Shown here: one piece after another, positions 1-64,000 of the stretch
Numbering within the stretch: the first letter of the stretch is position 1
Layout: each line of letters opens with the position of its first letter
From: Minisyncoccia bacterium
GTDB taxonomy: Bacteria > Patescibacteriota > Minisyncoccia > Phycocordibacterales > UBA9973
Length of the DNA stretch: 64,000 nt
Assembly (NCBI GenBank): GCA_049287305.1
Contig: JBAQFO010000013.1
Location: forward strand, 189 to 64,188
Direction of reading: 5' to 3'
Translations under genes and position numbers: made by a program
The notes under the pieces: model-generated
The model's database searches: none
The model's input: the letters and a program-made list of their open reading frames with translations, nothing else
What the model was told of the DNA's origin: nothing

Positions 1-32
1 TTTCAACCGCTCGTGCCAATGAAGCTGACAGC

Positions 33-503
33 TTGCATTTATATAACGCATTAGAAAACACTACATCTTTGAATGAGATGCTCAACTACCAAGCGCAGGT
101 AACTCTAGTTGAGCAACTTGCCGATAAATCTTTCACCGCTGCCGTGGGAAAAAAAGAGGCGACAGAGAAAGACATAGAACTTACCCTTAAGGAAATTACC
201 GCAAAACAAAACTCGGCTATAGAAAAATCCGAAAATGCCATAAGCACAATAAAAAACACGAGCGGTCTACGCGTGGCGGTTCTAGGAAACAATCTAGGAA
301 CTTTGGAATTCCAACTGGTGCAGATTAAAGGCCTTCAGGCCCTACTTGACTCTTTGATTTCCAAGACGGTGAATGCGCCTCTTAAAATGCAAATGCGGGA
401 ACAAATTGAAACCTTGAAGCAGGAACAAGAAAAAATTGAAGCTCTATTGGCGGAAAAAGAAGGAAAATTCAGTTTCCTTGGATGGCTAGTGGCTACTTTA
501 TAA
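33..503 (+). CDS. hypothetical coiled-coil protein, possibly the C-terminal part of a longer upstream ORF
   Basis: ORF from the six-frame track; heptad-like, Glu/Lys/Leu-rich composition; no recognisable catalytic motif. Confidence 0.4.
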   Translation: MHLYNALENTTSLNEMLNYQAQVTLVEQLADKSFTAAVGKKEATEKDIELTLKEITAKQNSAIEKSENAISTIKNTSGLRVAVLGNNLGTLEFQLVQIKGLQALLDSLISKTVNAPLKMQMREQIETLKQEQEKIEALLAEKEGKFSFLGWLVATL

Positions 504-514
504 TATAAAAGGGG

Positions 515-751
515 TTAAGAAAGCTCTAGGAGTTTGGCAATTTTCGGCTTATCAAAGCCTACGGTTAGTTCGTCCCCGATAATAATAACAGGCACGCCCA
601 TTTGTCCGCTTTTTTCCACCATTTCCTTTCTTTTTTCCATGTCGCTTGCCACGTCGTATTCCGTGTAAGCTACGTTGTTTTCTTTAAAATAATCCTTGGC
701 CATATGGCAGAAGTGGCAGGACGGAGTTGAGTAAATTGTTACGTTTTTCAT
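515..751 (-). CDS. glutaredoxin/NrdH-like thioredoxin-fold redox protein
   Basis: 78 aa; CHFC (CxxC) active-site motif right after the N-terminal beta-strand (YSTPSCHFC) and a conserved GVP...IG pattern typical of small glutaredoxin-like proteins. Confidence 0.75.
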   Translation of the reverse strand: MKNVTIYSTPSCHFCHMAKDYFKENNVAYTEYDVASDMEKRKEMVEKSGQMGVPVIIIGDELTVGFDKPKIAKLLELS

Positions 752-803
752 GATATTTTTCTATTATACTTCTAATACTTTTAATTATAGCATACGTGTC
801 AAG

Positions 804-841
804 CGGCGGCGGAATGCGAGAATCGGCTATTACATAGCGGT
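804..841 (-). repeat. partial direct copy of the tRNA-Gly 3' end (GCGGNATGCGAGAATCG...CATAGCGGT); putative att-site remnant
   Basis: 804-826 gcggcggaatgcgagaatcgg matches the plus-strand sequence of the real tRNA 3' half at 19208-19226 (gcgggatgcgagaatcgaa) in the same orientation; the flanking 9-mer catagcggt (833-841) also matches 19279-19287 next to the tRNA 5' end. Confidence 0.4.
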
Positions 842-1082
842 GCCCCATCCGCGTCTCGGACGAGATGATATCAAGCAGTATAAGCGTTTTCCGAAGAATA
901 TTCAACCAGTTTCCTAACCCCTCCGCATAGGGGGTCATTTTTTGTAAATGAGACAAATGAGACACGAAAAGGGTGTCTTGGGCACTGTCTCATTTACAGA
1001 CTGAATAGACACAATAGACAGTATAAAAAGGGCAGTTTCGGTATCTCTGGACTCCAAAGCCAATCGGCGTCATCCATTAGGA

Positions 1083-1400
1083 ATGGACGATATCGAAGCC
1101 GTCATAGAAGCCAGCAAGCATTTGAGATTCGAAGAAAACGACCCGAAAGGTACGCTCAATCGTATTTCCAGTTTGCCCGAATCCAAAGCTCGGATTAAGC
1201 GGGCAATCAAGGAACGCATTCGGCTACTGACGGCATCGTACATTTCTCTGGCTTCCTTCGTGCCTGACGAGGATGCGGACTATGCCGCCGGGCTTTACGG
1301 CGAGCAAAGTAAAGAGCGGTTGACACGGATTTTCAGGAAAGTGCTCAAAGAAACGAACAGGCTCGAAAAGGAAATGAGGGACTTTGACCCGTTCAATTGA
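1083..1400 (+). CDS. hypothetical protein (island-encoded)
   Basis: ORF only; charged, helical-looking; no motif recognised. Confidence 0.4.
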   Translation: MDDIEAVIEASKHLRFEENDPKGTLNRISSLPESKARIKRAIKERIRLLTASYISLASFVPDEDADYAAGLYGEQSKERLTRIFRKVLKETNRLEKEMRDFDPFN

Positions 1401-1476
1401 AATGCCAACAAATGCCAATAAAATGGGATTTTGAAGAGTAGCTAAAAACGGGCAAAAATGCTAGATTGCATAGATA

Positions 1477-2676
1477 ATGAAAGAGTATTTGCCAGAATGG
1501 AAGATATATTTGTGGAAAAAGCTGTTGCTCGATACTAGTGACTCGGACAGGGTATTTCAGCCCAACGATTTTATCTTCTTCGATACGGAGGACCAACAAC
1601 GCTTGGTATTGCTAAACGCACAAAAAGGCATTAACAGGATAAACTCATATACGATTGAACTCGCCAAAGGAGCAAAAACGGAAATCGGCGGTGCCGATGG
1701 GCCAAGCTCCGACCAGTATTATAAATTCGAGGTACGGAAGATCTTGTTAGCCCTCATTGAACTGGCCATCGAAGACCCTCGTTGTTTAAAGATCACAGAC
1801 ATCGAGCTAGGGAAAAAAGTGTTGCATGACTATCGCCAGAAAATGAAAGCCCGCCTGACGGATAAACAAAGAAGAGAGCTTGCAGTTCTTTCCATAACGG
1901 CTGGGCTTGGCGGACAACTACCTAAAAACGACCCCCTTCTTGTGGACCTTTTTTGCGGTTTACCGGAATACATATATAACAAAGTCGATAAAGGAGAGAA
2001 GCTCACGTTGCCAAATCTTGACATTCTAATTGACCAAACATCCGACGCAACCATCTTCTCTTCGCTTCGCTTCAAGCTCACCATAGACAAGAAAAATTTG
2101 CAGGCACGTCTAAACGCCTACGTCGCTGACTTTATAGCGGGCGAATTGATCCCGCCTCAAGGAGTTAGGCTCTTCATATTTGAGCAGCAGAAAAACAACA
2201 TCCTCGGTGCGATCCAGTCCTTAGCAGCGAGATACGGTAAAAAGAATATTGCGATAACTTTCGAGGAAGTCGCTCGGATTGGCGGTTGGGCGAACAAAGA
2301 TGAGCATCACTACCGATTTTATGAAACGATATTGGCTCTGGAGCAATTGGGAGAAATCGAAATAAAGGACCTACGGAAAGAAGAGGTTATCCTGTCGCTC
2401 GTAGAAAAAACCGTTCCGGAAAAAGAAAAAGTTGCCCCAGTAAAAGAGTTGTCCCCTGCGGATAAAAAGAAACTTTTCATTTTAGAGAAACTCAAAGAAG
2501 ATTGGGACTTGGCTCCCAAAGACGGGAGACAGGTGCAGCTTAAAATTTCTGGCGACCAGGTATATGAATGGATGATGGAACTCGGCATCAATTATTACTC
2601 GCTGGAAAACATCCTGCTTGGTTTCAAGAAAGAAGGCCTAATCATTAAGTACGAGTCGATAAACCCCGCCATGTAA
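1477..2676 (+). CDS. hypothetical protein, 399 aa (island-encoded)
   Basis: long ORF with typical coding composition; no recognisable motif. Confidence 0.5.
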   Translation: MKEYLPEWKIYLWKKLLLDTSDSDRVFQPNDFIFFDTEDQQRLVLLNAQKGINRINSYTIELAKGAKTEIGGADGPSSDQYYKFEVRKILLALIELAIEDPRCLKITDIELGKKVLHDYRQKMKARLTDKQRRELAVLSITAGLGGQLPKNDPLLVDLFCGLPEYIYNKVDKGEKLTLPNLDILIDQTSDATIFSSLRFKLTIDKKNLQARLNAYVADFIAGELIPPQGVRLFIFEQQKNNILGAIQSLAARYGKKNIAITFEEVARIGGWANKDEHHYRFYETILALEQLGEIEIKDLRKEEVILSLVEKTVPEKEKVAPVKELSPADKKKLFILEKLKEDWDLAPKDGRQVQLKISGDQVYEWMMELGINYYSLENILLGFKKEGLIIKYESINPAM

Positions 2677-2680
2677 ATAT

Positions 2681-3163
2681 ATGTCTAACGATTTATACAT
2701 ACAACTTCCAAATGACTTTGAAGAGCAGTACCTGAAATACAAGGCTGCTCTTTTGGGCGAAGAAATTAAGCCCGTGAAAACCGAGATTTTTCAGGAGGCA
2801 GATAAAAAATATTCCGACCTAAAAGAGCCGATAATGATAAAAACTTTGGGAATAGAAATTAGCGACTATTATATATCGAAGGGCAACGAAAAACGCGAAA
2901 TTAACGCTACAGATAAATGGCTCATATATTTCTTGTACTACAAATTTACGAAAAATAAAGACGAGTGTTTTAGACCCGAACGACTCGTGGCAGAAATGGA
3001 GGCGGAACTGGGCAAAAAAACTGAAAAATATATCGAAAATAGAATTGGGGAAATAAACAAACTGGTTAAAGAACTAATAGTAAAAGGCAGGACGAACATT
3101 GGAAAATTTATTAAGCACGAAAAAGGCCGCGGCTATCACTTAAATCCCAAAATTGTGATATAG
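2681..3163 (+). CDS. hypothetical protein, 160 aa (island-encoded)
   Basis: ORF starts 5 nt after the previous stop (operon-like); no motif recognised. Confidence 0.45.
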   Translation: MSNDLYIQLPNDFEEQYLKYKAALLGEEIKPVKTEIFQEADKKYSDLKEPIMIKTLGIEISDYYISKGNEKREINATDKWLIYFLYYKFTKNKDECFRPERLVAEMEAELGKKTEKYIENRIGEINKLVKELIVKGRTNIGKFIKHEKGRGYHLNPKIVI

Positions 3164-3257
3164 GCCACAAAATAATCCCAAGAAAATAAACGCTTGGGAA
3201 AATTCAATATTTTTTTCTCTGAAATACCTTTGTAAAATAAGGGTGTTTTTTAATATA

Positions 3258-3283
3258 TCACAAACAGGTCACAAAATTTGTGA
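3258..3283. promoter_or_regulatory. operator-like palindrome TCACAAA-a-TTTGTGA plus an upstream TCACAAA half-site, in the AT-rich region upstream of the methyltransferase operon
   Basis: perfect 7-bp inverted repeat with 1-nt spacer at 3269-3283; extra direct half-site at 3258-3264; lies in a 200-bp AT-rich intergenic region about 90 bp before the 3370 start. Confidence 0.3.
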
Positions 3284-3369
3284 TTCCTCTAGAAGTTAAA
3301 CTTAAGATAATTCTTTTCGAGAAGAAGATTATAAATTTTATTCACCTTCCTTTTCTCTAATCATACTAT

Positions 3370-4698
3370 ATGTCTAGAAAAAAGGAAAGCAAAAAACATA
3401 TGAGAGAAAATACATTACACGGAGAGAAGCTAACATGGGCGACGACGAGGCGAAAAGTCGTGGACTTGCTACCTAGTGGCTACAATCCACGAAAAATGAG
3501 CGAGAGTGAGCGTCGAGACCTCGAAGATTCCATTAAGGAGTTCGGTACGGTCGTGCCGGTGGTCTTGAATATCGGGACTAGAGATAACGTGCTCATAGGG
3601 GGCCACCAACGCGTCACCATTTATGCTGACCTCGGAATAAAAGAAGTCGATGCCATGGTGCCGAGCCGAGAGCTGAGCGAACAGGAAGAAAAAACGCTCA
3701 ACCTCCGGCTTAATAAAAATTTAGGAAGTTGGAACAATGAGCTCCTCAAGGAAATGGATATGGACTTGCTCCTCCATGTCGGATTTGACGACGAGGAATT
3801 GCAGGATTTGTTTGATGACGTGGACGTAATCGATGACGAGTTCGATGTCGAAAAAGCTATTAAAGAAACGAAGGTAGCGAAAGTGAAGCCGGGAGAAATC
3901 TGGCAGCTCGGCGAGCATCGGCTATTTGTAGGCGACTCGACAGACGCCGAAGGAGTGAAAAAATTAATGAACGGCGATCTGGCTGACGTCATATATTGTG
4001 ATCCGCCTTACAATATCGGCCTCGACTACTCCAAGGGGGTCGGCACCGATGGAAAGTATGAAGGCTCATACACCAGCAAAAAGGATTCCAAGAAAGATTC
4101 TGTCTATGCATCTTTCATTGACGCGAGCATCAAGGTGGCACTGGCAATTTCAAAACCAAATGCCCATATCTTCTACTGGTGCGACGAACGGTACATCTGG
4201 CTAACGCAAACGCTCTACCAGCAAAACAAAATCGACAGCAAGCGGGTGTGTTTGTGGATCAAAAATAATTTTAGCGTGACCCCGCAGGTGGCCTTCAACA
4301 AAGCATACGAGCCGTGCGTGTATGGAGTCATCGGGAAACCGCATCTCAATCGGAACTTCACCAATGCGAACGAACTCTTAAATCAGGAAATCGGGACGGG
4401 CAATCAGGTACACGAAGAAATTCTCGACATGATCAATCTCTGGATTGAAAAGAGGGACGCAGGACAGGACTACGCTCACCCTACGCAGAAGCCGGTGACC
4501 TTAAATGAAAAGCCTTTGAAAAGATGCAGTGCTCCAGGGCATATCGTCTTTTCCGGATTTGCCGGAAGCGGCAGCGACTTGATTGCCTGCGAGCAACTGA
4601 ATCGCAAATGGCGAGGAGTCGAACTCGATCCCATTTTTGCCACCGTCACTATTGACCGATGGGAGGCATTTACCAACCAAAAAGCGAAACTATTATGA
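3370..4698 (+). CDS. ParB-like nuclease (ParB/Srx) domain fused to an N6-adenine/N4-cytosine DNA methyltransferase
   Basis: N-terminal GGHQRV ParB-type motif; C-terminal DPPYNIG (motif IV of amino-MTases) and HPTQKP (AdoMet-binding motif I of the PF01555 family). Confidence 0.8.
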   Translation: MSRKKESKKHMRENTLHGEKLTWATTRRKVVDLLPSGYNPRKMSESERRDLEDSIKEFGTVVPVVLNIGTRDNVLIGGHQRVTIYADLGIKEVDAMVPSRELSEQEEKTLNLRLNKNLGSWNNELLKEMDMDLLLHVGFDDEELQDLFDDVDVIDDEFDVEKAIKETKVAKVKPGEIWQLGEHRLFVGDSTDAEGVKKLMNGDLADVIYCDPPYNIGLDYSKGVGTDGKYEGSYTSKKDSKKDSVYASFIDASIKVALAISKPNAHIFYWCDERYIWLTQTLYQQNKIDSKRVCLWIKNNFSVTPQVAFNKAYEPCVYGVIGKPHLNRNFTNANELLNQEIGTGNQVHEEILDMINLWIEKRDAGQDYAHPTQKPVTLNEKPLKRCSAPGHIVFSGFAGSGSDLIACEQLNRKWRGVELDPIFATVTIDRWEAFTNQKAKLL

Positions 4699-5453
4699 GT
4701 ACGACCATTAAGCAAGGAGACATATACAAGCTCGGAGAGCATATCATTGCCTGCGGCGATGCGTTGGATGCCAACTTTGTGAACAAGGTCATTGGCAACA
4801 GAAAAATCAGGGCGATACTTACAGACCCGCCGTATGGAGTCGACTATGTCCAAGGGAAAAAATATCTCAATCAAAAAATGGGGGTTGAGAGCGATAAGGA
4901 CATTGTCGGCGATCAACTGCAAACGGATGAAGAGTATGCGGAGTTCACTAGAAGCTGGCTCGGACTCGCCATTCCATATCTTGATTCATATAACGCCTGC
5001 TATATCTTCAACAGCGACCTGATGTTTCCCGCGCTCCGGCAAGGCATGAAACAAGCCGGATTCCATTACAGCCAGATGATCATCTGGCTCAAAAACCAAG
5101 TCGTCATGAATCGGAAAGACTATCTCATGATGTTCGAGTTAATCGCTTACGGCTGGTTCGGCAGGCACAAAATGGAGCGCTCGAAAGCAAAGAGCGTGCT
5201 TTTTCACCCGAAACCGAGTAAATCAAAACTGCACCCGACGCAAAAACCAGTGGGACTCTTGAGAAAGCTGATACCGAATTCTACGAAGATAAACGAATAT
5301 GTGTACGACCCGTTTCTTGGAAGCGGGAGTACGACCGTGGCTTGCGAACATCTCGGTCGAAGATGCATCGGCATAGATATTGATCCGGAATATGTGGCGA
5401 TAGCGATTGCCCGTGTGGAAAAGCTGACCGGCAAAAAAGCGGTAAAGGTATGA
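4659..5453 (+). CDS. DNA methyltransferase, N4/N6 (PF01555-like) family
   Basis: DPPYGV catalytic motif and HPTQKPVGLLRKLI AdoMet motif; start overlaps the previous gene by 40 nt (translational coupling). Confidence 0.8.
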   Translation: MGGIYQPKSETIMSTTIKQGDIYKLGEHIIACGDALDANFVNKVIGNRKIRAILTDPPYGVDYVQGKKYLNQKMGVESDKDIVGDQLQTDEEYAEFTRSWLGLAIPYLDSYNACYIFNSDLMFPALRQGMKQAGFHYSQMIIWLKNQVVMNRKDYLMMFELIAYGWFGRHKMERSKAKSVLFHPKPSKSKLHPTQKPVGLLRKLIPNSTKINEYVYDPFLGSGSTTVACEHLGRRCIGIDIDPEYVAIAIARVEKLTGKKAVKV

Positions 5454-5836
5454 GCGATGAATTTCCAAACCCAAAGAAATTCGGAGTGTACAAGACCCAA
5501 GACTTCGAGTCCTACGCTCTGTGGAAGGCGTTGCCCTCGTTCCTCCGGGGCCAGCCACGTCAAGTGCTTGAGAAATTCGGCATTGACGAGGAAATTGCGC
5601 TTGGCTTGCTTGAAATCAAAACGCAGGCCGAGTTCGCGAGGCGATTTAATATCAAGGATCCTGCAACTTTGACGGATTGGAACAAGAAATTGGAGAAGGA
5701 AGAAGTTATACCAAGAATCCACGCATGGGCCCGGAAGCTTACCCCGAACGTCATCTTTGCCCTCTACCGCACCGCGAGCAAACACGGCAAAGCACCCGAG
5801 GTAAAGGCGTGGCTGGAAATAGTGGAAGGCATGTAA
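5450..5836 (+). CDS. hypothetical small protein (phage-like, helix-rich; possibly DNA-binding)
   Basis: ATGA start/stop overlap with the upstream MTase gene; no definitive motif. Confidence 0.45.
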   Translation: MSDEFPNPKKFGVYKTQDFESYALWKALPSFLRGQPRQVLEKFGIDEEIALGLLEIKTQAEFARRFNIKDPATLTDWNKKLEKEEVIPRIHAWARKLTPNVIFALYRTASKHGKAPEVKAWLEIVEGM

Positions 5837-5842
5837 AAATAT

Positions 5843-6067
5843 ATGAAATATCCAAATTTAGAAAAATTAGGAGATAAAAACATGAACGCGGAAGACGTGG
5901 CGTCGATTCTTTCGCAGACTCTGAAGGATGTAGCGGCGAGAAAAATTACGCTCAGGTACGCACTTGTTGTATCCCGTCTCGCCCTCGCTCTGTCTAAAAC
6001 AATTGAAACGGTGGAACTGAAGAAGCGAGTGGAATTTATCGAGCAAGTTCTCAAAAAACGAAAATGA
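5843..6067 (+). CDS. hypothetical small protein
   Basis: 74-aa ORF; sits between coupled genes in the same orientation. Confidence 0.35.
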   Translation: MKYPNLEKLGDKNMNAEDVASILSQTLKDVAARKITLRYALVVSRLALALSKTIETVELKKRVEFIEQVLKKRK

Positions 6068-7575
6068 AAAACCTAGCTACTTTGTTGAAAAAAGGAGACC
6101 TGACTCCTAAGGAACGGATGCTCTTTCTGGTACACGATGCGGTAAGTAAGGACAAAACTGGCAAGGAAATTCTGACAGAAGCGGACAGGCACGCATTGTC
6201 GGAAGGATGGAAACCACTGCATGACCGCGAGGTAGACGAATATAACCGCTACAATAAAGGGTGGCGGACAGAGGGTTCCCTTCGACTGGATGCCCAGACT
6301 ACTTACTTGAACGCTCAAGTTTCCCTGCTGCGGTCGAGCAGGCTTCTCGACTACGCCATGTGGAGCGACTCCCTGCAAAAAGGAAATGGATTTGGGAAAA
6401 TACATCTCTATGTAGACGAAAACGAAGCGCTGGATCTTATCCTAAAAAATACCGGGCTTCGATTCGATCAATTTTTACATAGCTATACGTTTCAAAAAAT
6501 AGACGAGGACTTAAAAAAAGACATTTTAGCTCTCTACGAGGACGCGGGAACCGAAAGTCAGTACCTCGACCAGGAAGAAATTATCGCGGACTTGTTTAAT
6601 GGCACAGAACAGCTGACAGTGGAAGCAAAGGAAAAACTGGCTGACATAATCGCTGACGTGCCTCACAACAGATACGCCGAGCTTTTCAAGGAAAAAGGCA
6701 TGAAGTCTGGAGCATGGTGGTTCTATGGGTATTTCGCCGAACTGCCGACTTTGGAAATAGCGAAAAGGTGGGCAGACGAGAACGAGATCAGCTATGATGC
6801 CAATAGCGAAACCTTGGCGGAGGATTTGTCTCTCAAGATCCAAGATTATGCGGAGAAAAACAAAGTTGAGGTCAGAGAGCTATTAAGAAGAACCATCCGT
6901 AAATGGTTGGACGAGGGCTTGTTCGAAAAGAAGTACGTTCCTTTATGCAATAGTGCTGACAAAACTACGTGCAACGACAGCGACACTAAACTTCCCCACA
7001 TGGAGATTTTAAAAAGGTGGCTCAAAGCCAAGGACGAAGCAGAGGCAGAAATACAAAAACTGATAGATGCTGGGCAGTTGAAAGTTGAAGTCAGGGAAAA
7101 AGAAATTTTTGAATCAAAGGAGAGTATGAAAATAATAACGGGTGAGAGTTTGTATAACCTCCAAGGCGGTTTCGACTTCGCTCAAGATTTCAAAAACCAA
7201 GTTGAAGGCCTGAAGCCGCTCGATTGCCTCATTTTGTTTTTGCGAAACGGCGATTTCTTGAAGGGCTACGCTTCTCTCTTGGCCTTTGCCGATATTTACA
7301 AAAAACTATCGAGGCTTTACGAGATCGATTTGGGCTACAAAATAGACGGATTCATCAATGATTTCAAGAAAAGCATAGAACAGTTGAATGACGAACTGCG
7401 ATACCTTGCCGAAAAGTTGGAAGGAAATATTTACCGGGAAAACAACACCAAATTCCTGGCCGAGGTTTTCATGGACCGTATGCTTATTCGCCTGGAGGAC
7501 ATAGAGCCGGGAACGGACGAAACGGAAATGCACTATGCTCAAGAGTTTGAAAAAATATTTCTGAATTTATTTTAA
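6064..7575 (+). CDS. hypothetical protein, 503 aa
   Basis: ATGA overlap with the upstream ORF; long acidic, helical ORF; no motif recognised. Confidence 0.5.
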   Translation: MKNLATLLKKGDLTPKERMLFLVHDAVSKDKTGKEILTEADRHALSEGWKPLHDREVDEYNRYNKGWRTEGSLRLDAQTTYLNAQVSLLRSSRLLDYAMWSDSLQKGNGFGKIHLYVDENEALDLILKNTGLRFDQFLHSYTFQKIDEDLKKDILALYEDAGTESQYLDQEEIIADLFNGTEQLTVEAKEKLADIIADVPHNRYAELFKEKGMKSGAWWFYGYFAELPTLEIAKRWADENEISYDANSETLAEDLSLKIQDYAEKNKVEVRELLRRTIRKWLDEGLFEKKYVPLCNSADKTTCNDSDTKLPHMEILKRWLKAKDEAEAEIQKLIDAGQLKVEVREKEIFESKESMKIITGESLYNLQGGFDFAQDFKNQVEGLKPLDCLILFLRNGDFLKGYASLLAFADIYKKLSRLYEIDLGYKIDGFINDFKKSIEQLNDELRYLAEKLEGNIYRENNTKFLAEVFMDRMLIRLEDIEPGTDETEMHYAQEFEKIFLNLF

Positions 7576-7619
7576 TCACAAACAGCAAAAGACTGCGTGT
7601 AGCACCGCAGCCCCCGCCG

Positions 7620-8867
7620 GTAACATATTCTTTTAGTGGAGGCCGTCAGTTAGTGAACTTTAATAATGAACTATGCGACTAGAACTTAATGCGATCCGGA
7701 AACATGAGCGTCAACTGGGCCATGATTTCTCCCCAATTAAAGCAGGACTTCTCCCATCTCTCGGAGATGTCGGCTTGAGCGAGCCAGAGCAGTTTGACTA
7801 AAGCGTCATCGTGCGGGAAGACCTGGGTAGTCTTGGTTACTTTCCTAAACTGGCGGTTCAGATTTTCAATCGTGTTCGTGGTATAGATCATTCTCTTGAC
7901 CACTTGAGGATAGCCGAAAAACGGAGAAATATCGCTCCAGCGATTCTCCCAACTTTGCAGGTATGAGATGTACTGTGGCCACTGTTTTTCCATTTCTTTC
8001 AGGGCTTGGAGTCCGGCGTCTTCTGTCGCGGCGGTGTATACCGCTTTTAGATAATCGGCAAATTTCTTCCTGTCTTTGTTGGAGATGAACATCAGAGTGT
8101 GCCGGATTTGATGGACGACGCAGACCTGGACTTCCGTTCTTGGGAAAATGGTCTTAATGGCGTCGGGAAATCCTTTGAGTCCATCGACACAAGCGATAAG
8201 TATATCATCGACGCCCCTATTTTTTAACTCGTTCAGAACATGCATCCAGAATTTTGCGCCTTCTGTTTCACTGATCCAGATACCTAGGATTTCTCTGTGA
8301 CCATAGAGGTTAATGCCGAGAGCGATGTAGGCAACCTTTGAAGAGATTTTCCCGGCTTCACGAACTTTGAAGTGCATCCCATCCAAGTAAAGAATTGGGT
8401 AGCAGGAAGACAGCGGCCTGGCTTGCCACTCTTTCACAAGCGGAAACACTTTGTCGGTAATCGCGGAGATAGCAGGCTGTGATATTTCCATCTTGTTCGC
8501 TCGCTTCAGGAAATTGGAAATATCTCTGGTGGTTAATCCTTTAGCATAGAGGTCTATGATCATCGCCTCGGTTTCGTTGCCCACCAAGTCATACCACGGA
8601 CTGCGACTATTTGCTTCTTCCGGTAGATCAGGTTGGGAATTTGTCGGGATTAGGCTCGTCTGTTTGGGTTCGGATGGGAACGATTCTACCATGATGGTTT
8701 CTTCACTAATTTCAGGTTTTTCCTGCAATGCTGAAAGTTCCTTAGCCATCGCCAGAATTTCCTCAGGACTATTAATTTTCCGTATCTTGGTTTGATACCC
8801 GTACGGCAGGGTACTTATTTTATTTTTCATATGTTTGGTCGACCTGCCACCTAAAGAACGGTGTCAC
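7620..8867 (-). mobile_element. IS256-family insertion sequence (about 1.25 kb) with imperfect terminal inverted repeats
   Basis: left end 7620-7649 GTAACATATTCTTTTAGTGGAGGCCGTCAG; reverse complement of right end 8836-8867 is GTGACACCGTTCTTTAGGTGGCAGGTCGACCA; the two align as imperfect IRs flanking the transposase. Confidence 0.65.
7679..8830 (-). CDS. IS256 family (mutator-type) transposase
   Basis: 383 aa; conserved mutator-transposase pattern (ILYLDGMHFKVRE ... ACVDGLKGFPDAI ... VQVCVVHQIRHTL ... YTTNTIENLNRQFRKVTK). Confidence 0.9.
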   Translation of the reverse strand: MKNKISTLPYGYQTKIRKINSPEEILAMAKELSALQEKPEISEETIMVESFPSEPKQTSLIPTNSQPDLPEEANSRSPWYDLVGNETEAMIIDLYAKGLTTRDISNFLKRANKMEISQPAISAITDKVFPLVKEWQARPLSSCYPILYLDGMHFKVREAGKISSKVAYIALGINLYGHREILGIWISETEGAKFWMHVLNELKNRGVDDILIACVDGLKGFPDAIKTIFPRTEVQVCVVHQIRHTLMFISNKDRKKFADYLKAVYTAATEDAGLQALKEMEKQWPQYISYLQSWENRWSDISPFFGYPQVVKRMIYTTNTIENLNRQFRKVTKTTQVFPHDDALVKLLWLAQADISERWEKSCFNWGEIMAQLTLMFPDRIKF

Positions 8868-9152
8868 CTGCGAGCGGATGCCCGCGAGGACTATTTTACG
8901 AATTTTATTGGTTTTGCATAGATTTGTTTACAAAAAAGTGTTGAATTTATTGATTAAATTCATGACGCAACTATTGACTTTTGTGCGAAATATGATATAT
9001 TATATATGGTACCTGTTCCTTGCTAAGTACATACGTACAAAGTCTGCTCGTGACGAGCCAGAGGAATTATGGTACTAGAAAATTCTTATTGAGAATGTCT
9101 GCGGCATAGTGCCAAAGGCTCAATAAGGAAAACCCAACCTTGAGGGCAGACC

Positions 9153-9722
9153 GTGGCAGAGACTACGGACGCATCCTCAAGTTGCTTCGGTGGCAGACCC
9201 GCGAAGGGACGTCACCAAGGAGGAACGATGAGTAGGAGTCGAGAACCTGATGTATTCCTAAACCACAGTTCCGCAGTACACACCGTGAGATTCAGCGAAA
9301 ACGGACGGCTTGGCGGGCTTGCAATACCCGGCCAGTTCTTCGTGTTTCGCGATCTCGCAGTTCAGTGTGAAGGAGAGCATTCGCCGGAGGTGGCGTGCGG
9401 CAGGTGCCGCGTGACCGGCTCGGTTTCGGCGTTCAAGCTCTTCACGAACATGCTTCTTGCTGCAGGCAAGGTGATTCTGGGAGCCGATGACAATGTGCGG
9501 CTCAATGGAACCACTCGAGAAACGATCCCGATGCATCTCGACAGGCAGACGGACGTAGAACAGATGGCGATCGTCGATGCCCCCTCGGAGAAACGCATGT
9601 GGCTGCTCCTCGAGAGTTGCGTCGCCGAACTTCGTAAGTCGAAAGAGGCAGCAACCTCATGGTCTTATGCCATTCCAAGTTCTCTCACCCAGACCAGGCG
9701 CACGGCATCCGTGTCGCACTAA
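9153..9722 (+). CDS. hypothetical protein in high-GC insert (uncertain gene call)
   Basis: 189-aa ORF in about 60% GC DNA, where long spurious ORFs are common; no motif. Confidence 0.25.
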   Translation: MAETTDASSSCFGGRPAKGRHQGGTMSRSREPDVFLNHSSAVHTVRFSENGRLGGLAIPGQFFVFRDLAVQCEGEHSPEVACGRCRVTGSVSAFKLFTNMLLAAGKVILGADDNVRLNGTTRETIPMHLDRQTDVEQMAIVDAPSEKRMWLLLESCVAELRKSKEAATSWSYAIPSSLTQTRRTASVSH

Positions 9723-9734
9723 AAAGGAACGAAA

Positions 9735-10667
9735 ATGAAAACACTTGTCAGCATCACTCTCTCCATCATCCTGCCTTTCATGGGTCTCACGGCCCAGGCG
9801 GCGGATTCTCCGCAGCCGAAGAGCAAGGCATTCTGCCTCTCCGCCGTCACTAAGGGTCTGGTGACCGCGAACCCGAAGGCGAAGACCTGGTCCACTTCGA
9901 AACCCGAGCAGCAACGCTTCATGTCCACCTATTACGACGGCGCAGTCGCCGATCTGCACAAGGTGGACGATGACAAAGTTCTGCAGGCGATCGCCACAGG
10001 CAGTTCGGCGAAACTCCAGGACTTCTTTGCCAAAGGCGGCTTCGCTAACATGCCGGTCCGAATCCCGGCGGGCGGACACGCGGTCGGAGTGCTGTTCGAT
10101 CTGCTCGTCGACTGGAAAACGGTCGGTGAGCAGAAGGACATCTCCATTCGTCGACCTCAGGGAGGTTACGACGATTACTCCGGCGCTCAGATGCTCGAGT
10201 TCGAGGCCTTCAGTCTCGAGGGTCACAAGTATCCGCTTTTCCGGATCGAGACACGCCAAGGCTGGGACGTCTACCTGGTGGAAGCCGCCGATGGCGAGAA
10301 TCTCCAGGCTTCCGACTTTCCCGCGCGCGCGAAAGCTCTCCTCGGCCTTCCTCGCGAAGAGGCGGACTACGAGAAGCTGAACTTCCCGAGCGTCCTGATG
10401 TCTGCCGATGTGGACATTTCATGGATGGTTGGGATGCGCGTTCCCGGATTCTCGATCGACGAGGCGGTGAAGAAGATCAAGCTTCGTCTCGACGAGAAAG
10501 GTGCACGTGCCCAGTCCGCTGTCGCTTTCACGACTCGTGGCATGGACTCGTCCTACACCATCCAGAGGTCTTTCTACGTGATCTTCACGCGTGAAGGCCT
10601 CAACTTTCCGCCGTTCGTCGCCCTTGCGGCGCCCGATTCCTGGGTGAAGCAGGGCAGCAACGACTAA
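9735..10667 (+). CDS. secreted hypothetical protein (high-GC insert)
   Basis: N-terminal signal peptide MKTLVSITLSIILPFMGLTAQA-AD; plausible SD (aaaaggaacg) upstream; 310 aa; no recognisable domain. Confidence 0.55.
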   Translation: MKTLVSITLSIILPFMGLTAQAADSPQPKSKAFCLSAVTKGLVTANPKAKTWSTSKPEQQRFMSTYYDGAVADLHKVDDDKVLQAIATGSSAKLQDFFAKGGFANMPVRIPAGGHAVGVLFDLLVDWKTVGEQKDISIRRPQGGYDDYSGAQMLEFEAFSLEGHKYPLFRIETRQGWDVYLVEAADGENLQASDFPARAKALLGLPREEADYEKLNFPSVLMSADVDISWMVGMRVPGFSIDEAVKKIKLRLDEKGARAQSAVAFTTRGMDSSYTIQRSFYVIFTREGLNFPPFVALAAPDSWVKQGSND

Positions 10668-10720
10668 CCCTCAACCCGAGGGACGCGCCACAAGCCGCTC
10701 CTCAAAACACCTCTGGAGGT

Positions 10721-11209
10721 ATGACCATGAAGCTTTGGAAAAAGCTCGCAATCGTTCTCGTGTTCATCGCTGCTGCTGTTGAAACCCTCTTCATTGGAGG
10801 TGCCTACGCTGTCGCGGCGAAAGCTCGCTCGGAGGCTGCGGTGGCACAACAGGAAGCAAAGGACATTGAGGTCCGGGCTCGTCGCCGCGTCGAAGCCTGC
10901 GAAGCGGACGCGCGAAAAACAATGGACCGGCTCGCCGCCAAGGACGCGGAGCTCTTCCTCAAAAAGGAGCTCGGCCTCGATGCCGACTATCCCATGAATG
11001 ATCGAGTGAAGGAGGAGACGGAGTTGTACGTATGGTTTCTTGAAGCCGATCTTGAATCGCTCGACAGTTTTATCAAAGGGCGAGAAGATCAGTTCGACTT
11101 CAATCAAACGTACAAACGCCAGCAGAAGATCAATACCTTCTACCTCGAAAAAATCTACGATGCGGCAAGGCGGTGCGGCATTCACATCCGACCGTACCCC
11201 GGTCGCTGA
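10721..11209 (+). CDS. membrane-anchored hypothetical protein (high-GC insert)
   Basis: N-terminal hydrophobic helix KKLAIVLVFIAAAVETLFIGGAYAVAA followed by a charged, helical domain; GGAGG upstream. Confidence 0.5.
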   Translation: MTMKLWKKLAIVLVFIAAAVETLFIGGAYAVAAKARSEAAVAQQEAKDIEVRARRRVEACEADARKTMDRLAAKDAELFLKKELGLDADYPMNDRVKEETELYVWFLEADLESLDSFIKGREDQFDFNQTYKRQQKINTFYLEKIYDAARRCGIHIRPYPGR

Positions 11210-11234
11210 AAGCACTTTAGTTTGTTATCACCCC

Positions 11235-11272
11235 GAGGCCGGCGTTCGAAAGGACGCTGGCCTCATTTTTTT
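11235..11272 (+). terminator. rho-independent terminator closing the high-GC insert
   Basis: GAGGCCGGCG-ttcgaaagga-CGCTGGCCTC stem-loop followed by ATTTTTTT. Confidence 0.6.
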
Positions 11273-11384
11273 AATAAGATTGATAGATTGTTCGGAATCT
11301 CTTATAATATATGGGTCCTCTATAATTTTGAATAGGTACACATTTGCCCTTATTCTCAAAAAGATAGATGGATAAATTAAATTT

Positions 11385-12425
11385 ATGCTTGAATCCCGAA
11401 GAGAATTTTTTAAACATCTAACTTTACCAAAAAACGAAACCCGTTCTATTGGCAACGCGACAGCAGCTAAAAACCCACTTGAAAGAACAGCTTCACGCCG
11501 AGATTTCATTAAAGTTCTAGGCATTGTTGCTACTGCACTTGCAATTCCAGAAGATATTTATGCCAGAAAGAGAGACAAAAGAAACCAAGCGATTGAGAAA
11601 GAGGGTTCATTCATTACCCCCGAACAGCTGCGAAAAATGGTGCTCACAGATAACTCAGAGCGCGTTTTTATCCGTTTTCCGAACTCGCCGCGCCTATACG
11701 AGATAACGGACCGGAGCCAAAACTTGATTGCATTCGCGCGAGGCGCGATGACCCCGGAAACTGAGAAAATGCTAGAGCAGTCAGATGAGTTTACGAAAAT
11801 TCATACGCATCCCTTAGGAATTTACGGCATAGCTGGATATACTCCCGATGAAATTGACGCGGCGCGGGAAGGCCTGATGCCAGTTCCTCTCTCCATGCCG
11901 CCAAGCATCCCGGATCTTCTGAGCGCAAAGATAATTAGCCAAATTGAAGGTATGGGAGAGCCGATCCGAGTGAATCAAGAAATCTATGGCACAGATGGCA
12001 TTTGGCGTTTTAAAGGCGGAGCAGACAGCGTTTTGCTTACGGAAATCGAGCAAGTAAACCAAGAACTTGTAAATATCTTCTCGGATTTCCGAAAAACTCT
12101 TCCTGCCAATCTTCAAGGACCCTACGACAAAATCATCCACCTTGCTGAAAATGAGGGCGATGCCCGCCAAGGATTTGTCTGCCGGAATATAAACGAGCTT
12201 ACGAAAAATCCAACATTTGCTCCTTACCTTCCCCTTTTGGAAGAAAAACTTGCAAAATTATCTTTGGAGTACAAAGAAACTTTCGCTCTTATGGAAGAGA
12301 TGACCGCGCTGAGCATTGCCATGACACACCCGGAACAACGTGATGCGGCACTACAGAGATATTTGGCAATTGTAGAAAAAGAAGGTTTTGAAATTAAATT
12401 TGAGCCATATAAAATCCATGTTTGA
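11385..12425 (+). CDS. hypothetical protein with a Tat-type signal (true start may be internal)
   Basis: SRRDFIKVLGIVATALAIP twin-arginine motif about 35 aa into the ORF; no catalytic motif. Confidence 0.5.
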   Translation: MLESRREFFKHLTLPKNETRSIGNATAAKNPLERTASRRDFIKVLGIVATALAIPEDIYARKRDKRNQAIEKEGSFITPEQLRKMVLTDNSERVFIRFPNSPRLYEITDRSQNLIAFARGAMTPETEKMLEQSDEFTKIHTHPLGIYGIAGYTPDEIDAAREGLMPVPLSMPPSIPDLLSAKIISQIEGMGEPIRVNQEIYGTDGIWRFKGGADSVLLTEIEQVNQELVNIFSDFRKTLPANLQGPYDKIIHLAENEGDARQGFVCRNINELTKNPTFAPYLPLLEEKLAKLSLEYKETFALMEEMTALSIAMTHPEQRDAALQRYLAIVEKEGFEIKFEPYKIHV

Positions 12426-12993
12426 AAGACTTTGGAAAAATAAAGAAGCAAGGGCGGTTGACGAAGCTCTTGTAAAAAAGAAAGTATTCCATGGTAATGT
12501 TGCCGTGCCCTCAATACCTGGTGATTCACTAGAAAATTTTAGTCCGGATTTGGAACGCAGTATAGAGCATAATATTGAAATGTTTTTAGGTCCCTTGGTT
12601 TCAGGAAAAGGAGAAGAAATACCTGTTCTTACCAGAAGAGCCGACGATGGGAAAATTAGTCAAGAAATGGTTGCTCATGCGGAAGTAGATTTTGAAAGCG
12701 GCGAGATTATTAAGTTTACTGGGAAAGGTCTAGATAATCCAAAACGCGAGACAAAAGTAACTTTTTTTCTAGCTCTCGGACCTTATGATACAGCGGAGAT
12801 AGCTTATAGAGAACAGTTCAACAGGAAAGGAAAAGGATATATGAGTTTCTCTATTTCTTCCCTTGAATGGGAGTTCCAGCGTAATTGGCCGCAATTATCT
12901 GAAAAAGCAAAACGGGTACTTGAAGCTTCGGTTCAAAGATATAATTCAAAGAGCGGAGCACAACCGCCTGACCCGAAGTACTTTAAGAATTAA
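12388..12993 (+). CDS. hypothetical protein
   Basis: ORF overlaps the previous gene by 38 nt in another frame. Confidence 0.45.
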   Translation: MKLNLSHIKSMFERLWKNKEARAVDEALVKKKVFHGNVAVPSIPGDSLENFSPDLERSIEHNIEMFLGPLVSGKGEEIPVLTRRADDGKISQEMVAHAEVDFESGEIIKFTGKGLDNPKRETKVTFFLALGPYDTAEIAYREQFNRKGKGYMSFSISSLEWEFQRNWPQLSEKAKRVLEASVQRYNSKSGAQPPDPKYFKN

Positions 12994-13068
12994 TGGCTTA
13001 CTATTGCTTTTTTACTCAACTATGTTATAATATACAAATAAGGATTGCTAAATACATGAATTAAAAAT

Positions 13069-13959
13069 ATGGGAATGGAAGGACCAAACAGAACACAAGC
13101 CACAGAGGCAAAACAGCCGCCTAAGTTTAACCCCGAACCCGGTCGGCTGGATCGAAGGTTTTTAAGACAAGGAGACACCTTTTCTATTAGAGACTCTGCA
13201 GGAAATTTTTATGATTTTGCTCTAGAACCGGAACGCGTTCCTGGTGTTGTGCGGGCTAAATGCGTAAGAACTAACAACAAGCATTTTATGGGAGCGACAG
13301 GCAATCTTGCCGACATGAAAGAGGGGCAGCCATTCCGGATGTTCAGCGAGACTGCCCGCTGGGAAACAAATCCTGTTGATCAAGTGAAAGTTTCTAAGCG
13401 AGAGCTTAACGTGCTTTCCGCTATTCCAGGAAGTTGCGTGACTGTACAGGGCGAGGATGGTCGCTGGTATTCCTTTGAAATTCTTACCCGGGATATCCCC
13501 GGTCAGAAAATTGAATGGAAATGCGTGGCAGCTTCACCCGGAGAAGAGATGTTTGTGGGAACGTATGAAAATATTCCACCTCCAACCATTAAAGCGGGCG
13601 AAGAATTTTCCTTTGGGGGTAATCCGGCAAACAAGATCCGGGTTAAGGATGTAGAGTTTGAACTTAGTGTTCGCCCGGAAAGAGTTTTGGGGCTAAAGTT
13701 TAAAGAATTAATTGAAATGAGCATAGATTCTTCCCAGGATTCGGATCGGTTCGCGGAAGAACTTCGGGCATTACCAGATAAAATAATCGAGAGACTAAAA
13801 ACAATAGTGCAAGGTAAAATCTTGCCATTAAGCAGCGATCCGACAGCTCTGAAAAAAGATACTGCAAAAAGAAATGAATTGAGAATGTATACAGTCAAAG
13901 CATCGGCCATACAAAATGAAAGCGACGAAAGGGCTAAAAGATCCCGCAAGCAATCTTAA
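13069..13959 (+). CDS. hypothetical protein, starts MGMEGP
   Basis: ORF; its 5' end shares a 25-bp identical sequence with the next gene. Confidence 0.5.
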   Translation: MGMEGPNRTQATEAKQPPKFNPEPGRLDRRFLRQGDTFSIRDSAGNFYDFALEPERVPGVVRAKCVRTNNKHFMGATGNLADMKEGQPFRMFSETARWETNPVDQVKVSKRELNVLSAIPGSCVTVQGEDGRWYSFEILTRDIPGQKIEWKCVAASPGEEMFVGTYENIPPPTIKAGEEFSFGGNPANKIRVKDVEFELSVRPERVLGLKFKELIEMSIDSSQDSDRFAEELRALPDKIIERLKTIVQGKILPLSSDPTALKKDTAKRNELRMYTVKASAIQNESDERAKRSRKQS

Positions 13960-14016
13960 ATTCTGTGTTATGATATAAAGGTCGAGATTATTAAACTAAA
14001 AATATGAATTAAAAAT

Positions 14017-14406
14017 ATGGGAATGGAAACACGGAAAACCGAAAAAGAGCAGTGGCAGGAAAAAACCGCTCTAGCTAAAAATTTTCAGCTAACTCCTGAT
14101 ATGAGCGGAGATTTCACGCGACTTCGTTCAACGCTTGGACTACATCACCATTTTACAGGTCCGGCTACTCCCCAACGAATTGAGGAGTTTGTTGTGGGAA
14201 AAATTGAAGAAGAACGCGGTATGCAGCAGAGCCGTGAGGCAAGCCCCGCAGAGACTTCTGGGAAGGGATATGGAGCAGAAGAAGCTCAAAGTAAGGCAGA
14301 ATATTTTACTGAAAGCCTAAGATTGCTGGAAAGATTCCTTGCAAGACACGGCGGAGACAATGCTCGTGCAAGATTAGGCATTGAAAAAGACGAAGCTTTA
14401 GGTTAG
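14017..14406 (+). CDS. hypothetical protein, starts MGMETR
   Basis: ORF; 5' end atgaattaaaaatatgggaatggaa identical to the 5' end of 13069. Confidence 0.45.
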   Translation: MGMETRKTEKEQWQEKTALAKNFQLTPDMSGDFTRLRSTLGLHHHFTGPATPQRIEEFVVGKIEEERGMQQSREASPAETSGKGYGAEEAQSKAEYFTESLRLLERFLARHGGDNARARLGIEKDEALG

Positions 14407-14436
14407 AAAAGTTAACAGAGAGCCGGAAGTTTTCCA

Positions 14437-14468
14437 CAAAACCGCTTAAAGCGGTTTTGTTTTTTATA
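14437..14468 (+). terminator. rho-independent terminator
   Basis: AAAACCGCTT-aa-AGCGGTTTT hairpin followed by a T-run (GTTTTTTAT). Confidence 0.6.
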
Positions 14469-14556
14469 CATCTTAACCGTTTGTTTTCCTTTTTAGATTA
14501 CGCAGGAAAAGTTATCAACTTATGCCTCCTAGACTCCCCGCAGGGGTTCTGTCATC

Positions 14557-14579
14557 AATGTATGTATGGAACATACATT
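14557..14579. promoter_or_regulatory. perfect 9-bp inverted repeat AATGTATGT-atgga-ACATACATT overlapping the recombinase start; candidate recombinase binding/att core or operator
   Basis: read directly from sequence; the annotated ATG (14566) lies in the 5-nt spacer. Confidence 0.35.
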
Positions 14580-15885
14580 AACAAGGCCGATGGGGATGGA
14601 GACCAAAATATCAATCCCCGTAAGCATTAAATATTGCCTATACGCCAGAAAGAGCACCGAGCAAGAGGACAAGCAGGTTCTCTCCATTGACTCCCAGATC
14701 AAGGAAATGGAGAAAATGGCAGTAGCTGAGAATTTGGAGATCGTGGTCAGAAAACAGGAATCTCACTCAGCTAAGGAAGCGGGCCAGCGACCCATCTTCA
14801 ACGAAATCGTCGAAGAATTAAAGGCCGGAAAATACAGTGGCATCTTAACCTGGGCACCGGATCGAATCGCTCGAAATGCGGGCGATCTCGGCAGGATCGT
14901 GGACTTAATGGACCAAAAGAAGCTCATTGAAATCCGCACCTACGGACAGAAATTCATGAACACGCCGAACGACAAGTTCATGTTGATGATTTTGGGTTCA
15001 CAGGCGAAACTGGAGAACGACAACAAGGTTATAAATGTAAAGCGAGGGCTGAGAGCGAGAGTATCGATGGGACTAAGGCCGTCACTTGCTCCGACTGGAT
15101 ACTTAAACAGCAAGAACAAGGATGAGAAGTGCCAGGTATTCGTTGACCCGAAACGTGCCCCGATTATCAAGCAAATGTTTGAGAAAGTAGCCAATGAAAA
15201 TTACTCCGGCAGAAAAATATGCCAGTGGCTTAAGGAAATTAAATTCAAGACGAGGACCAACAAAGAGCTTACGCTAGGCAATGTGTACCGCCTTCTTAGA
15301 ATGACTTTCTATTATGGAGTGTTTGAATATCCTGCCGGTAGTGGAGAATGGTACACCGGCAAGCATACGCCCATAATTACTCAGTCGTTATTTGAAGCGG
15401 TGCAGGAAAAGATAAAAGTAGAAAAGAAAAAGGCCTACGGCCGAGAGTTCGCTTTTACTCGAATGCTCCATTGTGGATACTGCGAGAGCGGCATAACGGC
15501 CGAGGAGAAAATAAAGGAACTGAAAGATGGTGGATCAAACTCGCATATATACTATAGATGCACTAAAATAAAAAATCGCGACTGCCCAAACGAGTCGGTG
15601 AAAGAATCCATTCTCATAGACGAGATGCTGCCTATTATCGATACCATGAGTTTGGACAAGAGCGAGCTGAAGCAAAAGCTTGAAAAGGAAGTAGCTAGAT
15701 ATGCGCTCTTCCAAACCGGTGTGCTTAAGCAAGATTTGCCGCATTCGAAAAAAGACAGAAATATCAGTATTAAAACATTCGCCAAATATATGCTCCAGCA
15801 CGGCACGCTTTTGGAGAAGCGAGAGGTAATGTCGTGCATAAAGAGCAAAATATTTCTGAAAGACAAGAAATTGGCGGTGGAATAA
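14566..15885 (+). CDS. large serine recombinase (resolvase/invertase-type catalytic domain plus recombinase and zinc-ribbon domains)
   Basis: YARKST...S(I)DSQ catalytic serine region at the N-terminus; conserved ...RIARN... resolvase motif; C-terminal CGYC...YYRC zinc ribbon. An alternative start at 14590 (MGMETK) is possible. Confidence 0.85.
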   Translation: MEHTLTRPMGMETKISIPVSIKYCLYARKSTEQEDKQVLSIDSQIKEMEKMAVAENLEIVVRKQESHSAKEAGQRPIFNEIVEELKAGKYSGILTWAPDRIARNAGDLGRIVDLMDQKKLIEIRTYGQKFMNTPNDKFMLMILGSQAKLENDNKVINVKRGLRARVSMGLRPSLAPTGYLNSKNKDEKCQVFVDPKRAPIIKQMFEKVANENYSGRKICQWLKEIKFKTRTNKELTLGNVYRLLRMTFYYGVFEYPAGSGEWYTGKHTPIITQSLFEAVQEKIKVEKKKAYGREFAFTRMLHCGYCESGITAEEKIKELKDGGSNSHIYYRCTKIKNRDCPNESVKESILIDEMLPIIDTMSLDKSELKQKLEKEVARYALFQTGVLKQDLPHSKKDRNISIKTFAKYMLQHGTLLEKREVMSCIKSKIFLKDKKLAVE

Positions 15886-15893
15886 AAACAGAA

Positions 15894-18800
15894 TTATTCT
15901 AATTTCTCTAGAAACAATTTGCCTAACTTGTGTTCACGACTGTCCTCTGGTTGTTGTTCAAGCTCGGTACCATATCCCTTTAATTCCTTAAGGAAGGTGG
16001 TTTTTCTGCTGTATAAGGATTTAATTGCCGCCAAAGTATTCAGCATCGTTTCTTTTTCATCTAAACCAACGCTCCTTGCAGTATCAAAAAGTTTTCTTGG
16101 AAACCCATCCTTACGAGAACTTGGAAAGTCGTTGAGAACATGAGGGTCTTGAATAAAGCCGCATATCTCATTTTTCCTTGCAAGCGGTTCCCCGGTTTTT
16201 TCTAAGATGGTAGACCAAATATCAATGACTTTTTCTTTGTTTTCATTTGTAAGCAATTTGAACGAAGGAACAAGAAAGCGATAGGGTGTATTGTGTCGCG
16301 GATGATCGGCACCCAGCGATTCACCCCATTCAAGTAACTTGGGAGCTATTTCATTCACATCCTTATCTATGAGAGAAGGCCGACTTCCTTCTAATTTAGA
16401 GAGCACATGATTAGTGATCTCAAAATCTTTTGCCTCCAATACTGCATCTTTAAGAGAAGATATGTATAACTGACCCCCCTGAAGCGCCCCAAACATTTTG
16501 AGTATATCGATAATTTGGTCACGCTCTCCGGCATCGATAGTTGCAATTAACCGAGTCACTAAAGGAGTGATTAATTTTTCTCGGATGCTAATCTTCTGTT
16601 CCTCAACGCCCTTAAATAAAGTTGTAAGACGAGGAATATCAAGTCCAATGGCATGAGTTTTAAATATTTCGATAAAGTGTTGCTTCGCTTCTGGAGAATC
16701 CGTAATCAGCTTTTTAATTGCGGGAAGAAAATTGACATAATATGTAGTTGCGATATTTGGACTATTTATATAATCACTATACTGCTTTGCTACTTCAAAA
16801 ATAAGTTTCTCGGGAACCTTATCCTCAAGTACTAACTCATTCACAAATACAGCAAGTTCTTCTGGACCCTGACCCCAACTTTTTTTGTGCAAAACTTCAT
16901 GAATGTAGACAAATAATTTTTGTATCTGTGCTTCTTTAAGAAACGGAAATAGGGATTTTATGACCTCGAGATTTTGCTTTTGATTTTTATTCAGTGCTGT
17001 TGGTTCAATTTGCTGGACAGCATTCAAAAGTAAATCAGTTAAGGTCGTGTTTGCATATACGCCCAGCGCTCCTTCGTATTTACCAATCTCTTGCAAACTA
17101 GCAAGGACGTCTGGTACGTAAGAAACGCCTTGGTCATCAACATATTGGTAAGCTTTTTGTAAAGATTCTGCGACTTTCTTTTGTGCAGCAACAGGAACAA
17201 TTTTGTAGTTTTCTCCGTAGGCTTCGCTGTATTCCATAAACAGCTCATTCTCGGTCTCAAGTGGTTTTACATGTTCGTTAATGATGATGTTCCGGTCAGT
17301 AGGGCCGGATGCGTGAGTAAGAACCGACAACAACCCCTTTGCCGAAAATTCTTTGATATTTGCCAATTGACTTGTATGTGCTAAATGAGATGAAAATACA
17401 TCTGCAATCTTGGTTTTCTTCACCTCAGGGATTTCAGGAAATACTTCTTCAATGACTGACAAAATATTGAATACGATAGCAGCTTTACCTTGGTTTTTCT
17501 TTTCAACAACCTTATCTTCAAGTAGCTTCACTATCGATTTTTTTACTGCATCGTCCGCCCCTTTGAGTAATTCTTTAATGGAGTCAGATTTCCCGGTAAA
17601 GAGTGCAATCGCTAACTCAGAATCTTCACTTTCATAGCCCCCATATCCTTCGCGTTTTAAATTAATAAACTGCTCAGGGTTTCTAGAGGTAAAAGGTCGC
17701 GAAGCTTGAAGGAAATCTCCAAGTTCAGGATTTTGCTTTAATTCTGCTTGTATATTTTGTTCATGCGGCGAATCAAGTTTACGACCTCTAAGGGAACCCT
17801 CGGTCATTGAAAGAACATCAGGGTCCTTCTTTATGATGCCGAAAAACTTTGGCCATTCCTCTTGTAGGATAATTAGCTTAGCCAGAAAGGAGAGGTTGCC
17901 AGTTATAAATCCTTTATCAAGATTTTCCTGTTCCTCTTGTGCCAGTGCTAGTAAATAACTAGCACTTAAGTTGTTGTAGAATTGCTTAATTTTCCTCGGG
18001 GTATGTGAGTAGGCAGTCAATACTAAACTGGCCACATTTTCTTTTTCCGTATCATCTTTATAAGGTATGACCACATTGCTAGCAATCTTATCAATATATT
18101 TTTCTAGATCACCTCTTATAAATGGCGACAACCGAACGGTTGCTTGAAAAAACTTCTTTAAAAACTCACGGCTCTGTTTGTCCTTCTCTGGTATCGTAAG
18201 CTCGTCATTTAAGAGGCCCTCTTTGAGATGATTAATAAGAGCTTCTTCATCAACTGGCACTAAATATACACAACCCTCCACATTCAGGAATGTTTTTATT
18301 GTCCCCAGTAACTCAATTGCTGTTTCATTTGTACAACGATCAAGGTTGTCGATGGTAACTACGATGCGTTTTTTACCAATTTCGGATGCTTTTTTTACAT
18401 ATTGTCTAAAGACATCTTCGAATTGCTCGTTTGAAAATAGAGGCTTATCTTCCTCGTCAAATTTTTTAATTTGGATTAACTTAGTCGCCCTGTGTGCCAA
18501 ACCAAGGATGAGTGCGGGAATCAAGGGAGCCAAAAAAGTAATTAGGGAGCGGGGTGTCCATTGAAATTGGACAGCAAATATATACCATCCGATGTACCAT
18601 GCAATAAGCTCAAAGATGAGATTTTTTATCTCCTCTACATTCCACTCTAAATCTCCAGATTGTCGCGTTCTTTTGATTGTTTTATAGAGTCGAACCGGAA
18701 GCGTATCGTCATTAATTGAAAGGTCTTCTTTCATCTGCTTCAGAAATTGTCTGTAGAAAGCGTCTTTTTGATATTTCCAAGCGTCAAAATATACAAATCC

Positions 18801-19052
18801 TATACCCGGGGTTTCGGCAAGTCGTTTTTTTAAAAATTTGTTTACAAGCGTAGTTTTTCCAACACCCCATTTACCAAGAAGGCCTACAACGAAAGGGGTT
18901 TGGCATTCTCTTACTAAGGCTTCGAGGGTGTTTATGTAGTGGTCAAATCCAAAGTTATCTTCGTCAGATGGTTCATCCACCACAAAAAGGGATTTGTTTT
19001 TAAACAAATTCTTTTCATAAACTTCTTTTTTCTTTTGATCCCACCAAGTCAT
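15894..19052 (-). CDS. KAP-family P-loop NTPase
   Basis: Walker A GLLGKWGVGKTTL; two hydrophobic helices (AWYIGWYIFAVQF...LITFLAPLIPALILGLA) inserted between Walker A and the Walker B-like VVTIDNLDRC, the KAP-family hallmark; 1052 aa. Confidence 0.75.
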   Translation of the reverse strand: MTWWDQKKKEVYEKNLFKNKSLFVVDEPSDEDNFGFDHYINTLEALVRECQTPFVVGLLGKWGVGKTTLVNKFLKKRLAETPGIGFVYFDAWKYQKDAFYRQFLKQMKEDLSINDDTLPVRLYKTIKRTRQSGDLEWNVEEIKNLIFELIAWYIGWYIFAVQFQWTPRSLITFLAPLIPALILGLAHRATKLIQIKKFDEEDKPLFSNEQFEDVFRQYVKKASEIGKKRIVVTIDNLDRCTNETAIELLGTIKTFLNVEGCVYLVPVDEEALINHLKEGLLNDELTIPEKDKQSREFLKKFFQATVRLSPFIRGDLEKYIDKIASNVVIPYKDDTEKENVASLVLTAYSHTPRKIKQFYNNLSASYLLALAQEEQENLDKGFITGNLSFLAKLIILQEEWPKFFGIIKKDPDVLSMTEGSLRGRKLDSPHEQNIQAELKQNPELGDFLQASRPFTSRNPEQFINLKREGYGGYESEDSELAIALFTGKSDSIKELLKGADDAVKKSIVKLLEDKVVEKKNQGKAAIVFNILSVIEEVFPEIPEVKKTKIADVFSSHLAHTSQLANIKEFSAKGLLSVLTHASGPTDRNIIINEHVKPLETENELFMEYSEAYGENYKIVPVAAQKKVAESLQKAYQYVDDQGVSYVPDVLASLQEIGKYEGALGVYANTTLTDLLLNAVQQIEPTALNKNQKQNLEVIKSLFPFLKEAQIQKLFVYIHEVLHKKSWGQGPEELAVFVNELVLEDKVPEKLIFEVAKQYSDYINSPNIATTYYVNFLPAIKKLITDSPEAKQHFIEIFKTHAIGLDIPRLTTLFKGVEEQKISIREKLITPLVTRLIATIDAGERDQIIDILKMFGALQGGQLYISSLKDAVLEAKDFEITNHVLSKLEGSRPSLIDKDVNEIAPKLLEWGESLGADHPRHNTPYRFLVPSFKLLTNENKEKVIDIWSTILEKTGEPLARKNEICGFIQDPHVLNDFPSSRKDGFPRKLFDTARSVGLDEKETMLNTLAAIKSLYSRKTTFLKELKGYGTELEQQPEDSREHKLGKLFLEKLE

Positions 19053-19207
19053 TGGTGAGATTGTTTAAGGTGAAGCGGCATGAAACAATCATACCATTTT
19101 CTTTCTAAAAATCTAACTTAATTTTTGGTTCGATTCCCGCATGGGGTAATCGATTTTGCAACTCAAAAACCATTGAATTTATTAGGCCTCCGCATCGACC
19201 TTGACTG

Positions 19208-19278
19208 TGCGGGATGCGAGAATCGAACTCGCGTCTAATCCTTGGGAAGGACTCATTTTACCACTAAACTAATCCCGC
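19208..19278 (-). tRNA. tRNA-Gly (anticodon CCC)
   Basis: reverse complement GCGGGATTAGTTTAGTGGTAAAATGAGTCCTTCCCAAGGATTAGACGCGAGTTCGATTCTCGCATCCCGCA folds as a cloverleaf: 7-bp acceptor stem, T-arm GCGAG-TTCGATT-CTCGC, anticodon stem AGTCC/GGATT with loop TTCCCAA; no encoded CCA. Confidence 0.8.
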
Positions 19279-19289
19279 ATAGCGGTATA

Positions 19290-21707
19290 TTACTCGCTAT
19301 GTTCTTTTTTGCCAAGGGCCATTATTATTTTAAACACAGTATCCGGATTAAGCGACATGCTCTCTATCCCCTCGTCCACCAGAAATTGCGCGAAGTCCGG
19401 ATAGTCGGACGGCGCCTGCCCGCAAATACCTATATATTTATTTTTAGCGCGACATTTATGAATAATTTCCGCCACCAGTTTTTTTACTGCAGGGTTATTT
19501 TCATTGGCAATATGGGTGACTATTCCCGAGTCGCGATCCAACCCCAGCGTGAGCTGAGTCAGGTCATTGGACCCTATAGACATCCCGTCAAAAATTTCCA
19601 GAAATTCGTCCGCAAGTAAAATATTAGAAGGAATCTCGCACATTACATATACCCTGAGCGTAGAATCTTTGGCGCGGTCGAGTCCGTTAGTCTTCATAAC
19701 TTCTATCACTTGCTTACCCTCTTCCGGAGTCCGGCAAAAAGGAATCATAGGCACGACATTGGTAAATCCCATCTCTTCGCGAACTTTTTTCATCGCCTGG
19801 CATTCAAGCGCGAAAGCATCTTTGAATTTTGGGTCGTAATATCGGGATGCGCCTCTCCAGCCGAGCATAGGATTCTCTTCTTTGGGTTCATAAAGCTCTC
19901 CGCCTAAAAGGGTACGATATTCGTTCGTTTTAAAATCGGAAAAACGAATTATTACATCATGGGGAGCAAAGGTCGCCGCAATTTTAGCAATTCCAAGAGC
20001 CAGTTCATCCACATAAAATTGCGCTTTATTTTTATAAAGAGGAGTTAACCGGTCTATTTCTTTCAAAACCTTGGTTATGTATGGGGTCTTCTTCCCTTTC
20101 TTTAAGTTCTCATATTGTAAAAGTGCATTCGGATGCGCGCGAACAAATGAGGCTATAATAAACTCCAGTCTACCTAAGCCCACTCCATCCGCCGGCAAAT
20201 GATGATTCGCGAACGCATCGTTCGGTGAACCGATATTCACCATTATTTTAACGGGGAGTTTCGGTATTTTATCTAAACGGTGTTCGGTCACCTTAAACGG
20301 CAATATGCCCTCATACACTGAACCCGAAGAAGCATCCACGGTTACTTCCTGACCGTTTTTAAGCGTTTTAGTGGCATTGTTTGAACCCACTATACAAGGA
20401 ATGCCCAATTCCCTGGAAACGATGGCCGCGTGTGAAGTTCGGCCTCCCTTGTCGGTCACGATAGCGCTCGCTATTTTCATTATTGGCTCCCAGTCCGGGT
20501 CAGTAATTTCCGTCACTAGCACTTCACCTTTTTGAAATTGAGAAATATTCTTTGCATTTTTTAATATGCGCACCTTCCCGCTCCCTATCTTGGCGCCGAC
20601 AGAAATCCCGTTTACCAAAATTTTGCTTTTCTTTTCCAGATGATATTCTTTGAGAACATTTTTATCTTCCACGGAACGAACCGTCTCGGGACGCGCCTGC
20701 ACTATAAAAAGCTCCCCCGTTTTCCCGTCTTTAGCCCACTCTATATCCATAGGCTGGTAGTGTCCGTGCTTCTTTGAAAAATATTTTTCTATTTGCAAAC
20801 ACCAACCGGCAAGTTTTTTGACTTCCCCGTCATTCAAAGAATACTGCACTTGGTCTTTTTCTTTGACATTTTCTTTTTTGGTGCCGTTTTTTGCATACAC
20901 CAATTTAATATTTTTCTTCCCTAGATGCTTGCCAATAATCGGGTTTTTAACGCCGCCCTCAAGTGTGGGTTTATAAACTATATATTCGTCCGGAATAACC
21001 ATACCTTGCACAATAAATTCCCCAAGGCCGTATATACCATTTATCACAATAACTTTGTCAAAACCTGTTTCCGTGTCTATAGTAAAAGCCACCCCGGAAG
21101 CGGATAAGTCTGAGCGCACCATGCATTGAACACCCACCGAAAGCGCCGCGTCAAAGTGGGAAAATCCCTTATCCGCCCTGTAAGATATCGCCCTGTCGGT
21201 AAAGAGCGAAGCAATGCATTTTTTAGTAGCCACCAGAATGTTTTCAATGCCATGCACGTTTAAGTAAGTTTCCTGTTGTCCTGCGAAAGAAGCTCCCGGC
21301 AAGTCTTCGGCAGTAGCGGAAGACCTAACTGCTACATCGTTGTTTTTTCCGTATTTTTCTCCGAGTTTAGAATATGCTTGCCTAATGGCCTCGTTTAAAT
21401 CTTCGGGCAAATTTGATTTCAAAATTTCTTCGCGAACTTTCTTGCCTCTAATCTGGAGATTCTTGATGTTGTGAGTATCCAGGTCGGATAAAATTTCTTT
21501 TATCTTCGCATCAAGCCCCGTCTGTTTGAAAAAATGCCGATAAGCGTCGGCAGTGAGAGCAAATCCATCCGGAATACTCACCCCGAGAGGCACAAGATTG
21601 GAGAACATTTCCCCCAGTGCAGCATTCTTGCCTCCCACATACGGAACGTCCGCTATCCCCACCTCGTTATACCACTTGACGAAAACATTGCCTGCTTGAT
21701 CAGCCAT
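19290..21707 (-). CDS. ppsA: phosphoenolpyruvate synthase (pyruvate, water dikinase)
   Basis: 805 aa; N-terminal ATP-grasp region, central phosphohistidine (GGRTSHAAIVSRELGIP) and C-terminal PEP-utilising domain motifs. Confidence 0.9.
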   Translation of the reverse strand: MADQAGNVFVKWYNEVGIADVPYVGGKNAALGEMFSNLVPLGVSIPDGFALTADAYRHFFKQTGLDAKIKEILSDLDTHNIKNLQIRGKKVREEILKSNLPEDLNEAIRQAYSKLGEKYGKNNDVAVRSSATAEDLPGASFAGQQETYLNVHGIENILVATKKCIASLFTDRAISYRADKGFSHFDAALSVGVQCMVRSDLSASGVAFTIDTETGFDKVIVINGIYGLGEFIVQGMVIPDEYIVYKPTLEGGVKNPIIGKHLGKKNIKLVYAKNGTKKENVKEKDQVQYSLNDGEVKKLAGWCLQIEKYFSKKHGHYQPMDIEWAKDGKTGELFIVQARPETVRSVEDKNVLKEYHLEKKSKILVNGISVGAKIGSGKVRILKNAKNISQFQKGEVLVTEITDPDWEPIMKIASAIVTDKGGRTSHAAIVSRELGIPCIVGSNNATKTLKNGQEVTVDASSGSVYEGILPFKVTEHRLDKIPKLPVKIMVNIGSPNDAFANHHLPADGVGLGRLEFIIASFVRAHPNALLQYENLKKGKKTPYITKVLKEIDRLTPLYKNKAQFYVDELALGIAKIAATFAPHDVIIRFSDFKTNEYRTLLGGELYEPKEENPMLGWRGASRYYDPKFKDAFALECQAMKKVREEMGFTNVVPMIPFCRTPEEGKQVIEVMKTNGLDRAKDSTLRVYVMCEIPSNILLADEFLEIFDGMSIGSNDLTQLTLGLDRDSGIVTHIANENNPAVKKLVAEIIHKCRAKNKYIGICGQAPSDYPDFAQFLVDEGIESMSLNPDTVFKIIMALGKKEHSE

Positions 21708-21721
21708 AAATAATTAATTCT

Positions 21722-22972
21722 TTAATCTACTAATAACTTAGTAATTTTTTCCAACCTCTTATATTTTACCACTCTTTCTGGTTTTACGGGAGCGCCACCT
21801 TTGATTCCAAAACAATTAAAAGCAAAAGCCAAGTCGGCAATAAAATCATCATCCGTTTCCCCGCTTCGGTGACTGACAATAAGCTCTATGTCGTTGTCGC
21901 GCGCAAGCTTCATGGTCTCAAGCGTTTCCGAGAGTGTGCCGATTTGATTGGGTTTAATAATCATGGCGTTAATACTTTTTTCTTCTATGGCTTTCGCAAG
22001 CAATACAGCATTGGTAACCGTCAGGTCATCCCCTACCACCAATAGCCCTTCGTTGGAATTCTTAAATTTTCTAAAACCGCTAAAGTCTTCCTCCCATAAG
22101 GGGTCTTCTATGGAAAGTAAATTGAATTCCTTGGCAAGCAATCCAAGCATAGCTGAAAATTCTTCTTTAGAAATATTTTTTCCCGATATTTTATACATTC
22201 CATCTTGGAAAAACGACGAACTCGCCACGTCCATAGCCAGCCGCACTTTCCCCTCCAGGTTATTTTCTTTGATTGCTTGCGCAAGATACAAAAGTGGTTG
22301 TCTGACATCGCTCAACTTTGGAGCAAATCCTCCTTCGTCGCCAAGAATTGTGGACTCTTCCCCAAGCGTATTTTTTATAATTTCACGCAGGGAACTGTGC
22401 ACGCTTATTCCTATTTCTATAGCCTGTCCTATGTCATCGGTTTGGGGAACAATAACATATTCCTGAAACGCTAAATCATTTCGTGCATGCTTGCCTCCAT
22501 TTATCAGATTCATGAACAAATATGGGACTTGCCTGGAAGGCTTTATCTCGGAAAGAGTTTGGAGATATTCAAAAACTTCTTGTTTGGAAATTTTTGCCGC
22601 CACCTTAGCACAGGCTATGCTTACGCCAATCATAGAGTTACCGCCCAGATTGCCTTTGTTCGCGGTTCCATCTAATCGTGTAAGTGTTTTGTCTATGTCT
22701 TTTTGATTGAGCACGTTTTTCCCAGCCAAGGCAAGTGCAATCGCCTTGTTTACTTTTTCGATGGCGTTCTGAACATTCTTCCCGTCCGCGTCTCTAAGTT
22801 CGCGCGCTTCGTGCGCTCCAGTAGACGCACCGGAGGGCACAGAGAAACTTCCGCTTTCGCCTCCTGCCCATACGGTAACTTTAATCGTGGGATTCCCGCG
22901 AGAGTCTCTGGTTTCCTCAGCTAAAATTTTAGAAATACTGCTTTTAGGGTAAGAGTCCATATTATGCTTCAT
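21722..22972 (-). CDS. eno: enolase (phosphopyruvate hydratase)
   Basis: 416 aa; SRGNPTI(K)V N-terminal signature and C-terminal TIM-barrel motifs (SHRSGETDD). Confidence 0.9.
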   Translation of the reverse strand: MKHNMDSYPKSSISKILAEETRDSRGNPTIKVTVWAGGESGSFSVPSGASTGAHEARELRDADGKNVQNAIEKVNKAIALALAGKNVLNQKDIDKTLTRLDGTANKGNLGGNSMIGVSIACAKVAAKISKQEVFEYLQTLSEIKPSRQVPYLFMNLINGGKHARNDLAFQEYVIVPQTDDIGQAIEIGISVHSSLREIIKNTLGEESTILGDEGGFAPKLSDVRQPLLYLAQAIKENNLEGKVRLAMDVASSSFFQDGMYKISGKNISKEEFSAMLGLLAKEFNLLSIEDPLWEEDFSGFRKFKNSNEGLLVVGDDLTVTNAVLLAKAIEEKSINAMIIKPNQIGTLSETLETMKLARDNDIELIVSHRSGETDDDFIADLAFAFNCFGIKGGAPVKPERVVKYKRLEKITKLLVD

Positions 22973-23003
22973 ATTTTACCACATTTTTGCTAACATAAGC
23001 ATT

Positions 23004-24116
23004 ATGGATAAATTGGTTGGACTTCGAAACTACTTAGCGCAAAAAACATATCGCTGGCTCATAAAACCCGTTTTCTTCCTGTTCGCCCCGGAAACAATTC
23101 ATGACATTATGGCTATTTTCCTCCGTTTTTTGGGAAAATCCTCACTCACCCGAGCAATAGCTTATGTCTCCTGGGGTTATTCAAACAAAGCCCTGGCTCA
23201 GGATATTCTCGGAATTCATTTTAAAAACCCGATAGGCCTTTCGGCCGGATTTGATAAAAACGCACAAATGATAAACATCATGCCGTCGCTAGGATTCGGG
23301 TTTACGGAAGTCGGTTCCATTACGGGGATGCCTTGCGCGGGGAACCCCAAGCCTCGCTTGTGGAGATTAAAAAAGTCAAAATCCCTCGCGGTTTATTACG
23401 GCTTGAAAAATGACGGATGCGAAGCTGTGTCAAAAAGATTAAGTGGTAAAAAGTTTCCCCTGCCTGTGGGTATCAGCATAGCGAAAACAAACTCGCCCGA
23501 AACCATAGCGGACGACAAGGCTATTGCCGATTATTTTAACGCCTACATGGCTTTCCAGAACATTGGAAGCTATGTGACAATAAACATAAGTTGTCCGAAC
23601 GCTTTCGGCGGACAGCCTTTTACCGATAGCGCCAAGCTGGATTCCTTGCTCGCAAAAATCATGTCCGTTCCAAAAACAAAACCCATATTCATAAAAATTT
23701 CCCCAGACTTGAATCTAGAAGAAATAGACCGCATTGTTGAGGTGGTTTATAAATACAACATAGACGGATATATATGCTCCAACTTAACAAAGAATCGTGA
23801 TAATATAAAAATTATAGATAAAAATATTCCAGAAAAAGGCGGACTGTCGGGAAAGGTGGTTGAAGGTTTGTCGGATAATTTAATAGCATACATTTATAAA
23901 AAAACAGGCGGCAAATACGTTATCATCGGAGTGGGTGGAGTATTTACCGCCGAAGACGCTTATAAAAAAATAAAATCCGGAGCGTCGCTCATTCAAATGA
24001 TAACCGGAATGATCTTTCAAGGCCCCCAAACGGTCAGCAGTATAAACTTAGGACTGGTAGGATTCCTCAGAAAAGACGGATATAAAAATATTTCCGAAGC
24101 TGTAGGGAAACATTAG
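23004..24116 (+). CDS. pyrD: dihydroorotate dehydrogenase (quinone), class 2
   Basis: N-terminal membrane-association extension; GFDKNAQ and GNPKPRLWRL motifs; NISCPNA. Confidence 0.85.
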   Translation: MDKLVGLRNYLAQKTYRWLIKPVFFLFAPETIHDIMAIFLRFLGKSSLTRAIAYVSWGYSNKALAQDILGIHFKNPIGLSAGFDKNAQMINIMPSLGFGFTEVGSITGMPCAGNPKPRLWRLKKSKSLAVYYGLKNDGCEAVSKRLSGKKFPLPVGISIAKTNSPETIADDKAIADYFNAYMAFQNIGSYVTINISCPNAFGGQPFTDSAKLDSLLAKIMSVPKTKPIFIKISPDLNLEEIDRIVEVVYKYNIDGYICSNLTKNRDNIKIIDKNIPEKGGLSGKVVEGLSDNLIAYIYKKTGGKYVIIGVGGVFTAEDAYKKIKSGASLIQMITGMIFQGPQTVSSINLGLVGFLRKDGYKNISEAVGKH

Positions 24117-24118
24117 TC

Positions 24119-25390
24119 TTATTTTTTCGTTACCAATATCATCAAATCAGATACGTTGGCTCCAGTCGGACCGGTATTGAGCATATCCCCTGTTTTTTGG
24201 AAAAAGTTATACGAATCAAATCTGTCAAGATAGTCTTCGGCATTTAAACCCGCGGACTCGGCTTTTTTATTTGTTTCCTTGTCTGCGATAGCTCCCGCCA
24301 TATCGGTATTATCTCGTCCGTCCGAAGCAAACGAAATGAACACAGAGTCGTTCCCTAATATATTTTTACTCAGCACTCGCAACCCTAGATGCATGTTCCT
24401 CCCGCCCATTCCCCCTGTTTTTCTAATTTCTATTCTGGGTTCACCCGCAGCAAGCACCACAGTATCGTCAGCTTTGGCGCTAAAAATTTTCTTAATCACC
24501 TCTTCTTCCTCATCATATAGCTCTGTGGAAACAATCCTAGTCACAAGACCGAGCTCTCTGCCTTTGGCCTCCATAGCCAAAACTGCTGTTTTGTTTGAAA
24601 CCAAAACAAAATTTCTCACTTTTTCAAAATATTTATCCTCCTTTGGAGTTTCCACCAGGTCAAATTCGCCCAAGTTATTTTCATCTATTATCTTCTCTGC
24701 ATCTTCTATGGTGGTTTCGTCTTTGTAAGTGGGGCCCGATGCTACGTCCAGAAAATTATTCCCTGGCACGTCGGAAAAAATAAGCCCAATGATTGTGGCC
24801 GGATAAGCGATTTTTGCCAACCCTCCCCCCTTCAATAGCGATAAATGTTTTCGGACGGTATTTATTTCGGTTATCGTTTTTCCGGAATTCAGGAACGCGT
24901 CGTAAAGCTTTACTCCCTGCTCGCATTCATTTTTCCCATAACAAAGAAGAGCAGAACCGCCTCCTGACACTAGCGCTATAATCAAATCGTCTGCTTTAGA
25001 ATTCTTTATCAATTCATGTATTTTTTCTCCCGCAGCCACATTCACGGGGCTTGGTCTCGGATGAGTGCCTACAAAAATCTCTATGTTTGAAACTCTGTAG
25101 GAAGAGAGACCAACAACTGCCCCTTCTTTAACCCGAGAACCGAGGATTCCAGAAAGTGCTTTCGCCGCCTCCCCGGAGGCCTTTCCAAAACCGACAACTT
25201 TAATATTTTTAAATTTGGATAAATCATAAACCTCATCCATCACAAATAATGTTTCGCCCTCCAGGCGCACGGATTTCAAAATAGCTTCTTCTGTGTTAAT
25301 GGCCCTTAGCCCCTCTTCCGCTATAGCAAGAGCTAGTTCCCGGCTCTCGGTAACAGCCAATTCGTTAAAATTTTTAATTTGTCTCTGCAT
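24119..25390 (-). CDS. glycerate 2-kinase-like protein (MOFRL/DUF4147 family)
   Basis: 423 aa; Gly-rich LVSGGGSALL and LLKGGG motifs and overall layout as in the GckA/TM1585-type family; call from memory of the family pattern only. Confidence 0.55.
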   Translation of the reverse strand: MQRQIKNFNELAVTESRELALAIAEEGLRAINTEEAILKSVRLEGETLFVMDEVYDLSKFKNIKVVGFGKASGEAAKALSGILGSRVKEGAVVGLSSYRVSNIEIFVGTHPRPSPVNVAAGEKIHELIKNSKADDLIIALVSGGGSALLCYGKNECEQGVKLYDAFLNSGKTITEINTVRKHLSLLKGGGLAKIAYPATIIGLIFSDVPGNNFLDVASGPTYKDETTIEDAEKIIDENNLGEFDLVETPKEDKYFEKVRNFVLVSNKTAVLAMEAKGRELGLVTRIVSTELYDEEEEVIKKIFSAKADDTVVLAAGEPRIEIRKTGGMGGRNMHLGLRVLSKNILGNDSVFISFASDGRDNTDMAGAIADKETNKKAESAGLNAEDYLDRFDSYNFFQKTGDMLNTGPTGANVSDLMILVTKK

Positions 25391-25392
25391 TT

Positions 25393-26346
25393 TTATTTAA
25401 CTAAATTAACCGAGGCACCCGCCATAAAGCCATTGATGTTTTCAATTGTTGTTTGGACAATTCTTTGTTTCGCCTCCGTTGTGTTAAAAGCTGTGTGCGG
25501 GGTCATGATAACATTCGGCATTTCAATCAGAGGAATGCTATCCCCCTTTTTGAAACCTTTTTCTTCTTCCAGAACATCCAAGCCGGCGCCCGCAATAATT
25601 CCTTTTTCCAAAGCAAACGCAAGCGCCCCTGTTTCCAAAAGCTCCCCCCTGGCGGTATTTATCAAATACGCACCTTTTTTAAACAAAGAAATATTGTTTT
25701 TATTTATTAAGTGGTGATTTTCCTTAGTATAAGGAGCGTGAATCGTAACAATGTCCGACTGCGAAAGAACTTCTTCGAAAGTTTTATACAAAATATTGTT
25801 TTTGGCGGCAAACTCCAAATCAGGGAATGAGTCACATGCAACGACATTCATGTTGAACCCACGGGCAATTTGAATTACATTTTTCCCTATTTTCCCCGTA
25901 CCGATAACGCCGAGAGTTTTCCCATCCAAATCAAAACCTTGGGCGCTTTTTGGTATAGAGAAGTCGCCATTTTCTTTCATAGCGCTGGCTGCTTCTCTAA
26001 CTTTTCTAGATAAAGTCAAAATTAGAGCGAAAGCAAATTCGGCTACGGTCCGTGAACCATAAGCCGGCACGCTGGCAACTTGTATCCCCTTTGTTTTGGC
26101 ATATTCGCAATCAATATGGTTAAATCCCGTGGTTCGGGTAGCTATAAGCTTCAAGTTAGGTAAGGCATCTATAACGCTTTGGTTTAACGTGGAGGTCACA
26201 AAAATACAAATGACGTCGGCATCTTTCGCTTTTTCGGTGTTGTTTTCGTCCAACTTTTCACTAAAAAAAGAAACCTGCGCCTCGCCAAAAGAACCGGATA
26301 GGGTTCTTTTATCTTCTTCGGTCACTTCAAAAAATGCAATTTTCAT
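25393..26346 (-). CDS. D-isomer-specific 2-hydroxyacid dehydrogenase (glycerate dehydrogenase/hydroxypyruvate reductase-like)
   Basis: Rossmann GVIGTGKIGKNV NAD-binding motif; catalytic-loop pattern (RGELLETGAL, MTPHTAF) of the D-2-hydroxyacid DH family. Confidence 0.85.
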   Translation of the reverse strand: MKIAFFEVTEEDKRTLSGSFGEAQVSFFSEKLDENNTEKAKDADVICIFVTSTLNQSVIDALPNLKLIATRTTGFNHIDCEYAKTKGIQVASVPAYGSRTVAEFAFALILTLSRKVREAASAMKENGDFSIPKSAQGFDLDGKTLGVIGTGKIGKNVIQIARGFNMNVVACDSFPDLEFAAKNNILYKTFEEVLSQSDIVTIHAPYTKENHHLINKNNISLFKKGAYLINTARGELLETGALAFALEKGIIAGAGLDVLEEEKGFKKGDSIPLIEMPNVIMTPHTAFNTTEAKQRIVQTTIENINGFMAGASVNLVK

Positions 26347-26367
26347 ATTTCCAGTATATCACACCAT

Positions 26368-26754
26368 TTATTTAAACAAATTCCGAAAAAACGACAGGAA
26401 TCCTGAAGATTGTTTATCCTCACCTTCTTTCTCTATATCTCTTGCTTCTACGACAATTATCATTTGTTCACCTTCTTGAGCTAGTCCGTAATTTTCCCGA
26501 AAAAATTTCTCCTTTCCTTCATCGGTGCTCAAACTATCAATATCCCGGGTAAGGTTTTCTTTTTTCTCCCGAAGCGCGATTACTTTTTCTTCCACGGTCT
26601 CCCTGTTTCTGCCTGTTTCTGCCATTTTCCCCAAAAAACGAAATACACTCCAGGCAAATACAAGAATCAAAAGCCCAAAAAATATTAAGGCGGGCTTAGA
26701 TTCCATTATTCTTCTCCATGTGGCTTTTCTTTCAAAATTTCTCATAAAATCCAA
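26368..26754 (-). CDS. septum formation initiator-like (FtsB/DivIC-type) small membrane coiled-coil protein
   Basis: single N-terminal TM helix followed by a coiled coil; 128 aa. Confidence 0.4.
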   Translation of the reverse strand: MDFMRNFERKATWRRIMESKPALIFFGLLILVFAWSVFRFLGKMAETGRNRETVEEKVIALREKKENLTRDIDSLSTDEGKEKFFRENYGLAQEGEQMIIVVEARDIEKEGEDKQSSGFLSFFRNLFK

Positions 26755-26903
26755 AATATGCTATATTCTTTAGTATATGCTTTTCAATAAAAAACACCAA
26801 AAGAAAATTCAGGTAGGTTGGGCAATCGTGAGCATCCTTATAATCATCAGCATGGTTCTGCTCTACTCGCCAATATTCAGAATTTAGTAAAGCTACATAG
26901 TTG

Positions 26904-28706
26904 CTATTTTTCACTCGTGCGCATCATCTTCAGGAATACGTCTTGGGGTATGTTTACTTTGCCTCTTTCTTTCATTTTCTTCTTTCCTTTTTTCTGCTTT
27001 TCGCGAAGTTTCATCTTTCGGGTAATGTCACCTCCATACATATGCTGAGTCACATCTTTCTTCATTCCGGACAGAGAGCGGGAAGAAATAATTCGCCCCA
27101 AAGCCTTTCCTTGTATTTTTAGGGTAAACATTTGCCTAGGAAGAAGTTCTGCTAGCTTTACAACCGCCTGTTCGGCCTCTTCCTCAGCTCGTTTCTTTGA
27201 AACCACCCTTGAAAACGCGGGCACAACTTCATCAGCCACCAGCAAATCCAGTCGGGTAACGTTCGCTTCGCGCAAATCGCCTATTTCATAAGAAATGGAA
27301 CCGTAGCCGGAAGAAGCGCTTTTCAGTTCGTCAAAGAAATTACGCATCAGTTCCCTAAGCGGCATCATTACGGAAATAGACGAACGGTTATCTCCAAAGT
27401 TGTCGGTCTCTCCTATCTCACCTTCATGGTCAAACAATAGTTGCATTATACTTCCCACATATTGTATAGGCGTGATTATTTTCAACTTAACCCATGGTTC
27501 AAATACTTTTTCTATGTTTCCATCGTCGGGGAAAAAGTAGGGAGAATAAATTTTTTCCCGCTTGCCGTTTTTCATCAACACCTCATAAGTTATGGAAGGT
27601 GTAGTGATAACAAGTTCCAGATTAAATTCCCGTTTAAGACGCTCAGTGATTATTTCCAAGTGGAGCATTCCGAGAAATCCGCAGCGAAATCCCTTCCCAA
27701 GAGACCCCGAAGCTTCCTCTTCGTAAGAAAAAGCGGAATCTGAAAGTTTTAATTTGCCGAGGGAAAGTTTTAATTCCGCGAAATCATCCGCGTCTTCGGG
27801 AAACACGGAGGCCCATACCACAGGAAGTGGCTGCATGTATCCAGGGAAAGCCGGCAACGGATTTTTGAACATGGTAATTGTGTCTCCGACAGACGCTATG
27901 CCGGGCTTTTTTATGCCAGTGACAATATATCCTGTTTCTCCCCGCTCTAAGGAGTCTTTTGGAGTTTCTTCCGGGGAAAACGTTCCGACTTCAAGCGCCG
28001 AAAACTTTTCTCCCGAAACCGCAAAAAGTAAAGTGTCGCCTTTCGCAACCTTGCCGTCAAGAACTCGCACAAAAACTATCACCCCGCGATGATTGGAATA
28101 TTTGAAATCAAACACCAAGGCTCGTAAAAGATTATCCCCCGGATAAGTCTCCTTGGGTTCCGGGACGCGTCTTATGACCTCCCGCAAGAGACTTTCCACT
28201 CCTTCTCCCGTCCGTCCCGATACGAGTAAAATGTCTTCCGGGAGACAATCCAACAGCTCCACCACCTCTTCTTTTACCTCATCCACCCTGGAAAGCGGAG
28301 AATCAATCTTGGAGAGCACGGGAATGATTTTAAGGCCTCCCTCGCGCGCCAGGGCCAGCGTGGTAAGGGTTTGAGCCTGAACACCCTGTGTAGAGTCAAT
28401 AAGCAAAATGGAGCCTTCTACGGCCTTTAGGGCGCGAGAAACTTCGTAGGAGAAGTCTATGTGCCCCGGAGTATCTATTAGGTTTAGAATAAACGGCTGA
28501 CCCTCAAAATTGTATTCCATGCGGACTGGTTGCATTTTGATTGTAATCCCTCTTTCCCTCTCCAAGTCCATAGAGTCTAGAACCTGATCCCGCATTTTTC
28601 GAGTTTCAATAGTGTGCGTAATTTCAAGCATCCTGTCTGCCAAGGTGCTTTTGCCATGGTCAATGTGCGCGATGATAGAAAAATTCCTGATATGTTTTAA
28701 ATCCAT
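26904..28706 (-). CDS. lepA: elongation factor 4 (translation factor LepA)
   Basis: MDLKHIRNFSIIAHIDHGKSTLADR G-domain start; 600 aa; conserved LepA C-terminal domain. Confidence 0.95.
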   Translation of the reverse strand: MDLKHIRNFSIIAHIDHGKSTLADRMLEITHTIETRKMRDQVLDSMDLERERGITIKMQPVRMEYNFEGQPFILNLIDTPGHIDFSYEVSRALKAVEGSILLIDSTQGVQAQTLTTLALAREGGLKIIPVLSKIDSPLSRVDEVKEEVVELLDCLPEDILLVSGRTGEGVESLLREVIRRVPEPKETYPGDNLLRALVFDFKYSNHRGVIVFVRVLDGKVAKGDTLLFAVSGEKFSALEVGTFSPEETPKDSLERGETGYIVTGIKKPGIASVGDTITMFKNPLPAFPGYMQPLPVVWASVFPEDADDFAELKLSLGKLKLSDSAFSYEEEASGSLGKGFRCGFLGMLHLEIITERLKREFNLELVITTPSITYEVLMKNGKREKIYSPYFFPDDGNIEKVFEPWVKLKIITPIQYVGSIMQLLFDHEGEIGETDNFGDNRSSISVMMPLRELMRNFFDELKSASSGYGSISYEIGDLREANVTRLDLLVADEVVPAFSRVVSKKRAEEEAEQAVVKLAELLPRQMFTLKIQGKALGRIISSRSLSGMKKDVTQHMYGGDITRKMKLREKQKKGKKKMKERGKVNIPQDVFLKMMRTSEK

Positions 28707-28715
28707 AAATAAAAA

Positions 28716-30476
28716 TTACTCCCAAAATCCCCCTGTTTGGTGATTCCAAAGTTCGGCGTAAAAACCATTTTTTTCTAAAAGTTCTTTGTGTGTTCCCTCT
28801 TCAACAATCGCCCCCTTATCAAGCACGATAATTCTGTCCATTTTTTGAATGGTGGAAAGTCTATGCGCGATGACAATCGTAGTTTTGCCTTTCATTAATT
28901 CATTGAAGGCATCCTGAATGTAATGTTCGCTAATGCTGTCCAAAGAGCTCGTGGCTTCATCAAGCATTAATATCGGAGAGTCCTTAAGCATAGCCCGCGC
29001 TATAGCCACTCTTTGTCTTTCTCCGCCGGAGAGCTTCACTCCCCGTTCACCCACCAACGTATCGTATCCATGGGGCAGTTTTTTAATAAATTCGTCCGCA
29101 TGTGCTTTTTTCGCTACTTCTATAATTTCTTCCATGGTGGCAAGAGGCTTGCCGTAAGAAATATTTTCCTTAATGGGGCGATGAAAAAGTATCGGCTCTT
29201 GCGGAACATAGGATACCACGCTCCGCAAATCGTCTTGGGTAATGTTTCTTATATCCTGGCCATCAATTGTAATTACTCCGCCGGTAATGTCGTTAAATCT
29301 CAAAAGAAGTTTTGTAAGCGTGGATTTTCCGGCCCCCGAGTGTCCGACTATGCCTACGCGCTCGCCTGGCTTGATATCAAGGTTAAAGTTATTCATCACC
29401 TCTTCCCCTAGATTGTATTTAAAAAATACATCTTTAAATACTATGCTTCCTTCTTTCACCTTTAAAGGCTCGGGGTTTTTTGGGTCTAATATATCGGGAA
29501 TGATGTCAAATATATCCACCATCTCTTTCATGTCGGCCGCTGATTTCATAAATCTTGTCAGAGAGTTGCTAAATTCCCACAACCTTTCAAATACGATTGC
29601 CATATATGTTTGAATCAGCACCACGGTTCCTGTTGAAATTTGCTCTTTTAGCCAAAAATTAATCATCATATACAATATGATGCTCTGAATGATGAAAAAG
29701 AACGTGCCTTGAATAATTTCAATTTTCGCGCCGAAAAATGCCGCCTTTCTGCCTCTGGCAACTCCTTCATCCGTGTATTTACTGAAGGAAAGAATCTCCT
29801 TATCCCTTGACGAAAAGAATTTTACAGCAGAAATATTACTGAAAACATCAGCAAGGCGTCCGCTTATCCTGGAATCCTGTTCGGCTTCAAGCATGTCGTA
29901 TTTTGTTTTTTTCTTTACAAAAAAAGTTACAACCACGATATTGAGTATAATGGCAGCCATAAAAATTAAACTTATCGTATTTGATTCTTTAAAAAGAACC
30001 AAAAATACACCGACCAAAATGACGAAGAAGGATAAGAAATTATATATAAATATATCAAACATTATGTCGAAGGAATACACAAATCTCCGAGCTTTGGTGA
30101 CCAAACTCCCCGCAAAAGTATTACTAAAAAAAGTGTAGGAATTCCGCTCAATTCTTTGAAACGCAAAATTACGAAGTTCCCGAATCATATTAATCGTAAA
30201 AGTAATATATAAAAATTTAACTCCTCGCGCCAAAAGTATGGCAATAAGATTCAATCCAATAATAATAAATACGAGTTTGAAAATGCCGGATGCGACAAGC
30301 GCGCGCTCGGTACCGGTAAACGAAAGAGTATCTATAATCTTTTTAAAGTAAAAAGGAACCAGAATAGCGCCGAAGGCTACCCGCATGGCATAAAACACCA
30401 AGATGCCATAAAAGGCTCCCTTGTATTTGCGGATTTGAGGCCATATATATCTAAAAAGTTTAGTAACCGAAAACAT
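28716..30476 (-). CDS. ABC transporter, fused permease/ATP-binding exporter (MsbA-like type I)
   Basis: six N-terminal TM helices; Walker A GHSGAGKST, signature LSGGERQR, Walker B ILMLDEATS. Confidence 0.9.
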   Translation of the reverse strand: MFSVTKLFRYIWPQIRKYKGAFYGILVFYAMRVAFGAILVPFYFKKIIDTLSFTGTERALVASGIFKLVFIIIGLNLIAILLARGVKFLYITFTINMIRELRNFAFQRIERNSYTFFSNTFAGSLVTKARRFVYSFDIMFDIFIYNFLSFFVILVGVFLVLFKESNTISLIFMAAIILNIVVVTFFVKKKTKYDMLEAEQDSRISGRLADVFSNISAVKFFSSRDKEILSFSKYTDEGVARGRKAAFFGAKIEIIQGTFFFIIQSIILYMMINFWLKEQISTGTVVLIQTYMAIVFERLWEFSNSLTRFMKSAADMKEMVDIFDIIPDILDPKNPEPLKVKEGSIVFKDVFFKYNLGEEVMNNFNLDIKPGERVGIVGHSGAGKSTLTKLLLRFNDITGGVITIDGQDIRNITQDDLRSVVSYVPQEPILFHRPIKENISYGKPLATMEEIIEVAKKAHADEFIKKLPHGYDTLVGERGVKLSGGERQRVAIARAMLKDSPILMLDEATSSLDSISEHYIQDAFNELMKGKTTIVIAHRLSTIQKMDRIIVLDKGAIVEEGTHKELLEKNGFYAELWNHQTGGFWE

Positions 30477-30525
30477 TATGCCATTCTAGCAGAAAAGACC
30501 CATATTCCAAAGCCCAAAAGATCTT

Positions 30526-32205
30526 TTAGAGCTCTTCCTGAGAAGGAGCGATGACCTTCGCTCGCCAGAATTTGGTATGCAGGGTCTTGAAAAGTTCATT
30601 TAATTCCTTACTCTTCAACAAATAAAGCACAACCGCGGCTGCCATTATCCCGAGAATTCCCGAAATAAATCCCTGAAGAAAAACTCCCCAAAATGTGGTG
30701 GTCCCAAAAACAGGAGAAAGCGCGTTAAGAGACAGGTAACTCACCAATCCCAAGAAAAAGGCTCCTCCCAAGCTCTGGAAAAGCGTCTCGGTGATGAAAG
30801 ATTCTTTTGGCATAAAATCTCTCTTTACAAAAATCCAATGCAAAACAAAATTAAAAATAGTTCCCGTGGAATAAGCCAGCGGAAGCATTAATACTTCCGT
30901 GCCCGGAATATCGCTTACCTTTAACATTGATTCTATGAAATATCTAAAGAAGGTGCTAGCTTGGAAAAGATGAATAAAGACGTAGGCGAGAATGATTATT
31001 AAAACCGAAGATATTAAATTAACTACCAGCGGACGCTTTGTGTTTCCCGCAGCATAATATGCGCGAGAAAGAAGCGTGGTCATCCCCTGCGCAACTATGG
31101 AAATCGAAAAAATAGCCAGGCAGGCTGCCACCAGTCGGGTGTTCTCCCAAGAAAAAGAACCGGAACCCAATATTACACGGACGATTTGGGCTCGCAACAC
31201 GACAAAAAGAACTATAACCGGCAGAGACCAAAAAACAATCGCTCTTGCGGTTTCTTTTAAATATTTAATAAATTCATCTTTCTTCCCCGCCCCGAAAGAT
31301 TTGGACAAAGTAGGGAAAGCCGCCACCGCAAAAGAAACTCCGATAATATTAAGAGGAACAGACTGAAGGTTGAAGGAGAAATTAAAAACCGAAATGGAAC
31401 CACTTTGCAAGAAAGAGGCAAAAGCAATTATACAAATAAGAGCAATGTTGTTGAAAGCTAGCCCAAGGGTTCTCGGAAGCGAAGCCAAGGCCGTATTCTT
31501 TATGTCTTTGAAATTAATTGAAAAAGAAATCCGAGGAGTAAAACCGGAACTGCCGGCGGCCAAAACCTGCACGCAAAAATGCAAAAAAGCTCCCAGTGCT
31601 ACCCCCAGAGCCATTCCATAAATGCCGAATACCGGATAAAAAAATACCACCCCGACTATAATTCCGATGTTATACAATATCGGACTGAGAGAATAAATAA
31701 AGAACTTTCGAAAAAGCTGAGTCACGGTTCCAAAAAGATTGGAAAGACCCATCAATATCGGAGATAGCAACATTATCCGGGACAGAAGAATTACTTTCTC
31801 CTGAAACAAAGGCGTAAACCCGGGGGCGATAAAAAATACCAGATGTGGCATCAAGAAAAAAGCGAACAAAGACACCAGAATCATCAAGGAGAAGAATACG
31901 GTAAAAATATCGTTGAGAAACTTGCGGGCTTCTTCGGTTACCACGTCCCCGCTCATCTTTGAAACCAGAAAAGGAATAATAACCGTTATGGAAGCCAAAG
32001 ACGCCACGCAAATAAATATGAGGTCCGGCACCCGAAAAGCCGCATAGTATGCGTCCAAAGAAGACGAAGGACCTACAAAGTGGGCAATAGAACGGTCGCG
32101 GAAAAGCGCCAGAATTTGCGACAGAAAAGTTAGGCTTCCCAAGAGAAGAGCTGCTTGATTTATGCTCCCGGATTCTTTAGTAAAAATTCTTAAAATCTTC
32201 TCCAT
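30526..32205 (-). CDS. murJ: lipid II flippase MurJ (MviN family)
   Basis: 559-aa polytopic membrane protein; N-terminal LLGSLTFLSQILALFRDRSIAHFVG...LDAYYAAFRVPDL pattern typical of MurJ. Confidence 0.8.
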   Translation of the reverse strand: MEKILRIFTKESGSINQAALLLGSLTFLSQILALFRDRSIAHFVGPSSSLDAYYAAFRVPDLIFICVASLASITVIIPFLVSKMSGDVVTEEARKFLNDIFTVFFSLMILVSLFAFFLMPHLVFFIAPGFTPLFQEKVILLSRIMLLSPILMGLSNLFGTVTQLFRKFFIYSLSPILYNIGIIVGVVFFYPVFGIYGMALGVALGAFLHFCVQVLAAGSSGFTPRISFSINFKDIKNTALASLPRTLGLAFNNIALICIIAFASFLQSGSISVFNFSFNLQSVPLNIIGVSFAVAAFPTLSKSFGAGKKDEFIKYLKETARAIVFWSLPVIVLFVVLRAQIVRVILGSGSFSWENTRLVAACLAIFSISIVAQGMTTLLSRAYYAAGNTKRPLVVNLISSVLIIILAYVFIHLFQASTFFRYFIESMLKVSDIPGTEVLMLPLAYSTGTIFNFVLHWIFVKRDFMPKESFITETLFQSLGGAFFLGLVSYLSLNALSPVFGTTTFWGVFLQGFISGILGIMAAAVVLYLLKSKELNELFKTLHTKFWRAKVIAPSQEEL

Positions 32206-32215
32206 CCTTTATGCC

Positions 32216-34288
32216 TTAGTCGTTAGATTCACTGTTTGAAGCTGGAGGAGTGGACGAGTTCGTATTTTTTAAAGAATTTACGTATTGGATCAATTCTTGA
32301 TTGGATGGAGCTAGAGACAATGCTTGCTCTGCATAAGAGATAGCCTCTTTGTTATTCCCCTCTCTTCTAGATATTTGAGAAAGAAGAATCAAGGCATCAA
32401 TATAATTCGGCTTTAACTCAAGAGCAGAATTTGCATAACTTTTTGCTTCGGTTAATTTACCATCCGAAAGCGAAGCGTCCGCCATGGCAAGCTTCAACCC
32501 GGGATTAAGAGGATTCAGCTTTGCAGCTCCCTGGTAAGCTTCTACCGCTTTAACGTAGGCATCTTTTACTCCCAGCACCCCGACGGTGTGATATACCGAA
32601 CCAAGCAATTGATAGTTTAAATAACTGGAAGGATTATAATTTACCGCCAACTGGGCGCTGCTTATAGCCTGGTCGAAGCTTGTTTGCAAGTCTGCTTTTT
32701 CTTCTTCAGTTATGGCAGAGCCTTTGCCGGCCAAAGATTTTAAATTAATAAGATATATTTGTGAATAGGTTCGCAGATATAAATCATTGGTGTAGAGGGA
32801 TAAGGCTTTGCTTATTGAGCTTTGAGCCAAAGGAACAGTTGTAGATGAAAGCGCTTTACCAAAATACGAAACCGAAGAAAAACGTTCTACGAATTTGAAA
32901 GTAGTAGCAACTGAAAAAATCATCATCAGGATAAGGGCTAAAATGGAGAAGAAGCTCCTGCGGTGGTCATTTAAGAATGGAATAGATAATTCTTTCTTGC
33001 GGCTGGAAGCAGAGAGTCCAATAAACACTCCGGTAAAGGCTAGGGCAAGCAAAAATATCACCGAACCGGCGGCGTATAAGAACATAGAGATGAAAAGGTA
33101 AAGGGAGAGCACAAAAAAAGCCATTACCTCCCACCCCACTCCCTCCTTTACACCTGAAAATGCGGATTTAACCCCGGTGGATATAAACAAAATCAGAAAT
33201 ATAATCCACGCAAGGATACCAAAACCCCCCGACGTGGCAGTAAGAGTGGGAATCAATCCGGAACCCGAATCAAAAGCAATATCCCAAAATTGAGTGTTGT
33301 TTATAGAAACCGGCTTATACATTGACCAAGCCTCTCCGAACCTGTTAGGACCTAAGCCAAAAATGGGGTCTTGAACCAATACATTTTTAGTAGTAGCCAT
33401 TGTCGCCGTAAAAGAAGGCCTGATTTCCGCATTTATGATCTGAAAATAATTGGGAATAATGTTCCCTATAAACTGCCCAGAAATAAAGAAAAGAAGAGAC
33501 ACCATTACTACAATAAAAGAAGTTGCCGGGAATTCTTTTTTCTCGTCACTTTCTCCCCTATTGAGGAAAGAAGTGGAGGCTTTGTAAACAAAAATAATTA
33601 AAGCCGAAACTCCGACAAGAATCCATACGAGAGGAAAGTTTACCGTAGCGGCTACTAAAACAGCGAGCAATAGGAATACTTGCAATAAAATTTTTCCAAT
33701 TTTACTCACTGGAAAAAACTCAACCTGCAAAAGAAACAACAAGATTGCGAATCCGGCAAAAAGACCGAGCGCGTTCCAGGAACCCAGGATATTCCCGGTT
33801 TTATCCGACAATATCCCGAGAGACAAAGCTTCAGGGAAAAATAAGTGAACGCTTTGGAAAACCAAGACCGCAACCGAAGAAAGTATTATCCCCAAGAGAA
33901 CTATTTTGGCTTGTCGGGGAGTTCTGAAAATCATGGCAGACATAAGCATTAGAATAAATCCTCCGAAGACGAACCAGAAGCTACCTATGTCAAACATGGT
34001 TCCGAAAAGAGATATTTGGGAATTTTGCGACAAAAGCGCAGAAAGCAGAAATGCCAAAGAAATTCCAAACCCGGAAACCAAAAGCCATGATTTGGGTAAG
34101 ATTATCTTTCCGTCAAAAAATCTGGCTATCGCCCAGAAAACTATTGTTAACGCAAGACCTAAAACCAAAAGTAGCCCTTTGGAAGTCTCCACGGGTATTT
34201 TTGTAAAAGGTAAACAAAACAAAGGAAGCAACACTAGCACTAGAAATAATGATAAAAAAGAAAGCCTATCAAAAATATTTGAACTCAT
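32216..34288 (-). CDS. O-antigen ligase-like (Wzy_C-type) polytopic membrane protein with C-terminal TPR repeats
   Basis: many TM helices; C-terminal TPR-like repeats (AYQGAAKLNP..., ALELKPNYIDALILLSQI..., AEQALSLAPSN). Confidence 0.5.
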   Translation of the reverse strand: MSSNIFDRLSFLSLFLVLVLLPLFCLPFTKIPVETSKGLLLVLGLALTIVFWAIARFFDGKIILPKSWLLVSGFGISLAFLLSALLSQNSQISLFGTMFDIGSFWFVFGGFILMLMSAMIFRTPRQAKIVLLGIILSSVAVLVFQSVHLFFPEALSLGILSDKTGNILGSWNALGLFAGFAILLFLLQVEFFPVSKIGKILLQVFLLLAVLVAATVNFPLVWILVGVSALIIFVYKASTSFLNRGESDEKKEFPATSFIVVMVSLLFFISGQFIGNIIPNYFQIINAEIRPSFTATMATTKNVLVQDPIFGLGPNRFGEAWSMYKPVSINNTQFWDIAFDSGSGLIPTLTATSGGFGILAWIIFLILFISTGVKSAFSGVKEGVGWEVMAFFVLSLYLFISMFLYAAGSVIFLLALAFTGVFIGLSASSRKKELSIPFLNDHRRSFFSILALILMMIFSVATTFKFVERFSSVSYFGKALSSTTVPLAQSSISKALSLYTNDLYLRTYSQIYLINLKSLAGKGSAITEEEKADLQTSFDQAISSAQLAVNYNPSSYLNYQLLGSVYHTVGVLGVKDAYVKAVEAYQGAAKLNPLNPGLKLAMADASLSDGKLTEAKSYANSALELKPNYIDALILLSQISRREGNNKEAISYAEQALSLAPSNQELIQYVNSLKNTNSSTPPASNSESND

Positions 34289-34334
34289 GGTTAATATTAT
34301 ACTCTATATTAACAAACAAACGCAATAAATAGCC

Positions 34335-37307
34335 TTATAGAACTATGTTGATAAGTCTGTTTTTCACGTAAATCACCTTTTTGACGGCAGAATTTTTTAC
34401 AAAGCGAATGATGGCCTCATCGCTCAAGGCTTGTTTCTTCACATTTTCTTCGGAATCATTTGCGTCTATTGTAATTTCCGCTCTCAATTTTCCATTTACT
34501 TGAATAACTACTTTAACTTGCTCATCTTGAATATAGGCTTTGTCCCACTTGGGCCAGCTGGAAGAATTTATGGACTTTTTCTCTCCCAACACGCTCCACA
34601 ACTCTTCGGCTATGTGGGGAGCAAACGGAGAAAGGATTTGCAGAAATTTTTTAAAGTCATCTTTGGTAATTTCATTTTTTTCCATTTCGTTGACCAACAC
34701 CATCATAGATGAAATTGCAGTATTAAAACGCATTTCTTCTATGTCTTCAGAAACTTTTTTGATGGTTTTATGAAGAAGCTTCTCGAGCGTAGTGGAAAAC
34801 AATTTCTCCGTCGCGTAAGTCCCACCCGGTATTCCGGGAAGGGTCAAGCGCGGAGAAATTATTTTTCGCGTAGCTGATATTTTTACGCCAATCTTCCAAA
34901 CTCTTTCCAGAAATCTTCGGGGTCCCACCATACTGTCGGTATTCCAAGAAACCGACTGGTCAAAAGGACCCATGAACATTTCATACATTCTGAGCGTATC
35001 TGCGCCAAAAGTTTTTATTAAATCATCGGGATTCACCGTATTGCCTTTGGATTTGGACATTTTTTCTCCGGCCTCGGCTAGTATCATTCCGTGGGAAGTT
35101 CGTTTCATGTACGGCTCGCTGGTAGGAACCAATTTCAAATCATATAAAAATTTATGCCAAAAACGCGAATACAACAAGTGAAGAGTCGTATGTTCCATTC
35201 CCCCGTTATACCAATCCACGCCGTTTTTCATGAAATATCCTAAATTTTTCTTAGAAGCAAATTCTTTGTTATTTTTCGGGTCGGTGTAGCGCAAGAAATA
35301 CCAAGAACTCCCCGCCCAGTTGGGCATTGTGTCAGTTTCTCTTTTGGCCGGACCTTTGCATTTTGGACATCGAACATTTACCCAGGATTTAATATCCGCT
35401 AGTGGGCTCTCTCCATTGTCGGTCGGTTTATATTTTGCGACCTTCGGCAAAATCACAGGCAAATCTTTGTCCGGCACGGGCACAAATCCGCACCCGCCTC
35501 GCGTCGACGAACCTCCGCGAGTCGAGGCGGGTTTATCGCAGAAAATGAGCGGTATAGGCTCGCCCCAATATCTTTGACGAGAGAAGACCCAATCACGCAG
35601 CTTGAAGGTTGTTTTTTCTTTTCCTCCAACAAACTTTATTATTTCTTTTTTTGATTCTTCTGAATCTAACCCATTAAATTTTCCAGAGTTTATTAAAATA
35701 CCGCCCGCCCCATAAGCAAATCCTGTGGCTTGATAATATTCCCAAGCCATTTTATCATCAGGGATGGTCAAAGTATCTAAAACCTTGCTCTGTGCAATCC
35801 ATTTCATTTCATGAGAACTTTTAGAAAAAAACTCGTCTTCTGTTATATCCACTTTTTCTTCCCCCATCAAGTCAAAAACTAAAGTTTGCACATTAACAAC
35901 TCTATTTACATTCTTATGGGCCGCAAAAAACCGAGCTTGAATTTTAAAAGGAATTTGTTCAACAAACTTAATATTTATATATCCCGTCTCCTCCTTTACT
36001 TCACGAATCGCGGCATCTATTTCTCTTTCCCCTTCTTCTATTCCACCGATTATAAAATTTACAGGTTTAGCTCCCTTCCATTCTTCACCTTTTAGAAACA
36101 TCAAAAGCACTGTCTCATTTTTTGGGTTTCGTAATATGACATGCACAACATTTCTTTTAGTATTTTCTTTGCCTTCCTGAGGAGGATTTTTACCATCAAG
36201 ATTATTTGGCATAACAACCTGCCTAATTGGCAAATTATATTTTTTGGCAAATTCAAAATCCCGCTCATCGTGTGCAGGCACAGCCATAATCGCTCCAGTT
36301 CCGTAATGGGGCAATACGTAATCGGCAATCCATACCGAAATTTCCTCTTTGTTGCCTGGATTTATGGCTTTTATTCCTTTGAGTTCTACCCCTGTTTTTA
36401 TTTTATCTTCTGAAGTTCTTTCAATTTCAGTGGTTTTCTTAACCTTGGTTAAATAGTTTTTGACCTCCTCCCAATTTTTTATTTGAGATTGCAATTTCTG
36501 CACCAACCCATGTTCCGGCGCAAGTACCAAGTATGTTGCCCCGAAAATCGTGTCAGGACGAGTAGTGAAAACCTTAACCTCTTCGGAAGCCACAGAAGAA
36601 ACAATTTTAAAATCTATTTCTGCCCCTTCCGACTTCCCTATCCAGTTCCTCTGTTGAATTTTAATTTTAGGAAGATAGTCAACGGTGTCCAAATCTTTGT
36701 CCAGACGTTCAGCATATTTGGTAATGGCAAGCATCCATTGTTCTTTTTCGCGCTTTTCCGTGACTCCTCCACAGCGTTCACACATACCTCCCACCACTTC
36801 CTCGTTGGCTAGTCCAATTTTACATGAAGGACACCAGTTTATTTCTGTCTTCGTCTTGTAAGCCAAATCTTTTTTAAAAAATTGCAAAAATATCCACTGC
36901 GTCCATTTGTAATATTTCGGGTCGGTGGTATTCACTTCTCGGGACCAATCAAAAGAAAAACCGAGCGATTTAAGTTGTCGCCTGAAAGTATTGGTATTGT
37001 CTTTGGTAACTTTTATGGGATGTATACCTGACTTAATTGCATAGTTCTCCGTGGGCAGGCCGAAGGCATCCCAGCCGATGGGGTAAAGCACATTAAACCC
37101 TTCCATGCGACGCTTCCTGGATATAATATCCATAGCGGTATTGGAACGAATATGCCCCACATGAAGTCCCGCCCCCGAAGGATACGGAAATTCAATCAGA
37201 CTGTAATATTTAGGTTTTTTAGATTTACTCGGAGCATTGAACGTCCCTTTTTTCTGCCAAAAAGTTTGCCATTTCTTTTCAATTTTCTTATGGTCGTATT
37301 CCTTCAT
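34335..37307 (-). CDS. leuS: leucine--tRNA ligase (LeuRS), with an apparent Nudix-fold insertion in the CP1 region
   Basis: FPYPSGAGLHVGH (HIGH), KMSKSKGN, editing-domain signatures TTRPDTIFGATYLVLAPEH and VPAHDERDFEFAKKY; 990 aa. Confidence 0.9.
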   Translation of the reverse strand: MKEYDHKKIEKKWQTFWQKKGTFNAPSKSKKPKYYSLIEFPYPSGAGLHVGHIRSNTAMDIISRKRRMEGFNVLYPIGWDAFGLPTENYAIKSGIHPIKVTKDNTNTFRRQLKSLGFSFDWSREVNTTDPKYYKWTQWIFLQFFKKDLAYKTKTEINWCPSCKIGLANEEVVGGMCERCGGVTEKREKEQWMLAITKYAERLDKDLDTVDYLPKIKIQQRNWIGKSEGAEIDFKIVSSVASEEVKVFTTRPDTIFGATYLVLAPEHGLVQKLQSQIKNWEEVKNYLTKVKKTTEIERTSEDKIKTGVELKGIKAINPGNKEEISVWIADYVLPHYGTGAIMAVPAHDERDFEFAKKYNLPIRQVVMPNNLDGKNPPQEGKENTKRNVVHVILRNPKNETVLLMFLKGEEWKGAKPVNFIIGGIEEGEREIDAAIREVKEETGYINIKFVEQIPFKIQARFFAAHKNVNRVVNVQTLVFDLMGEEKVDITEDEFFSKSSHEMKWIAQSKVLDTLTIPDDKMAWEYYQATGFAYGAGGILINSGKFNGLDSEESKKEIIKFVGGKEKTTFKLRDWVFSRQRYWGEPIPLIFCDKPASTRGGSSTRGGCGFVPVPDKDLPVILPKVAKYKPTDNGESPLADIKSWVNVRCPKCKGPAKRETDTMPNWAGSSWYFLRYTDPKNNKEFASKKNLGYFMKNGVDWYNGGMEHTTLHLLYSRFWHKFLYDLKLVPTSEPYMKRTSHGMILAEAGEKMSKSKGNTVNPDDLIKTFGADTLRMYEMFMGPFDQSVSWNTDSMVGPRRFLERVWKIGVKISATRKIISPRLTLPGIPGGTYATEKLFSTTLEKLLHKTIKKVSEDIEEMRFNTAISSMMVLVNEMEKNEITKDDFKKFLQILSPFAPHIAEELWSVLGEKKSINSSSWPKWDKAYIQDEQVKVVIQVNGKLRAEITIDANDSEENVKKQALSDEAIIRFVKNSAVKKVIYVKNRLINIVL

Positions 37308-37324
37308 ATCACTACATAATAAAC

Positions 37325-37362
37325 AAAAAACCGCCTTAAAGCAAAGCGGATTTTTGTTTATG
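37325..37362 (-). terminator. putative rho-independent terminator after the 37382-38434 gene
   Basis: AAAAACCGCC...GGCGGATTTTT-type imperfect hairpin with flanking A/T runs; could act in both directions. Confidence 0.35.
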
Positions 37363-37381
37363 TGCGAGTCGTCTAGGATGT

Positions 37382-38434
37382 TTATCTTGTTGGATTCGGA
37401 TACGGAGGATACATTTCGGGGTCTATTGTTCTAAGGAAACATGTCCGTCCCGCTTCGTGGCTCCAAGATTCGTTTATCCCACCGCCGGGGTAAGGATACG
37501 AAACTGATTCAGCCTTGTCATACATGGGGGTAGGCCATCCTCCTCCATAGCTATTTTCCCTCCATCCTTTCGGAATAGGTTGAGAGAAAGTAGCGCAAAG
37601 TTCAAATTTAAGAGGCGCCTTTATGGCATATTCGTATTGTTTCCCTTTTTCAAATTCCGGCTCTACCGGCACAGAAAATCCGGACATAGGGTCTGTGAGT
37701 TCTGCTAAAGTAGCCGGAAGTTTTTCTTTTTGCTGCCAAAAACTAATTATTTGATATTGGATGTTTTGCAAGTCTTGCACCCTCCTGTCATCTAGACGCA
37801 GCTGCCTTTGTTCCATCGGACTTCCTAAAATAGAAAAACTGCAAATTATTGCTCCCACCACCATAACTATTCCTACCCCTCCCAACACTAGTCCCATTTT
37901 TTTGGAATTAGAAGCCGATGGTTCTTTGAGAGTGTATCCGTAACGAAAGCCCACTAAAAGGGCTACTGCCAACACCACAAGCACTTTATATATAAACCTG
38001 GATGTTACTTCTCCAGATATAAAATATCTGACCAAGGTAACCAAGTCTCCTATCACCACAACGGCTGATAAAAATAAAATTATATATATTACCCATTTTT
38101 TAAACATTTCATCCAATTGCCCAAGTTCCTTCTGAGAAAGTTTATTCCAAAAATATGATACAGCTAGGAAAACCGGGAAAACAATTATGAGCGTAGCAAG
38201 AGCTGTGCGGATAGCATCGTATTGATATGTAGAATATCCGTATTCATAGCTAGCATTCAAGACATCGGGAAAACGCTTGTTCAATGTTTCAAAAACAAGA
38301 TTAAGAAAAGATACAACGGAAGTTATTAATGTTGCTAATAAGCCCAAGCATAGGAAAAAATATCCTATATTAAGCCTCGGTTTTGTAATATTTGCTTGTG
38401 TTTCCATGGGATGTATTATATCATAAGCAAACAA
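37382..38434 (-). CDS. hypothetical polytopic membrane protein with a Pro/Tyr/Gly-rich C-terminal tail
   Basis: several hydrophobic helices; no motif recognised. Confidence 0.45.
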   Translation of the reverse strand: MFAYDIIHPMETQANITKPRLNIGYFFLCLGLLATLITSVVSFLNLVFETLNKRFPDVLNASYEYGYSTYQYDAIRTALATLIIVFPVFLAVSYFWNKLSQKELGQLDEMFKKWVIYIILFLSAVVVIGDLVTLVRYFISGEVTSRFIYKVLVVLAVALLVGFRYGYTLKEPSASNSKKMGLVLGGVGIVMVVGAIICSFSILGSPMEQRQLRLDDRRVQDLQNIQYQIISFWQQKEKLPATLAELTDPMSGFSVPVEPEFEKGKQYEYAIKAPLKFELCATFSQPIPKGWRENSYGGGWPTPMYDKAESVSYPYPGGGINESWSHEAGRTCFLRTIDPEMYPPYPNPTR

Positions 38435-38788
38435 GGCAACAAGTCTAAAAATATGAGAAAAAAATTCGAGAATTTTTCAAAAAAATTGACTCGCTGGATT
38501 GGCTCACCCCAATCCATTATTGTGCATACTGTTTTTTTTATTGGAATGTTCAGCCTTCGTTTGTTCGGCACATCCTCTTCGGATGTGCTTTTAATTTTAA
38601 CCACCGTGGTGTCTCTGGAAGCTATATACTTATCCATATTTATACAAATGACCGTAAATCAGCATGCCGAGGAGCTCGAAGAGGTTTCGGAAGACATAGA
38701 AGAAATTCAAAAAGACGTTGACGAGATTCAGGAAGACGTGGAGGATATTCAGGAAGGAATCCAGGAGGACGAAGACCCTATTGAGTAA
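38396..38788 (+). CDS. hypothetical membrane protein with an acidic repeat tail
   Basis: TM segment then EDIEEIQKDVDEIQEDVEDIQEGIQEDE repeats. Confidence 0.35.
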   Translation: MCFHGMYYIISKQGNKSKNMRKKFENFSKKLTRWIGSPQSIIVHTVFFIGMFSLRLFGTSSSDVLLILTTVVSLEAIYLSIFIQMTVNQHAEELEEVSEDIEEIQKDVDEIQEDVEDIQEGIQEDEDPIE

Positions 38789-38795
38789 AGAAAAG

Positions 38796-39686
38796 TTATA
38801 TTTTTTTCCAAACAGCGGTATTGGCCAGCGGGATAATTCGCCCTTGTGATTTTTCTGCCACACAAAGCTCGCCTTGTTCTACTTTGCCCCTGAAGTCTTT
38901 CATTGCGTCAGATAGAGCATACCCCAACGATAGCGGAGAGGTGTCTATCGCGTAAGAAGTTAAAATTATAAAAATGGGTTTGTCGCTTAAAACTTTTTTT
39001 ACCTGCGACAGAAGTCTGGGAAGCATCTCCTCTATTTTCCACACTTCCCCCTTGGGGCCACGGCCAAACTTGGGCGGGTCCATTATCACCGCGTCGTATT
39101 TGTTTCCCCTCTTTTCCTCTCTCTCCAAGAATTTAACAACATCATCCTCTATTATCCGCATAGACAGGTTCCCCATGCCCGAAACCTGCTGGTTTTCTTT
39201 CGCCCAATTTAAGCTCTGTTTTGAGGCATCCACATGGGTCACTTCCGCACCAGTCCGCAGAGCAAAAAGACTTGCAACCCCCGTATATCCGAACAGATTT
39301 AAAAATTTAATGGGGCGCTTCATGTTTTTCTCGTGTTCCCGGAGCTCGCTCTCTATAAAATCCCAGTGAGCAGCCTGCTCCGGGAAAAATCCTAAGTGGC
39401 GAAATGGAGTGGGTGATGCCAAAAACTTTACCCCGTTATAAGACATCTCCCACTTTTCCTCAATTTTACTTTCCATTTTCCACCCTTTCTTTGCGCCCGT
39501 CTTGGAACTCCAGAATTTTCCATCGGCTTTTCCCCATTCGGTTTCCGGCAATGTTTTGGGCCACACCGCATCCTCAAAAGGCCGAACAAAAGTGTATTGC
39601 CCGAATCGCTCCAGCTTCTCGCCAACTCCCGTATCCAGAAGCTCGTAAGCATGCCAATCTTTGGAATAAAAAAGTTTAAGTTCCAT
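38796..39686 (-). CDS. class I SAM-dependent RNA methyltransferase (RlmI/YccW-like 23S rRNA m5C methyltransferase family)
   Basis: LNLFGYTGVASLFA (AdoMet motif I), DASKQSL, IMDPPKF (motif IV) and a conserved Cys (ELCVAEKSQ). Confidence 0.6.
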   Translation of the reverse strand: MELKLFYSKDWHAYELLDTGVGEKLERFGQYTFVRPFEDAVWPKTLPETEWGKADGKFWSSKTGAKKGWKMESKIEEKWEMSYNGVKFLASPTPFRHLGFFPEQAAHWDFIESELREHEKNMKRPIKFLNLFGYTGVASLFALRTGAEVTHVDASKQSLNWAKENQQVSGMGNLSMRIIEDDVVKFLEREEKRGNKYDAVIMDPPKFGRGPKGEVWKIEEMLPRLLSQVKKVLSDKPIFIILTSYAIDTSPLSLGYALSDAMKDFRGKVEQGELCVAEKSQGRIIPLANTAVWKKI

Positions 39687-39689
39687 AAG

Positions 39690-40679
39690 TTATACTAAAA
39701 ATTCTATTACATCCCCGTCTTTTACTATATATTCTTTTCCTTCGGTGCGGACAAGACCCTTGGAACGGGCTCCTCCATAAGAGCCGGATTCCAGCAAACC
39801 CTGCCAGTTGATGACCTCGGCCCGGATAAATTTATCCTTGAAGTCTGTATGTATAGCCGCCCCAGCGATAGGCGCTGTAGATCCTATCTTTATGGTCCAC
39901 GCCCGAGATTCATCCTCGCCTGTGGTAAAAAATGTTTCTAAGCCCAGCAGTTTGTAGCTTGCTTGAATCAAATCGTCAAAACCTTTTTCAAAAATAGTAT
40001 CAACTTTTACCGTAGCCCCCACAATATCAATCTCCATATTTTCATTGGCTTCAGAAGTATTTAGCACGAACAGCATGGGTTTTAAGGTAAGAAGATTCAA
40101 AGACTTTATTCTGAATTTTTCATCTTCATTCAAATTTGCCTCCGTGGCCATCTTGCCTTCTTCTAAAACTTTTTCAACCCTTTTTAGGATGCCGTCCTCA
40201 ATTTGCGCCTCTTTGTCGGCCTTTTTCAGGTCTCGCACCAACCCCGCCAATCTTTTAGAAACCACCTCCATGTCCGACAAAACAAGTTCTAAATTTATTA
40301 CTCCTATATCCGACATGGGGTCAATTTTATTTGCTACGTGGATAACAGAAGGGTCTTGAAAGACCCGCACCACGTGGGCAATAGCATCAACTTCGCGTAT
40401 GTTAGAAAGAAATTTATTGCCCAAACCTTCACCCTTTGAAGCTCCAGCCACCAGACCGGCAATATCCACAAATTCTATGACAGCCGGAATAGTCTTCTTG
40501 GATTTTGAAAACTCCGAAAGTTTCCAAAGCCTGTCGTCAGGCACGGGAACAATCCCCACCGACGGGTCAATGGTGCAGAATGGGTAGTTTTCCGCCGGAA
40601 CACTTTTTTTAGTAAGCGCATTAAAAAGCGTGGACTTCCCCACGTTCGGCAGACCAACAATTCCTATGCTTAAAGACAT
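39690..40679 (-). CDS. ychF: ribosome-binding ATPase YchF (Obg-like GTPase family)
   Basis: GIVGLPNVGKSTLFNALT G1 motif, AENYPFCTIDP, C-terminal TGS-like domain (YIVKDGDVIEF). Confidence 0.85.
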   Translation of the reverse strand: MSLSIGIVGLPNVGKSTLFNALTKKSVPAENYPFCTIDPSVGIVPVPDDRLWKLSEFSKSKKTIPAVIEFVDIAGLVAGASKGEGLGNKFLSNIREVDAIAHVVRVFQDPSVIHVANKIDPMSDIGVINLELVLSDMEVVSKRLAGLVRDLKKADKEAQIEDGILKRVEKVLEEGKMATEANLNEDEKFRIKSLNLLTLKPMLFVLNTSEANENMEIDIVGATVKVDTIFEKGFDDLIQASYKLLGLETFFTTGEDESRAWTIKIGSTAPIAGAAIHTDFKDKFIRAEVINWQGLLESGSYGGARSKGLVRTEGKEYIVKDGDVIEFLV

Positions 40680-40742
40680 GTTAGATCACTATACAATAAA
40701 AATAAAAGAAAAGTAAGTTTCTGAAAAATCGTGCTGGAACGC

Positions 40743-41882
40743 CTATTTTTCAATTTCTTTTATTTCTTTGTCTATGACTTTTTCAGTGGAGTCAATATCT
40801 TTTTTAAGTTCTTCTATGTTCGCCCTTTCCACGGAATTTATTATTCCTTTCGCCCTGTCATCCACATCATCCCGCAAAGCTTTGAAAGATTTACGAACTG
40901 TGTCTTCCGCTTGGCGCAATTCTTCTCTGGTTGGATTTACCTTTCTCGATTCTCCGTCTTTCTTTAGGTGGAAATAAATCCGCAACAATAAATACAAAAT
41001 GGCAAGAATAAGCAGAATAATCAGCCCCCAAACTTCAGGACCAATATCGGAGAAGATACCGCCAATTTTTACGCTAATTTCGTTGGACTCGTCGCTGTTT
41101 GTCTTGTCCTCCTTAACCATCACCGCTGTTACCGTATAAACGTTTCTCTTGAGAGAGCTAGGAATTATTATATTAAAGCTGCCTTCTGTGTCGGAAATTC
41201 CGGTAATAAATATCTTGGCTCCATCTCGGGCAACAAAGGTGACAAGCGTCTGCGTCTTTCCGTAATCTGATGTCCCGATGATTGCCGGCGCGCCATATTT
41301 AGTGCCAAGCATAATTTCAGGAGCTTTAAGAGAAGGCTCCGGCTGCACAACCTCAGGCACAATTTCTTCTTCGGGTTCCGGGACAACAGGAACACCTGGT
41401 TTAACTGACGCTTGCTTGATTGAATATGTGGCTCCGTTTAGATTCCCTGTTATATCCGTGCCCTGACCGTCGTTCGCAAGGATTTGCCCTGACTGAAATG
41501 AAAGTTTCGCGGAACCTGCTTTGATTGCCCGCAAGTTAACAGTAACTACTGTTCCCACGGAACCATGAAATCCGTTCATCGCCACCCCCTCAAACTTTAC
41601 CGTTCCCGCAGTTTTGGAAGCAGTGGGCGGAGTCACCCAAAAATCCAAAATGGAGTTAGTCTTAGAAACAGACTCTACGGCAAAAAGCGAAGACGGAAAC
41701 GACAAAAGCCCAGACACCGCGTTAAATGGAGTGTTGGAAGCGGCAAGAATTTTTACTACTACTTTATTGCCTACCTCGTAGTTGCCGGTAGCAGGGCTAA
41801 CAGAAAGAGTCGCCGCATAAGATGATAATGGCGAAAAAACCAAGAAGGAAAAGAGAATTATTTTTGAAAAAATTTTAGCCAT
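40743..41882 (-). CDS. cohesin-like domain surface protein with C-terminal TM anchor and cytoplasmic coiled-coil tail
   Basis: signal peptide; cohesin-like beta-sandwich pattern (ATLSVSPATGNYEVGNKVVVKI...VTVNLRAIKAGSAKLSF); Pro/Glu linker; TM WGLIILLILAILYLLL near the C-terminus. Confidence 0.5.
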   Translation of the reverse strand: MAKIFSKIILFSFLVFSPLSSYAATLSVSPATGNYEVGNKVVVKILAASNTPFNAVSGLLSFPSSLFAVESVSKTNSILDFWVTPPTASKTAGTVKFEGVAMNGFHGSVGTVVTVNLRAIKAGSAKLSFQSGQILANDGQGTDITGNLNGATYSIKQASVKPGVPVVPEPEEEIVPEVVQPEPSLKAPEIMLGTKYGAPAIIGTSDYGKTQTLVTFVARDGAKIFITGISDTEGSFNIIIPSSLKRNVYTVTAVMVKEDKTNSDESNEISVKIGGIFSDIGPEVWGLIILLILAILYLLLRIYFHLKKDGESRKVNPTREELRQAEDTVRKSFKALRDDVDDRAKGIINSVERANIEELKKDIDSTEKVIDKEIKEIEK

Positions 41883-42724
41883 TTTTTTTGCAGTAAAAAT
41901 CCGAACACAACAAGAAGTATAACAATAATTACCCAGCTATCCAACCCAAACTTCCAATTTTGCGCCTTTATTTTTACTATCGTTTCGTTACCAACTTTAT
42001 CTAATGCTTTTATGTATACATTTTTGCCAAGCGATTGGTCTTTCAATAAATACGGACTCTCAGCGACAATGTAACTGCCGAATAACCCTTCTCGCACCTC
42101 ATAATGGTCCATACCAGCGCCCTTGTCTACCGTACTGAAAACCACAAAATACTTGCCCTCAAACAAAGAGGGGTCGCTCGCAACAAACGGTGTGAAGCTC
42201 TCAGGCGGATTGGTATCTAAAAGCGCTAAGTCTGCCGCCGGCTCGGCCGAAGGAGAAACTGTAAAATCAAAACTTATCTCATCTACATCCGTTTTTGTCC
42301 CCAGACCGTCGTTCCGCAGGGCCTGCGTGCCGCTAAACCCGAGGCTGCCTGCACCCAATCCCCTTGTTTCAAAAACTATTCCCAATAAAAACCGATCGGT
42401 TCCGGAAAATCCTCCGGGAGTCATGCCCGAAAAAGATATCTGCCCCGCTTCCGTGCTCTCTGGTTTGTCCAGCCAGAAATTGAGCGTCGAGTTGCCCTCT
42501 CTTAACTCTTTTAGTTCCAAAAGTTCTTCCGGAAAAATTATTGTGCCCTCCACAACATTTATCTGGGAGCCTTGCGTGTCCATGAATACTTCCACTAAAA
42601 AACTCTCGCGTTCCGGAAAAATACTCTTATCTGAATTAAAAAATATTTCCGCCGCTAAAGAAACGGAGGGCAGGAGCCAAAGAACGAATAGAGTTATTAA
42701 AATTTTTCTGATATTTATTTTCAT
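41858..42724 (-). CDS. cohesin-like domain surface protein with C-terminal TM anchor
   Basis: signal peptide; ...FLVEVFMDTQGSQINVVEGTIIFP...LGIVFETRGLGAGSLGFSG cohesin-like pattern; C-terminal TM WVIIVILLVVFGFLL. Confidence 0.45.
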   Translation of the reverse strand: MKINIRKILITLFVLWLLPSVSLAAEIFFNSDKSIFPERESFLVEVFMDTQGSQINVVEGTIIFPEELLELKELREGNSTLNFWLDKPESTEAGQISFSGMTPGGFSGTDRFLLGIVFETRGLGAGSLGFSGTQALRNDGLGTKTDVDEISFDFTVSPSAEPAADLALLDTNPPESFTPFVASDPSLFEGKYFVVFSTVDKGAGMDHYEVREGLFGSYIVAESPYLLKDQSLGKNVYIKALDKVGNETIVKIKAQNWKFGLDSWVIIVILLVVFGFLLQKKWLKFFQK

Positions 42725-42725
42725 A

Positions 42726-44030
42726 TTATCCTGTCCAATAAAAGGCCATAATGCTAAAGTCCACCAAATTTATCGTGCCGTTTCCGTTTAGGTATTTGAC
42801 CTCCTTCCATATTATATCTCCTGAAAGCGGACGTTTATACCAATAAGCAGCAATAGAAAAATCTACCAAGTTGCAGCGGCCGTCTTCATTGAGGTCACAT
42901 TTGGCAAGTAGAATTGGGGTTTCGGCGGGAATCGTTTTGGTGCCGACCGCGAAAAGCGCAGGGTCTCCGAAATTACTAATCTCACCACCCTTTAAGGCTT
43001 TGGATTTAACGGAGTGCCCCCCTTGTTCCAGCACCGAAGTGTCGAAATTCAGAAGATATGCACCGGACGCATCGCTTTTGGTGTTCTTGAATATCTCCTG
43101 CTCGGAATTGACGCTGATGACGATGTCGGAAACCGAGGAGCTTTGCCCGAAGATGACTATGTTCTCGCCTTTTTTTACTTCTTTTTTATCAACCGCGATA
43201 GTCGGAGATATAAATATACCTCCTACGTTTGTAGCCACACCCTTAGTTATATAAATTTGGAAGGTAAAGGGACTGGAAAGCTTCCCATTCTTGTCTTCAC
43301 CGTAAACGGAAAAATTATAATTGCCGGTGGAAAGACTGCCCAAAGCCACGGTAAAGTTGCTGTCCGGTCCGGCAATGGTCGTAATTGCGAGCTGGCCGTC
43401 CTTAAGTACGCTGACTTTACTCAAAGGATATGCCCGACCAGAGAGAATGATCTCGGCGGGAAAACTACCGCTGCTTCCTCCGCCACCGCCACCTCCGCCA
43501 CCTCCGGGAGGAGGTGCGACAGGAGTTGCACTCACTTCCGCCGATTCGCTTAAGAGCAGGCCACCGGCATAAGAACGGACTTTAAAAAAATAAGTGATGC
43601 CATTAGTAAGGCCGGTTCTAGTTTCAGTAAGCACATTGCCGACAGATGTGTATGTATAAACCCCGCCGGAAGAAGCGCTGATACCTACTTCATAGTCCGT
43701 TATGTTTGCGAGAGTACCCACCGCCGCGGTCCAGTTGAGTGCTACTTGCGAATTACCTGCTGTGGCGGAAAGAACCGGCGATGTCGCTGTCGGAAAATAT
43801 AAAAAGCCGATATTTTTTAGGAAACTTGTGCTGGTGCTTTGTCCGCTTGTGAGCTGACCCGTGCTTGAGAGATACTGAAAACTAGTTGAGGACGACTGCC
43901 CACCCTCAATTATATTAATAGGATTTTCAAGTGTAAAATTAGTACTGCTGAAATCAGCAAACGCATAAGAAAAAACTCCGATACCGAGAATTAAAATGAA
44001 AAAAAATTTACTGGTCAGATTGTGAGACAT
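42726..44030 (-). CDS. secreted FN3/Ig-like domain protein with poly-Gly linker and C-terminal dockerin-like repeats
   Basis: signal peptide; fibronectin-III-like segment; GGGGGGGGGGSSG linker; two Ca-binding dockerin-type repeats (DLNEDGRCNLVDFSI, YLNGNGTINLVDFSI). Confidence 0.55.
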   Translation of the reverse strand: MSHNLTSKFFFILILGIGVFSYAFADFSSTNFTLENPINIIEGGQSSSTSFQYLSSTGQLTSGQSTSTSFLKNIGFLYFPTATSPVLSATAGNSQVALNWTAAVGTLANITDYEVGISASSGGVYTYTSVGNVLTETRTGLTNGITYFFKVRSYAGGLLLSESAEVSATPVAPPPGGGGGGGGGGSSGSFPAEIILSGRAYPLSKVSVLKDGQLAITTIAGPDSNFTVALGSLSTGNYNFSVYGEDKNGKLSSPFTFQIYITKGVATNVGGIFISPTIAVDKKEVKKGENIVIFGQSSSVSDIVISVNSEQEIFKNTKSDASGAYLLNFDTSVLEQGGHSVKSKALKGGEISNFGDPALFAVGTKTIPAETPILLAKCDLNEDGRCNLVDFSIAAYWYKRPLSGDIIWKEVKYLNGNGTINLVDFSIMAFYWTG

Positions 44031-44039
44031 GGTCAGATA

Positions 44040-47000
44040 TTAAGGTGCTGGCTCTGGAGCGGGTTCAGGTGTAGGTTCTGGAGCCGGTGCAGGCGCGGTT
44101 TCGGGAGTAGGTGTAGGAGCGGGTTCTGGTATGGGTTCGGGAACTGGTGCAGGGTCGGGAGTAGGTTCAGGTATGGGCTCCGGTGTAGGTTCTGGAGCCG
44201 GTGCAGGCGCGGGTTCGGGAGTGGGTGTAGGAGCGGGTTCTGGGGTTGGAGCTGGAGAACTGCCGCCGGAAGAAGAACCGGTAAGGATGAGCAGGGCGCG
44301 AATATCTTCCTTAGTCAGGCACTCCCCGTCCACGCATATCTTTTCTTTGGCTTCAAAGACGTTCGCGAAAACGGAGCCTATGCCGTTCGTTGCATCCGCG
44401 AGCCACGCGCCGACTTTACTGAAAAGCTTGGAGAGGATAGATCCTTCGCCTCTATTGACAAGTTCTCCATCCTGCGTCTCGTGCACATAATCTAGTTCCA
44501 AACTGTCATTTAAATCTTTCATTATTAATTCCATGTCTATAACCAGAGTCTTGCCTGTTTCCGAATTTGCAGAATCAAATACCCAGTAGTTGTTTACATT
44601 TTCGTGTGGTGAAAGTAGAGTAGCGTTCCCTGCCGCGTCCATTACCCGCAATTCTCCTGCCGTGCTGTAAAGAGAAATTCCGTTTGCCAGAGTTCCTACC
44701 GGAGCTGTGCCATTGAAGATGTCCAGATGGTTCGTGCCTTCAGTTGTTGCCCGGGCCACAGTTCCGGCAATTTTTATATTGCCAGCATTTGTTATTCTCA
44801 TATACTCTGTTAGTGTGCTAGACCCAGCACCAGCACCACCACCAGTACCTTTAAGCGAAAATGTAATAAAAGGTTCAACGCTATCTGTGGTGCCAGAATA
44901 AGCTCCAGAGAAAAGAACCTTGCCCTGGATAGCTGTGCTACCAACGCTCGTGTTCCATCCGTAACCGTCAAAAATAAGAGAGCCAGGCAAACTTTGGGAG
45001 TTTCCCGGTGCCGCTGTTTTATTGGTAATACCTAGAGAACCCGCATTGCTTACATCTAACAAATACCCCGGCACCGTCGTCCCGATGCCAACATTGCCCC
45101 CCGTTTGCACGACCAATCCTGCCGTCGCATTTGTAGCGCCTACATTTATGTTGAGATAGTCGGTTGCGGCATCGTTCATATAAAGGTTGCTGTATACACT
45201 ACTACCTGTATTAGAATCTCTTATTATAAAGCCGTATTCATTATCTTCCCCGTCCACCTCAATATACGCAGTCGCTGCTCCAGTATTTGCTGTGCTTAAT
45301 GTTAGTCCTCCCCCGGCTGCCATGTAAATATCTCCTATCTCTGTTGTTTCCGCTACGCCGCGCAGACGTAGACCAAGAGTGTTGGAGCCGGTATCTATGT
45401 CTAGTTGTGTGGCCGGAGTGGTGGTGCCTATGCCGACCTCGCCACTTCCTGTAACAACCATTTTTACTGAAGGGGTTGCTCCAGTGGCAAAAACAATATC
45501 AGTATCTGCTGCCCTACCCTGAAGAACAAGATTGCCTGCTCCCAAAAATGGATACGCTCCGCCGGTACTAGCTGATGCGTAAATCGAAGGAGTCGTTAAT
45601 GCTCCGAAGCTAGTTACATCGTTAGAAAATTTAAGAGTGCCAAAAGTAGTTGAGATGGTAGAATTTGCAGTTATTGCAGAATTCCAAGTACCTACCTGAA
45701 CAGTACCCGTAGAAGTTAATGAGGATGCGACTATAGTAGAACCTAAAGTCGTTCCGCTCAATACAGTTGTATCATTTAAAACAAAAGATGTAACAGCATT
45801 AACGCTCCCGTTTACATCAAGAGCATAGTCTGGAGTCGTATCACCGATGCCGACATTACCCCCTTTCAGTGTCAGAATCTCCGTAGAAGCTCCCGCTACA
45901 ATATTAGTAAAGTGCCAGCTGGCGTCCTCCGTTCCATTTGAAGCATCGTCCACTACCGCATAAATAAGCCCGCCGGTTGTTTCCACGGGAGTCACAGCGG
46001 TGTCATCCCAAAATTTAGCTCCGAATGTTCCGATCGAATCGCCGTCTAAGGCGGTCTTAGTAGCCCCTCTGGTTTTCCTGAATATCATTGCGGGGTTTGT
46101 GGTGTTGTCAGCAGTTTGCTCTAGGAGAAGCTGAACGGAATCTGCGTTCGCAACATGCAGAGAGACTTCAGGGGTAGCGGTGCCTATTCCAATTCTATTA
46201 CTAGCACCATCCACACTGAACGTAGTTCCGTCAATACTCATTCCATTTATCCCGCCGGAGGTAACAAAGTTAGTATCCTGGTCGAGTGTTACAGTAGCAC
46301 TGTTTATAGTCAAAGAAGTCAGGGTGCCCAGAGTAGTCAAAGAAGAAGTTACTATGCTGGAACCTAAGGTTGTTCCACTGAGAACAGTTGTGTCATTTAA
46401 AAGGAAAGAAGTGACGGCATTTATACTGCCGTTTACATCTAACTCATAGTCAGGTGTGGTGTCGCCTATGCCGACCTTGCCTGCATTCACTGAAGATAAA
46501 ATAACATTTCCATTTGTTTGTCCGACACCTCCGTCAATATATACATTTCCTCCTTGGTGAAATTGTACCTGGGCATCAGCCGCGGCACCACCTAAAATAT
46601 TTAAAGCATAACCGTCGTTGTCAATTCCAGAACGTTGAGAAACAGAAATTGTTCTAGCTGCTCCTTGGGTAAGTGTTATGTTTCCGGTTACTTCTAATGC
46701 TGAGGATGGTGTAGCCGTCCCGATACCGACGTTCCCCTCAAAATAAGCAGAGTTTGCTCTGGTAATCGTGGTGTTTGTGCCAGCTATTGGTTTCGGCACA
46801 TACAAAGAAAAAGCGTCTGTAACAGTGATAGCGTTTGTGGAAGCAAAAGTCGGAGCTCCGAAACTATTTGCAGTTCTTGTCGCTACTGTTCCTGCCGCCG
46901 CAGTGCTTGTGTCTGTATAAGTAGCGGCATTTACATCAAACGCAATACCGTCTGTAGTCCACGCTGCGGCTGAAATATTTCCGTCTATTTGGAGATGTGC

Positions 47001-49625
47001 AGTTGGTACAGTTGCCCCAATGCCGACAAAGCCCGTACTCGTATCTACATACAAATCATCAGTATTGACAGCAAAATCTCCAGTCGTTGCAAGCGAGACA
47101 TTCAAGTTTGAGCCGGAAGCGGGAGTGATGGTAAGCGCGCTGGTTGAAATGAGAGAAGGAGTGGAAACTGAAGTGGAAGATAAAAGTTTGGTAGCGGAAA
47201 GTGTATCTGTGGCAAATGTGAGATCTGCATCGTCTGAAAGAAGTCCGACTGCTCCTGCGAATGTTACTCTGCCCGCAGTGAGCGCGGAATTAGTTATGCT
47301 GCCTCCGGAGAGGGTCGTGTACGTTGCGGTGCCCAAGGCAGGGGTCACGAGGGTCGGGCTCGTATTCATTACAAAAGTGCTACCCATTCCCGTCTGGCTT
47401 GCGACCGCTGTCGCATTGCCGACAGAAGTAATCGGCCCAGTGAGGTTTGCATTTGTGGTAACTGTGGAGGCGTTGCCGGTCAAAGCCCCGACAAAAGAGG
47501 TGGAAGTAATTGAAGTGGCTCCGGCGATTACACCCGCGTCCAAAGTTATTGTTCCATCAAATGTAATGGCTTGTCCGGCAGTCGGAATGATAGCTAGTGT
47601 AGAAGCTCCTGCGGACGAAATAGTGTTTCCATTAATAGTGATGTCGTCCACGGTCAGAGTCGTCAGAGTTCCCAGGGAGGTAATAGCCGTCTGTGCCGCT
47701 CCGGTTACTGTCGCTGCTGTTCCTGAAACATTTCCCGTAACATTGCCGGTGAGCGGCCCCGCGAATCCTGTAGCAGTTAAAATATCTGTAGTTGCGTTGT
47801 AGGTGAGGCCCGCGTCTGTGGCTGGAGCAAGGGAGCCGGTGGCTGCGGTTCCCAAGGCGACAAATGTAGTGGTGTCGCCTGCCGCGTCGGCAAAAGTGAC
47901 CGTGCCCGCATTACCGGAAACAGTTGTCTGGTCCCCGGTGTTAGTGCCGGAAGAAGTGCCCGAGAAATTGGAGGCAGCTAAAGTGCCATCCACCTGCAAA
48001 TTTCCTCCAGATGAAAGATTAAGAACTTCAGTAACATTATTTAATACTGAAAGAGAATTGTCGGAAGCCAGAGATTTAATAAACCAAGTGTCGGTTAAAT
48101 CATCGCCGTCGTCAGCATCAAGCGCGATTACCGCGTCTGTTGCCTCCGCGCCCTGAATTTCGAGAAGGGCTTCCGCGCTGGTGCTGCCTATGGCAAGATT
48201 GCCGTTTGCATCCAAACGCATGCGCTCAGTGTCGTTGGTGCCGAATATTATAGGTATTGTATTGGTTGTCCTTATTAATGCCGTGGTGTTACCCTGGAAA
48301 GTAAGTTGCCCTAAATTCACCAGGCTGAAACCCATAGTCGTACCTACAGCATTCACGCCGTTATATTGGAGACGCGCGCTTTTGAATTGTGTTGAATAGT
48401 CAGAGCCTTCAAGCTCGATTACTGCTTGGTCACCACCTACGATGGATCCGTCGCCCATTACATCGACATTAGCTCCGTTAGTGCCCCCGTAAACGAAAAG
48501 CCGGCTGGCATTGCCGGCACCGCCGGCATTATCCGCGGAACCTATTCGCACCTCGCCGCCATTAGAGCCGGGCACAATCGCAAGCATAGAACGGCTATTG
48601 GTCGAATCATAAATGTCAAAGGTGCCGTTCGTCGCCGTGCCATTTCTAAGCTTCCATGTTGTACTCGAGGCTGTGGTATCAGTAAATGTCATTACCGGGT
48701 CCGCGCCGTTAAGTGCAAGCGAAGTATTTACGGTCGGGGTTGTGATGGAAGGGCTTGTGGCAAAGACCGATACTCCAGTTCCTGTTTCGTCAGTTAAAGC
48801 AGTTAGTAAATTTGCAGAAGAGAAAGACCCCAACAGAGTAGCATTTCCGGTGGAAGTAATCGCACCGGTCAGATTCGCATTTGTCGTAACTGTGGCGGCA
48901 TTGCCGGTTATAGAACCCACAATCGGATTGGTAACTTCTAAATCTGTAAACCAGCCTTTTAAAATTCTCGCAAGGGTCGTGCCGAGGGAACCGGTAGTGT
49001 TTACATTATTCGTACCTAGGTTCAAGTTGCCGGAAGACAATACCGGTATTTGGTCGCCGGTCGGGGTTTGTGAAGGTGTGAATCCTCCTACAGTTTTTGA
49101 ATTGATAGCATAACCCGAAGAAACAACGCGCTGACGAGGTGAAAGCGTTTCAAACGTAGTCACGCTCGCGCATGAACCCCCTGAGGAATTAGCAACTTCA
49201 ATATTGAGATAAATCTCATCCGTAGTTTGAAAATTAAAGTCCAGCGCGTCCCCGCCGGCAGACGTGTCCCCGATGTCGGCATTGAGAACACCGTTCTTGA
49301 CGTTGACCGTCATTTTCGACGGCGTGCCGGTGGGCCAGAGTTTGGAACCACTACCGACAGTAGTATTGTCATAAAAAGAAAAACGGAAACAGTAGTTGGT
49401 GCCAGAAGCCCCACCCAAAAGGTTGCCAGAAGAATCCAGGAGTCGGCCCTGATGATGGAGCATAAGCGGAGTACCAGACGCTGCAAAAACCGTATTAGAA
49501 ATTAAAATAGAAACAGAAAAAAGCATCATCAACACAAAAGTGATACTTTTTTTAGAGGAAAATAGTTGTAGTATTTTTTTTATCGAAAAGTCCATTTTCC
49601 GGCGAGTAGGTATACTACCCACCAC
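44040..49625 (-). CDS. giant (1861 aa) Thr/Gly/Ser/Asn-rich repetitive surface protein with a C-terminal Pro/Thr/Glu/Ala (PEPTPEPAP) repeat tail
   Basis: N-terminal signal/anchor helix; internal near-identical repeats (NVGIGDTTPDY(E/A)LDVNGS(I/V)NAVTSF(L/V)LNDTTVLSGTTLGS); C-terminal PEPTPEPAP repeats. Confidence 0.7.
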   Translation of the reverse strand: MVGSIPTRRKMDFSIKKILQLFSSKKSITFVLMMLFSVSILISNTVFAASGTPLMLHHQGRLLDSSGNLLGGASGTNYCFRFSFYDNTTVGSGSKLWPTGTPSKMTVNVKNGVLNADIGDTSAGGDALDFNFQTTDEIYLNIEVANSSGGSCASVTTFETLSPRQRVVSSGYAINSKTVGGFTPSQTPTGDQIPVLSSGNLNLGTNNVNTTGSLGTTLARILKGWFTDLEVTNPIVGSITGNAATVTTNANLTGAITSTGNATLLGSFSSANLLTALTDETGTGVSVFATSPSITTPTVNTSLALNGADPVMTFTDTTASSTTWKLRNGTATNGTFDIYDSTNSRSMLAIVPGSNGGEVRIGSADNAGGAGNASRLFVYGGTNGANVDVMGDGSIVGGDQAVIELEGSDYSTQFKSARLQYNGVNAVGTTMGFSLVNLGQLTFQGNTTALIRTTNTIPIIFGTNDTERMRLDANGNLAIGSTSAEALLEIQGAEATDAVIALDADDGDDLTDTWFIKSLASDNSLSVLNNVTEVLNLSSGGNLQVDGTLAASNFSGTSSGTNTGDQTTVSGNAGTVTFADAAGDTTTFVALGTAATGSLAPATDAGLTYNATTDILTATGFAGPLTGNVTGNVSGTAATVTGAAQTAITSLGTLTTLTVDDITINGNTISSAGASTLAIIPTAGQAITFDGTITLDAGVIAGATSITSTSFVGALTGNASTVTTNANLTGPITSVGNATAVASQTGMGSTFVMNTSPTLVTPALGTATYTTLSGGSITNSALTAGRVTFAGAVGLLSDDADLTFATDTLSATKLLSSTSVSTPSLISTSALTITPASGSNLNVSLATTGDFAVNTDDLYVDTSTGFVGIGATVPTAHLQIDGNISAAAWTTDGIAFDVNAATYTDTSTAAAGTVATRTANSFGAPTFASTNAITVTDAFSLYVPKPIAGTNTTITRANSAYFEGNVGIGTATPSSALEVTGNITLTQGAARTISVSQRSGIDNDGYALNILGGAAADAQVQFHQGGNVYIDGGVGQTNGNVILSSVNAGKVGIGDTTPDYELDVNGSINAVTSFLLNDTTVLSGTTLGSSIVTSSLTTLGTLTSLTINSATVTLDQDTNFVTSGGINGMSIDGTTFSVDGASNRIGIGTATPEVSLHVANADSVQLLLEQTADNTTNPAMIFRKTRGATKTALDGDSIGTFGAKFWDDTAVTPVETTGGLIYAVVDDASNGTEDASWHFTNIVAGASTEILTLKGGNVGIGDTTPDYALDVNGSVNAVTSFVLNDTTVLSGTTLGSTIVASSLTSTGTVQVGTWNSAITANSTISTTFGTLKFSNDVTSFGALTTPSIYASASTGGAYPFLGAGNLVLQGRAADTDIVFATGATPSVKMVVTGSGEVGIGTTTPATQLDIDTGSNTLGLRLRGVAETTEIGDIYMAAGGGLTLSTANTGAATAYIEVDGEDNEYGFIIRDSNTGSSVYSNLYMNDAATDYLNINVGATNATAGLVVQTGGNVGIGTTVPGYLLDVSNAGSLGITNKTAAPGNSQSLPGSLIFDGYGWNTSVGSTAIQGKVLFSGAYSGTTDSVEPFITFSLKGTGGGAGAGSSTLTEYMRITNAGNIKIAGTVARATTEGTNHLDIFNGTAPVGTLANGISLYSTAGELRVMDAAGNATLLSPHENVNNYWVFDSANSETGKTLVIDMELIMKDLNDSLELDYVHETQDGELVNRGEGSILSKLFSKVGAWLADATNGIGSVFANVFEAKEKICVDGECLTKEDIRALLILTGSSSGGSSPAPTPEPAPTPTPEPAPAPAPEPTPEPIPEPTPDPAPVPEPIPEPAPTPTPETAPAPAPEPTPEPAPEPAP

Positions 49626-49763
49626 CTATACATTATATGAGAAAAACGTAACACCCGCAACGAAAAAAGCTATATTTGTGGGGATAATTACCCAATATAA
49701 TAAAGGGTTAAAAGCAAAAAAAAATTTACAGCCATTCCCCCCACTTATAATCCCTAATTCTGA

Positions 49764-50438
49764 CTAATTTTGGGTAGTGGAAATGATTTTCCCATCATCA
49801 AGGTGGATTATGCGTTCCGCAAACTTACTGTATTCAACTTCATGTGTAACCATAATGATAGTTTGCCCACCTTTGTGTAATTCTTTGAATATATCCATTA
49901 CGATACGAGAAGATTCGTTATCTAAATTTGCCGTCGGCTCGTCTGCAAAAAGAATTTTTGGTTCGTGAGCAATAGCTCGAGCGATACTGACTCTCTGTTG
50001 CTCTCCTCCGGAGAGTTTGCTTGGCAAGTTGTGCAATCTTTTCTCAAGACCGACCCGGACCAAAGCCATCTCTGCTTTTTCATACGCTTTTTTTTCCGAA
50101 ATCCCCTGCATCAAAAGTGGCAGTGCAACATTTTCAAGCGCGTTCATTTCAGGCAGAAGCGCATAATCTTGAAAAACATATCCAAGCTCGGAAAGACGAA
50201 ATGAGGTTTTGTCTCCCACTGACATTAAGTGGGTATCTTTGTTGTTTATTAAAATCTCTCCGCTAGTCGGCTCATCCAAAAGGCTCATCTGATAAAGGAG
50301 AGTGCTTTTCCCCGCGCCCGAACGACCCATGATAGCCACGAACTCTCCGCTTTCGGCAAGGAAATCTATTCCTTTCAGAACTTCTGTCGTGCTCTCTCCG
50401 TCTTTGAATGATTTTTTTAAATTTTTTACTTCAATCAT
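49764..50438 (-). CDS. ABC transporter ATP-binding protein (MacB/LolD/DevA-type)
   Basis: Walker A GRSGAGKST, signature LSGGEQQR, Walker B ILFADEPT. Confidence 0.9.
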   Translation of the reverse strand: MIEVKNLKKSFKDGESTTEVLKGIDFLAESGEFVAIMGRSGAGKSTLLYQMSLLDEPTSGEILINNKDTHLMSVGDKTSFRLSELGYVFQDYALLPEMNALENVALPLLMQGISEKKAYEKAEMALVRVGLEKRLHNLPSKLSGGEQQRVSIARAIAHEPKILFADEPTANLDNESSRIVMDIFKELHKGGQTIIMVTHEVEYSKFAERIIHLDDGKIISTTQN

Positions 50439-50451
50439 AAATTAATTAAAA

Positions 50452-51708
50452 TTAGTTTCTGCCTAAAATAGAATCCAGGGTATTCTTTCGGACAACAAGT
50501 CGAGCGGGAATAAAACCGGCAATTATGGTAGTGACCATCAAAAGTCCGATACGCAACATGGTGCCTCCGATTGGAGCCACCAATATTCCATCACTAAAAG
50601 GAAAGTCTATCGGATGAGCGGCAATTGCCGGCTGAAGAAACGCATACAGCGCGACAATTCCTATCACCGAACCGCAAAACGCATAAAAGAACGACTGCAA
50701 AATATAAGATATCTCAATGGCTCTTTCATTAATACCGATACCTTTCAAAATTCCGATAAATTTCCTGCGAGTAATGGCATTAATGAATATAACAATAAAA
50801 ATGGTTATAGAAGCAACTACCAACCCGATAGAAGAAAGCATGTTGCCAAGAAGAGCGAAAGTGTCTATCATGTCTTTGATAAATTTTGGCTGAGCGTCTT
50901 CGTATGTCTGAACCTTGGCAACCTTATCTATTCCGTTTTGTTTCAAGATATCACGCACAACCACCGGGTCGGCTCCGGGTTTTAACTTGATGGAAATTTC
51001 ATCCACATTGTAATCATTCCTTCCGATCATACTCCTAAGTTGGGAGTCCACCATAAACACCCTCATACTGACTTCGTCTACTTTCGCTTTGATAATCCCC
51101 TTGACCGTAACCTCTCTTTCCACTCCGTGCACTTTTATGCGAATCTTTACTCCGGGCTTTATCTTATCCAAGGTAGAGAACCCAGGAGAATCTATCGGAA
51201 GATATTTTTTTGTAAGATAAGCTCCCAGTAAAACTTGGTCATAGTCTAAAGGAGAAAGATATTCTCCTTCCACTATAAACCTGGAAAGGTCTGTCACCGC
51301 ATCTTCCGCCATGGGGTCAATCCCGGTCACCGAGGCTGCTGCCGTGTTGGGTTTTTCTTTTTCATTGGTTCTGGTTTTATAATTTGCTTCCAGCGTTCCT
51401 CCTTCCAAATACCTGGCAGACATCGCCTCTATCTGAGGCAACGACCGGACTACACTCAGAACCTCCGGACTATTCTCAATGTAAGATTTATCATTTAAGG
51501 TTGAAATTATGACATCGCTCGTATAGTGAGTGCGTACGGCATCTATGGCCCCCTGAATAAGTCCCACTAAAATACCGCTAACCACTACCAGGTTAAGAAA
51601 AGTAAAAAACATCACAAATATTATGAGGACCGTGGTCCAGGGATTAGATCTCCTAATCTGACGCTTGGCCAGGAAAAATCCGATGCGTATATTTAATGAG
51701 GAAAACAT
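50452..51708 (-). CDS. ABC transporter permease (FtsX/MacB/DevC-type, 4 TM with a large periplasmic domain)
   Basis: N-terminal TM, large extracytoplasmic domain, C-terminal 3-TM FtsX-like region. Confidence 0.8.
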   Translation of the reverse strand: MFSSLNIRIGFFLAKRQIRRSNPWTTVLIIFVMFFTFLNLVVVSGILVGLIQGAIDAVRTHYTSDVIISTLNDKSYIENSPEVLSVVRSLPQIEAMSARYLEGGTLEANYKTRTNEKEKPNTAAASVTGIDPMAEDAVTDLSRFIVEGEYLSPLDYDQVLLGAYLTKKYLPIDSPGFSTLDKIKPGVKIRIKVHGVEREVTVKGIIKAKVDEVSMRVFMVDSQLRSMIGRNDYNVDEISIKLKPGADPVVVRDILKQNGIDKVAKVQTYEDAQPKFIKDMIDTFALLGNMLSSIGLVVASITIFIVIFINAITRRKFIGILKGIGINERAIEISYILQSFFYAFCGSVIGIVALYAFLQPAIAAHPIDFPFSDGILVAPIGGTMLRIGLLMVTTIIAGFIPARLVVRKNTLDSILGRN

Positions 51709-51714
51709 TTTAAA

Positions 51715-53217
51715 TTATTCTACGTTAGGATTAAGGACCACCATTTCGCCATCAGTAAGACCAGACACCACTTCTACTTGTCCCAAAGAAGAAACTTCTC
51801 CCAGAACAACCTCACGATCTACGATTATTTTTTCTTCTATAATCTGGATAAATTTCTTGCCATCCTTGTTAAACACAACCCCACCCGGAACCACAATGAC
51901 GTTGGGTTTGTTGAAAATTATTATAGAAACATTCGCTGTCATTCCAGATTTTATCCTTTCATCTTCGTTATCAAACTGCAATTTAATTCTGTAAGTAGAG
52001 ATACCGTCACGGACAGTTTCAGCAGAATCTATGGAGACAACCTTAGCGCCAAAAAAAACATTTTCTCCGTAAGCATCCAAGGTCACATTTGCAATATCTC
52101 CCACTTTTATAAGAGCAATATTTACCTCGGGAACATAACTTTCTATTTGGAAAGTGTCTTGGCTCATTATCGTGACAAGCGGAGTGTTCGGGTCCGTTAT
52201 CTCCCCAACCTTGGCGTCTATTTTGGTTATTACTCCATCAAATGGTGCTCGGATATAATAATCGGATAATTTTTTTCTGGCATCCAATAAGGTGTTTTCT
52301 TTTTGCTTCACAGTTAATTCCAGGTCTTTGATGTCCAGACCCGCACTCGGGAATGCTTCTTTGAGATCGCTAATATCTTTCTTGATTGACAATAGTGAAT
52401 CCAAATGCCCGCTTGCCGTATCGGCATAATCCGAAAGAGAATTCTTGGATTCCGTAAAGCTGGACGAGTCAGTTGAGTCGTCTGCCATATAATCTACGTA
52501 ATTTTTTATCGTCTTAATTTCGTCCGCGAAAAGCTTAGTAGTGTCATAAGTGGTATCAATTATTTTTTCTATTTCCGATCGCGGAGAATTGCGACCAAGA
52601 AGTCGAAAATAACTTCTGTTTTCTTTGAAAGCGTTTAGGGCTTCATAATAGGCTTTTTCGGATGCCTCCAAATAAGACTTCGCAGTTAAACCGCTTGCGC
52701 GGGCAGACCTATCCGAAAGATTGTCCTCATTTAGCACGTCTTCAAGTTCGGTTATCACCACAGAGAGATCAACGAATGCATCCGAAACAGCGGTAAGTCC
52801 TTCGTCGTATGCTTTTGCCAAATCCGCATTCAAATTATCTTCCGAACTTTCAAGTTTTAGTTTCGCCAAAGAAAGTTTTGCGCTCTCAAGGCTAATTTCC
52901 GCATCATGAACTTCTTTCTCGGCTTCTTTTGCGTCTATTTTCGCAATAAAAGAACCCGCTTTGATTTCCTGACCTTCTTCAAAATATACGCGTTCTATCT
53001 TTCCTCTTTCTTCAAAGGCCATATCCACTTCTTCGGAAGCGACGACTTTCCCGGAAACATATACTTGGTTAATGAAATCGGAATGGCTGATCGTTAGTGT
53101 TTCGCCGGTTGTTGTTTTATTGTTGAAAAATAAAAATCCTCCCACCACCACAATAATCGCACCCAGCCCATAATAAAGATACTTCTTTTGTTTTAACAAA
53201 TTTAATATTTTTCCCAT
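51715..53217 (-). CDS. HlyD-family periplasmic adaptor (membrane fusion protein, DevB/MacA-like)
   Basis: N-terminal TM anchor, long coiled-coil hairpin, C-terminal beta-barrel/lipoyl-like motifs. Confidence 0.75.
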   Translation of the reverse strand: MGKILNLLKQKKYLYYGLGAIIVVVGGFLFFNNKTTTGETLTISHSDFINQVYVSGKVVASEEVDMAFEERGKIERVYFEEGQEIKAGSFIAKIDAKEAEKEVHDAEISLESAKLSLAKLKLESSEDNLNADLAKAYDEGLTAVSDAFVDLSVVITELEDVLNEDNLSDRSARASGLTAKSYLEASEKAYYEALNAFKENRSYFRLLGRNSPRSEIEKIIDTTYDTTKLFADEIKTIKNYVDYMADDSTDSSSFTESKNSLSDYADTASGHLDSLLSIKKDISDLKEAFPSAGLDIKDLELTVKQKENTLLDARKKLSDYYIRAPFDGVITKIDAKVGEITDPNTPLVTIMSQDTFQIESYVPEVNIALIKVGDIANVTLDAYGENVFFGAKVVSIDSAETVRDGISTYRIKLQFDNEDERIKSGMTANVSIIIFNKPNVIVVPGGVVFNKDGKKFIQIIEEKIIVDREVVLGEVSSLGQVEVVSGLTDGEMVVLNPNVE

Positions 53218-53260
53218 GTAGTCCTATTGTACCAGAAAATCCTTATTTATCAATAGATTA

Positions 53261-53644
53261 TTATTCGAAATTAACTTTAAAATTATACATTCCCATTCCA
53301 CACACACCCTCTATCGGAGTTCCCGCTTCAGGAACTCCGATATCTATTTCCGTCTCTCCTGTTTGAGGTAAAATTTTCTGAAAATCCACTGATCGGATAA
53401 CAAGTGAGGACGAACAATCAAAGGTGCCTGTTGTTTTAATGATTAGCTTGGTTGGAATACCTGCCTTTGCCGTAGACAGCGCCGGAAAATAACCGCCCCT
53501 CGCCGTTATTTTCACATATTGAACTCCGTCAACAATTTCAACGTTTTGCACAGATGCAGTTTGTGCGCCAGGTTCTCCGAGAAAAATAAATCCGAAGATG
53601 AATACAAGCGTGAGACTAAGAATGATTAAGACTGGTTTATTCAT
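53261..53644 (-). CDS. small secreted protein, possibly cupredoxin-like metal-binding
   Basis: signal peptide; Cys/Met motif DCSSS...VCGMGMY; sits in the copper cluster; fold assignment is a guess. Confidence 0.35.
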   Translation of the reverse strand: MNKPVLIILSLTLVFIFGFIFLGEPGAQTASVQNVEIVDGVQYVKITARGGYFPALSTAKAGIPTKLIIKTTGTFDCSSSLVIRSVDFQKILPQTGETEIDIGVPEAGTPIEGVCGMGMYNFKVNFE

Positions 53645-53666
53645 GTTTTTATTGTAGCAAATTAAA

Positions 53667-54677
53667 TTATATATTAAATAGCGGTGAAATTAGCCCCAAC
53701 CCTGCCAATCCGGCTAAAAGCGAAAAAATTCCAAGCCCCACCACCACGACTCCGGCGGATTTGAAAAAAAGCGGAGCATAGCGGGAATGCGCAAAGGACG
53801 CCGCTCCGAAAGAAAGCAGAAGGAGAACGGGAAGAGTACCGAGAGCGAAAAGGAACATGATTAAAAGTCCGGACATAAATGAACCGCTGGAAAGCGCTAC
53901 AAATTGCATTGATTGGGTAAACCCGCAAGGCAAGAAAAAAGTTCCAAATCCGACAATCAAAGGCGTGAAAGTTTTATGTTCTATCTTCCTGAAAAAATTA
54001 AAAATTCCCGACGGAAGGGTAATTTTATTTTTTGCCAAAACTCCCATTAAGTTTAGTCCGAGAGCAAGCATGATGAGAGCCGCTATAATTCCCAGAATGG
54101 CGGTAAAGGTTAAATTAATTCCGATAGCATTCCCTACCGATCCTAATATTCCCCCCAAAACAGCAAAACTTACCAACCTTCCCGCGTGGAAAAGAATAAA
54201 AGTTTTTGTATCGCTTTCGTTGTCTTCGGAAATTTTGGCAGACAGAGATAACACTAGCCCTCCAACAACAGCCAAACAACTGGAAACAGAGGCGATGAGC
54301 CCGACAATAAAGCTGGTGATAGGAGTAATTTCCCCACCCAAGCCCAGGTTTAAAATTCCTGACTTCTGTAAAAGAAAAAACAAGGCCAGGAAGAATAACC
54401 CAACTGGGATTGCTGTCCAGAGAACATCGTTCCCCTTTTTCACATCTCTAGCTTTTTCTACCGAAAGCGTGTAGCCATTTGCTTTTATTTTTTCCGACAA
54501 GATATGAGCAATCTCTTCAATATTTTTTTCACTTTCGGTTTCTATGTCAACCGTCTCTTTCTTTAAGTCCACCCTGACACTGCTAACAAACTCCTCGTCT
54601 TTTAGAATATCTTCAATCAATATTTTGCACGATGCGCAGTGAGTGCCAGACACGTGAAATGTGTATTTTTGTAGCAT
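53667..54677 (-). CDS. heavy-metal-associated (HMA, CxxC) domain fused to a CcdA/DsbD-like polytopic membrane domain
   Basis: N-terminal FHVSGTHCASCKILIED HMA motif; membrane part with FLPCGF conserved Cys in a TM helix. Confidence 0.6.
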   Translation of the reverse strand: MLQKYTFHVSGTHCASCKILIEDILKDEEFVSSVRVDLKKETVDIETESEKNIEEIAHILSEKIKANGYTLSVEKARDVKKGNDVLWTAIPVGLFFLALFFLLQKSGILNLGLGGEITPITSFIVGLIASVSSCLAVVGGLVLSLSAKISEDNESDTKTFILFHAGRLVSFAVLGGILGSVGNAIGINLTFTAILGIIAALIMLALGLNLMGVLAKNKITLPSGIFNFFRKIEHKTFTPLIVGFGTFFLPCGFTQSMQFVALSSGSFMSGLLIMFLFALGTLPVLLLLSFGAASFAHSRYAPLFFKSAGVVVVGLGIFSLLAGLAGLGLISPLFNI

Positions 54678-54731
54678 TGAACATATAATTTATCACAAAA
54701 ACACGGACTTCGCAAATTAGATCCTTATTAT

Positions 54732-55895
54732 TTATTTTGAATTATTTCTTCGTATCATTAGTGTCGCGATGAGCGTTGTTAAGGGCACAGCCAGCAATAA
54801 CCCTGAGGAAGACACGAGAGTCCGCAATATCTCTTCGGCAACTACCTCCGTACTGGCAAAATAACTGGGTGACATTCTCTGAAGCGACAATAGAAGCAAA
54901 AGTGGCAAAGAAGCTCCAGTGTAAGCGAGCACTAAAGTGTTGACTACGGCGGAAATATGGTCTTTGCCCACGCGCATGGCTTCACGAAAAAGTTTAACGC
55001 CGCGAAACTCGGGATTTGCCTCCGCCAAACTCCAGACTACAGAAGCCTGGATAACCGCCACGTCATCCAGCACGCCAACGGCGGCAATAATAATACCCGC
55101 CACCATGAGGCCTAGAAGGTTGATGGGTCCCAAGCTTTCCATATCCAGATACACGGACGTCTCGGACAATCCGGTGAAATGGAGAATGTCCACCAAATAA
55201 TTAGCAGCCACACCAACAACCAGTAAGGAAAAAATTATGCCTAAAAAAGCGGCGATAGACTTTTTATTCACTCCATAAGACAGATACAGGGTAGGGATCA
55301 GTATGACCGCGGCGCTAATAATGCCTATGCTTACCGGTGAAGCACCAGTGAGTATCTGGGGAACCAAAAACACAAAAATAACGGCAAAGGTAAACAGGAG
55401 CCCGATAAGCGCATAGATTCCCTTCCGTCCACCTATGGCCAACACCAAGAGAACGAAGAGGATCAGAAGCCATATCAACCCCTTGGTCCGCGAAATATCC
55501 GCAATGGTTAATTCATTTTCTCCGAACAGCGCTCCCCGTAAAAATATTTCGTCGCCGATTTTGACGGGATTGTAGTCGTTTAAAATGGTTACGTCTCTTT
55601 TTTCACCATTGGTAATTATTTCCACCCGAAGCGTCTGTTCTTTTATGGTCTTGCTTTTTTCCCCGAGTTCCAGGGCGATATCTTGCTCCGACTCCACCTC
55701 GATCACTACCCCTTTTATTATGTCATCACTTACGGGCCCCTTAAATGCAAAGAACATGCCCGCCAAAGACAAGAATAAAATAAGCAGAACAATATATTTG
55801 TTCGGTTTGTCTTCTTTGCGTATGTGATTGTTGTGATTAATTGTTTCCATTAGAGCCCTCGGCTGTATCCCAAGATAATCGCCTCTCCACATCAC
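54732..55895 (-). CDS. YibE/F-like membrane protein
   Basis: N-terminal TM, extracytoplasmic domain, then about 7 Gly/Ala-rich TM helices resembling the YibE/F family; recalled family pattern only. Confidence 0.4.
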   Translation of the reverse strand: MMWRGDYLGIQPRALMETINHNNHIRKEDKPNKYIVLLILFLSLAGMFFAFKGPVSDDIIKGVVIEVESEQDIALELGEKSKTIKEQTLRVEIITNGEKRDVTILNDYNPVKIGDEIFLRGALFGENELTIADISRTKGLIWLLILFVLLVLAIGGRKGIYALIGLLFTFAVIFVFLVPQILTGASPVSIGIISAAVILIPTLYLSYGVNKKSIAAFLGIIFSLLVVGVAANYLVDILHFTGLSETSVYLDMESLGPINLLGLMVAGIIIAAVGVLDDVAVIQASVVWSLAEANPEFRGVKLFREAMRVGKDHISAVVNTLVLAYTGASLPLLLLLSLQRMSPSYFASTEVVAEEILRTLVSSSGLLLAVPLTTLIATLMIRRNNSK

Positions 55896-56325
55896 CTATA
55901 TTTTCCATAACTAACGTTAAACTTTGGGGATAGGGCGTTATCGGCTTAAAAATAAGCGCGCCCTCCCGGTGATGCCCGCCGGCTGGAGCGCCTTCCCATC
56001 TTAGCGCTTTATTTTTTTTGCCTAAAGCATCTGTCAGGGTTGCGACCTCTAGCATTTCTTGGTCCAATTCAACCGAATGGGTGCTCATTATAACATTAAA
56101 TTTCCATTCTTTCGATCGCGGTGAAATATCCTTCGGGGTGACAGTAACTGAAACTAAGTCTTGATCGTCGGTTTTTGTTTCCCACTGGCTCTCAACACTG
56201 TTGCGCTCGGAGAACAAGGTCTCATTCTCCGTAGTGAGAGTTTTATTTGGCTCCCTGCTTCCCGTAAATATCGCAAGGCCTACGATAACCACGGCTGCCG
56301 GAACAATTAATAATTTTTTATCCAT
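55837..56325 (-). CDS. hypothetical secreted/anchored protein
   Basis: N-terminal hydrophobic helix; no motif. Confidence 0.4.
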   Translation of the reverse strand: MDKKLLIVPAAVVIVGLAIFTGSREPNKTLTTENETLFSERNSVESQWETKTDDQDLVSVTVTPKDISPRSKEWKFNVIMSTHSVELDQEMLEVATLTDALGKKNKALRWEGAPAGGHHREGALIFKPITPYPQSLTLVMENIGDVERRLSWDTAEGSNGNN

Positions 56326-56779
56326 AATTTCTTTTTAATTTAATAATTCTGCTTGCCATATAACCGATACCAAATGCATTGAAGGCAAGCCCCGCCCAAA
56401 ACAATTCCGTCTGATACTGCGCCACAAATGTGGCCAGTCCGGTTACTCCCAGCACAGGCACCAAGTTCACCAGGTAGTGCGTGCAGCAGGAGATCATCGC
56501 CGCGGTGGAAGTGGTGCCGGACATTCCCACGACTTTGCCCATGCCTCGCCCGCTGTGCACCAAGTTTTTTATATACTGGTAAAGGATAACCTGAATACCG
56601 AAGCCCATTGCCAAGCTGACCACGAAAAACCAGAAATCGTAAAACTGCTCCCAGGCATAATTCCATCCGGAAATTAGAGACAGCACCGTGAAATACGCCC
56701 AAAGCAGTGCCACGCTGGCAAGCACTCCGGATATTATCGGTTTTACGATATTGTTAGCCATAATTTTTAATGGCAGCAT
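56318..56779 (-). CDS. hypothetical membrane protein (4 TM, CC pair)
   Basis: hydrophobic profile only. Confidence 0.4.
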   Translation of the reverse strand: MLPLKIMANNIVKPIISGVLASVALLWAYFTVLSLISGWNYAWEQFYDFWFFVVSLAMGFGIQVILYQYIKNLVHSGRGMGKVVGMSGTTSTAAMISCCTHYLVNLVPVLGVTGLATFVAQYQTELFWAGLAFNAFGIGYMASRIIKLKRNYG

Positions 56780-56981
56780 CCGCCGTGCTTATCCTTTTTT
56801 TCTTCTTTGTTTCCATCCTCCACGTCGCTGCCATGACTTCCGAAATGTCCGCCTTTGCGCATCATTAAAAGATGCATCAATAGACATCCACCAAGTAAAA
56901 CAACTGCAAGTATAATATTACTCATGATTTTATTGCTAGAATCCTTAAGCCTTGCTTAAAGAATTTATAATGTGAACTCTG

Positions 56982-57512
56982 CTATATAGGCGCCTTCTCT
57001 GGCGCTCTATCGTTATTCGTTTCTATGAAAGCTATAATTTTAGCCTCATCAACCGTTTCCAGCTTGAGCAAGTAGCCCCATGATGTCAGTGCCACCGGCA
57101 CATCCAACCCCTTGCGAGCAAGCATTATTTTTTTTCCGGAAGATTTGCTGAATGCCTCTTTTATTTTTTCTATATCGCCTGGGTCCAGTCCCTCCCGATA
57201 CCAAACCACTGCAGCACCATGTTCCATGCTGTGAAGTACGAGCTCGTCAGGCACTGGTTCGGTTTTAATTCCCGGCCCCGCCACTCCGGCCCAGTGCGGG
57301 CCGGAGGTGGGAGGATTGGAGTTGTAGGCTTTGTGTGGGGCATCTTTTGCAACATGTTGCCTGCCCAAATCCGGCATCTTTTCGCCCAGTAATGACTTAC
57401 TAAGCTTTTCGGTAGTTTCCAATTCTTCCTTACTAGACCACCACGAGCCTCCGACTACAATAATTAGCGTTAGCAATATAATTCCGCCTATAACTTTATG
57501 CTCTGTTTTCAT
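56982..57512 (-). CDS. DUF3105-family exported protein
   Basis: N-terminal TM; PPTSGPHW and HSMEHGAVV motifs as remembered for DUF3105. Confidence 0.5.
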   Translation of the reverse strand: MKTEHKVIGGIILLTLIIVVGGSWWSSKEELETTEKLSKSLLGEKMPDLGRQHVAKDAPHKAYNSNPPTSGPHWAGVAGPGIKTEPVPDELVLHSMEHGAAVVWYREGLDPGDIEKIKEAFSKSSGKKIMLARKGLDVPVALTSWGYLLKLETVDEAKIIAFIETNNDRAPEKAPI

Positions 57513-57530
57513 AATATTATAATTAATCTT

Positions 57531-58337
57531 TTAAGCTCCACAGCTTCCTCCGCCCTTCTGCTCCTGCGGCTGCATCTGCAACATCATTTTTTGATATCCG
57601 GACGAGCTGGAATATTCCGCTCCGAGCGCGACCTTGGGATCTACGCTCCCCCATGCCATATTTTTGGAAGCAAAGTATGCCTCCATGTTTTGGTATTGTT
57701 CCGGGAACCACAGGCTGTTTACTTCCAGGGCTTTTTTATATATCTCTCCTTCCGTGACGCCTTGCGAAGCCATGAGCTCGAGAAGTCCGAGCATGGCCAT
57801 GCCGTGATTGCAGTCGGGGAAATGCGTCGAATTTCCGCAGCAAGGCCGGAATATATTTAGAGAGGTTCTCTCCACGAGCTCCTGCTGTTCCGGTGAAAGC
57901 GTCAGGAATTGGTGCATACTGTAATGGTCCATGGCGTCGCCCTTGGCGAGCGTCCAGCCGCCGGTCGAAGCGAAGTTGCCCGCTCCGCCATATCTCGAAT
58001 CCATCATTTGACCTTTTTCCAACACAGGATTTTTATTAGCTAACCCAAAAGCCCAAAGCATGTTAAGCGTCATCCCGGAATTTTCCGCACTTATCACCAG
58101 ACTTTCGTTATTGCTTTCGGTAAGTAATTTCCTGTCGGCCTCGCGGAGTCCCCCTCTTTGGGCATACAATTCCTCGAATTTTTCCATATCGATTACCCCC
58201 GCCTCCGCCATTTTTACTCCCATGTCTCCCCAGCGAAGAGCTAGAAGTGTTTTTTCGCCGGCAGGAGCAAGCCCCAGCACCAGAACGACGGCGGCGACAA
58301 GAACAGAATATGTTATCTCTTTGATTTTATTTTTCAT
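57531..58337 (-). CDS. hypothetical secreted Cys/His-rich (possibly metal-binding) protein
   Basis: signal peptide; CCGNSTHFPDCNHG motif. Confidence 0.4.
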   Translation of the reverse strand: MKNKIKEITYSVLVAAVVLVLGLAPAGEKTLLALRWGDMGVKMAEAGVIDMEKFEELYAQRGGLREADRKLLTESNNESLVISAENSGMTLNMLWAFGLANKNPVLEKGQMMDSRYGGAGNFASTGGWTLAKGDAMDHYSMHQFLTLSPEQQELVERTSLNIFRPCCGNSTHFPDCNHGMAMLGLLELMASQGVTEGEIYKKALEVNSLWFPEQYQNMEAYFASKNMAWGSVDPKVALGAEYSSSSGYQKMMLQMQPQEQKGGGSCGA

Positions 58338-58361
58338 TGTGGTTTTTTAACCTAGTAATTT

Positions 58362-58712
58362 CTAACAACAGTTGTCGAGTTGTTTTTTTATTGTTCCGAC
58401 TTTTATGTTTCCTGTTATCTTTTTACGCTTCAGGAATAATTTCTTTAGTTCGGTTACTATGCCGCCTATCGAAGCGCCCATAAGTATCGCGATAATGAAT
58501 TCGTAACGAGAAGCAGACAAAAATCCGAACCACACACCAGAGAGCATCCAGACCCAAGTAAGCGTTACCCCGGCGCAAATGGAACACACCCTCACTGGCA
58601 ATATTTTGTTTGAGAGCCAAACTAGGAGAGTCAGTATTAGAATTGATATTATAGCTATTGTCATATGAAGAAGATTAGAATTCCGATAATGATCATGCCG
58701 ATGCCGGTCCAA
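58362..58712 (-). CDS. hypothetical small membrane protein
   Basis: three hydrophobic helices. Confidence 0.35.
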   Translation of the reverse strand: MDRHRHDHYRNSNLLHMTIAIISILILTLLVWLSNKILPVRVCSICAGVTLTWVWMLSGVWFGFLSASRYEFIIAILMGASIGGIVTELKKLFLKRKKITGNIKVGTIKKQLDNCC

Positions 58713-59440
58713 AGCTTAACGCTACCGATATTATCCCGTTTCCATAACTGCACTTTGTCGACCAATAACTTGTCCGCTGATACGAATAGCACCGCAGCCA
58801 GAGGCACAACAAGAATAAGGTTATAGAGCAAGAGGTAACCAAATCCACTCATGTAAGTAACCTGGTCACGCAATAGGCCTATGACCATAAGGTATGGACC
58901 GCCCATGCATGGAAACTGGCAGATGCCGACAAGCAAACCAAGACCAAATACTGCCGGAAAGGATGCCGTGTCCATTAATTTGCTCATGGCGCCATGGGCT
59001 ACACTGGGAATCTTAAGCTTTAATGGAAACTGCGGAAAGAAACGATTGATCAGATTAACCACTCCGAAGGTAATCAGGAGAGTCGCTCCCAATTTGCCCA
59101 TAAAATGCGGAGTATTGAACAGGTGCAAAACTTTGAGTATCCCCAGTCCAATCAGGAAGTAGGCCGTGAATATTCCGGCTATATATGTCCCCCCTAGCTG
59201 CAGTATTTTTTTTCTGCTTAGCTGTATGCCGAACAGAAATGCAATTGTTATGAGTAGAATAGAGAAGGAACAAGGGTGCACGCTGTCTAAAAGCGCAGAT
59301 ACAAGGAGAAGCGGCAAAAGCCAGGTGCCTTCACGGCTCAAACTCCATATTATTGACGCAGTTGCCGGACTGTTTTTAAGAATGACAATACTGACAAAAA
59401 CCACCAGCACTACACTGACAATAATTATTATTTTTTTCAT
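58661..59440 (-). CDS. ccdA: cytochrome c-type biogenesis/thiol-disulfide transporter CcdA (DsbD transmembrane family)
   Basis: conserved Cys in TM1 (SVHPCSF) and TM4 (GICQFPCMGGP) with the CcdA 6-TM layout. Confidence 0.7.
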   Translation of the reverse strand: MKKIIIIVSVVLVVFVSIVILKNSPATASIIWSLSREGTWLLPLLLVSALLDSVHPCSFSILLITIAFLFGIQLSRKKILQLGGTYIAGIFTAYFLIGLGILKVLHLFNTPHFMGKLGATLLITFGVVNLINRFFPQFPLKLKIPSVAHGAMSKLMDTASFPAVFGLGLLVGICQFPCMGGPYLMVIGLLRDQVTYMSGFGYLLLYNLILVVPLAAVLFVSADKLLVDKVQLWKRDNIGSVKLWTGIGMIIIGILIFFI

Positions 59441-59441
59441 A

Positions 59442-59984
59442 TTACGGCGTCACGTTCACCTTAAACTTAAACTCGACCACATTTCTGTTCTCGTCCTCCA
59501 AAAACACAGCGCGCTCAATGAGCCCAACTCCTGCCGGACCATGCGCATTAGGGTCGTAAACAACTTCAATGTCCCTCGAATCACTAACAGAAATTATTTC
59601 TCCAGCTTTACTGTCACCATGTCCTGGCATATCGGTCGTGCCACCATGTCCTGGCATACCAAAGGGCCCTAACTTGCTTCCATCGAGCGTGATGAGATAA
59701 GCGGCAGTACACATGCAAGAGGTGCTAATTTTGGTCAGATTTACATCTTCAGTTCCGGAGTTTGTTATTTTGAATATTTTGCTTACTTTGCCGTTTTTCA
59801 TAGATATTGTTCCAAAATCATAAAATGTTTCGGAAGCAACAAGTCCACCATTTGTCCTTGCGGGGTGAGATTTAGACGTTTCGTTTGCGCTTAACTCTTC
59901 TGTTTCTACAGATTTACTCCACCACACTAAGCCAGTAATACCGATAAGAATTATAATCAGAGAAATAATTGTTTTTTTGTCCAT
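59442..59984 (-). CDS. DUF1573-family secreted protein
   Basis: signal anchor; beta-rich domain with SCMCT motif typical of DUF1573. Confidence 0.45.
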   Translation of the reverse strand: MDKKTIISLIIILIGITGLVWWSKSVETEELSANETSKSHPARTNGGLVASETFYDFGTISMKNGKVSKIFKITNSGTEDVNLTKISTSCMCTAAYLITLDGSKLGPFGMPGHGGTTDMPGHGDSKAGEIISVSDSRDIEVVYDPNAHGPAGVGLIERAVFLEDENRNVVEFKFKVNVTP

Positions 59985-60067
59985 AGATTAATTAGTTAGC
60001 TAGAATAGTAAAAAATCCCCTTAGGGAATCTTGTAGGCATAACTAAAAAATTTTACGACAAAATAGT

Positions 60068-60484
60068 TTAGCTGTGCCTTGTGTATGAGAAAGAGGGGCT
60101 ATTTTCAAAAAGCGACAACCATTTGATTATCTTGTAGGTGCTTGAATATGATTTTTTATTGTATAAAAAGTGCCTCCATTTATTAAAGTGCTTATTCTGA
60201 TTTAAAAAGTCCTGTTGGTTTATAAAGTATAAAATTCCAAGTATAAGAAGCGAGAAAATAAATATGGAGGAAACTACCACATTTGAGAATTGCTCCCAAT
60301 TAGCGATATGGTCTAAGGTATTTTCACATACGGAAGACCCGTTTTCCGCATAAGGACAATCCACCATCGGCGCTTCAGAAGCATGATTCACATGTCCAAA
60401 CTGGAGCAACCCGAATACGCCTATGCTTATAAAAGCAAATAAAACTAAGGCGCCGATGAATAAATTGTTTTTTCTAAAACTCAT
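60068..60484 (-). CDS. hypothetical membrane protein
   Basis: two TM helices; Cys/His-rich loop. Confidence 0.35.
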   Translation of the reverse strand: MSFRKNNLFIGALVLFAFISIGVFGLLQFGHVNHASEAPMVDCPYAENGSSVCENTLDHIANWEQFSNVVVSSIFIFSLLILGILYFINQQDFLNQNKHFNKWRHFLYNKKSYSSTYKIIKWLSLFENSPSFSYTRHS

Positions 60485-60530
60485 GTTATTTATATTCTAT
60501 TCCAGAATACCACAAAAAGCCAGCCTCAAA

Positions 60531-60734
60531 TTATTGGTTTTTATTATCAATACCGAATGCGTTATGCAACCAGCACCAGCCCCAGAAGCTTTCCGCCAAC
60601 GAAATCCAACCTACAATTGCAATCAAGGTATTTCCCCAGTTAGCGTCAAAGTGAGGAGCCAGTGGCCCAAGCCACCAGAAAGCCAAAGCGAATCGAAATA
60701 TCCTGTCCAGTTTCCCTAAATTTTGATGCGTCAT
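60531..60734 (-). CDS. DUF2892 (YgaP-like) small membrane protein
   Basis: 67 aa, two hydrophobic helices, conserved R/G pattern and a Cys (GWCWL). Confidence 0.4.
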   Translation of the reverse strand: MTHQNLGKLDRIFRFALAFWWLGPLAPHFDANWGNTLIAIVGWISLAESFWGWCWLHNAFGIDNKNQ

Positions 60735-60926
60735 ATAATTTTATTAATTCATGATTCCAACCTTATTTGTTAATTTGTTTAAATAACCAAATTCCAAGTA
60801 AAACTAGGTCTACCAATACCACAAATCCCAAAACGACACCCCATCCTCCCCCCATCATTCCACTGTATCCATAATATCCCATTATAAATTTTTTATTTAA
60901 TTAACTTTAATAATTTTCGACCTTAG

Positions 60927-61310
60927 CTATTTTGCGTTATTAATAATCCTCTGAATAATTTGGTCAACTTCTTTTGGTTTCTCGCCCAGATCTGCCTCCG
61001 GGAAAAATTTAGGCAGAATGATTGGGCGCATGCCGGAAATAAAAGTTTGCCCGTCTTTGGTATAAACATTTATTTTACAAGGAAGACAAAGTCCGATTTT
61101 AATATCAATGTTTAAAAACTCACTGGCAAATTTGGCGCTGCAAAATTCAATAATTTTGAACGGCTCTCTGTCAAATCCTTTTTCCCCCAAGGCCTCTTGC
61201 ACATTGTGGACGTATAAAACTCTCATGCCAGCCTTAGCAACTTCCTCCTGCACGCTTTCAACCGCATTATTAAAAGTTTTTATTGTAGTTGTGGTATAGT
61301 CAAATTCCAT
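60927..61310 (-). CDS. DUF302-domain protein
   Basis: 127 aa; position next to copA and overall pattern as often seen for DUF302. Confidence 0.5.
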   Translation of the reverse strand: MEFDYTTTTIKTFNNAVESVQEEVAKAGMRVLYVHNVQEALGEKGFDREPFKIIEFCSAKFASEFLNIDIKIGLCLPCKINVYTKDGQTFISGMRPIILPKFFPEADLGEKPKEVDQIIQRIINNAK

Positions 61311-61319
61311 ATTCTTATT

Positions 61320-63647
61320 TTATAATTTCTTACTTTTAATCCTAAGTGAATTCCCGACCACCGAGACCGAAGACATGGCCATAGCGAATCCGGCGAATAC
61401 CGGCGACAATAACCAACCGAATATTGGATAAAAAATTCCGGCGGCCAAAGGAATGCCCACGATGTTATACACAAATGCCCAGAAAAGATTCTGCTTGATG
61501 CCGCGCATAGTAATTTTTGACAGCTTAATGGCTTTCACAAGTTTTGAAATGTCCCCATGAAGAAGCGTAATCCCAGCGCTTTCTATGGCCACATCCGTGC
61601 CTGTCGCCATAGCGATACCGACATCCGCCTGCGCTAAGGCTGGGGCATCATTTACGCCATCTCCGGCCATAGCCACGACCATGCCTTTATTCTGAAGTTC
61701 TTTAATTTTATTTATTTTATCCTCAGGTAATGCTTCTGCAACTACTTCATCAATACCGACAAGTTTAGCTATATAATTGGCAGTGTTCTTGTTGTCGCCC
61801 GTGAGCATCACAACTTTTATGCCAAGTTTATGCAAATTTTTAACCGCAAGAATCGCTTCTTCTTTTATAGCGTCAGCTACCATGACCACGGCTAAAAGTT
61901 TTTCCTTTGTAGCAAGGATTATCGGGGTTTTCCCTTCCAATGTTTCCTGTTCTATTTTACTTTTATCGAAATTTAAATTCAGGTCTTCTGTTAGCTTAGT
62001 ATTTCCGGCAAAATATTCCTTTCCGCCGACAGTGCCTTTAAGACCTTTGCCTTTTATAATTTCAAAATTATCAGCACTATTTATGCTAATATTTTTTTTC
62101 TTGGCATAGTCTAACATAGCGTGAGCTATAGGATGCTCGGATTTATTTTCCAAAGCAGCAAGAATAGAGATAAGTTCTTCGTCCGTATTGTCTGAAAAAT
62201 TATTTATTGAAACAAGCTCCGGTTTTCCAAAAGTAAGCGTGCCTGTCTTATCCACTACCACCGCCCGCACTTTATGAAGTTTTTCCAAGCTTTCGGCATC
62301 CTTGATAAGTATTCCTTCTTTGGCGCCTTTCCCTACTCCTACAATTATCGCCGTCGGTGTAGCCAGTCCGAGCGCGCACGGGCACGCGATCACAAGTATT
62401 CCCACGAATGAAACTAAACCAAAAGAAAGTGCCTGCGAAAATCCCATATACTGCGTGCCAATAGCCAGCCACAATATTAAAGTCAAAGCTGCTATTACCA
62501 AAACTACAGGAACAAATATTGCTGAAATTTTGTCTGCCAGTGCCTGTATGGGAGCCTTAGACCCTTGCGCTTCTTCCACCATTTTTATTATGTTGGCAAG
62601 CAGAGTTTCCGAGCCAACTTTTGTCGCCTTAAATGAAAAAGAGCCCGTAGTATTGATAGTTCCGGAAACTACGTTGTCACCTTCTTTCTTTTTTACGGGC
62701 ATCGGCTCACCGGTTACCATTGATTCATCCACATACGAAGAGCCGGAAACGATAACACCATCCACGGGAATTTTTCCTGCAGGCTTTACCACGATAATAT
62801 CTCCGTGGATCACTTGCTCTATCGGTATTTCAGTTTCTTTGCCATCACGAATTACCAAGGCGGTTTTTGCCTGCAGGTTTAAAAGCTTTTCTATGGCGTC
62901 GCCGGTTTTGATCTTCGACCGCGTTTCCAGATATTTTCCAAGCGCGATAAAAGCTATGACGATAATAGTAACGTCATAATACGTAGCGCTGACATCTATG
63001 AAAGGCTTAAGGGCATCTTCAAATGCGGTAACAGCAAAGCTGTATAAAAATGCGACTGATGTTCCTATGCCTATGAGCGTATCCATGTTTGCTTTTCCAT
63101 ATCGCAGAAATCGGTAAAAACCGAGCAGATACGGCTTGCCCACGACAAAAAGAATGTATGTCGCAAGTATAGGCATCAGATGATGAAAAAATTCTTCCCA
63201 CGTATATGGCATTTCAGGAACCACATTATATTTTGCTAAAATCTCCCAGCTCATTACAAAAGCGCTCACAATCGCAAGCGGTATCGCGGAAATCACTTTA
63301 TTGCGCATGTCTTTCAGTTCGGCGAGCTTTTCTTTTTTAGACTGATTAAGCCCCAAATGCGCCGCATGCTCATCCTCGCTCATCCCCATCTCTTTGGCGG
63401 TCACTCCTCCGGAATGCATGCTGTGGTCTTCATTGTTAACTATTAGAGAGTAGCCCAGTGGCTCCAGTTTTTTATTAAAATCCTCGGGAGTTGTCTTGTT
63501 TTCATCAAAAGAAATTTTTGCCTTCTCTGTACCGCTGTTCACTGAAATTTCTTCAACCCCATCAATCTTTTTTACCGTTCTCTCTATGATGCTGGAGCAT
63601 GAGGCGCAGTGCATTCCTTTTACTTTGTATGTTTTAGGAGTGTTCAT
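61320..63647 (-). CDS. copA: copper-translocating P1B-type ATPase
   Basis: N-terminal HMA GMHCASC; TM CPC motif ([11 protein letters not shown]); DKTGTLT phosphorylation site; [10 protein letters not shown] hinge. Confidence 0.95.
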
Positions 63648-63648
63648 T

Positions 63649-63924
63649 TTATTTCCTTTTTAATTTATAAACTTTTAATATTTCTTCAGTCGCTTTGTCC
63701 GTTTCTCCTTTTTTTATCTGATTCACTACGCAATGTCCCAAATGGCCTTCCATTAGCATGTCCTCTACGTTTGACAGGCCCTGCTTTATAGCCGAAGTTT
63801 GAGTAATCACGTCAATACAATAAATATCTTTTTCGATCATATTCTGAAGCCCCCGCATCTGTCCTTCAAGGATCTTGAGCCTGCGTATTAATTTTTGTTT
63901 TTTGGTATGCATGCTAAACATCAT
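63649..63924 (-). CDS. csoR: CsoR/RcnR-family metal-sensing transcriptional repressor
   Basis: 91 aa; [17 protein letters not shown]...YCIDVITQ...HLGHC pattern with the Cys-His-Cys Cu(I) ligand positions. Confidence 0.8.
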
Positions 63925-64000
63925 ATACCCCCCTGGGGGTATATGTCAAGAAAGTTTTCCACAGTTAAATTATACGAGTTTTTTTAGGTCTGATTCGTAT

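What the first reader, a model, noticed from the sequence alone, without database searches (positions are those of the whole stretch)
804..19278. About 18.4-kb integrated mobile island at tRNA-Gly(CCC), bounded by a direct repeat of the tRNA 3' end
The tRNA-Gly gene (19208-19278, minus strand) has its 3' end facing lower coordinates. About 18.4 kb away, in the same orientation, 804-826 (gcggcggaatgcgagaatcgg) repeats the tRNA 3' half (gcgggatgcgagaatcgaa at 19208-19226), and even the 9-mer beyond the tRNA 5' end (catagcggt) recurs at 833-841. This is the classic signature of an element that integrated into the 3' end of a tRNA gene, regenerating the tRNA at one junction and leaving the displaced 3' fragment at the other. 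Everything between is mobile-type cargo: a ParB-MTase fusion, a second MTase, an IS256, a foreign-GC insert, many orphan hypotheticals, a large serine recombinase and a KAP NTPase. Genes outside the island (glutaredoxin on one side; ppsA/eno on the other) are housekeeping. This island is the best place to look for an undescribed anti-phage or phage-like system. Not one of its roughly 15 non-mobility ORFs has a function I can assign.
Basis: partly seen in the sequence, partly recalled or inferred. Interest (0 to 1): 0.75.

Follow-up and report, generated by a model that had tools for sequence, protein, structure and literature searches.

The report
Serine-recombinase mobile element at tRNA-Gly
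An 18.4-kb mobile element sits between a tRNA-Gly gene and a glutaredoxin gene of a tiny "candidate phyla radiation" bacterium; it belongs to an apparently undescribed family that uses a large serine recombinase, not the usual tyrosine integrase, to insert at the 3' ends of tRNA genes.

Summary

- **Repeat:** tRNA-Gly(CCC) lies at 19207-19278 (-). A 17-nt piece of its 3' part (19209-19225) recurs 16/17 at 809-825, exactly 18,400 bp away. Chance expectation is 0.02 per window.
- **Empty site:** in 10 of 11 related Parcubacteria species, tRNA-Gly lies 58-209 nt from the glutaredoxin gene. The window copy at 809-825 sits where the tRNA 3' end sits in the empty site.
- **Family:** the insert has a conserved backbone: a winged-helix protein, a ParB-methyltransferase, a second methyltransferase, 128-aa and 74-aa proteins, and a ~505-aa helical protein with no informative fold match. 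Cargo and a large serine recombinase follow, then a tRNA gene whose 3' end faces the element. Seven independent loci use six different tRNAs.
- **Mobility:** one 9.7-kb relative differs at 1 base in 9,696 between two hosts whose tRNA-Ser genes differ. The junction maps to the last 10 nt of the tRNA.
- **Not a phage or conjugative element:** no phage or conjugation genes were found, and there are no relatives in IMG/VR.
- **Cargo here:** an IS256-like unit, a 2.1-kb high-GC block, orphan secreted proteins, and a defence-type KAP NTPase.

Verdict: a new variant of a known kind, of moderate interest.

The parts
19207..19278 (-). tRNA-Gly(CCC), intact. Its 3' end faces the element. This is the attL side.
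   Evidence: ARAGORN; Rfam RF00005, 68.5 bits.
19209..19225 (+). att repeat copy inside the tRNA. It covers the T-loop, the T-stem 3' strand and the acceptor 3' strand.
809..825 (+). Second att repeat copy (16/17 identical), on the attR side. It lies 4 nt from the conserved glutaredoxin upstream motif.
515..751 (-). Glutaredoxin gene. Host flank, outside the element.
   Evidence: Pfam PF00462, E = 5e-21. It lies next to tRNA-Gly in relatives.
840..860 (+). Left-terminal motif of the element, GTGCCCCATCCGCGTCTCGGA. Homology to the related element in L083 starts here.
   Evidence: Alignment with L083.
943..998 (+). Conserved hairpin near the left end: a 12-bp outer stem plus an inner stem. Function unknown.
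   Evidence: DNA fold z-score -5.0. 86% conserved in L083.
1083..1400 (+). 105-aa orphan ORF.
   Evidence: No Pfam, PHROG, NCBIfam or PADLOC hit. Called as a gene in the sister assembly.
1477..2676 (+). 399-aa backbone protein with a winged-helix DNA-binding fold. Candidate replication initiator or regulator (inference).
2681..3163 (+). 160-aa backbone ORF.
   Evidence: Homologs at the same position in L083 and L095. No family hit.
3370..4698 (+). Fusion of a ParB N-terminal domain with an N6/N4 DNA methyltransferase. Backbone gene.
   Evidence: Pfam; phrog_498, E = 4e-91. Conserved in all related loci.
4659..5453 (+). Second N6/N4 DNA methyltransferase. Backbone gene.
   Evidence: Pfam PF01555, E = 9e-33. 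Conserved in relatives.
5450..5836 (+). 128-aa backbone protein. A weak HTH-like hit is the only lead.
   Evidence: 62-99% identical in relatives. NCBIfam RacR-like, E = 1e-3, below the family cutoff.
5843..6067 (+). 74-aa backbone protein.
   Evidence: Conserved in relatives. No family hit.
6064..7575 (+). 503-aa backbone protein, mostly alpha-helical, with no informative structural match. Hallmark of the family.
7583..8917 (-). IS256-like unit (transposase 7679-8830), immediately after the stop codon of the 503-aa gene.
   Evidence: PF00872, E = 6e-84. Homology bounds come from comparison with L106 and L083. A possible 10-bp duplication TGAATTTATT lies at 7562-7571 and 8942-8951.
9151..11250 (+). 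High-GC cargo block (GC 0.574). Its ORFs are 9285-9722, 9735-10667 (310 aa, with a signal peptide) and 10721-11209 (with an N-terminal transmembrane segment).
   Evidence: No Rfam family. 24 homologs of the 310-aa protein, in both high- and low-GC contexts.
11385..12425 (+). 346-aa cargo ORF with a twin-arginine-like signal (SRRDFIK).
   Evidence: Translation. TIGR01409 borderline. No PDB relative.
12388..14406 (+). Three orphan cargo ORFs: about 191 aa, 294 aa and 129 aa. The last two share a 33-nt leader plus start.
   Evidence: (repeat D2).
14566..15885 (+). Large serine recombinase, the presumed integrase of the element.
   Evidence: Resolvase, Recombinase and Zn_ribbon_recom domains. phrog_95 integrase, E = 5e-60. 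YARKST motif present. Nearest solved relative is SPbeta SprA/YokA.
15894..19052 (-). 1052-aa KAP-family P-loop NTPase. Candidate anti-phage cargo, lying between the recombinase gene and the tRNA-proximal arm.
   Evidence: PF07693, E = 1.5e-40. PADLOC PDC-S20 5e-24, PifA 2e-17, QatA 2e-15.
19128..19142 (+). Inverted T-arm-like copy, GTTCGATTCCCGCAT, in the tRNA-proximal arm. Significance uncertain.
   Evidence: It matches the tRNA T-arm at 14 of 15 bases (the query pattern carried a degenerate base at the differing position). Chance expectation for the pattern is 0.31 per window, so support is modest.
19290..21707 (-). ppsA. Host flank, outside the element.
   Evidence: Pfam. Up to 82% identical to Parcubacteria orthologs.

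Best explanation
Window ~826-19208 is one integrated copy of a site-specific integrative element in the chromosome of a Parcubacteria/Minisyncoccia (candidate phyla radiation) bacterium.

**Proposed mechanism**
- The element's large serine recombinase (14566-15885) recombines a site on the circular element (attP) with a site covering the 3' end of tRNA-Gly(CCC) (attB).
- attP carries a copy of the tRNA's 3' part, so the tRNA stays intact after insertion (19207-19278).
- A second copy of 17 nt is left at the far junction (809-825), next to the glutaredoxin upstream motif.

**Composition**
- Conserved backbone (~840-7575): a winged-helix protein, a 160-aa protein, a ParB-methyltransferase, a second methyltransferase, 128-aa, 74-aa and 503-aa proteins, plus the recombinase and a tRNA-proximal arm.
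- Variable cargo: an IS256-like unit, a high-GC block with a secreted protein, four orphan ORFs, and a KAP NTPase that is probably an anti-phage gene.

**Shown here**
- The insertion relative to empty sites in related species.
- The repeat.
- The family architecture.
- Recent horizontal movement of a relative between hosts.

**Inferred**
- The serine recombinase is the integrase.
- The crossover lies in the last ~10 nt of the tRNA.
- The two methyltransferases protect the element's DNA from restriction in new hosts.
- The winged-helix protein acts in replication or regulation.
- The mode of transfer between cells is unknown.
For: **Insertion**
- Empty site in 10 of 11 related species.
- The in-silico deletion product is colinear with L007 at 82% identity.
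- Synteny resumes beyond the window start.

**Repeat**
- 16/17 identical at a spacing of 18,400, with 0.02 expected by chance.

**Family architecture**
- In all seven independent loci with enough sequence downstream of the 503-aa gene, a large serine recombinase follows within 0.2-7 kb. After it comes a tRNA gene on the opposite strand, with its 3' end facing the element. The loci are:
  - window: tRNA-Gly(CCC)
  - L084/L085: tRNA-Ser(TGA)
  - L088: tRNA-Ser(TGA)
  - L087: tRNA-Leu(GAG)
  - L090: tRNA-Gln(TTG)
  - L093: tRNA-Ser(GCT)
  - L095: tRNA-Asn(GTT)
- Sources for the architecture.

**Mobility**
- L084 and L085 differ at 1 base in 9,696 nt. Both flanks differ, and the adjoining tRNA-Ser genes differ at 12 positions, starting 10 nt into the tRNA.
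- L085 has a perfect 19-nt repeat of the tRNA-Ser 3' part at its far end.
- An 84% nt-identical backbone lies at a different chromosomal place, after rbfA, in L083.

**Recombinase**
- It is intact, with all three domains and the catalytic-serine motif.
- No other recombinase was found apart from the IS transposase.

**Cargo between recombinase and tRNA arm**
- This has a precedent in L088, which keeps the same ~65-nt arm as L084.
Against: - No excised circle or same-species empty site was observed, and the attP junction was not found in IMG/VR.
- Direct repeats were found only in the window and in L085, not in L084 or L087. L090 does not reach its left end.
- The recombinase is 3.3 kb from the tRNA, with the KAP gene in between, so the KAP gene could be a separate acquisition.
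- Nothing in the backbone is recognisable as a replication, packaging or transfer function, so autonomy is unproven.
- The element may be decaying: it carries an IS insertion, a foreign high-GC block and a mismatch in the repeat.
Confidence: 0.85

Rival explanations
1. It is a cryptic or defective prophage, or a phage satellite, that integrated at the tRNA.
For: The ParB-methyltransferase, the second methyltransferase and the serine recombinase match phage protein families: phrog_498, phrog_67 and phrog_95. Integration at a tRNA is typical of temperate phages.
Against: - No capsid, portal, terminase, tail or lysis hit appeared for any ORF in Pfam, PHROGs or NCBIfam.
- The 503-aa model has no match among predicted viral structures.
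- IMG/VR holds no relative of the 503-aa protein, of its family profile, or of the recombinase.
- Minimal family members are only ~6-10 kb.
Confidence: 0.1
2. The 18.4 kb is a composite built by several independent insertions at a hotspot, not a single element. On this reading the KAP NTPase, the high-GC block and the IS each arrived separately, and only part of the interval still moves.
For: - The locus is a hotspot in relatives. L006, L013, L027, L004 and L008 all carry insertions around tRNA-Gly, glutaredoxin or tRNA-Arg.
- The KAP gene lies between the recombinase and the tRNA.
- An inverted T-arm-like fragment lies at 19128-19142.
- The GC content is heterogeneous: KAP 0.385, high-GC block 0.574.
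Against: - Only one pair of tRNA-derived direct repeats bounds the interval.
- L088 shows that cargo can sit between the recombinase and a conserved tRNA-proximal arm within one element.
- The IS and the block are nested inside the backbone-to-recombinase interval, so they would travel with it.

This rival is compatible with the main explanation for the nested parts.
Confidence: 0.25
3. The repeat is a chance match and the interval is ancestral DNA that relatives have lost, or else an assembly chimera.
For: The repeat is short (17 nt). The closest available relatives are different species, with ppsA at most 82% identical.
Against: - Chance expectation for the repeat is 0.02.
- The copy sits exactly at the position of the tRNA 3' end in the empty site.
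- Ten species would each have had to lose the same interval precisely.
- The same backbone occurs at other tRNAs and next to different host genes.
- Three independent assemblies agree across both junctions.
Confidence: 0.03

Closest known systems
tRNA-targeting genomic islands and integrative elements driven by tyrosine integrases (Islander/TIGER-type islands; tycheposons of Prochlorococcus, bioRxiv 10.1101/2020.12.28.424599)
   Same: - Insertion at the 3' end of a tRNA gene, with the tRNA kept intact.
- A partial tRNA copy at the distal junction.
- Integrase near the tRNA-proximal end.
- Variable cargo, including defence genes.
- Occurrence in small, streamlined genomes.
- Different family members use different tRNAs.
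   Different: - The recombinase here is a large serine recombinase, not a tyrosine recombinase.
- The backbone genes are unrelated. No primase, helicase or capsid genes were recognised.
- The hosts are Parcubacteria.
Elements moved by large serine recombinases: SPbeta (SprA), phiC31 and Bxb1 phages, SCCmec (CcrAB, inserted at the 3' end of rlmH). The comparison of targets is from my own knowledge.
   Same: - Domain architecture of the recombinase: Resolvase, Recombinase and zinc ribbon.
- The nearest solved relative is SprA/YokA.
- Like SCCmec, insertion is at the 3' end of a conserved gene that stays functional.
   Different: - Those elements target protein-coding genes.
- Mageeney et al. 2020 (PMC7192596) found tRNA or tmRNA targets for only 14 of 297 serine-integrase islands, against 44.5% for tyrosine integrases. 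They state that such use had not been reported before and needs experimental proof.
- Here every family member examined abuts a tRNA.
KAP-family NTPase defence proteins (PifA of the F plasmid, QatA, PADLOC candidate PDC-S20)
   Same: The N-terminal KAP P-loop domain of the 1052-aa protein matches PDC-S20 (5e-24), PifA (2e-17) and QatA (2e-15).
   Different: - No QatBCD partner genes lie nearby.
- The C-terminal ~690 residues match no Pfam family, and a 668-residue C-terminal stretch has no solved relative.
- Its scores against the NCBIfam QatA model are far below the family cutoff: 72 bits against 600.
IS256 / Mutator-family insertion sequences
   Same: The transposase matches PF00872 at E = 6e-84, and the unit is about 1.3 kb long.
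   Different: - Terminal inverted repeats were not resolved.
- A homologous unit sits at the same spot, right after the 503-aa gene, in the diverged element L106. This could reflect inheritance with the element or a preferred target.

Membership tests
Site-specific integrative element / genomic island at a tRNA gene | The DNA is absent from the same locus in related genomes (an empty site exists). | tested here: met
   The gap between tRNA-Gly and glutaredoxin is 58-209 nt in 10 of 11 related species. The reconstructed site is colinear with L007 at 82% identity.
Site-specific integrative element / genomic island at a tRNA gene | Flanked by direct repeats derived from the tRNA 3' part, with the tRNA intact. 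| tested here: met
   809-825 versus 19209-19225, 16/17 identical, chance expectation 0.02. The tRNA scores 68.5 bits.
Site-specific integrative element / genomic island at a tRNA gene | Encodes its own site-specific recombinase near one end. | tested here: met
   The large serine recombinase is at 14566-15885. It lies 3.3 kb from the tRNA, with one cargo gene between. Relatives have it 0.1-1.4 kb from the tRNA.
Site-specific integrative element / genomic island at a tRNA gene | Excises as a circle and re-integrates. | not testable with these tools
   No reads were available. The attP junction pattern is absent from IMG/VR. Indirect support comes from L084 and L085, which share a 99.99% identical element in different hosts.
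Large serine recombinase (serine integrase) | N-terminal resolvase catalytic domain with the nucleophile serine, plus Recombinase and zinc-ribbon domains. | tested here: met
   PF00239 at 1e-21, PF07508 at 1e-17, PF13408 at 5e-6. The YARKST motif is at residues 26-31. The PDB hit is SprA/YokA.
Large serine recombinase (serine integrase) | Recombination at a 2-bp crossover between attP and attB, with directionality controlled by a separate factor. | not testable with these tools
   The crossover could only be bounded, to the last 10 nt of the tRNA in L084/L085. No directionality factor was identified.
Tailed prophage or phage satellite | Capsid, portal, terminase, tail or packaging genes. | tested here: not met
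   None in Pfam, PHROGs or NCBIfam. No BFVD fold match for the 503-aa protein. No IMG/VR relatives.
Integrative conjugative or mobilizable element | Relaxase, coupling protein or type IV secretion genes. | tested here: not met
   No such Pfam hit for any ORF. The only lead is a sub-threshold TraK_N hit at E = 0.0065. An oriT was not tested.
Tycheposon | A tRNA-specific tyrosine recombinase together with a primase/helicase replication module. | tested here: not met
   No Phage_integrase, primase or helicase domain in the interval.
Qat anti-phage system | QatA together with QatB, QatC and QatD. | tested here: not met
   Only a KAP NTPase is present. The neighbours are the recombinase and the tRNA.
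IS256 family | Mutator-type DDE transposase flanked by inverted repeats and an 8-9 bp target duplication. | tested here: inconclusive
   The transposase criterion is met. A 10-bp direct repeat lies at 7562-7571 and 8942-8951, but clear terminal inverted repeats were not found.

The most novel reading that the evidence does not exclude
The conserved backbone may define a new kind of self-propagating element of candidate-phyla-radiation bacteria: an integrating plasmid or a virus with unrecognised replication, packaging or transfer functions. That backbone is the winged-helix protein, two methyltransferases, the 128-aa and 74-aa proteins, and the ~505-aa helical protein with no informative fold match. 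Its serine recombinases would then form a lineage specialised, as a rule and not as an exception, on the 3' ends of many different tRNA genes.
Probability: 0.25. Interest if true: 0.8.

Novelty: new variant of a known kind. Interest (0 to 1): 0.55.

Why it matters
- **Little-known hosts.** Mobile elements of candidate-phyla-radiation bacteria are barely known. These bacteria have genomes of about 1 Mb (from my own knowledge), so an 18-kb element is a sizeable fraction of the genome.
- **Unusual target for the enzyme.** tRNA genes are regarded as the preserve of tyrosine integrases. Use of a tRNA by a serine integrase was described in 2020 as unreported and in need of proof (PMC7192596). A family in which every member examined pairs a large serine recombinase with a tRNA 3' end, across six tRNA species, gives a natural set of integrase and att-site pairs. 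These could be used to test how serine integrases change specificity, and possibly as genome-engineering tools aimed at conserved tRNA sites.
- **Unknown backbone proteins.** The backbone proteins have confident predicted structures but no known function, so they are concrete targets for discovery.
- **Route for defence genes.** The element shows how defence genes such as the KAP NTPase, and foreign high-GC genes, can enter these streamlined genomes.

Tried and rejected
1. **Phage annotation.** PHROGs gave nothing for 15 orphan ORFs.
2. **Other libraries.** NCBIfam and PADLOC gave nothing for the backbone.
4. **PDB sequence searches.** Searches with the two backbone family profiles, two cargo ORFs (346 aa and 296 aa) and the KAP C-terminal stretch found nothing.
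5. **IMG/VR scans.** Four scans found no relatives and no attP junction.
6. **High-GC block as a structured RNA.** No Rfam match. It contains ORFs with a signal peptide and protein homologs instead.
7. **Crossover in the T-loop.** I first placed it there because both repeats start at the T-loop CGA. I rejected that placement for the L084/L085 element: the two hosts keep their own T-stems and their own position 66, and the shared DNA ends 10 nt into the tRNA.
8. **"Internal tRNA remnant" in L088.** The match at 13784-13799 lies inside a 1322-aa ORF and is a chance match.
9. **Truncation of the 503-aa gene by the IS.** Rejected. Homologs end at the same residue (F503 is nearly invariant), so the IS sits just after the stop codon.
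10. **Contig concatenation.** Rejected. ORFs run across the break points of the sister assembly, and independent contigs overlap them.
11. **Paralogy of the 294-aa and 129-aa ORFs.** They share a leader but are not related proteins.

Full report
**1. Observation**

ARAGORN finds a single tRNA in the 64-kb window: tRNA-Gly(CCC) at 19207-19278 on the minus strand. Rfam agrees at 68.5 bits.

The repeat finder reports 809-825 GCGGAATGCGAGAATCG against 19209-19225 GCGGGATGCGAGAATCG. The two copies are 16/17 identical, in the same orientation and 18,400 bp apart. With up to two mismatches, the tRNA-derived 17-mer is expected 0.02 times per window, and no shuffle out of 100 gave two matches.

Its placement near both junctions is unlikely to be chance, but I cannot explain it.

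The high-GC block is real. GC is 0.574 at 9151-11250, against 0.446 for the island and 0.43 for the rest of the window.

**2. Host and empty site**

The ppsA protein finds its closest relatives, up to 82% identity, in metagenome-assembled genomes named Minisyncoccia, Paceibacterota or Nomurabacteria. These are Parcubacteria of the candidate phyla radiation. NCBI labels the window's own 503-aa protein as "Minisyncoccia bacterium", on a 64,710-nt contig.

In eleven related species the gene order is eno-ppsA-tRNA-Gly(CCC)-glutaredoxin-tRNA-Arg(CCT)-tRNA-Phe(GAA). In ten of them only 58-209 nt separate tRNA-Gly from the glutaredoxin start.

L007 has the tRNA in the same orientation as the window. 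There the tRNA 3' end is followed after 8 nt by CTTGACACGTATGCTATAAT and then the glutaredoxin start. In the window the 809-825 copy is followed after 4 nt by the same motif.

Joining the tRNA side to the glutaredoxin side at the repeat gives a sequence colinear with L007 at 128/157 identities.

A sister assembly contig, L113, is 100% identical to window 1-1923. It continues beyond the window start with tRNA-Arg(CCT), tRNA-Phe and HSP20, colinear with L001.

Both junctions are covered by independent, identical contigs (L114, L113, L081). The interval is therefore a clean insertion. It is neither an assembly artefact nor a chance repeat.

**3. What the insert is**

None of the orphan ORFs matches Pfam, PHROGs, NCBIfam or PADLOC.

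The 503-aa protein (6064-7575) has 182 homologs, none with a Pfam domain. A profile search of 1.84 billion representative proteins found 261 clusters at 50% identity. The members that carry organism names are from Parcubacteria or Minisyncoccia.

Genomic contexts of these homologs show a conserved order:
- a ~395-aa protein
- sometimes a ~160-aa protein
- the ParB-methyltransferase
- the second methyltransferase
- a ~125-aa protein
- a ~70-aa protein
- the ~505-aa protein
- variable genes
- a large serine recombinase
- a tRNA gene on the opposite strand, with its 3' end facing the element

This holds for all seven independent loci that extend far enough:

| Locus | tRNA |
|---|---|
| window | Gly(CCC) |
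| L084/L085 | Ser(TGA) |
| L088 | Ser(TGA) |
| L087 | Leu(GAG) |
| L090 | Gln(TTG) |
| L093 | Ser(GCT) |
| L095 | Asn(GTT) |

The recombinases of L093 and L095 were confirmed with Pfam. My rough estimate, not a computed value, is that a correctly oriented tRNA falls that close by chance only a few percent of the time per locus.

**4. Mobility and the junction**

L084 and L085 come from different assemblies. They share a segment with a single difference in 9,696 nt (locus positions 5946-15641). Differences then become dense, with 12 in the next 80 nt, which are the body of tRNA-Ser. Both outer flanks are unrelated.

The two hosts' tRNA-Ser genes each keep a self-complementary T-stem and their own 7:66 pair (sequences). 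The element therefore contributes only the terminal TGGCGGAGAG, which is CTCTCCGCCA on the tRNA strand. This places the crossover within the last 10 nt of the tRNA or at their edge.

L085 also carries a perfect 19-nt copy of the tRNA-Ser 3' part at its far end. This mirrors the window's 17-nt copy.

L083 carries a backbone 84% identical in DNA to window 1398-7570, but it lies downstream of rbfA and not at tRNA-Gly. Homology to the window begins at 840 (GTGCCCC...), which sets the left limit of the shared backbone.

By analogy, most of the window's 809-825 copy may be an element-borne mimic of the T-arm and acceptor, not displaced host DNA. The window alone cannot decide this.

**5. The recombinase**

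The 439-aa protein has Resolvase, Recombinase and zinc-ribbon domains and the YARKST catalytic-serine motif. Its nearest solved relative is the SPbeta integrase SprA/YokA. No tyrosine recombinase is present in the interval.

In the window, the KAP NTPase gene lies between the recombinase and the tRNA. L088 shows the same arrangement: a 367-aa gene sits there, while the ~65-nt tRNA-proximal arm shared with L084 is kept. Cargo at this position is therefore compatible with a single element.

**6. Backbone proteins**

The two methyltransferases are of the kind carried by phages and plasmids. I infer, from general knowledge, that they protect incoming DNA from restriction.

No capsid, terminase, portal, tail, relaxase or secretion genes were found. 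The family is also absent from IMG/VR. How the element moves between cells is unknown.

**7. Cargo in this copy**

- **IS256-like unit.** Homology bounds are ~7583-8917, directly after the stop codon of the 503-aa gene. A homologous unit occupies the same spot in L106, at 76% nt identity.
- **High-GC block.** It encodes a 310-aa protein with a signal peptide. Its 24 homologs occur in a 68%-GC contig and also in low-GC contexts, where the gene again stands out in GC. This points to horizontal transfer from a GC-rich source.
- **Orphan ORFs.** There are four, one with a twin-arginine-like signal.
- **KAP NTPase.** The N-terminal domain of this 1052-aa protein matches the defence candidates PDC-S20, PifA and QatA. 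There are no Qat partner genes, and the ~690 C-terminal residues are unassigned.

**8. Comparison with what is known**

Functionally, the element works like the tRNA-targeting islands driven by tyrosine integrases, such as tycheposons. It fails their defining feature, because the recombinase is of the serine type.

Mageeney et al. (PMC7192596) found that 44.5% of tyrosine-integrase islands use tRNA or tmRNA genes, against 14 of 297 serine-integrase islands. They wrote that such use by a serine integrase had not been reported and needs experimental proof.

Five full-text searches found no description of such elements in Patescibacteria. Absence from that library is not proof of novelty.

**9. 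Verdict**

The general phenomenon, an island at a tRNA, is ordinary. Two specifics are not: the pairing of serine recombinases with tRNA 3' ends in every family member examined, and a conserved backbone of unknown function in candidate-phyla-radiation bacteria. I rate it a new variant of a known kind, with interest 0.55.

Noticed in passing
L001-L008, L013, L021, L027 (tRNA-Gly next to ppsA); L007:12441-12462: The orientation of tRNA-Gly(CCC) relative to ppsA flips among related species. It is on the same strand in the window, L007 and L013, and on the opposite strand in the others. tRNA-Arg(CCT) flips as well. L007 carries a duplicated 22-nt 5' fragment of tRNA-Gly about 65 nt upstream of the gene. 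This suggests repeated site-specific inversions or integrations at these tRNAs.
   Followed up: partly
L006:14283-15851; L095:9453-11186: L006 has a different large serine recombinase inserted between glutaredoxin and tRNA-Arg(CCT). Its ORF runs across the tRNA on the other strand. In L095 the recombinase ORF overlaps the 3' end of tRNA-Asn by 40 nt. In some elements the att site may therefore lie inside the recombinase gene.
   Followed up: partly
window 13048-13080 and 13996-14028; 14590-14601: A 33-nt leader plus start codon (94% identical) precedes two unrelated ORFs of 294 and 129 aa, both beginning MGME. The recombinase also has MGME at residues 9-12. This may be a shared translation or regulatory signal.
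   Followed up: partly
window 833-841, 19278-19286: The 9-mer CATAGCGGT lies just 5' of the tRNA (including base 1) and also 7 nt from the 809-825 copy, as if the remnant were a tRNA with its interior deleted. No such feature exists in L085. Unexplained.
   Followed up: partly
window 943-998: A strong nested hairpin (DNA fold z-score -5.0) lies near the left end of the element. It is conserved at 86% in L083 although the surrounding intergenic DNA is not. Function unknown; it could be a terminator, an origin or a binding site.
   Followed up: partly
window 19128-19142: An inverted copy of the tRNA T-arm, GTTCGATTCCCGCAT, differs from the tRNA sequence by one base. It lies 66 nt from the tRNA 3' end, in the tRNA-proximal arm. 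Statistical support is modest, with 0.31 expected per window.
   Followed up: partly
window 7583-8917; L106:~420-1760; L083:9870-11142: An IS256-like unit lies directly after the 503-aa gene in both the window and the diverged element L106. A related copy lies two genes further on in L083. Either it was inherited with the element or the IS has a preferred target.
   Followed up: partly
window 9735-10667; L111:459-1400; L109:8001-8876: The 310-aa secreted protein of the high-GC block belongs to a small family of 24 proteins. The family occurs in a 68%-GC contig and also in low-GC contigs. In the low-GC contig L111 the gene itself is GC-rich (0.50 against 0.36 for the locus), a sign of repeated horizontal transfer.
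   Followed up: partly
window 33-503 (ORF continues beyond the window start; L113:1421-1978): A 185-aa orphan ORF occupies about 0.7 kb between glutaredoxin and tRNA-Arg(CCT). In several relatives (L001, L002, L003, L005, L027) these lie within about 35 nt of each other. This may be another small insertion at the neighbouring tRNA.
   Followed up: no
window ~1910-1923: The sister short-read assembly (GCA_049303715.1) breaks inside the 399-aa gene, with contigs 7 and 8 overlapping by 14 nt. A Logan contig and the window's own contig read straight through. The cause of the break is unknown; strain variation is one possibility.
   Followed up: no

What the first reader, a model, noticed from the sequence alone, without database searches (positions are those of the whole stretch)
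3370..7575. Translationally coupled five-gene operon: ParB-domain/MTase fusion, second MTase and three unknown proteins
Successive genes overlap (4659 starts 40 nt before the 4698 stop; ATGA overlaps at 5450/5453 and 6064/6067), so the five products are probably made together. Two different amino-methyltransferases (DPPYNIG/HPTQKP and DPPYGV/HPTQKP) sit together with no recognisable restriction endonuclease, helicase or specificity subunit. ParB/Srx-MTase fusions are typical of phages and plasmids, where they self-methylate DNA to evade host restriction. The three downstream proteins (128, 74, 503 aa) are unassignable. They could be structural/packaging phage genes, or the effector part of an uncharacterised MTase-associated defence module.
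Basis: partly seen in the sequence, partly recalled or inferred. Interest (0 to 1): 0.6.

Follow-up and report, generated by a model that had tools for sequence, protein, structure and literature searches.

The report
Backbone operon of a CPR mobile island
The five genes are real and co-transcribed, and they form the conserved core of an 18-kb mobile island inserted in a tRNA gene of an ultra-small (CPR) bacterium: two anti-restriction DNA methylases plus three proteins unlike anything known, two of which mark a whole undescribed family of small mobile DNA elements.

Summary
Five same-strand ORFs lie at 3370-7575. Three junctions are ATGA overlaps and one is a 6-nt gap. The second gene most likely starts at 4695, not 4659. 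Both methyltransferases are intact beta-class DPPY enzymes, and the first carries a ParB/Srx domain. No nuclease partner is present.

The block is neither a defence system nor a prophage module. It lies in an 18.4-kb island (about 826-19207) inserted in the T-loop of tRNA-Gly(CCC). The island is flanked by a 17-nt copy of the tRNA 3' end. Related groundwater contigs show the empty site. It also carries a large serine recombinase, an IS256-type transposase gene and a KAP NTPase.

The same collinear block recurs in 12 other non-redundant loci from Saccharibacteria, Kaiserbacteria, Parcubacteria and Minisyncoccia, usually followed by a serine recombinase and a tRNA gene. The p74-p503 pair also occurs without the methylases, including on circular 7.65-kb contigs and permuted ~9.2-kb contigs that carry a tyrosine integrase and a primase.

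p503 gives a confident all-helical model with no match in PDB, BFVD, Pfam, PHROGs or PADLOC.

Best reading: this is the backbone operon of an undescribed family of CPR integrative elements. The roles of p128, p74 and p503 are inferred, not shown.

The parts
809..825 (.). Left island boundary: a 17-nt direct copy of the 3' end of tRNA-Gly (GCGGAATGCGAGAATCG). It is the displaced host copy (attL-side repeat).
   Evidence: It is repeat D9. The sequences were read, and 16 of 19 positions match 19208-19226. It is identical to the tRNA 3' end in the empty-site contigs L033 and L034.
931..995 (+). Conserved left-end segment with three AATGAGACA repeats (two direct, one inverted, at 947-994). It is a candidate protein-binding site (origin, operator or recombination arm).
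   Evidence: It is 86% identical to L022 2823-2888 at the same position relative to the o399 homologue. Four copies of the 9-mer occur in the window, three of them here, and none of 100 shuffles reached four.
1083..1400 (+). o105, a small ORF of unknown function. It is absent from the closest related element, L022.
   Evidence: A homologue lies next to a reverse-transcriptase gene in L003.
1477..2676 (+). o399, the variable upstream-module protein (no known family). It sits where other elements carry primase, helicase or Rep-like genes.
   Evidence: Homologues are found only in L022, L019 and L003. There is no Pfam, PHROG, PADLOC or NCBIfam hit.
2681..3163 (+). o160, a small basic protein of the upstream module.
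   Evidence: Homologues occur in L012 and L022. No family hit was found.
3164..3369 (+). Intergenic leader of the operon, carrying the palindrome ATCACAAA...CACAAAATTTGTGAT. It is a candidate promoter/operator.
   Evidence: The sequence was read. Function is inferred only.
3370..4698 (+). ParB/Srx-domain + beta-class amino-methyltransferase fusion (GGHQR, DPPYNI, HPTQKP, FAGSGS).
   Evidence: Pfam N6_N4_Mtase 7.7e-22. phrog_498 4e-91 and phrog_620 ParB-like 9e-27. PADLOC MTase_II 1.5e-60. The motifs are conserved in 14 loci.
4695..5453 (+). Second, stand-alone beta-class amino-methyltransferase (DPPYGV, HPTQKP, FLGSGS). It is 27% identical to the MTase half of gene 1.
   Evidence: Pfam N6_N4_Mtase 8.9e-33. 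The nearest solved structures are CcrM, DpnA and MboIIA. The start at 4695 follows.
5450..5836 (+). p128, a very strongly conserved basic helical protein with a helix-turn-helix-like core (…EFARRFNIKDPATLTDWNKK…).
   Evidence: There are 198 homologues of 119-148 aa, the 120 listed being 66-91% identical, none with a Pfam domain. Weak HTH hints come from MarR, HTH_28 and RacR. The AF2 model is all-helical with pLDDT 64.7. There is no PDB fold or phage match.
5843..6067 (+). p74, a small basic helical protein (pI 9.9). It is the minimal form of a domain that in other elements follows an N-terminal Zn-knuckle (DUF5763).
   Evidence: blastp against L023_111, L024_123, L016_123 and L018_129 gives 4e-23 to 2e-5. 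The sequences are shown.
6064..7575 (+). p503, an acidic (pI 4.95), almost all-helical protein with no recognisable fold, family or catalytic motif. Together with p74 it is the hallmark of the element family.
   Evidence: AF2 gives pLDDT 91.6 and pTM 0.80. There is no Foldseek hit in PDB or BFVD and no PDB sequence hit. Pfam, PHROGs, PADLOC and NCBIfam give no significant hit. The family has 262 representatives among 1.84 billion proteins.
7679..8830 (-). IS256/Mutator-family transposase gene lying between p503 and the cargo and recombinase genes. Its insertion-sequence ends were not found.
   Evidence: Pfam Transposase_mut 6e-84. Related transposase genes lie downstream of p503 in L022 and L003.
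9735..14406 (+). Cargo ORFs (310, 162, 346, 201, 296 and 129 aa) with no significant family match. The 8-12 kb stretch has higher G+C (0.50-0.52).
14566..15885 (+). Large serine recombinase (Resolvase + Recombinase + Zn_ribbon_recom), the presumed integrase of the island.
   Evidence: Pfam hits. phrog_95 integrase 5e-60. It is 52-58% identical to the recombinases that follow p503 in L002, L004, L014 and L021.
15894..19052 (-). KAP-family P-loop NTPase (defence-type cargo) lying between the recombinase and the tRNA.
   Evidence: Pfam KAP_NTPase 1.5e-40. PADLOC PDC-S20 5e-24 and PifA 2e-17.
19207..19278 (-). tRNA-Gly(CCC), the integration target and right island boundary (its 3' end faces the island).
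   Evidence: ARAGORN and Rfam. The empty site, with grx about 72 bp from this tRNA, is seen in L033 and L034.

Best explanation
The five genes are one translationally coupled operon. It is the conserved backbone of a mobile genomic island (window about 826-19207, 18.4 kb) integrated into the T-loop region of tRNA-Gly(CCC) of a Minisyncoccia (CPR/Patescibacteria) bacterium.

Shown:
- The island is an insertion. It has a tRNA-end direct repeat, and relatives show the empty site.
- It carries a large serine recombinase.
- The same block recurs, followed by a serine recombinase and usually a tRNA gene, in many CPR genomes.
- One such element is base-for-base identical in two different Saccharibacteria hosts.
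- The p74-like + p503-like pair is the invariant signature of the family. It also sits on 7.65-kb circular contigs and permuted ~9.2-kb contigs that carry a tyrosine integrase and a primase (and, in the 9.2-kb type, a helicase).

Inferred:
- The two orphan beta-class DPPY methyltransferases, probably m6A enzymes with two different targets, methylate the element and the host chromosome. This would let the element survive restriction when it enters a new cell, and would make it compatible with the restriction systems that such islands themselves carry.
- p128 is a sequence-specific helix-turn-helix DNA-binding protein, either a regulator or a DNA-recognition factor.
- Basic p74 and acidic p503 form a non-enzymatic complex that the element needs for its own propagation in the excised state. 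Most likely this is origin recognition or recruitment of host replication proteins, or episome maintenance. Less likely it is transfer.

The block is not a defence effector and not a phage head or packaging module.
For: **Operon anatomy.**

**Methylases.**

**Island borders.** A 17-nt copy of the tRNA 3' end lies at 809-825 against 19209-19225. The empty site, with grx next to tRNA-Gly and the same 3'-end sequence as the left copy, is seen in L033 and L034.

**Serine recombinase and its tRNA neighbours.**
- The recombinase itself.
- A minus-strand tRNA lies from -61 to +113 nt of the recombinase stop in L002, L004, L008, L012, L013 and L023.
- It lies within 1.4-3.3 kb in L014, L021 and the window.

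**Recent transfer.** A 9.7-kb element is identical in L004 and L005. All 13 mismatches of the alignment fall in the host tRNA-Ser, and the flanks are only about 70% identical.

**Block conservation.** The block is conserved in 12 further non-redundant loci from four CPR lineages.

**p74-like + p503 without methylases.**
- Next to Prim-Pol or Toprim primases and a serine recombinase in L016, L018 and L023.
- On contigs L025-L029, which have terminal overlaps with a period of about 7.65 kb.
- On permuted ~9.2-kb contigs.

**Not a phage.** No phage structural gene is present in the island. p128, p74-like and p503 have no phage or plasmid homologues.

**p503 looks non-enzymatic.** The invariant residues are mostly aromatic or hydrophobic, there is no P-loop, and the pI is 4.95.
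Against: - No function of p128, p74 or p503 is demonstrated. All structure and profile searches were negative, so the replication/maintenance role rests only on gene neighbourhood and on the pair's presence in minimal episomes.
- An acidic protein is not typical of replication initiators.
- Excision or a circular form of the serine-recombinase type was not observed directly.
- In the window a KAP NTPase gene lies between the recombinase and the tRNA. An IS256-type transposase gene separates p503 from the recombinase, so this copy may be rearranged or immobile.
- The hosts of the circular contigs are not established.
- Two loci (L016, L020) are labelled as Gammaproteobacteria MAGs, so restriction to CPR is not certain.
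- L003 and L019 carry the block without a detectable serine recombinase.
- Methylation targets and activity are untested.
Confidence: 0.7

Rival explanations
1. Phage-satellite or virus-like module. The block would be a packaging/morphogenesis cassette. p128 would act as a small-terminase-like DNA-recognition protein. p74, p503 and the variable ~380-400-aa neighbour would be structural or helper-hijacking proteins, so the element would spread in particles (its own or a helper phage's).
For: - In real phages the ParB-MTase sits just upstream of the packaging genes. In Streptococcus phage Javan117 the order is ParB-MTase, a 259-aa protein, a 131-aa small terminase, the large terminase, then the portal. 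This mirrors the order and sizes seen here.
- p128 has an HTH with a '...TL.DWNK' motif like that small terminase.
- On the small replicons, once replication and integration genes are set aside, p74-like, p503 and a fast-evolving ~380-aa protein are the main unexplained genes.
- The circular contigs recur in many samples.
Against: - The hhalign probability for p128 against the phage small terminase is 1.5%, which is not significant.
- p503 has a confident model but matches no portal, terminase or capsid structure in PDB or BFVD.
- There are no PHROG hits and no relatives in IMG/VR or INPHARED.
- p503 is hydrophilic and acidic. No capsid-like or membrane protein was recognised in the elements.
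Confidence: 0.15
2. MTase-associated defence or anti-defence system. The methylases would mark self DNA, and p128, p74 and p503 would sense or attack unmethylated invaders. Alternatively, acidic p503 would be a DNA-mimic anti-restriction protein.
For: - These islands are rich in defence cargo: KAP NTPase, GmrSD, type I and type III R-M systems, and reverse transcriptases.
- p503 is strongly acidic.
- The genes are co-translated with two methylases.
Against: - PADLOC gives no match for any of the three proteins.
- No nuclease, NTPase or other effector signature or fold was found.
- p74-p503 persist where the methylases are absent, and they sit at a fixed backbone position next to replication and integration genes, even on a 7.65-kb circular contig. 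Defence genes on mobile elements are normally variable cargo.
Confidence: 0.07
3. Addiction (toxin-antitoxin-like) module. The small basic p74 would be a DNA-binding antitoxin translationally coupled to a large toxin, p503, stabilising the element in its host.
For: - The small-then-large order with a 4-nt overlap is conserved everywhere.
- Ten longer p503 homologues carry a weak RHH-antitoxin-like insert (DUF6290). One was labelled 'post-segregation antitoxin' by a source.
Against: - No toxin family or catalytic motif was found.
- At 500-600 aa p503 is far larger than usual toxins.
- Its invariant residues are structural rather than catalytic.
- The DUF6290 hits are weak (best 0.0047) and confined to insertions in some members.
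Confidence: 0.06
4. Ordinary prophage anti-restriction cassette inside a complete tailed prophage.
For: ParB-MTase fusions are common in tailed phages.
Against: - The island is only 18.4 kb with defined borders and has no terminase, portal, capsid, tail or lysis gene.
- Related elements are as small as 9.7 kb.
- p503 has no relatives in phage collections.
Confidence: 0.02

Closest known systems
Phage and plasmid orphan ParB/Srx-DNA methyltransferase fusions (PHROG 498; for example the 'DNA modification methylase' of Streptococcus phage Javan117 and Faecalibacterium phage FP_Epona)
   Same: The domain architecture is the same, the match runs over the full length at about 30% identity, and there is no cognate nuclease. 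The location is on a mobile element at the head of a co-directional gene block.
   Different: Here the fusion is always paired with a second, only 27% identical, stand-alone methylase. It is followed by three proteins with no phage counterparts. The carrier is a small integrative element of CPR bacteria, not a tailed phage.
tRNA-integrated genomic islands and integrative elements driven by tyrosine integrases (P4-type islands, many prophages; from general knowledge)
   Same: Insertion is at the 3' end of a tRNA gene, and the tRNA is regenerated by an element-borne copy. A direct repeat lies at the far end, and the integrase gene sits next to the tRNA. Cargo rich in defence genes is carried.
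   Different: In most loci the recombinase is a large serine recombinase, whose known targets are, to my recollection, mostly protein-coding genes. In three loci the last 13-61 nt of its ORF overlap the tRNA. Tyrosine-integrase relatives exist within the same family.
Staphylococcal cassette chromosome (SCC) elements with Ccr serine recombinases
   Same: These are small non-conjugative islands moved by large serine recombinases. From general knowledge they also carry their own primase/helicase-type replication genes. The best NCBIfam match of the window's recombinase is CcrB (1.5e-32).
   Different: The CcrB score is far below the family cut-off (113 against 900 bits). The target here is a tRNA gene rather than rlmH. 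The backbone genes (methylases, p128, p74, p503) are unrelated.
Phage-inducible chromosomal islands and other phage satellites
   Same: The size is similar (about 10-18 kb), and an integrase sits at one end. A replication module with a primase is present in several relatives. The operon is co-directional, and a small HTH protein occupies the position where satellites carry a small-terminase homologue.
   Different: No demonstrable small-terminase, capsid-redirecting or helper-interference genes were found. No helper phage is known. The hallmark proteins are unrelated.

Membership tests
Beta-class N6/N4 amino-DNA methyltransferases (Pfam PF01555) | The domain matches above the curated threshold in both proteins. 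| tested here: met
   78.8 and 114.5 bits against a cut-off of 26.7. The nearest solved relatives are CcrM, DpnA, MboIIA and RsrI.
Beta-class N6/N4 amino-DNA methyltransferases (Pfam PF01555) | The catalytic motif IV (D/S-P-P-Y) lies before the AdoMet motif I (FxGxG), which is the beta permutation. Both motifs are intact. | tested here: met
   DPPYNI ... FAGSGS in gene 1 and DPPYGV ... FLGSGS in gene 2. The motifs are conserved in 14 loci, with DSPY in three.
Beta-class N6/N4 amino-DNA methyltransferases (Pfam PF01555) | Methyl transfer to DNA at a defined target sequence. | not testable with these tools
   This needs methylome data or an enzyme assay.
ParB/Srx-MTase fusion (PHROG 498) | An N-terminal ParB/Srx-like domain fused to the methylase. 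| tested here: met
   phrog_498 at 4e-91 over residues 7-440 and phrog_620 ParB-like at 9e-27. Spo0J gives 8e-4. Pfam ParB_N is just below threshold in this copy (22.9 against 26.3 bits), but is listed as an unmarked (E-value at most 1e-5) hit in homologues of L004 and L006.
Restriction-modification system | A cognate restriction endonuclease (and a specificity subunit, for type I) encoded next to the methylase. | tested here: not met
   None of the five products nor the neighbours o399 and o160 matches a nuclease, helicase or HsdS family.
Known MTase-linked defence systems (BREX, DISARM and others in PADLOC) | Signature non-MTase components recognised by PADLOC models. | tested here: not met
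   p128, p74 and p503 give 0 PADLOC families. The methylases hit only generic MTase_II and orphan-MTase models.
Tailed prophage | Terminase, portal, major capsid and tail genes within the integrated element. | tested here: not met
   No Pfam or PHROG structural hit was found for any island ORF. The p503 model matches no portal, terminase or capsid structure.
tRNA-integrated site-specific integrative element (genomic island) | A site-specific recombinase gene inside the element. | tested here: met
   A large serine recombinase at 14566-15885 carries the Resolvase, Recombinase and Zn_ribbon_recom domains.
tRNA-integrated site-specific integrative element (genomic island) | A direct repeat of the tRNA 3' end at the distal border. 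| tested here: met
   809-825 against 19209-19225 matches at 16 of 17 positions. The analogous exact 19-nt repeat occurs in L005. Both repeats end at the T-loop GATTCG.
tRNA-integrated site-specific integrative element (genomic island) | An unoccupied site in related genomes. | tested here: met
   In L033 and L034 the grx homologue lies about 72 bp from the tRNA-Gly, against 18.4 kb in the window.
tRNA-integrated site-specific integrative element (genomic island) | Evidence of mobility: the same element in different genomes, or an excised circle. | tested here: inconclusive
   A relative is identical in two hosts (L004/L005). Tyrosine-integrase relatives occur as circular contigs. No excised form, and no second copy, of the window's own island was seen.
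Integrative conjugative or mobilisable element | A relaxase, coupling protein or type IV secretion genes. | tested here: not met
   No such Pfam family is present in the island. The only hint is a non-significant TraK_N match (0.0065, no stretch passing on its own) in the 296-aa cargo ORF.
SCC-type elements (Ccr recombinases) | A recombinase that is an equivalog of CcrA, CcrB or CcrC, and integration in rlmH. | tested here: not met
   CcrB scores 113 bits against a cut-off of 900. The target here is a tRNA gene.
Phage satellite (PICI-like) | A small-terminase or capsid-redirecting gene homologous to those of helper phages. | tested here: inconclusive
   p128 has no PHROG hit. hhalign against a phage small terminase gives a probability of 1.5%. 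Only the gene order is similar.

The most novel reading that the evidence does not exclude
The p74-like + p503-like gene pair defines a previously undescribed lineage of mobile elements of CPR/Patescibacteria. The lineage alternates between small (7.6-9.2 kb) circular episomes and tRNA-integrated islands. It swaps freely between tyrosine integrases and tRNA-T-loop-targeting large serine recombinases. Its hallmark protein has a new fold and performs a core element function by a mechanism not represented in known plasmids or viruses, either a new kind of replication initiator or adaptor, or the particle or transfer protein of a capsid-less virus-like agent.
Probability: 0.4. Interest if true: 0.75.

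Novelty: new variant of a known kind. Interest (0 to 1): 0.58.

Why it matters
CPR/Patescibacteria make up a large share of bacterial diversity, yet their mobile elements are barely known. [quoted passage not shown]

This locus gives a handle on a widespread family: 262 p503 clusters at 50% identity and 330 p74-like clusters at 90% identity. It comes with defined ends, an identified target (tRNA T-loops), recombinases of two kinds, free circular relatives, and evidence of very recent transfer between different hosts.

It shows how these tiny-genome bacteria acquire defence cargo such as R-M systems, GmrSD, KAP NTPases and reverse transcriptases. It also shows how the elements might shield themselves, with two orphan methylases.

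On the practical side, tRNA-targeting serine recombinases and small self-replicating circles are candidate tools for integration or shuttle vectors in a group with almost no genetic tools. Finally, p503 is a confidently modelled protein with no detectable fold relatives, and it is tied to a testable biological role.

Tried and rejected
**Searches on p503 that found nothing useful**
- Pfam, PHROGs, PADLOC and NCBIfam.
- A profile search against PDB sequences.
- Foldseek against PDB and BFVD, best E-values 0.32 and 0.016 with TM below 0.15.
- tblastn against INPHARED phages and PLSDB plasmids.
- An IMG/VR scan.
- A per-member Pfam scan of 74 homologues. It gave only scattered weak hits, with DUF6290 in 10 long variants.

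**Searches on p128 and p74 that found nothing useful**
- A PDB profile search for p128.
- Foldseek on a mediocre p128 model, pLDDT 64.7.
- tblastn of p128 against phages.
- hhalign of p128 against a phage small terminase, not significant.
- tblastn of the p74-like protein against phages. The family search returned 330 unnamed proteins.

**Readings rejected**
- p503 as a portal, terminase or capsid protein. A confident model would have matched the many solved examples.
- p503 as a P-loop NTPase. The conserved 'TGKE' lies between helices and does not fit a Walker A motif.
- The phage protein that follows the ParB-MTase in Javan117 as a homologue of the second methylase. It is not.
- The ~380-400-aa proteins that follow p503 on the circle as one family. 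jackhmmer finds no link between subfamilies.

**Other dead ends**
- The 11-mer ATCACAAACAG that flanks the operon (3257 and 7575) is within chance expectation.
- Inverted repeats for the IS256 copy could not be found.
- Literature searches found no description of this element family.

Full report
**1. The observation**

The window holds five + strand ORFs at 3370-4698, 4659-5453, 5450-5836, 5843-6067 and 6064-7575. Reading the junctions directly shows ATGA overlaps at 5450/5453 and 6064/6067, and a 6-nt spacer between the 128-aa and 74-aa genes. A third ATGA lies at 4695/4698. The public assembly calls the gene from 4695, and the homologues align from that residue.

Gene 1 combines a ParB/Srx-like N-terminal domain with an N6_N4_Mtase domain (Pfam 7.7e-22; phrog_498 4e-91 over the full length). 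Gene 2 is a stand-alone N6_N4_Mtase (8.9e-33). Both have the beta-class order DPPY ... HPTQKP ... FxGSGS. The DPPY motif suggests N6-adenine methylation; this rests on general knowledge of the family and was not tested. The nearest solved relatives are CcrM, DpnA and MboIIA. No nuclease, helicase or specificity subunit is present.

**2. Organism and surroundings**

The 503-aa protein is identical to a protein of a Minisyncoccia (CPR/Patescibacteria) MAG. Downstream of the operon lie the following:
- an IS256/Mutator-family transposase gene on the opposite strand (7679-8830);
- six ORFs without family matches, in a stretch of higher G+C;
- a large serine recombinase (14566-15885);
- a KAP-family NTPase of the PifA/PDC-S20 defence type (15894-19052, minus strand);
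- tRNA-Gly(CCC) (19207-19278, minus strand).

No ORF of this stretch matches a phage structural or lysis family.

**3. The block lies in an inserted island**

A 17-nt copy of the 3' end of the tRNA (GCGGAATGCGAGAATCG, one mismatch) lies at 809-825, between a glutaredoxin gene and the first island ORF. I searched metagenomes for the tRNA carrying the sequence of the left copy. This returned groundwater contigs (L033, L034) in which the glutaredoxin homologue sits about 72 bp from the tRNA-Gly, against 18.4 kb in the window. In those contigs the tRNA 3' end equals the window's left copy.

The segment from about 826 to 19207 is therefore an insertion at the tRNA, with the crossover at the T-loop (…GATTCG|). 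A related element (L005) shows the same pattern: an exact 19-nt copy of the tRNA-Ser 3' end, ending at the same T-loop position.

**4. The block is the conserved backbone of a family of elements**

Neighbourhoods of p503 homologues and a scan of species-representative genomes gave 12 further non-redundant loci. Each has the same five genes in the same order, at 65-75% nucleotide identity. They come from Saccharibacteria, Kaiserbacteria, Parcubacteria-group and Minisyncoccia MAGs.

Identity to the window's proteins varies by gene:
- ParB-MTase: 52-80%.
- Second MTase: 46-82%.
- p128: mostly 63-85%.
- p74: 43-70%.
- p503: only 31-55%.

A large serine recombinase follows in the same orientation. 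It comes directly after p503 in most loci, or after cargo as in the window and L004. A minus-strand tRNA gene follows the recombinase. It lies from -61 to +113 nt of the recombinase stop in six loci (tRNA-Leu, Ser, Gln, Asn, Asn, Asn). It lies 1.4-3.3 kb away in three, including the window. In L008, L012 and L013 the last 13-61 nt of the recombinase ORF overlap the tRNA.

The module upstream of the block varies. It holds o399/o160 homologues, a Prim-Pol-type primase-helicase, a Rep_O-like protein, or R-M and GmrSD genes. Cargo is often defence-related (type I and III R-M, GmrSD, KAP NTPase, reverse transcriptase).

One 9.7-kb element is identical in two Saccharibacteria assemblies. All 13 mismatches of the alignment fall in the host tRNA-Ser, and the flanks are about 70% identical or unalignable. 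That indicates recent horizontal transfer.

**5. The deeper core is p74 + p503**

More distant p503 homologues (L016, L018, L023) have no ParB-MTase. L016 and L018 also lack p128 and any methylase, while L023 keeps one methylase and a truncated p128. All are still preceded by a protein whose C-terminal half is homologous to p74 (blastp 4e-23 to 2e-5). In L016 and L018 that protein also has an N-terminal Zn-knuckle (DUF5763). A Prim-Pol or Toprim primase lies upstream and a serine recombinase follows.

Two further subfamilies sit on small permuted contigs.
- Contigs L025-L029, from different samples, have terminal overlaps of 114-767 bp with a period of about 7.65 kb. They are circular permutations of one gene set: a PC4-like protein, a tyrosine integrase, MerR, an HTH_17/excisionase-like protein, p74-like, a 580-aa p503 homologue, a 380-aa protein, and a DnaG-type primase.
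- A ~9.2-kb type adds a DnaB-like helicase.

The p74-like family has 330 clusters, mostly on contigs under 10 kb. The p503 family has 262 representatives at 50% clustering among 1.84 billion proteins. The ~380-400-aa protein that follows p503 on the circle is not detectably conserved between subfamilies.

**6. What the unknown proteins look like**

- **p503.** It is acidic (pI 4.95) and hydrophilic. Its AlphaFold2 model is confident (pLDDT 91.6, pTM 0.80) and almost entirely helical, with one beta-hairpin. It has no significant Foldseek match in PDB or BFVD. It has no sequence match in PDB, Pfam, PHROGs, PADLOC or NCBIfam. It has no relative in phage, plasmid or IMG/VR collections. Its invariant residues are mostly aromatic or hydrophobic (W49, N61, Y167, P293, W319, L339, G360, L363, F372). 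This argues for a scaffold or adaptor rather than an enzyme; that is an inference.
- **p128.** It is basic and helical with an HTH-like core. Only weak, sub-threshold HTH hits were found, and it has no fold or phage match.
- **p74.** It is a small basic helical protein ending in KKRK.

**7. Mechanism**

Shown: an operon on a tRNA-integrated island with a serine recombinase; a conserved backbone across CPR lineages; free circular relatives.

Inferred:
- The two orphan methylases protect the element and host DNA against restriction on entry, and against R-M cargo.
- p128 binds specific DNA. Candidate sites are the AATGAGACA repeat cluster at 947-994, conserved in L022, and the palindromic leader at 3164-3369.
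- p74 and p503, always adjacent (their ORFs overlap by 4 nt or lie within a few nt wherever gene calls are available), form a complex that serves the element's own propagation. I favour replication or maintenance of the excised form, for two reasons. The pair is invariant even on a 7.65-kb replicon, and it always lies within one or two genes of primase or helicase genes where these exist.

I put the 'mobile-element backbone' reading at about 0.85 on its own. The specific replication/maintenance role stands at about 0.3. The whole statement, taken together, stands at 0.7.

**8. Rivals**

- **Virus-like or satellite packaging module (0.15).** The gene order mirrors real phages, where the ParB-MTase precedes the small and large terminases. 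But the similarity of p128 to a small terminase is not significant, and p503 matches no virion protein.
- **MTase-linked defence or anti-defence system (0.07).** Contradicted by the backbone position, the persistence of p74-p503 without methylases, and the absence of any effector signature.
- **Addiction module (0.06).** There are weak RHH-like inserts in some homologues but no toxin features.
- **Ordinary prophage (0.02).** Contradicted by gene content.

**9. Comparison with known systems, and novelty**

The methylases are ordinary members of known families: the beta-class PF01555, and the ParB-MTase fusion of PHROG 498. The island is a site-specific integrative element at a tRNA gene, which is a known kind. 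It differs in three ways. It uses a large serine recombinase aimed at tRNA T-loops; from my own knowledge this is unusual for serine integrases, and I could not confirm it in the literature searches. Within the family, serine and tyrosine recombinases are interchanged. Its backbone proteins have no known relatives.

I found no description of this family in the searchable literature. One survey notes that CPR plasmids are rarely studied.

Verdict: a new variant of a known kind, of moderate to good interest (0.58). It would be higher if the p74-p503 pair proves to carry out a core element function by a new mechanism.

Noticed in passing
window 14566-19278; L002, L004, L008, L012, L013, L014, L021, L023: Large serine recombinases sit next to, and read towards, the 3' end of a tRNA gene in nine loci, covering tRNA-Gly, Leu, Ser, Gln and Asn. 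In L008, L012 and L013 the last 13-61 nt of the recombinase ORF overlap the tRNA, so integration would change the recombinase C-terminus. In two cases the repeats end at the T-loop GATTCG. tRNA targeting is, to my knowledge, unusual for serine integrases.
   Followed up: partly
L004 5946-15631 against L005/L009 5946-15631: A 9.7-kb element (393-aa protein, the five-gene block, PAS/GAF cargo, serine recombinase) is base-for-base identical in two Saccharibacteria assemblies. Their tRNA-Ser genes differ at 13 positions and their flanks are about 70% identical, which indicates very recent horizontal transfer.
   Followed up: yes
L024-L029 (period about 7.65 kb) and L030/L031 (about 9.2 kb): L025-L029 have terminal overlaps and all these contigs have circularly permuted gene orders; they come from several metagenomes. 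They carry p74-like and p503-like genes with a tyrosine integrase, MerR, an excisionase-like HTH_17 protein and a DnaG-type primase, plus a DnaB-like helicase in the larger type. They look like free episomal relatives. Their host is not established. The only link is integrase similarity to a 5-kb contig binned as Saccharimonadales (L017).
   Followed up: partly
window 15894-19052 (- strand): A 1052-aa KAP-family P-loop NTPase resembling the PifA and PDC-S20 defence proteins lies inside the island, between the recombinase and the tRNA. Its stop codon is 8 nt from the recombinase stop.
   Followed up: partly
window 7679-8830 (- strand); L022 9953-11035; L003 16467-17714: An IS256/Mutator-family transposase gene lies just downstream of p503 in three related elements (75% and 71% nucleotide identity to the window's copy in L022 and L003). 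In the window it separates the operon from the cargo and recombinase. No terminal inverted repeats or target duplication could be identified.
   Followed up: partly
window 947-994: Three copies of AATGAGACA (two direct, one inverted) cluster about 120 bp inside the left island end. The segment is 86% conserved at the same position in L022. It may be an origin, operator or recombinase arm site.
   Followed up: partly
window 3257-3267 and 7575-7585: The 11-mer ATCACAAACAG occurs 103 nt upstream of the first start codon and again starting at the last base of the p503 stop codon, so it brackets the operon. Statistically this is within chance expectation.
   Followed up: partly
window 1083-1400; L003 20795-21097; L019 15162-16346: The small o105 ORF is absent from the closest related element (L022). 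It has a 37% identical homologue in L003 directly upstream of a reverse-transcriptase gene fragment. L019 also carries a 394-aa RVT_1 protein as cargo. This may be a retron- or DRT-type defence module or its remnant.
   Followed up: no
window 8000-12000: The segment has G+C of 0.50-0.52 against about 0.41-0.44 elsewhere. It holds ORFs (189, 310 and 162 aa) without any significant family match. It looks like separately acquired cargo.
   Followed up: no
L010 and L021 (both on contig PLSR01000017.1): One Kaiserbacteria contig carries two different copies of the element family about 110 kb apart, with serine recombinases of different clades (31% and 52% identity to the window's).
   Followed up: no
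L016, L020: Two loci with p503 homologues (36-37% identical) come from MAGs labelled Gammaproteobacteria. Either the contigs are mis-binned or the family reaches beyond CPR bacteria.
   Followed up: no

Follow-up and report, generated by a model that had tools for sequence, protein, structure and literature searches.

A GC-rich three-gene island in a Minisyncoccia genome encodes a compact serpin-fold protein predicted to be secreted

The canonical prokaryotic serpins (thermopin, tengpin, miropin, the siropins and chloropin) are proteins of about 370–420 amino acids. Some serpins do not inhibit proteases at all: ovalbumin, HSP47, PEDF and maspin are non-inhibitory. In mobile DNA, a promoter-to-terminator unit of deviant composition is the classical layout of a moron. 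To our knowledge, very few secreted factors have been described through which CPR bacteria interact with the microbes to which they are attached. In inhibitory serpins the hinge follows the P17–P9 consensus ExGTEAAAA (x is E, K, or R), in which small residues permit insertion of the loop (PMC8233489, citing Hopkins 1993 and Irving 2000). Serpins are also reported to shield the extracellular cellulosome from protease attack (10.1101/2020.04.21.053413).

The locus described here lies within a 64,000-nucleotide stretch of DNA (the window). A GC-rich island of about 2.2 kb occupies positions ~9097–11265. Its GC content is 57.1% (9125–11275), that of the remaining window 43.0%; measured against every other 2.15-kb window (mean 43.0%, sd 2.9%, maximum 51.2%), the deviation is z = 4.9. 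In 200-nt windows the island runs at 54–63% GC, while the flanks dip to 31–37% at 8900–9100 and 11200–11500. Its tetranucleotide profile shows no correlation with that of the window outside the island (r = 0.00), where typical segments reach 0.85–0.95 and the next-lowest value, from a giant-ORF region at 43–49 kb, is 0.32. The first-pass annotation had described an abrupt jump in base composition near 9125 and a return to host-like DNA after a hairpin; likelihood change points at 9097 on the left and 11265 on the right confirm both edges.

The GC surplus is located at synonymous sites. GC3 is 0.63, 0.74, and 0.64 in the three island ORFs (ORF-A, ORF-B, and ORF-C, in order), compared with about 0.35–0.55 in host and element genes. 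ORF-A and ORF-C score like ORF-B in synonymous codon usage, a pattern absent from all 21 of the host and element genes tested. The synonymous-site GC, the tetranucleotide profile, the sharp edges and the common codon usage thus support the earlier suggestion of acquisition from a high-GC donor, and we infer that the island was acquired horizontally from a more GC-rich source. With deviant synonymous sites, sharp edges and continuity with host sequence, it has the features of a genomic islet; searches for the lineage that donated it and for a relative with the site unoccupied found neither. In the search for the empty site, the 346-aa and 503-aa proteins encoded beside the island had no relatives in IMG/VR or JGI metagenomes, and no insertion scars or repeats were found flanking the island. 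One apparent duplication of a promoter or target, linking 8976–9014 to 11283–11319, was rejected as not significant: equally good scores come from 78 of 500 shuffles and from 14 of 143 AT-rich control segments, and the pattern match is circular because the pattern was built from those two sites. The compositional island is in itself ordinary horizontal transfer.

An abrupt change of composition could also mark a misassembly, in which foreign GC-rich DNA was joined to a CPR contig during assembly or binning. The IS256 repeat might have mediated such a join, since an IS256-family insertion sequence (7610–8878, reverse strand; transposase at 7679–8830, Pfam Transposase_mut E = 6e-84) ends about 220 bp left of the island. 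Every dataset is moreover a short-read metagenome, probably from a single project. The assembled contigs nevertheless agree. The window, the MAG contig JBAQNI010000008.1 and a Logan contig (SRR28062879) are 100% identical over both junctions, and the identity of these two MAG assemblies and one Logan assembly runs from 1910 (or 633) to past 19235. From a second run (SRR28062869), a Logan contig (9736–12735) spans the right junction only, again at 100% identity. From that junction, unique sequence leads on through element genes, a recombinase and tRNA-Gly to core genes. The insertion sequence, which has imperfect terminal inverted repeats, is single-copy in the window, and its end at ~8878 does not coincide with the left change point at 9097; it is adjacent context, outside the GC-rich DNA. 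The chimera that had been raised as an alternative is consequently very improbable, given identical junctions across two MAG and two per-run Logan assemblies.

The island reads as a single predicted transcription unit, with a promoter, three closely spaced ORFs that have ribosome-binding sites, and a terminator, all on the forward strand. A putative sigma-70-like promoter (8974–9003; TTGACT, 16 nt, TATATT, with TG before the -10), identified by consensus match, sits upstream of the island, in AT-rich spacer DNA. It would be followed by a putative long 5′ leader (9008–9227), which turns GC-rich at ~9097 and has a fold z-score of -3.0 versus shuffles. A riboswitch or other known RNA in the leader was rejected, as Rfam gave no match at E ≤ 1. 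At the other end lies an intrinsic terminator (11235–11274), where a 13-bp stem (11235–11264) with 9 GC pairs precedes a T-run. This is the strong hairpin noticed earlier, and it coincides with the right compositional edge. An integron cassette was considered and set aside, because an integron integrase is lacking and the hairpin at the 3′ end, judged by eye, is a plain terminator.

The two partners of ORF-B are orphans. The upstream ORF, called doubtful in the first-pass annotation, is better read as ORF-A at 9228–9722 (164 aa, without a signal peptide), with AAGGAGG 6 nt upstream of its ATG. Its frame is open over 189 codons in 57% GC DNA, with GC3 > GC1 > GC2. Its synonymous codon usage is like that of ORF-B, and the frame test does not discriminate. 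ORF-A is probably a real gene; the PGAP version is 145 aa. Its sole database match is itself, and a single-sequence AF2 model is uninformative (pLDDT 34). ORF-C (10721–11209) encodes 162 aa, or 160 aa from the ATG at 10727, which has better GGAGG spacing. One predicted N-terminal transmembrane helix (KD19 2.38) agrees with the earlier description of the protein as N-terminally anchored; an Ala/Glu/Arg-rich helical stretch and a C-terminal domain are predicted to follow. Database searches with ORF-C matched only itself. Assignment to DUF2514 was rejected (19.2 bits against a Pfam cut-off of 26), the similarity probably being an effect of transmembrane and coiled-coil composition. We also rejected the island ORFs as a defence system, as none has a match in PADLOC; PHROG likewise returned none.

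ORF-B (9735–10667) encodes 310 aa, for which standard annotation gives "hypothetical". As had been noted before, the protein begins with a signal-like segment, predicted at residues ~1–22 and ending AQA/AD. The same reading had recognised no motif in it, which proved wrong: by fold and family profile it is a divergent serpin. The single sequence has no match in Pfam (E ≤ 0.1), NCBIfam, PHROG, or PADLOC. Its AF2 model (pLDDT 83.9, pTM 0.81) has the serpin tertiary fold, which comprises three β-sheets and, between s5A and s1C, an exposed reactive-centre loop, and the best 50 Foldseek matches in the PDB are all serpins (E = 1e-10). The sole disordered segment of the model, residues 259–270, falls where the reactive-centre loop is expected. 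Family profiles searched against the PDB gave serpins only among the matches listed, with E = 8.6e-4 for 23 sequences and 6.4e-9 for 58. Pfam Serpin (PF00079) recognises 40 of the 58 family members at E ≤ 0.01, the best at 2.1e-10. In an hhalign comparison with alpha-1-antitrypsin (E = 1.4e-5), AVKKIKLRLDEKG lies opposite AVHKAVLTIDEKG, and M270 lies opposite the P1 residue Met358. The predicted model shows ORF-B to be a serpin-fold protein, and the family-level profiles indicate that it is a serpin homologue.

The scaffold is reduced. Canonical serpins have about 350–400 residues and 8–9 helices (hA–hI); the median length of the ORF-B family is 294 aa, and the ORF-B model has only 4 helices of at least 4 residues. 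Most of the shortening is in the N-terminal third, where residues 23–90 of ORF-B stand for approximately residues 1–149 of alpha-1-antitrypsin; about 15 further residues are missing near helix I. Helix F appears to be retained, because the family motif IN.FL...GF aligns with the helix-F stretch INDYVEKGTQGKI of alpha-1-antitrypsin, and W127 corresponds to W194, with low confidence at that point of the alignment. The view that helix F is missing, taken from the secondary-structure string, was rejected on the basis of a greedy hhalign and the canonical spacing to W194. ORF-B remains about 80–100 residues shorter than canonical serpins, and it is therefore not certain to have the metastable fold on which inhibition depends.

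The hinge bears on whether the protein could act as an inhibitor. In ORF-B it reads E254-K255-G256(P15)-A-R-A-Q-S-A-V-A, with the reactive-centre loop at ~257–272. Positions P17, P16, P15, P12, P10, and P9 conform to the inhibitory consensus. The departures are A at P14 (not T/S), R at P13, and Q at P11. At the even positions from P14 to P6 the residues (A, A, S, V, F) could be buried in the sheet. Among 167 family members, P15 is G in 165, P14 is A in 152, P10 is S in 146, and P9 is A in 145. P3 to P3′, in turn, are hypervariable across the family, as would be expected of a bait loop. The residue 14 past the P15 Gly, the canonical loop length, is M270, and by this count P1 would be M270. The distance from P15 to a conserved R-G differs by one residue from subfamily to subfamily, which leaves the identity of P1 uncertain.

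These data can also be read to mean that the island is real foreign DNA but that ORF-B is a non-inhibitory serpin-fold protein with a binding, carrier, or chaperone-like function, or a surface role together with ORF-C. The hinge is off the inhibitory consensus of PMC8233489 at P14, P13, and P11, the N-terminal third is strongly reduced, and many family members have no signal peptide. PEDF, HSP47, maspin, and angiotensinogen, which are non-inhibitory, are among the structural matches. Against this stand the nearly invariant P15 Gly and the alternation of the hinge, small or hydrophobic at even positions and polar at odd ones, as strand insertion requires. A conserved hinge next to a hypervariable loop centre is the pattern of a bait loop, and the model predicts an exposed, disordered loop. 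On this balance we consider a non-inhibitory function unlikely and favour a protease-trapping serpin.

By sequence, ORF-B is placed in a large, uncharacterised family of ~290-aa "mini-serpins" with at least 1,488 clusters at 50% identity, whose cluster names are uninformative. The nearest relatives (48–59% identity) are on other low-GC contigs, one of them from a MAG labelled as Saccharibacteria, a CPR genome. There too the gene is a GC-elevated, single-gene insert, and the occurrence of such inserts in several low-GC genomes suggests repeated acquisition. The earlier idea that the bacterium's own host supplied the island is so far not supported: no donor was found, ORF-A and ORF-C have no database relatives, and those of ORF-B point to other low-GC genomes. 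We detected the family by neither tblastn nor blastn in 50,697 phage records, 72,556 plasmids, and IMG/VR.

The host and the surrounding element set the context for the acquisition. An identical ORF-B protein is labelled Minisyncoccia MAG at NCBI and the host part of the window consists of ordinary core genes, which bears out the earlier surmise of a CPR genome. The island appears to be enclosed in an integrative element of ~18.4 kb (826–19208); neither this mobile setting nor the IS256-family neighbour had been noted in the first-pass annotation. Its edges are tentative, being set by a tRNA-Gly(CCC) and a copy of the tRNA 3′ end, so that the limits rest on a 17-nt repeat. The element carries a ParB-methyltransferase, a second methyltransferase, a large serine recombinase (14566–15885) that matches the integrase family phrog_95 (E = 5e-60), and a KAP-family NTPase related to the defence proteins PifA, QatA, and PDC-S20.

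Such a setting raises the question of whether the operon is moron cargo that serves the element, for example in superinfection exclusion or anti-phage defence. Lying between element genes, the island has a promoter and terminator of its own and a deviant composition, and the integrase-like recombinase and the KAP NTPase would suit this role. The poxvirus serpin K2, deposited as "superinfection exclusion protein", is also among the matches to ORF-B. No phage structural, packaging, or lysis genes were detected in the element, however; its only PHROG matches are to methyltransferase/ParB, integrase, and transposase families, so the site does not lie within a recognisable prophage. The lack of PADLOC and PHROG matches for the island ORFs and the absence of the family from the phage, plasmid, and IMG/VR collections also speak against cargo of this kind, as do the homologues elsewhere, which adjoin housekeeping genes and not mobile elements. 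We regard it as improbable, less so than a chimera but more so than a non-inhibitory ORF-B.

We therefore favour, with a probability of roughly 0.6, an acquired three-gene operon in a CPR integrative element in which ORF-B would be a Sec-secreted, N-terminally reduced, protease-trapping serpin. The operon would have entered the element of the Minisyncoccia genome with its own promoter and terminator, membrane-anchored ORF-C and cytoplasmic ORF-A arriving together with ORF-B. ORF-B would be exported via Sec and act outside the cell. By analogy with serpins, a target serine or cysteine protease would cut the exposed loop at a bait near R268-G269-M270/D271; no target protease was found. The hinge from G256 would then insert into β-sheet A as an extra strand, trapping the protease covalently. 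The likely benefit is that proteins on the epibiont's surface, and those it secretes, would be shielded from proteases of the host, of competitors, or of the epibiont itself. More tentatively, and in our view doubtfully, mini-serpins in general may keep the loop-insertion trap, and their signal-peptide forms may have been imported repeatedly from GC-richer bacteria into CPR episymbionts as secreted effectors against proteases of the organisms that carry them. Serpins go unmentioned in the 15 best-ranked papers found with CPR terms. A mobile-element-borne protease inhibitor that is predicted to be secreted is a concrete candidate for a CPR interaction factor, and several other low-GC genomes have the same gene in an insert that looks foreign.

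Like phage morons and small islets, the island is an independent unit of promoter, ORFs, and terminator, of deviant composition and situated between mobile-element genes. It differs from them in the surrounding element, which lacks recognisable phage structural genes, and in showing neither insertion scars nor flanking repeats. Compared with the canonical prokaryotic serpins, ORF-B is of the ~290-aa and not the ~370–420-aa class, shares only 10–14% identity with them, and, unlike them, is not recognised alone by PF00079. It also has the reduced N-terminal third and the loss near helix I, and the mini-serpin hinge is GARA(Q/E)SAVA where canonical serpins have GTEAAAA. The minimal serpins CrmA/SPI-2, K2/SPI-3 (both poxviral), and myxoma SERP-1 come from viruses of eukaryotes and still have 330–370 aa; unlike these viral forms, the ORF-B family has no relatives in the viral and plasmid collections searched. 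A serpin fold of ~290 aa without about half of the N-terminal helical region would, if it works, be a smaller scaffold than the known minimal serpins, and as such would interest researchers in serpin metastability and design.

GC content averages 43.5% across the window, 57.1% at 9125–11275 and 43.0% in the remainder. In 200-nt steps it climbs from 31.5% at 8900–9099 to 54–63% until about 11100, then falls to 34–38%. The island lies 4.9 standard deviations above all other 2.15-kb windows (mean 43.0%, s.d. 2.9%, maximum 51.2%). Its strand-symmetrised tetranucleotide profile is uncorrelated with the rest of the window (r = 0.00). Ordinary segments give 0.85–0.95, and the lowest value outside the island, 0.32, falls within a giant ORF at 43–49 kb. 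There, an 1861-aa ORF (44040–49625, reverse strand) of unusual composition (GC2 0.54) and without a Pfam match is the sole other strong outlier in the window (r = 0.32–0.64). Maximum-likelihood change points fall at 9097 and 11265. GC3 is 0.63, 0.74 and 0.64 in the three island ORFs, compared with ~0.35–0.55 elsewhere; because the excess sits at synonymous sites, amino-acid composition does not explain the island's GC. The first-pass annotation had proposed a compositional island at about 9125–11275, and GC, tetranucleotide profile, change points and GC3 bear this out. The island is very probably of foreign origin. In synonymous codon usage, the per-codon log-likelihood ratio towards ORF-B is +0.04 for ORF-A and +0.16 for ORF-C, and negative for 21/21 host and element genes, a test that does not establish the reading frame of ORF-A. 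This shared usage fits a single block from one source.

Abrupt borders could also be attributed to an assembly chimera joining GC-rich DNA to the CPR contig. Three further assemblies match with zero mismatches: NCBI contig JBAQNI010000008.1 (GCA_049303715.1; window 1910–20667), a Logan per-run contig from SRR28062879 (633–19235) and a Logan contig from the separate run SRR28062869 (9736–12735). Both island junctions are therefore reproduced, identical at assembly level. ORF-B is also 100% identical to a protein labelled Minisyncoccia MAG by NCBI. On the left, 220 bp separate the change point at 9097 from the neighbouring insertion sequence, so the join is not repeat-mediated. The right junction lies in unique sequence, followed by element genes, a recombinase, tRNA-Gly and core metabolism genes, including PPDK, enolase, DHODH, LepA, LeuRS and MurJ. 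Against this evidence, we consider a chimera highly improbable. The leucyl-tRNA synthetase (990 aa; 34335–37307, reverse strand) itself carries a NUDIX domain (residues 384–509; Pfam E = 2e-10) inserted immediately after the editing domain.

The island is one transcription unit on the forward strand. A sigma-70-like promoter matching the consensus (8974–9001; TTGACT, 16 nt, TATATT, TG-extended) lies in the AT-rich spacer. It precedes a putative 5' leader of ~215 nt (9008–9240 folded; −78.2 kcal/mol, z = −3.0 against shuffles) that matched no Rfam family. ORF-A (9228–9722) has AAGGAGG 6 nt upstream, and ORF-B (310 aa) occupies 9735–10667. ORF-C runs from 10721 or 10727 to 11209, with GGAGG spacing best for the 10727 start, and a terminator (11235–11264) follows, a 13-bp GC-rich stem and then a T-run. 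Database searches with ORF-A and ORF-C gave no relatives at all. Long reverse-strand ORFs at 9657–10259 and 10664–11215 matched no family and are read as shadow ORFs, which are expected in GC-rich coding DNA.

Directly upstream lies an IS256-family element with imperfect terminal repeats (~7610–8878, reverse strand), encoding a transposase (7679–8830, reverse strand; Pfam Transposase_mut E = 6e-84). The wider region, ~826–19208, looks like an integrative element, with tentative boundaries. The 3' end of tRNA-Gly(CCC) recurs as a 17-nt copy (16/17 bases; 809–825 and 19209–19225, 18.4 kb apart), which may be the att repeat bounding the element around the island. The element holds many orphan genes. 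Its serine recombinase is of the large type and matches the integrase family phrog_95 (E = 5e-60), and at 3370–5453 (forward strand) a gene that joins a ParB-N-terminal domain to an N6/N4 DNA methyltransferase precedes and overlaps a second methyltransferase gene. The methyltransferase pair has no obvious restriction partner, and no phage structural genes were detected in the element. A 33-nt direct repeat (13048–13080 and 13996–14028, 94% identical) spans, at two neighbouring orphan genes (13069–13959 and 14017–14406), the ribosome-binding site and the first few codons. The operon could be cargo centred on the element, serving for example exclusion or defence. A 1052-aa KAP-family NTPase (15894–19052, reverse strand), between the serine recombinase and tRNA-Gly, partly matches three defence proteins, PDC-S20, PifA and QatA (PADLOC E = 5e-24), and falls far under the NCBIfam QatA cut-off. 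We judge the cargo reading improbable. The island is genuine, but as a horizontal transfer within a mobile element it is ordinary.

ORF-B almost certainly has a serpin fold. A word-indexed search found 23 relatives (26–59% identity), all unnamed or 'hypothetical', and one further weak match with a Pfam Serpin domain. Searched as a profile, these 23 relatives matched 68 PDB sequences at E ≤ 10 (best E = 8.6e-4); among the matches listed, 60/60 were serpins, covering the s5A–hinge–loop–s4B region. The AlphaFold2 model built from the 23-relative alignment is confident (pLDDT 83.9, pTM 0.81), and its single disordered segment, 259–270, lies at the expected position of the reactive-centre loop. Serpins made up all of the best 50 Foldseek matches of this model in PDB (E down to 1e-10), and a BFVD search returned viral serpins. 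When 1.84 billion representatives were searched exhaustively with a profile, at least 1,488 clusters matched at E ≤ 1e-3, 1,161 at ≤ 1e-10 and 477 at ≤ 1e-30. Members are typically 280–300 aa long (median 294 over 167 retrieved). Pfam Serpin is matched at E ≤ 0.01 by 40/58 diverse members (best 2e-10) and not by ORF-B alone; a profile of all 58 matches serpins in the PDB (E = 6.4e-9). With human alpha-1-antitrypsin as reference (full-length match to PDB 2qug, E = 1.8e-264), hhalign aligned ORF-B 208–299 with residues 279–389, placing AVKKIKLRLDEKG of ORF-B opposite AVHKAVLTIDEKG and M270 opposite P1 Met358. The main island gene is a member of a large family of compact serpins that has gone unstudied.

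Such genes recur as foreign-looking inserts in low-GC genomes. At loci with known flanks, the family gene is far richer in GC than its surroundings: 50% versus 33% in a single-gene island with sharp bounds on a 0.1-um groundwater contig, 52% versus 39% beside KH-domain, MurA and TrmD genes in a Saccharibacteria MAG, and 52% versus 38% and 51% versus 39% on two short metagenome contigs. At a fifth locus (L015, 6257–7126; 54% versus 45%) the gene interrupts the cell-wall (dcw) cluster between ftsW and murG as a clean single-gene insertion, in opposite orientation and with an AT-rich spacer at either end. Copies found in genomes of high GC resemble native genes, and an Acidobacteriota copy has a GC3 of 0.86–0.88 in a genome of 67–69% GC. 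The compared loci share no conserved neighbour. Neighbour-joining places ORF-B with P0002–P0006 and P0018, members that carry signal peptides. These observations suggest that low-GC genomes, including at least one CPR genome, acquired the gene repeatedly and fairly recently from lineages richer in GC. For the island in the window, the first-pass annotation had raised the host of the CPR bacterium as a hypothetical donor. Another member, P0020, lies at 10001–10834 of a eukaryote-like 145-kb scaffold (38% GC) and its neighbours there encode domains of eukaryotic type (Mito_carr, SET, PP2C, Mago-bind, GPN-loop ATP_bind_1); a eukaryote or giant virus is a possible source of the scaffold.

The hinge and loop of ORF-B read E254(P17)-K-G256(P15)-A-R-A-Q-S-A-V-A-F-T-T-R268-G-M270(P1)-D. 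Of 167 members, 165 have Gly at P15, 152 Ala at P14, 146 Ser at P10, 145 Ala at P9 and 128 Ala at P7; the residue at P13 is basic and that at P11 is E, Q or K, and P3 to P3' are hypervariable. Bait loops typically combine a variable centre with a conserved hinge. Residues alternate, small or hydrophobic at even positions and polar or small at odd ones, which would fit a strand inserting into sheet A. The reading we prefer, at a probability of roughly 0.6, is that the operon was acquired horizontally and that its mini-serpin is secreted and would trap extracellular proteases through loop insertion. Trapping would protect the epibiont surface, or interfere with the organism the epibiont lives on.

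Inhibitory serpins share the hinge consensus ExGTEAAAA (PMC8233489), from which the family motif departs at P14, P13 and P11. Inhibition by ORF-B is therefore only plausible, with the balance tipping slightly in its favour; a non-inhibitory serpin-fold protein is an unlikely alternative that the same departures would suit. Compared with canonical serpins, ORF-B is ~80–100 residues shorter and its model has four helices only. Residues 23–90 stand for ~150 N-terminal residues, and ~15 residues near helix I are absent. A loss of helix F, considered at first, is no longer proposed: at low confidence, the family motif IN.FL...GF aligns with INDYVEKGTQGKI of alpha-1-antitrypsin in the helix-F stretch, and W127 falls opposite W194 with the canonical spacing. 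From helix F onward, ORF-B appears collinear with canonical serpins.
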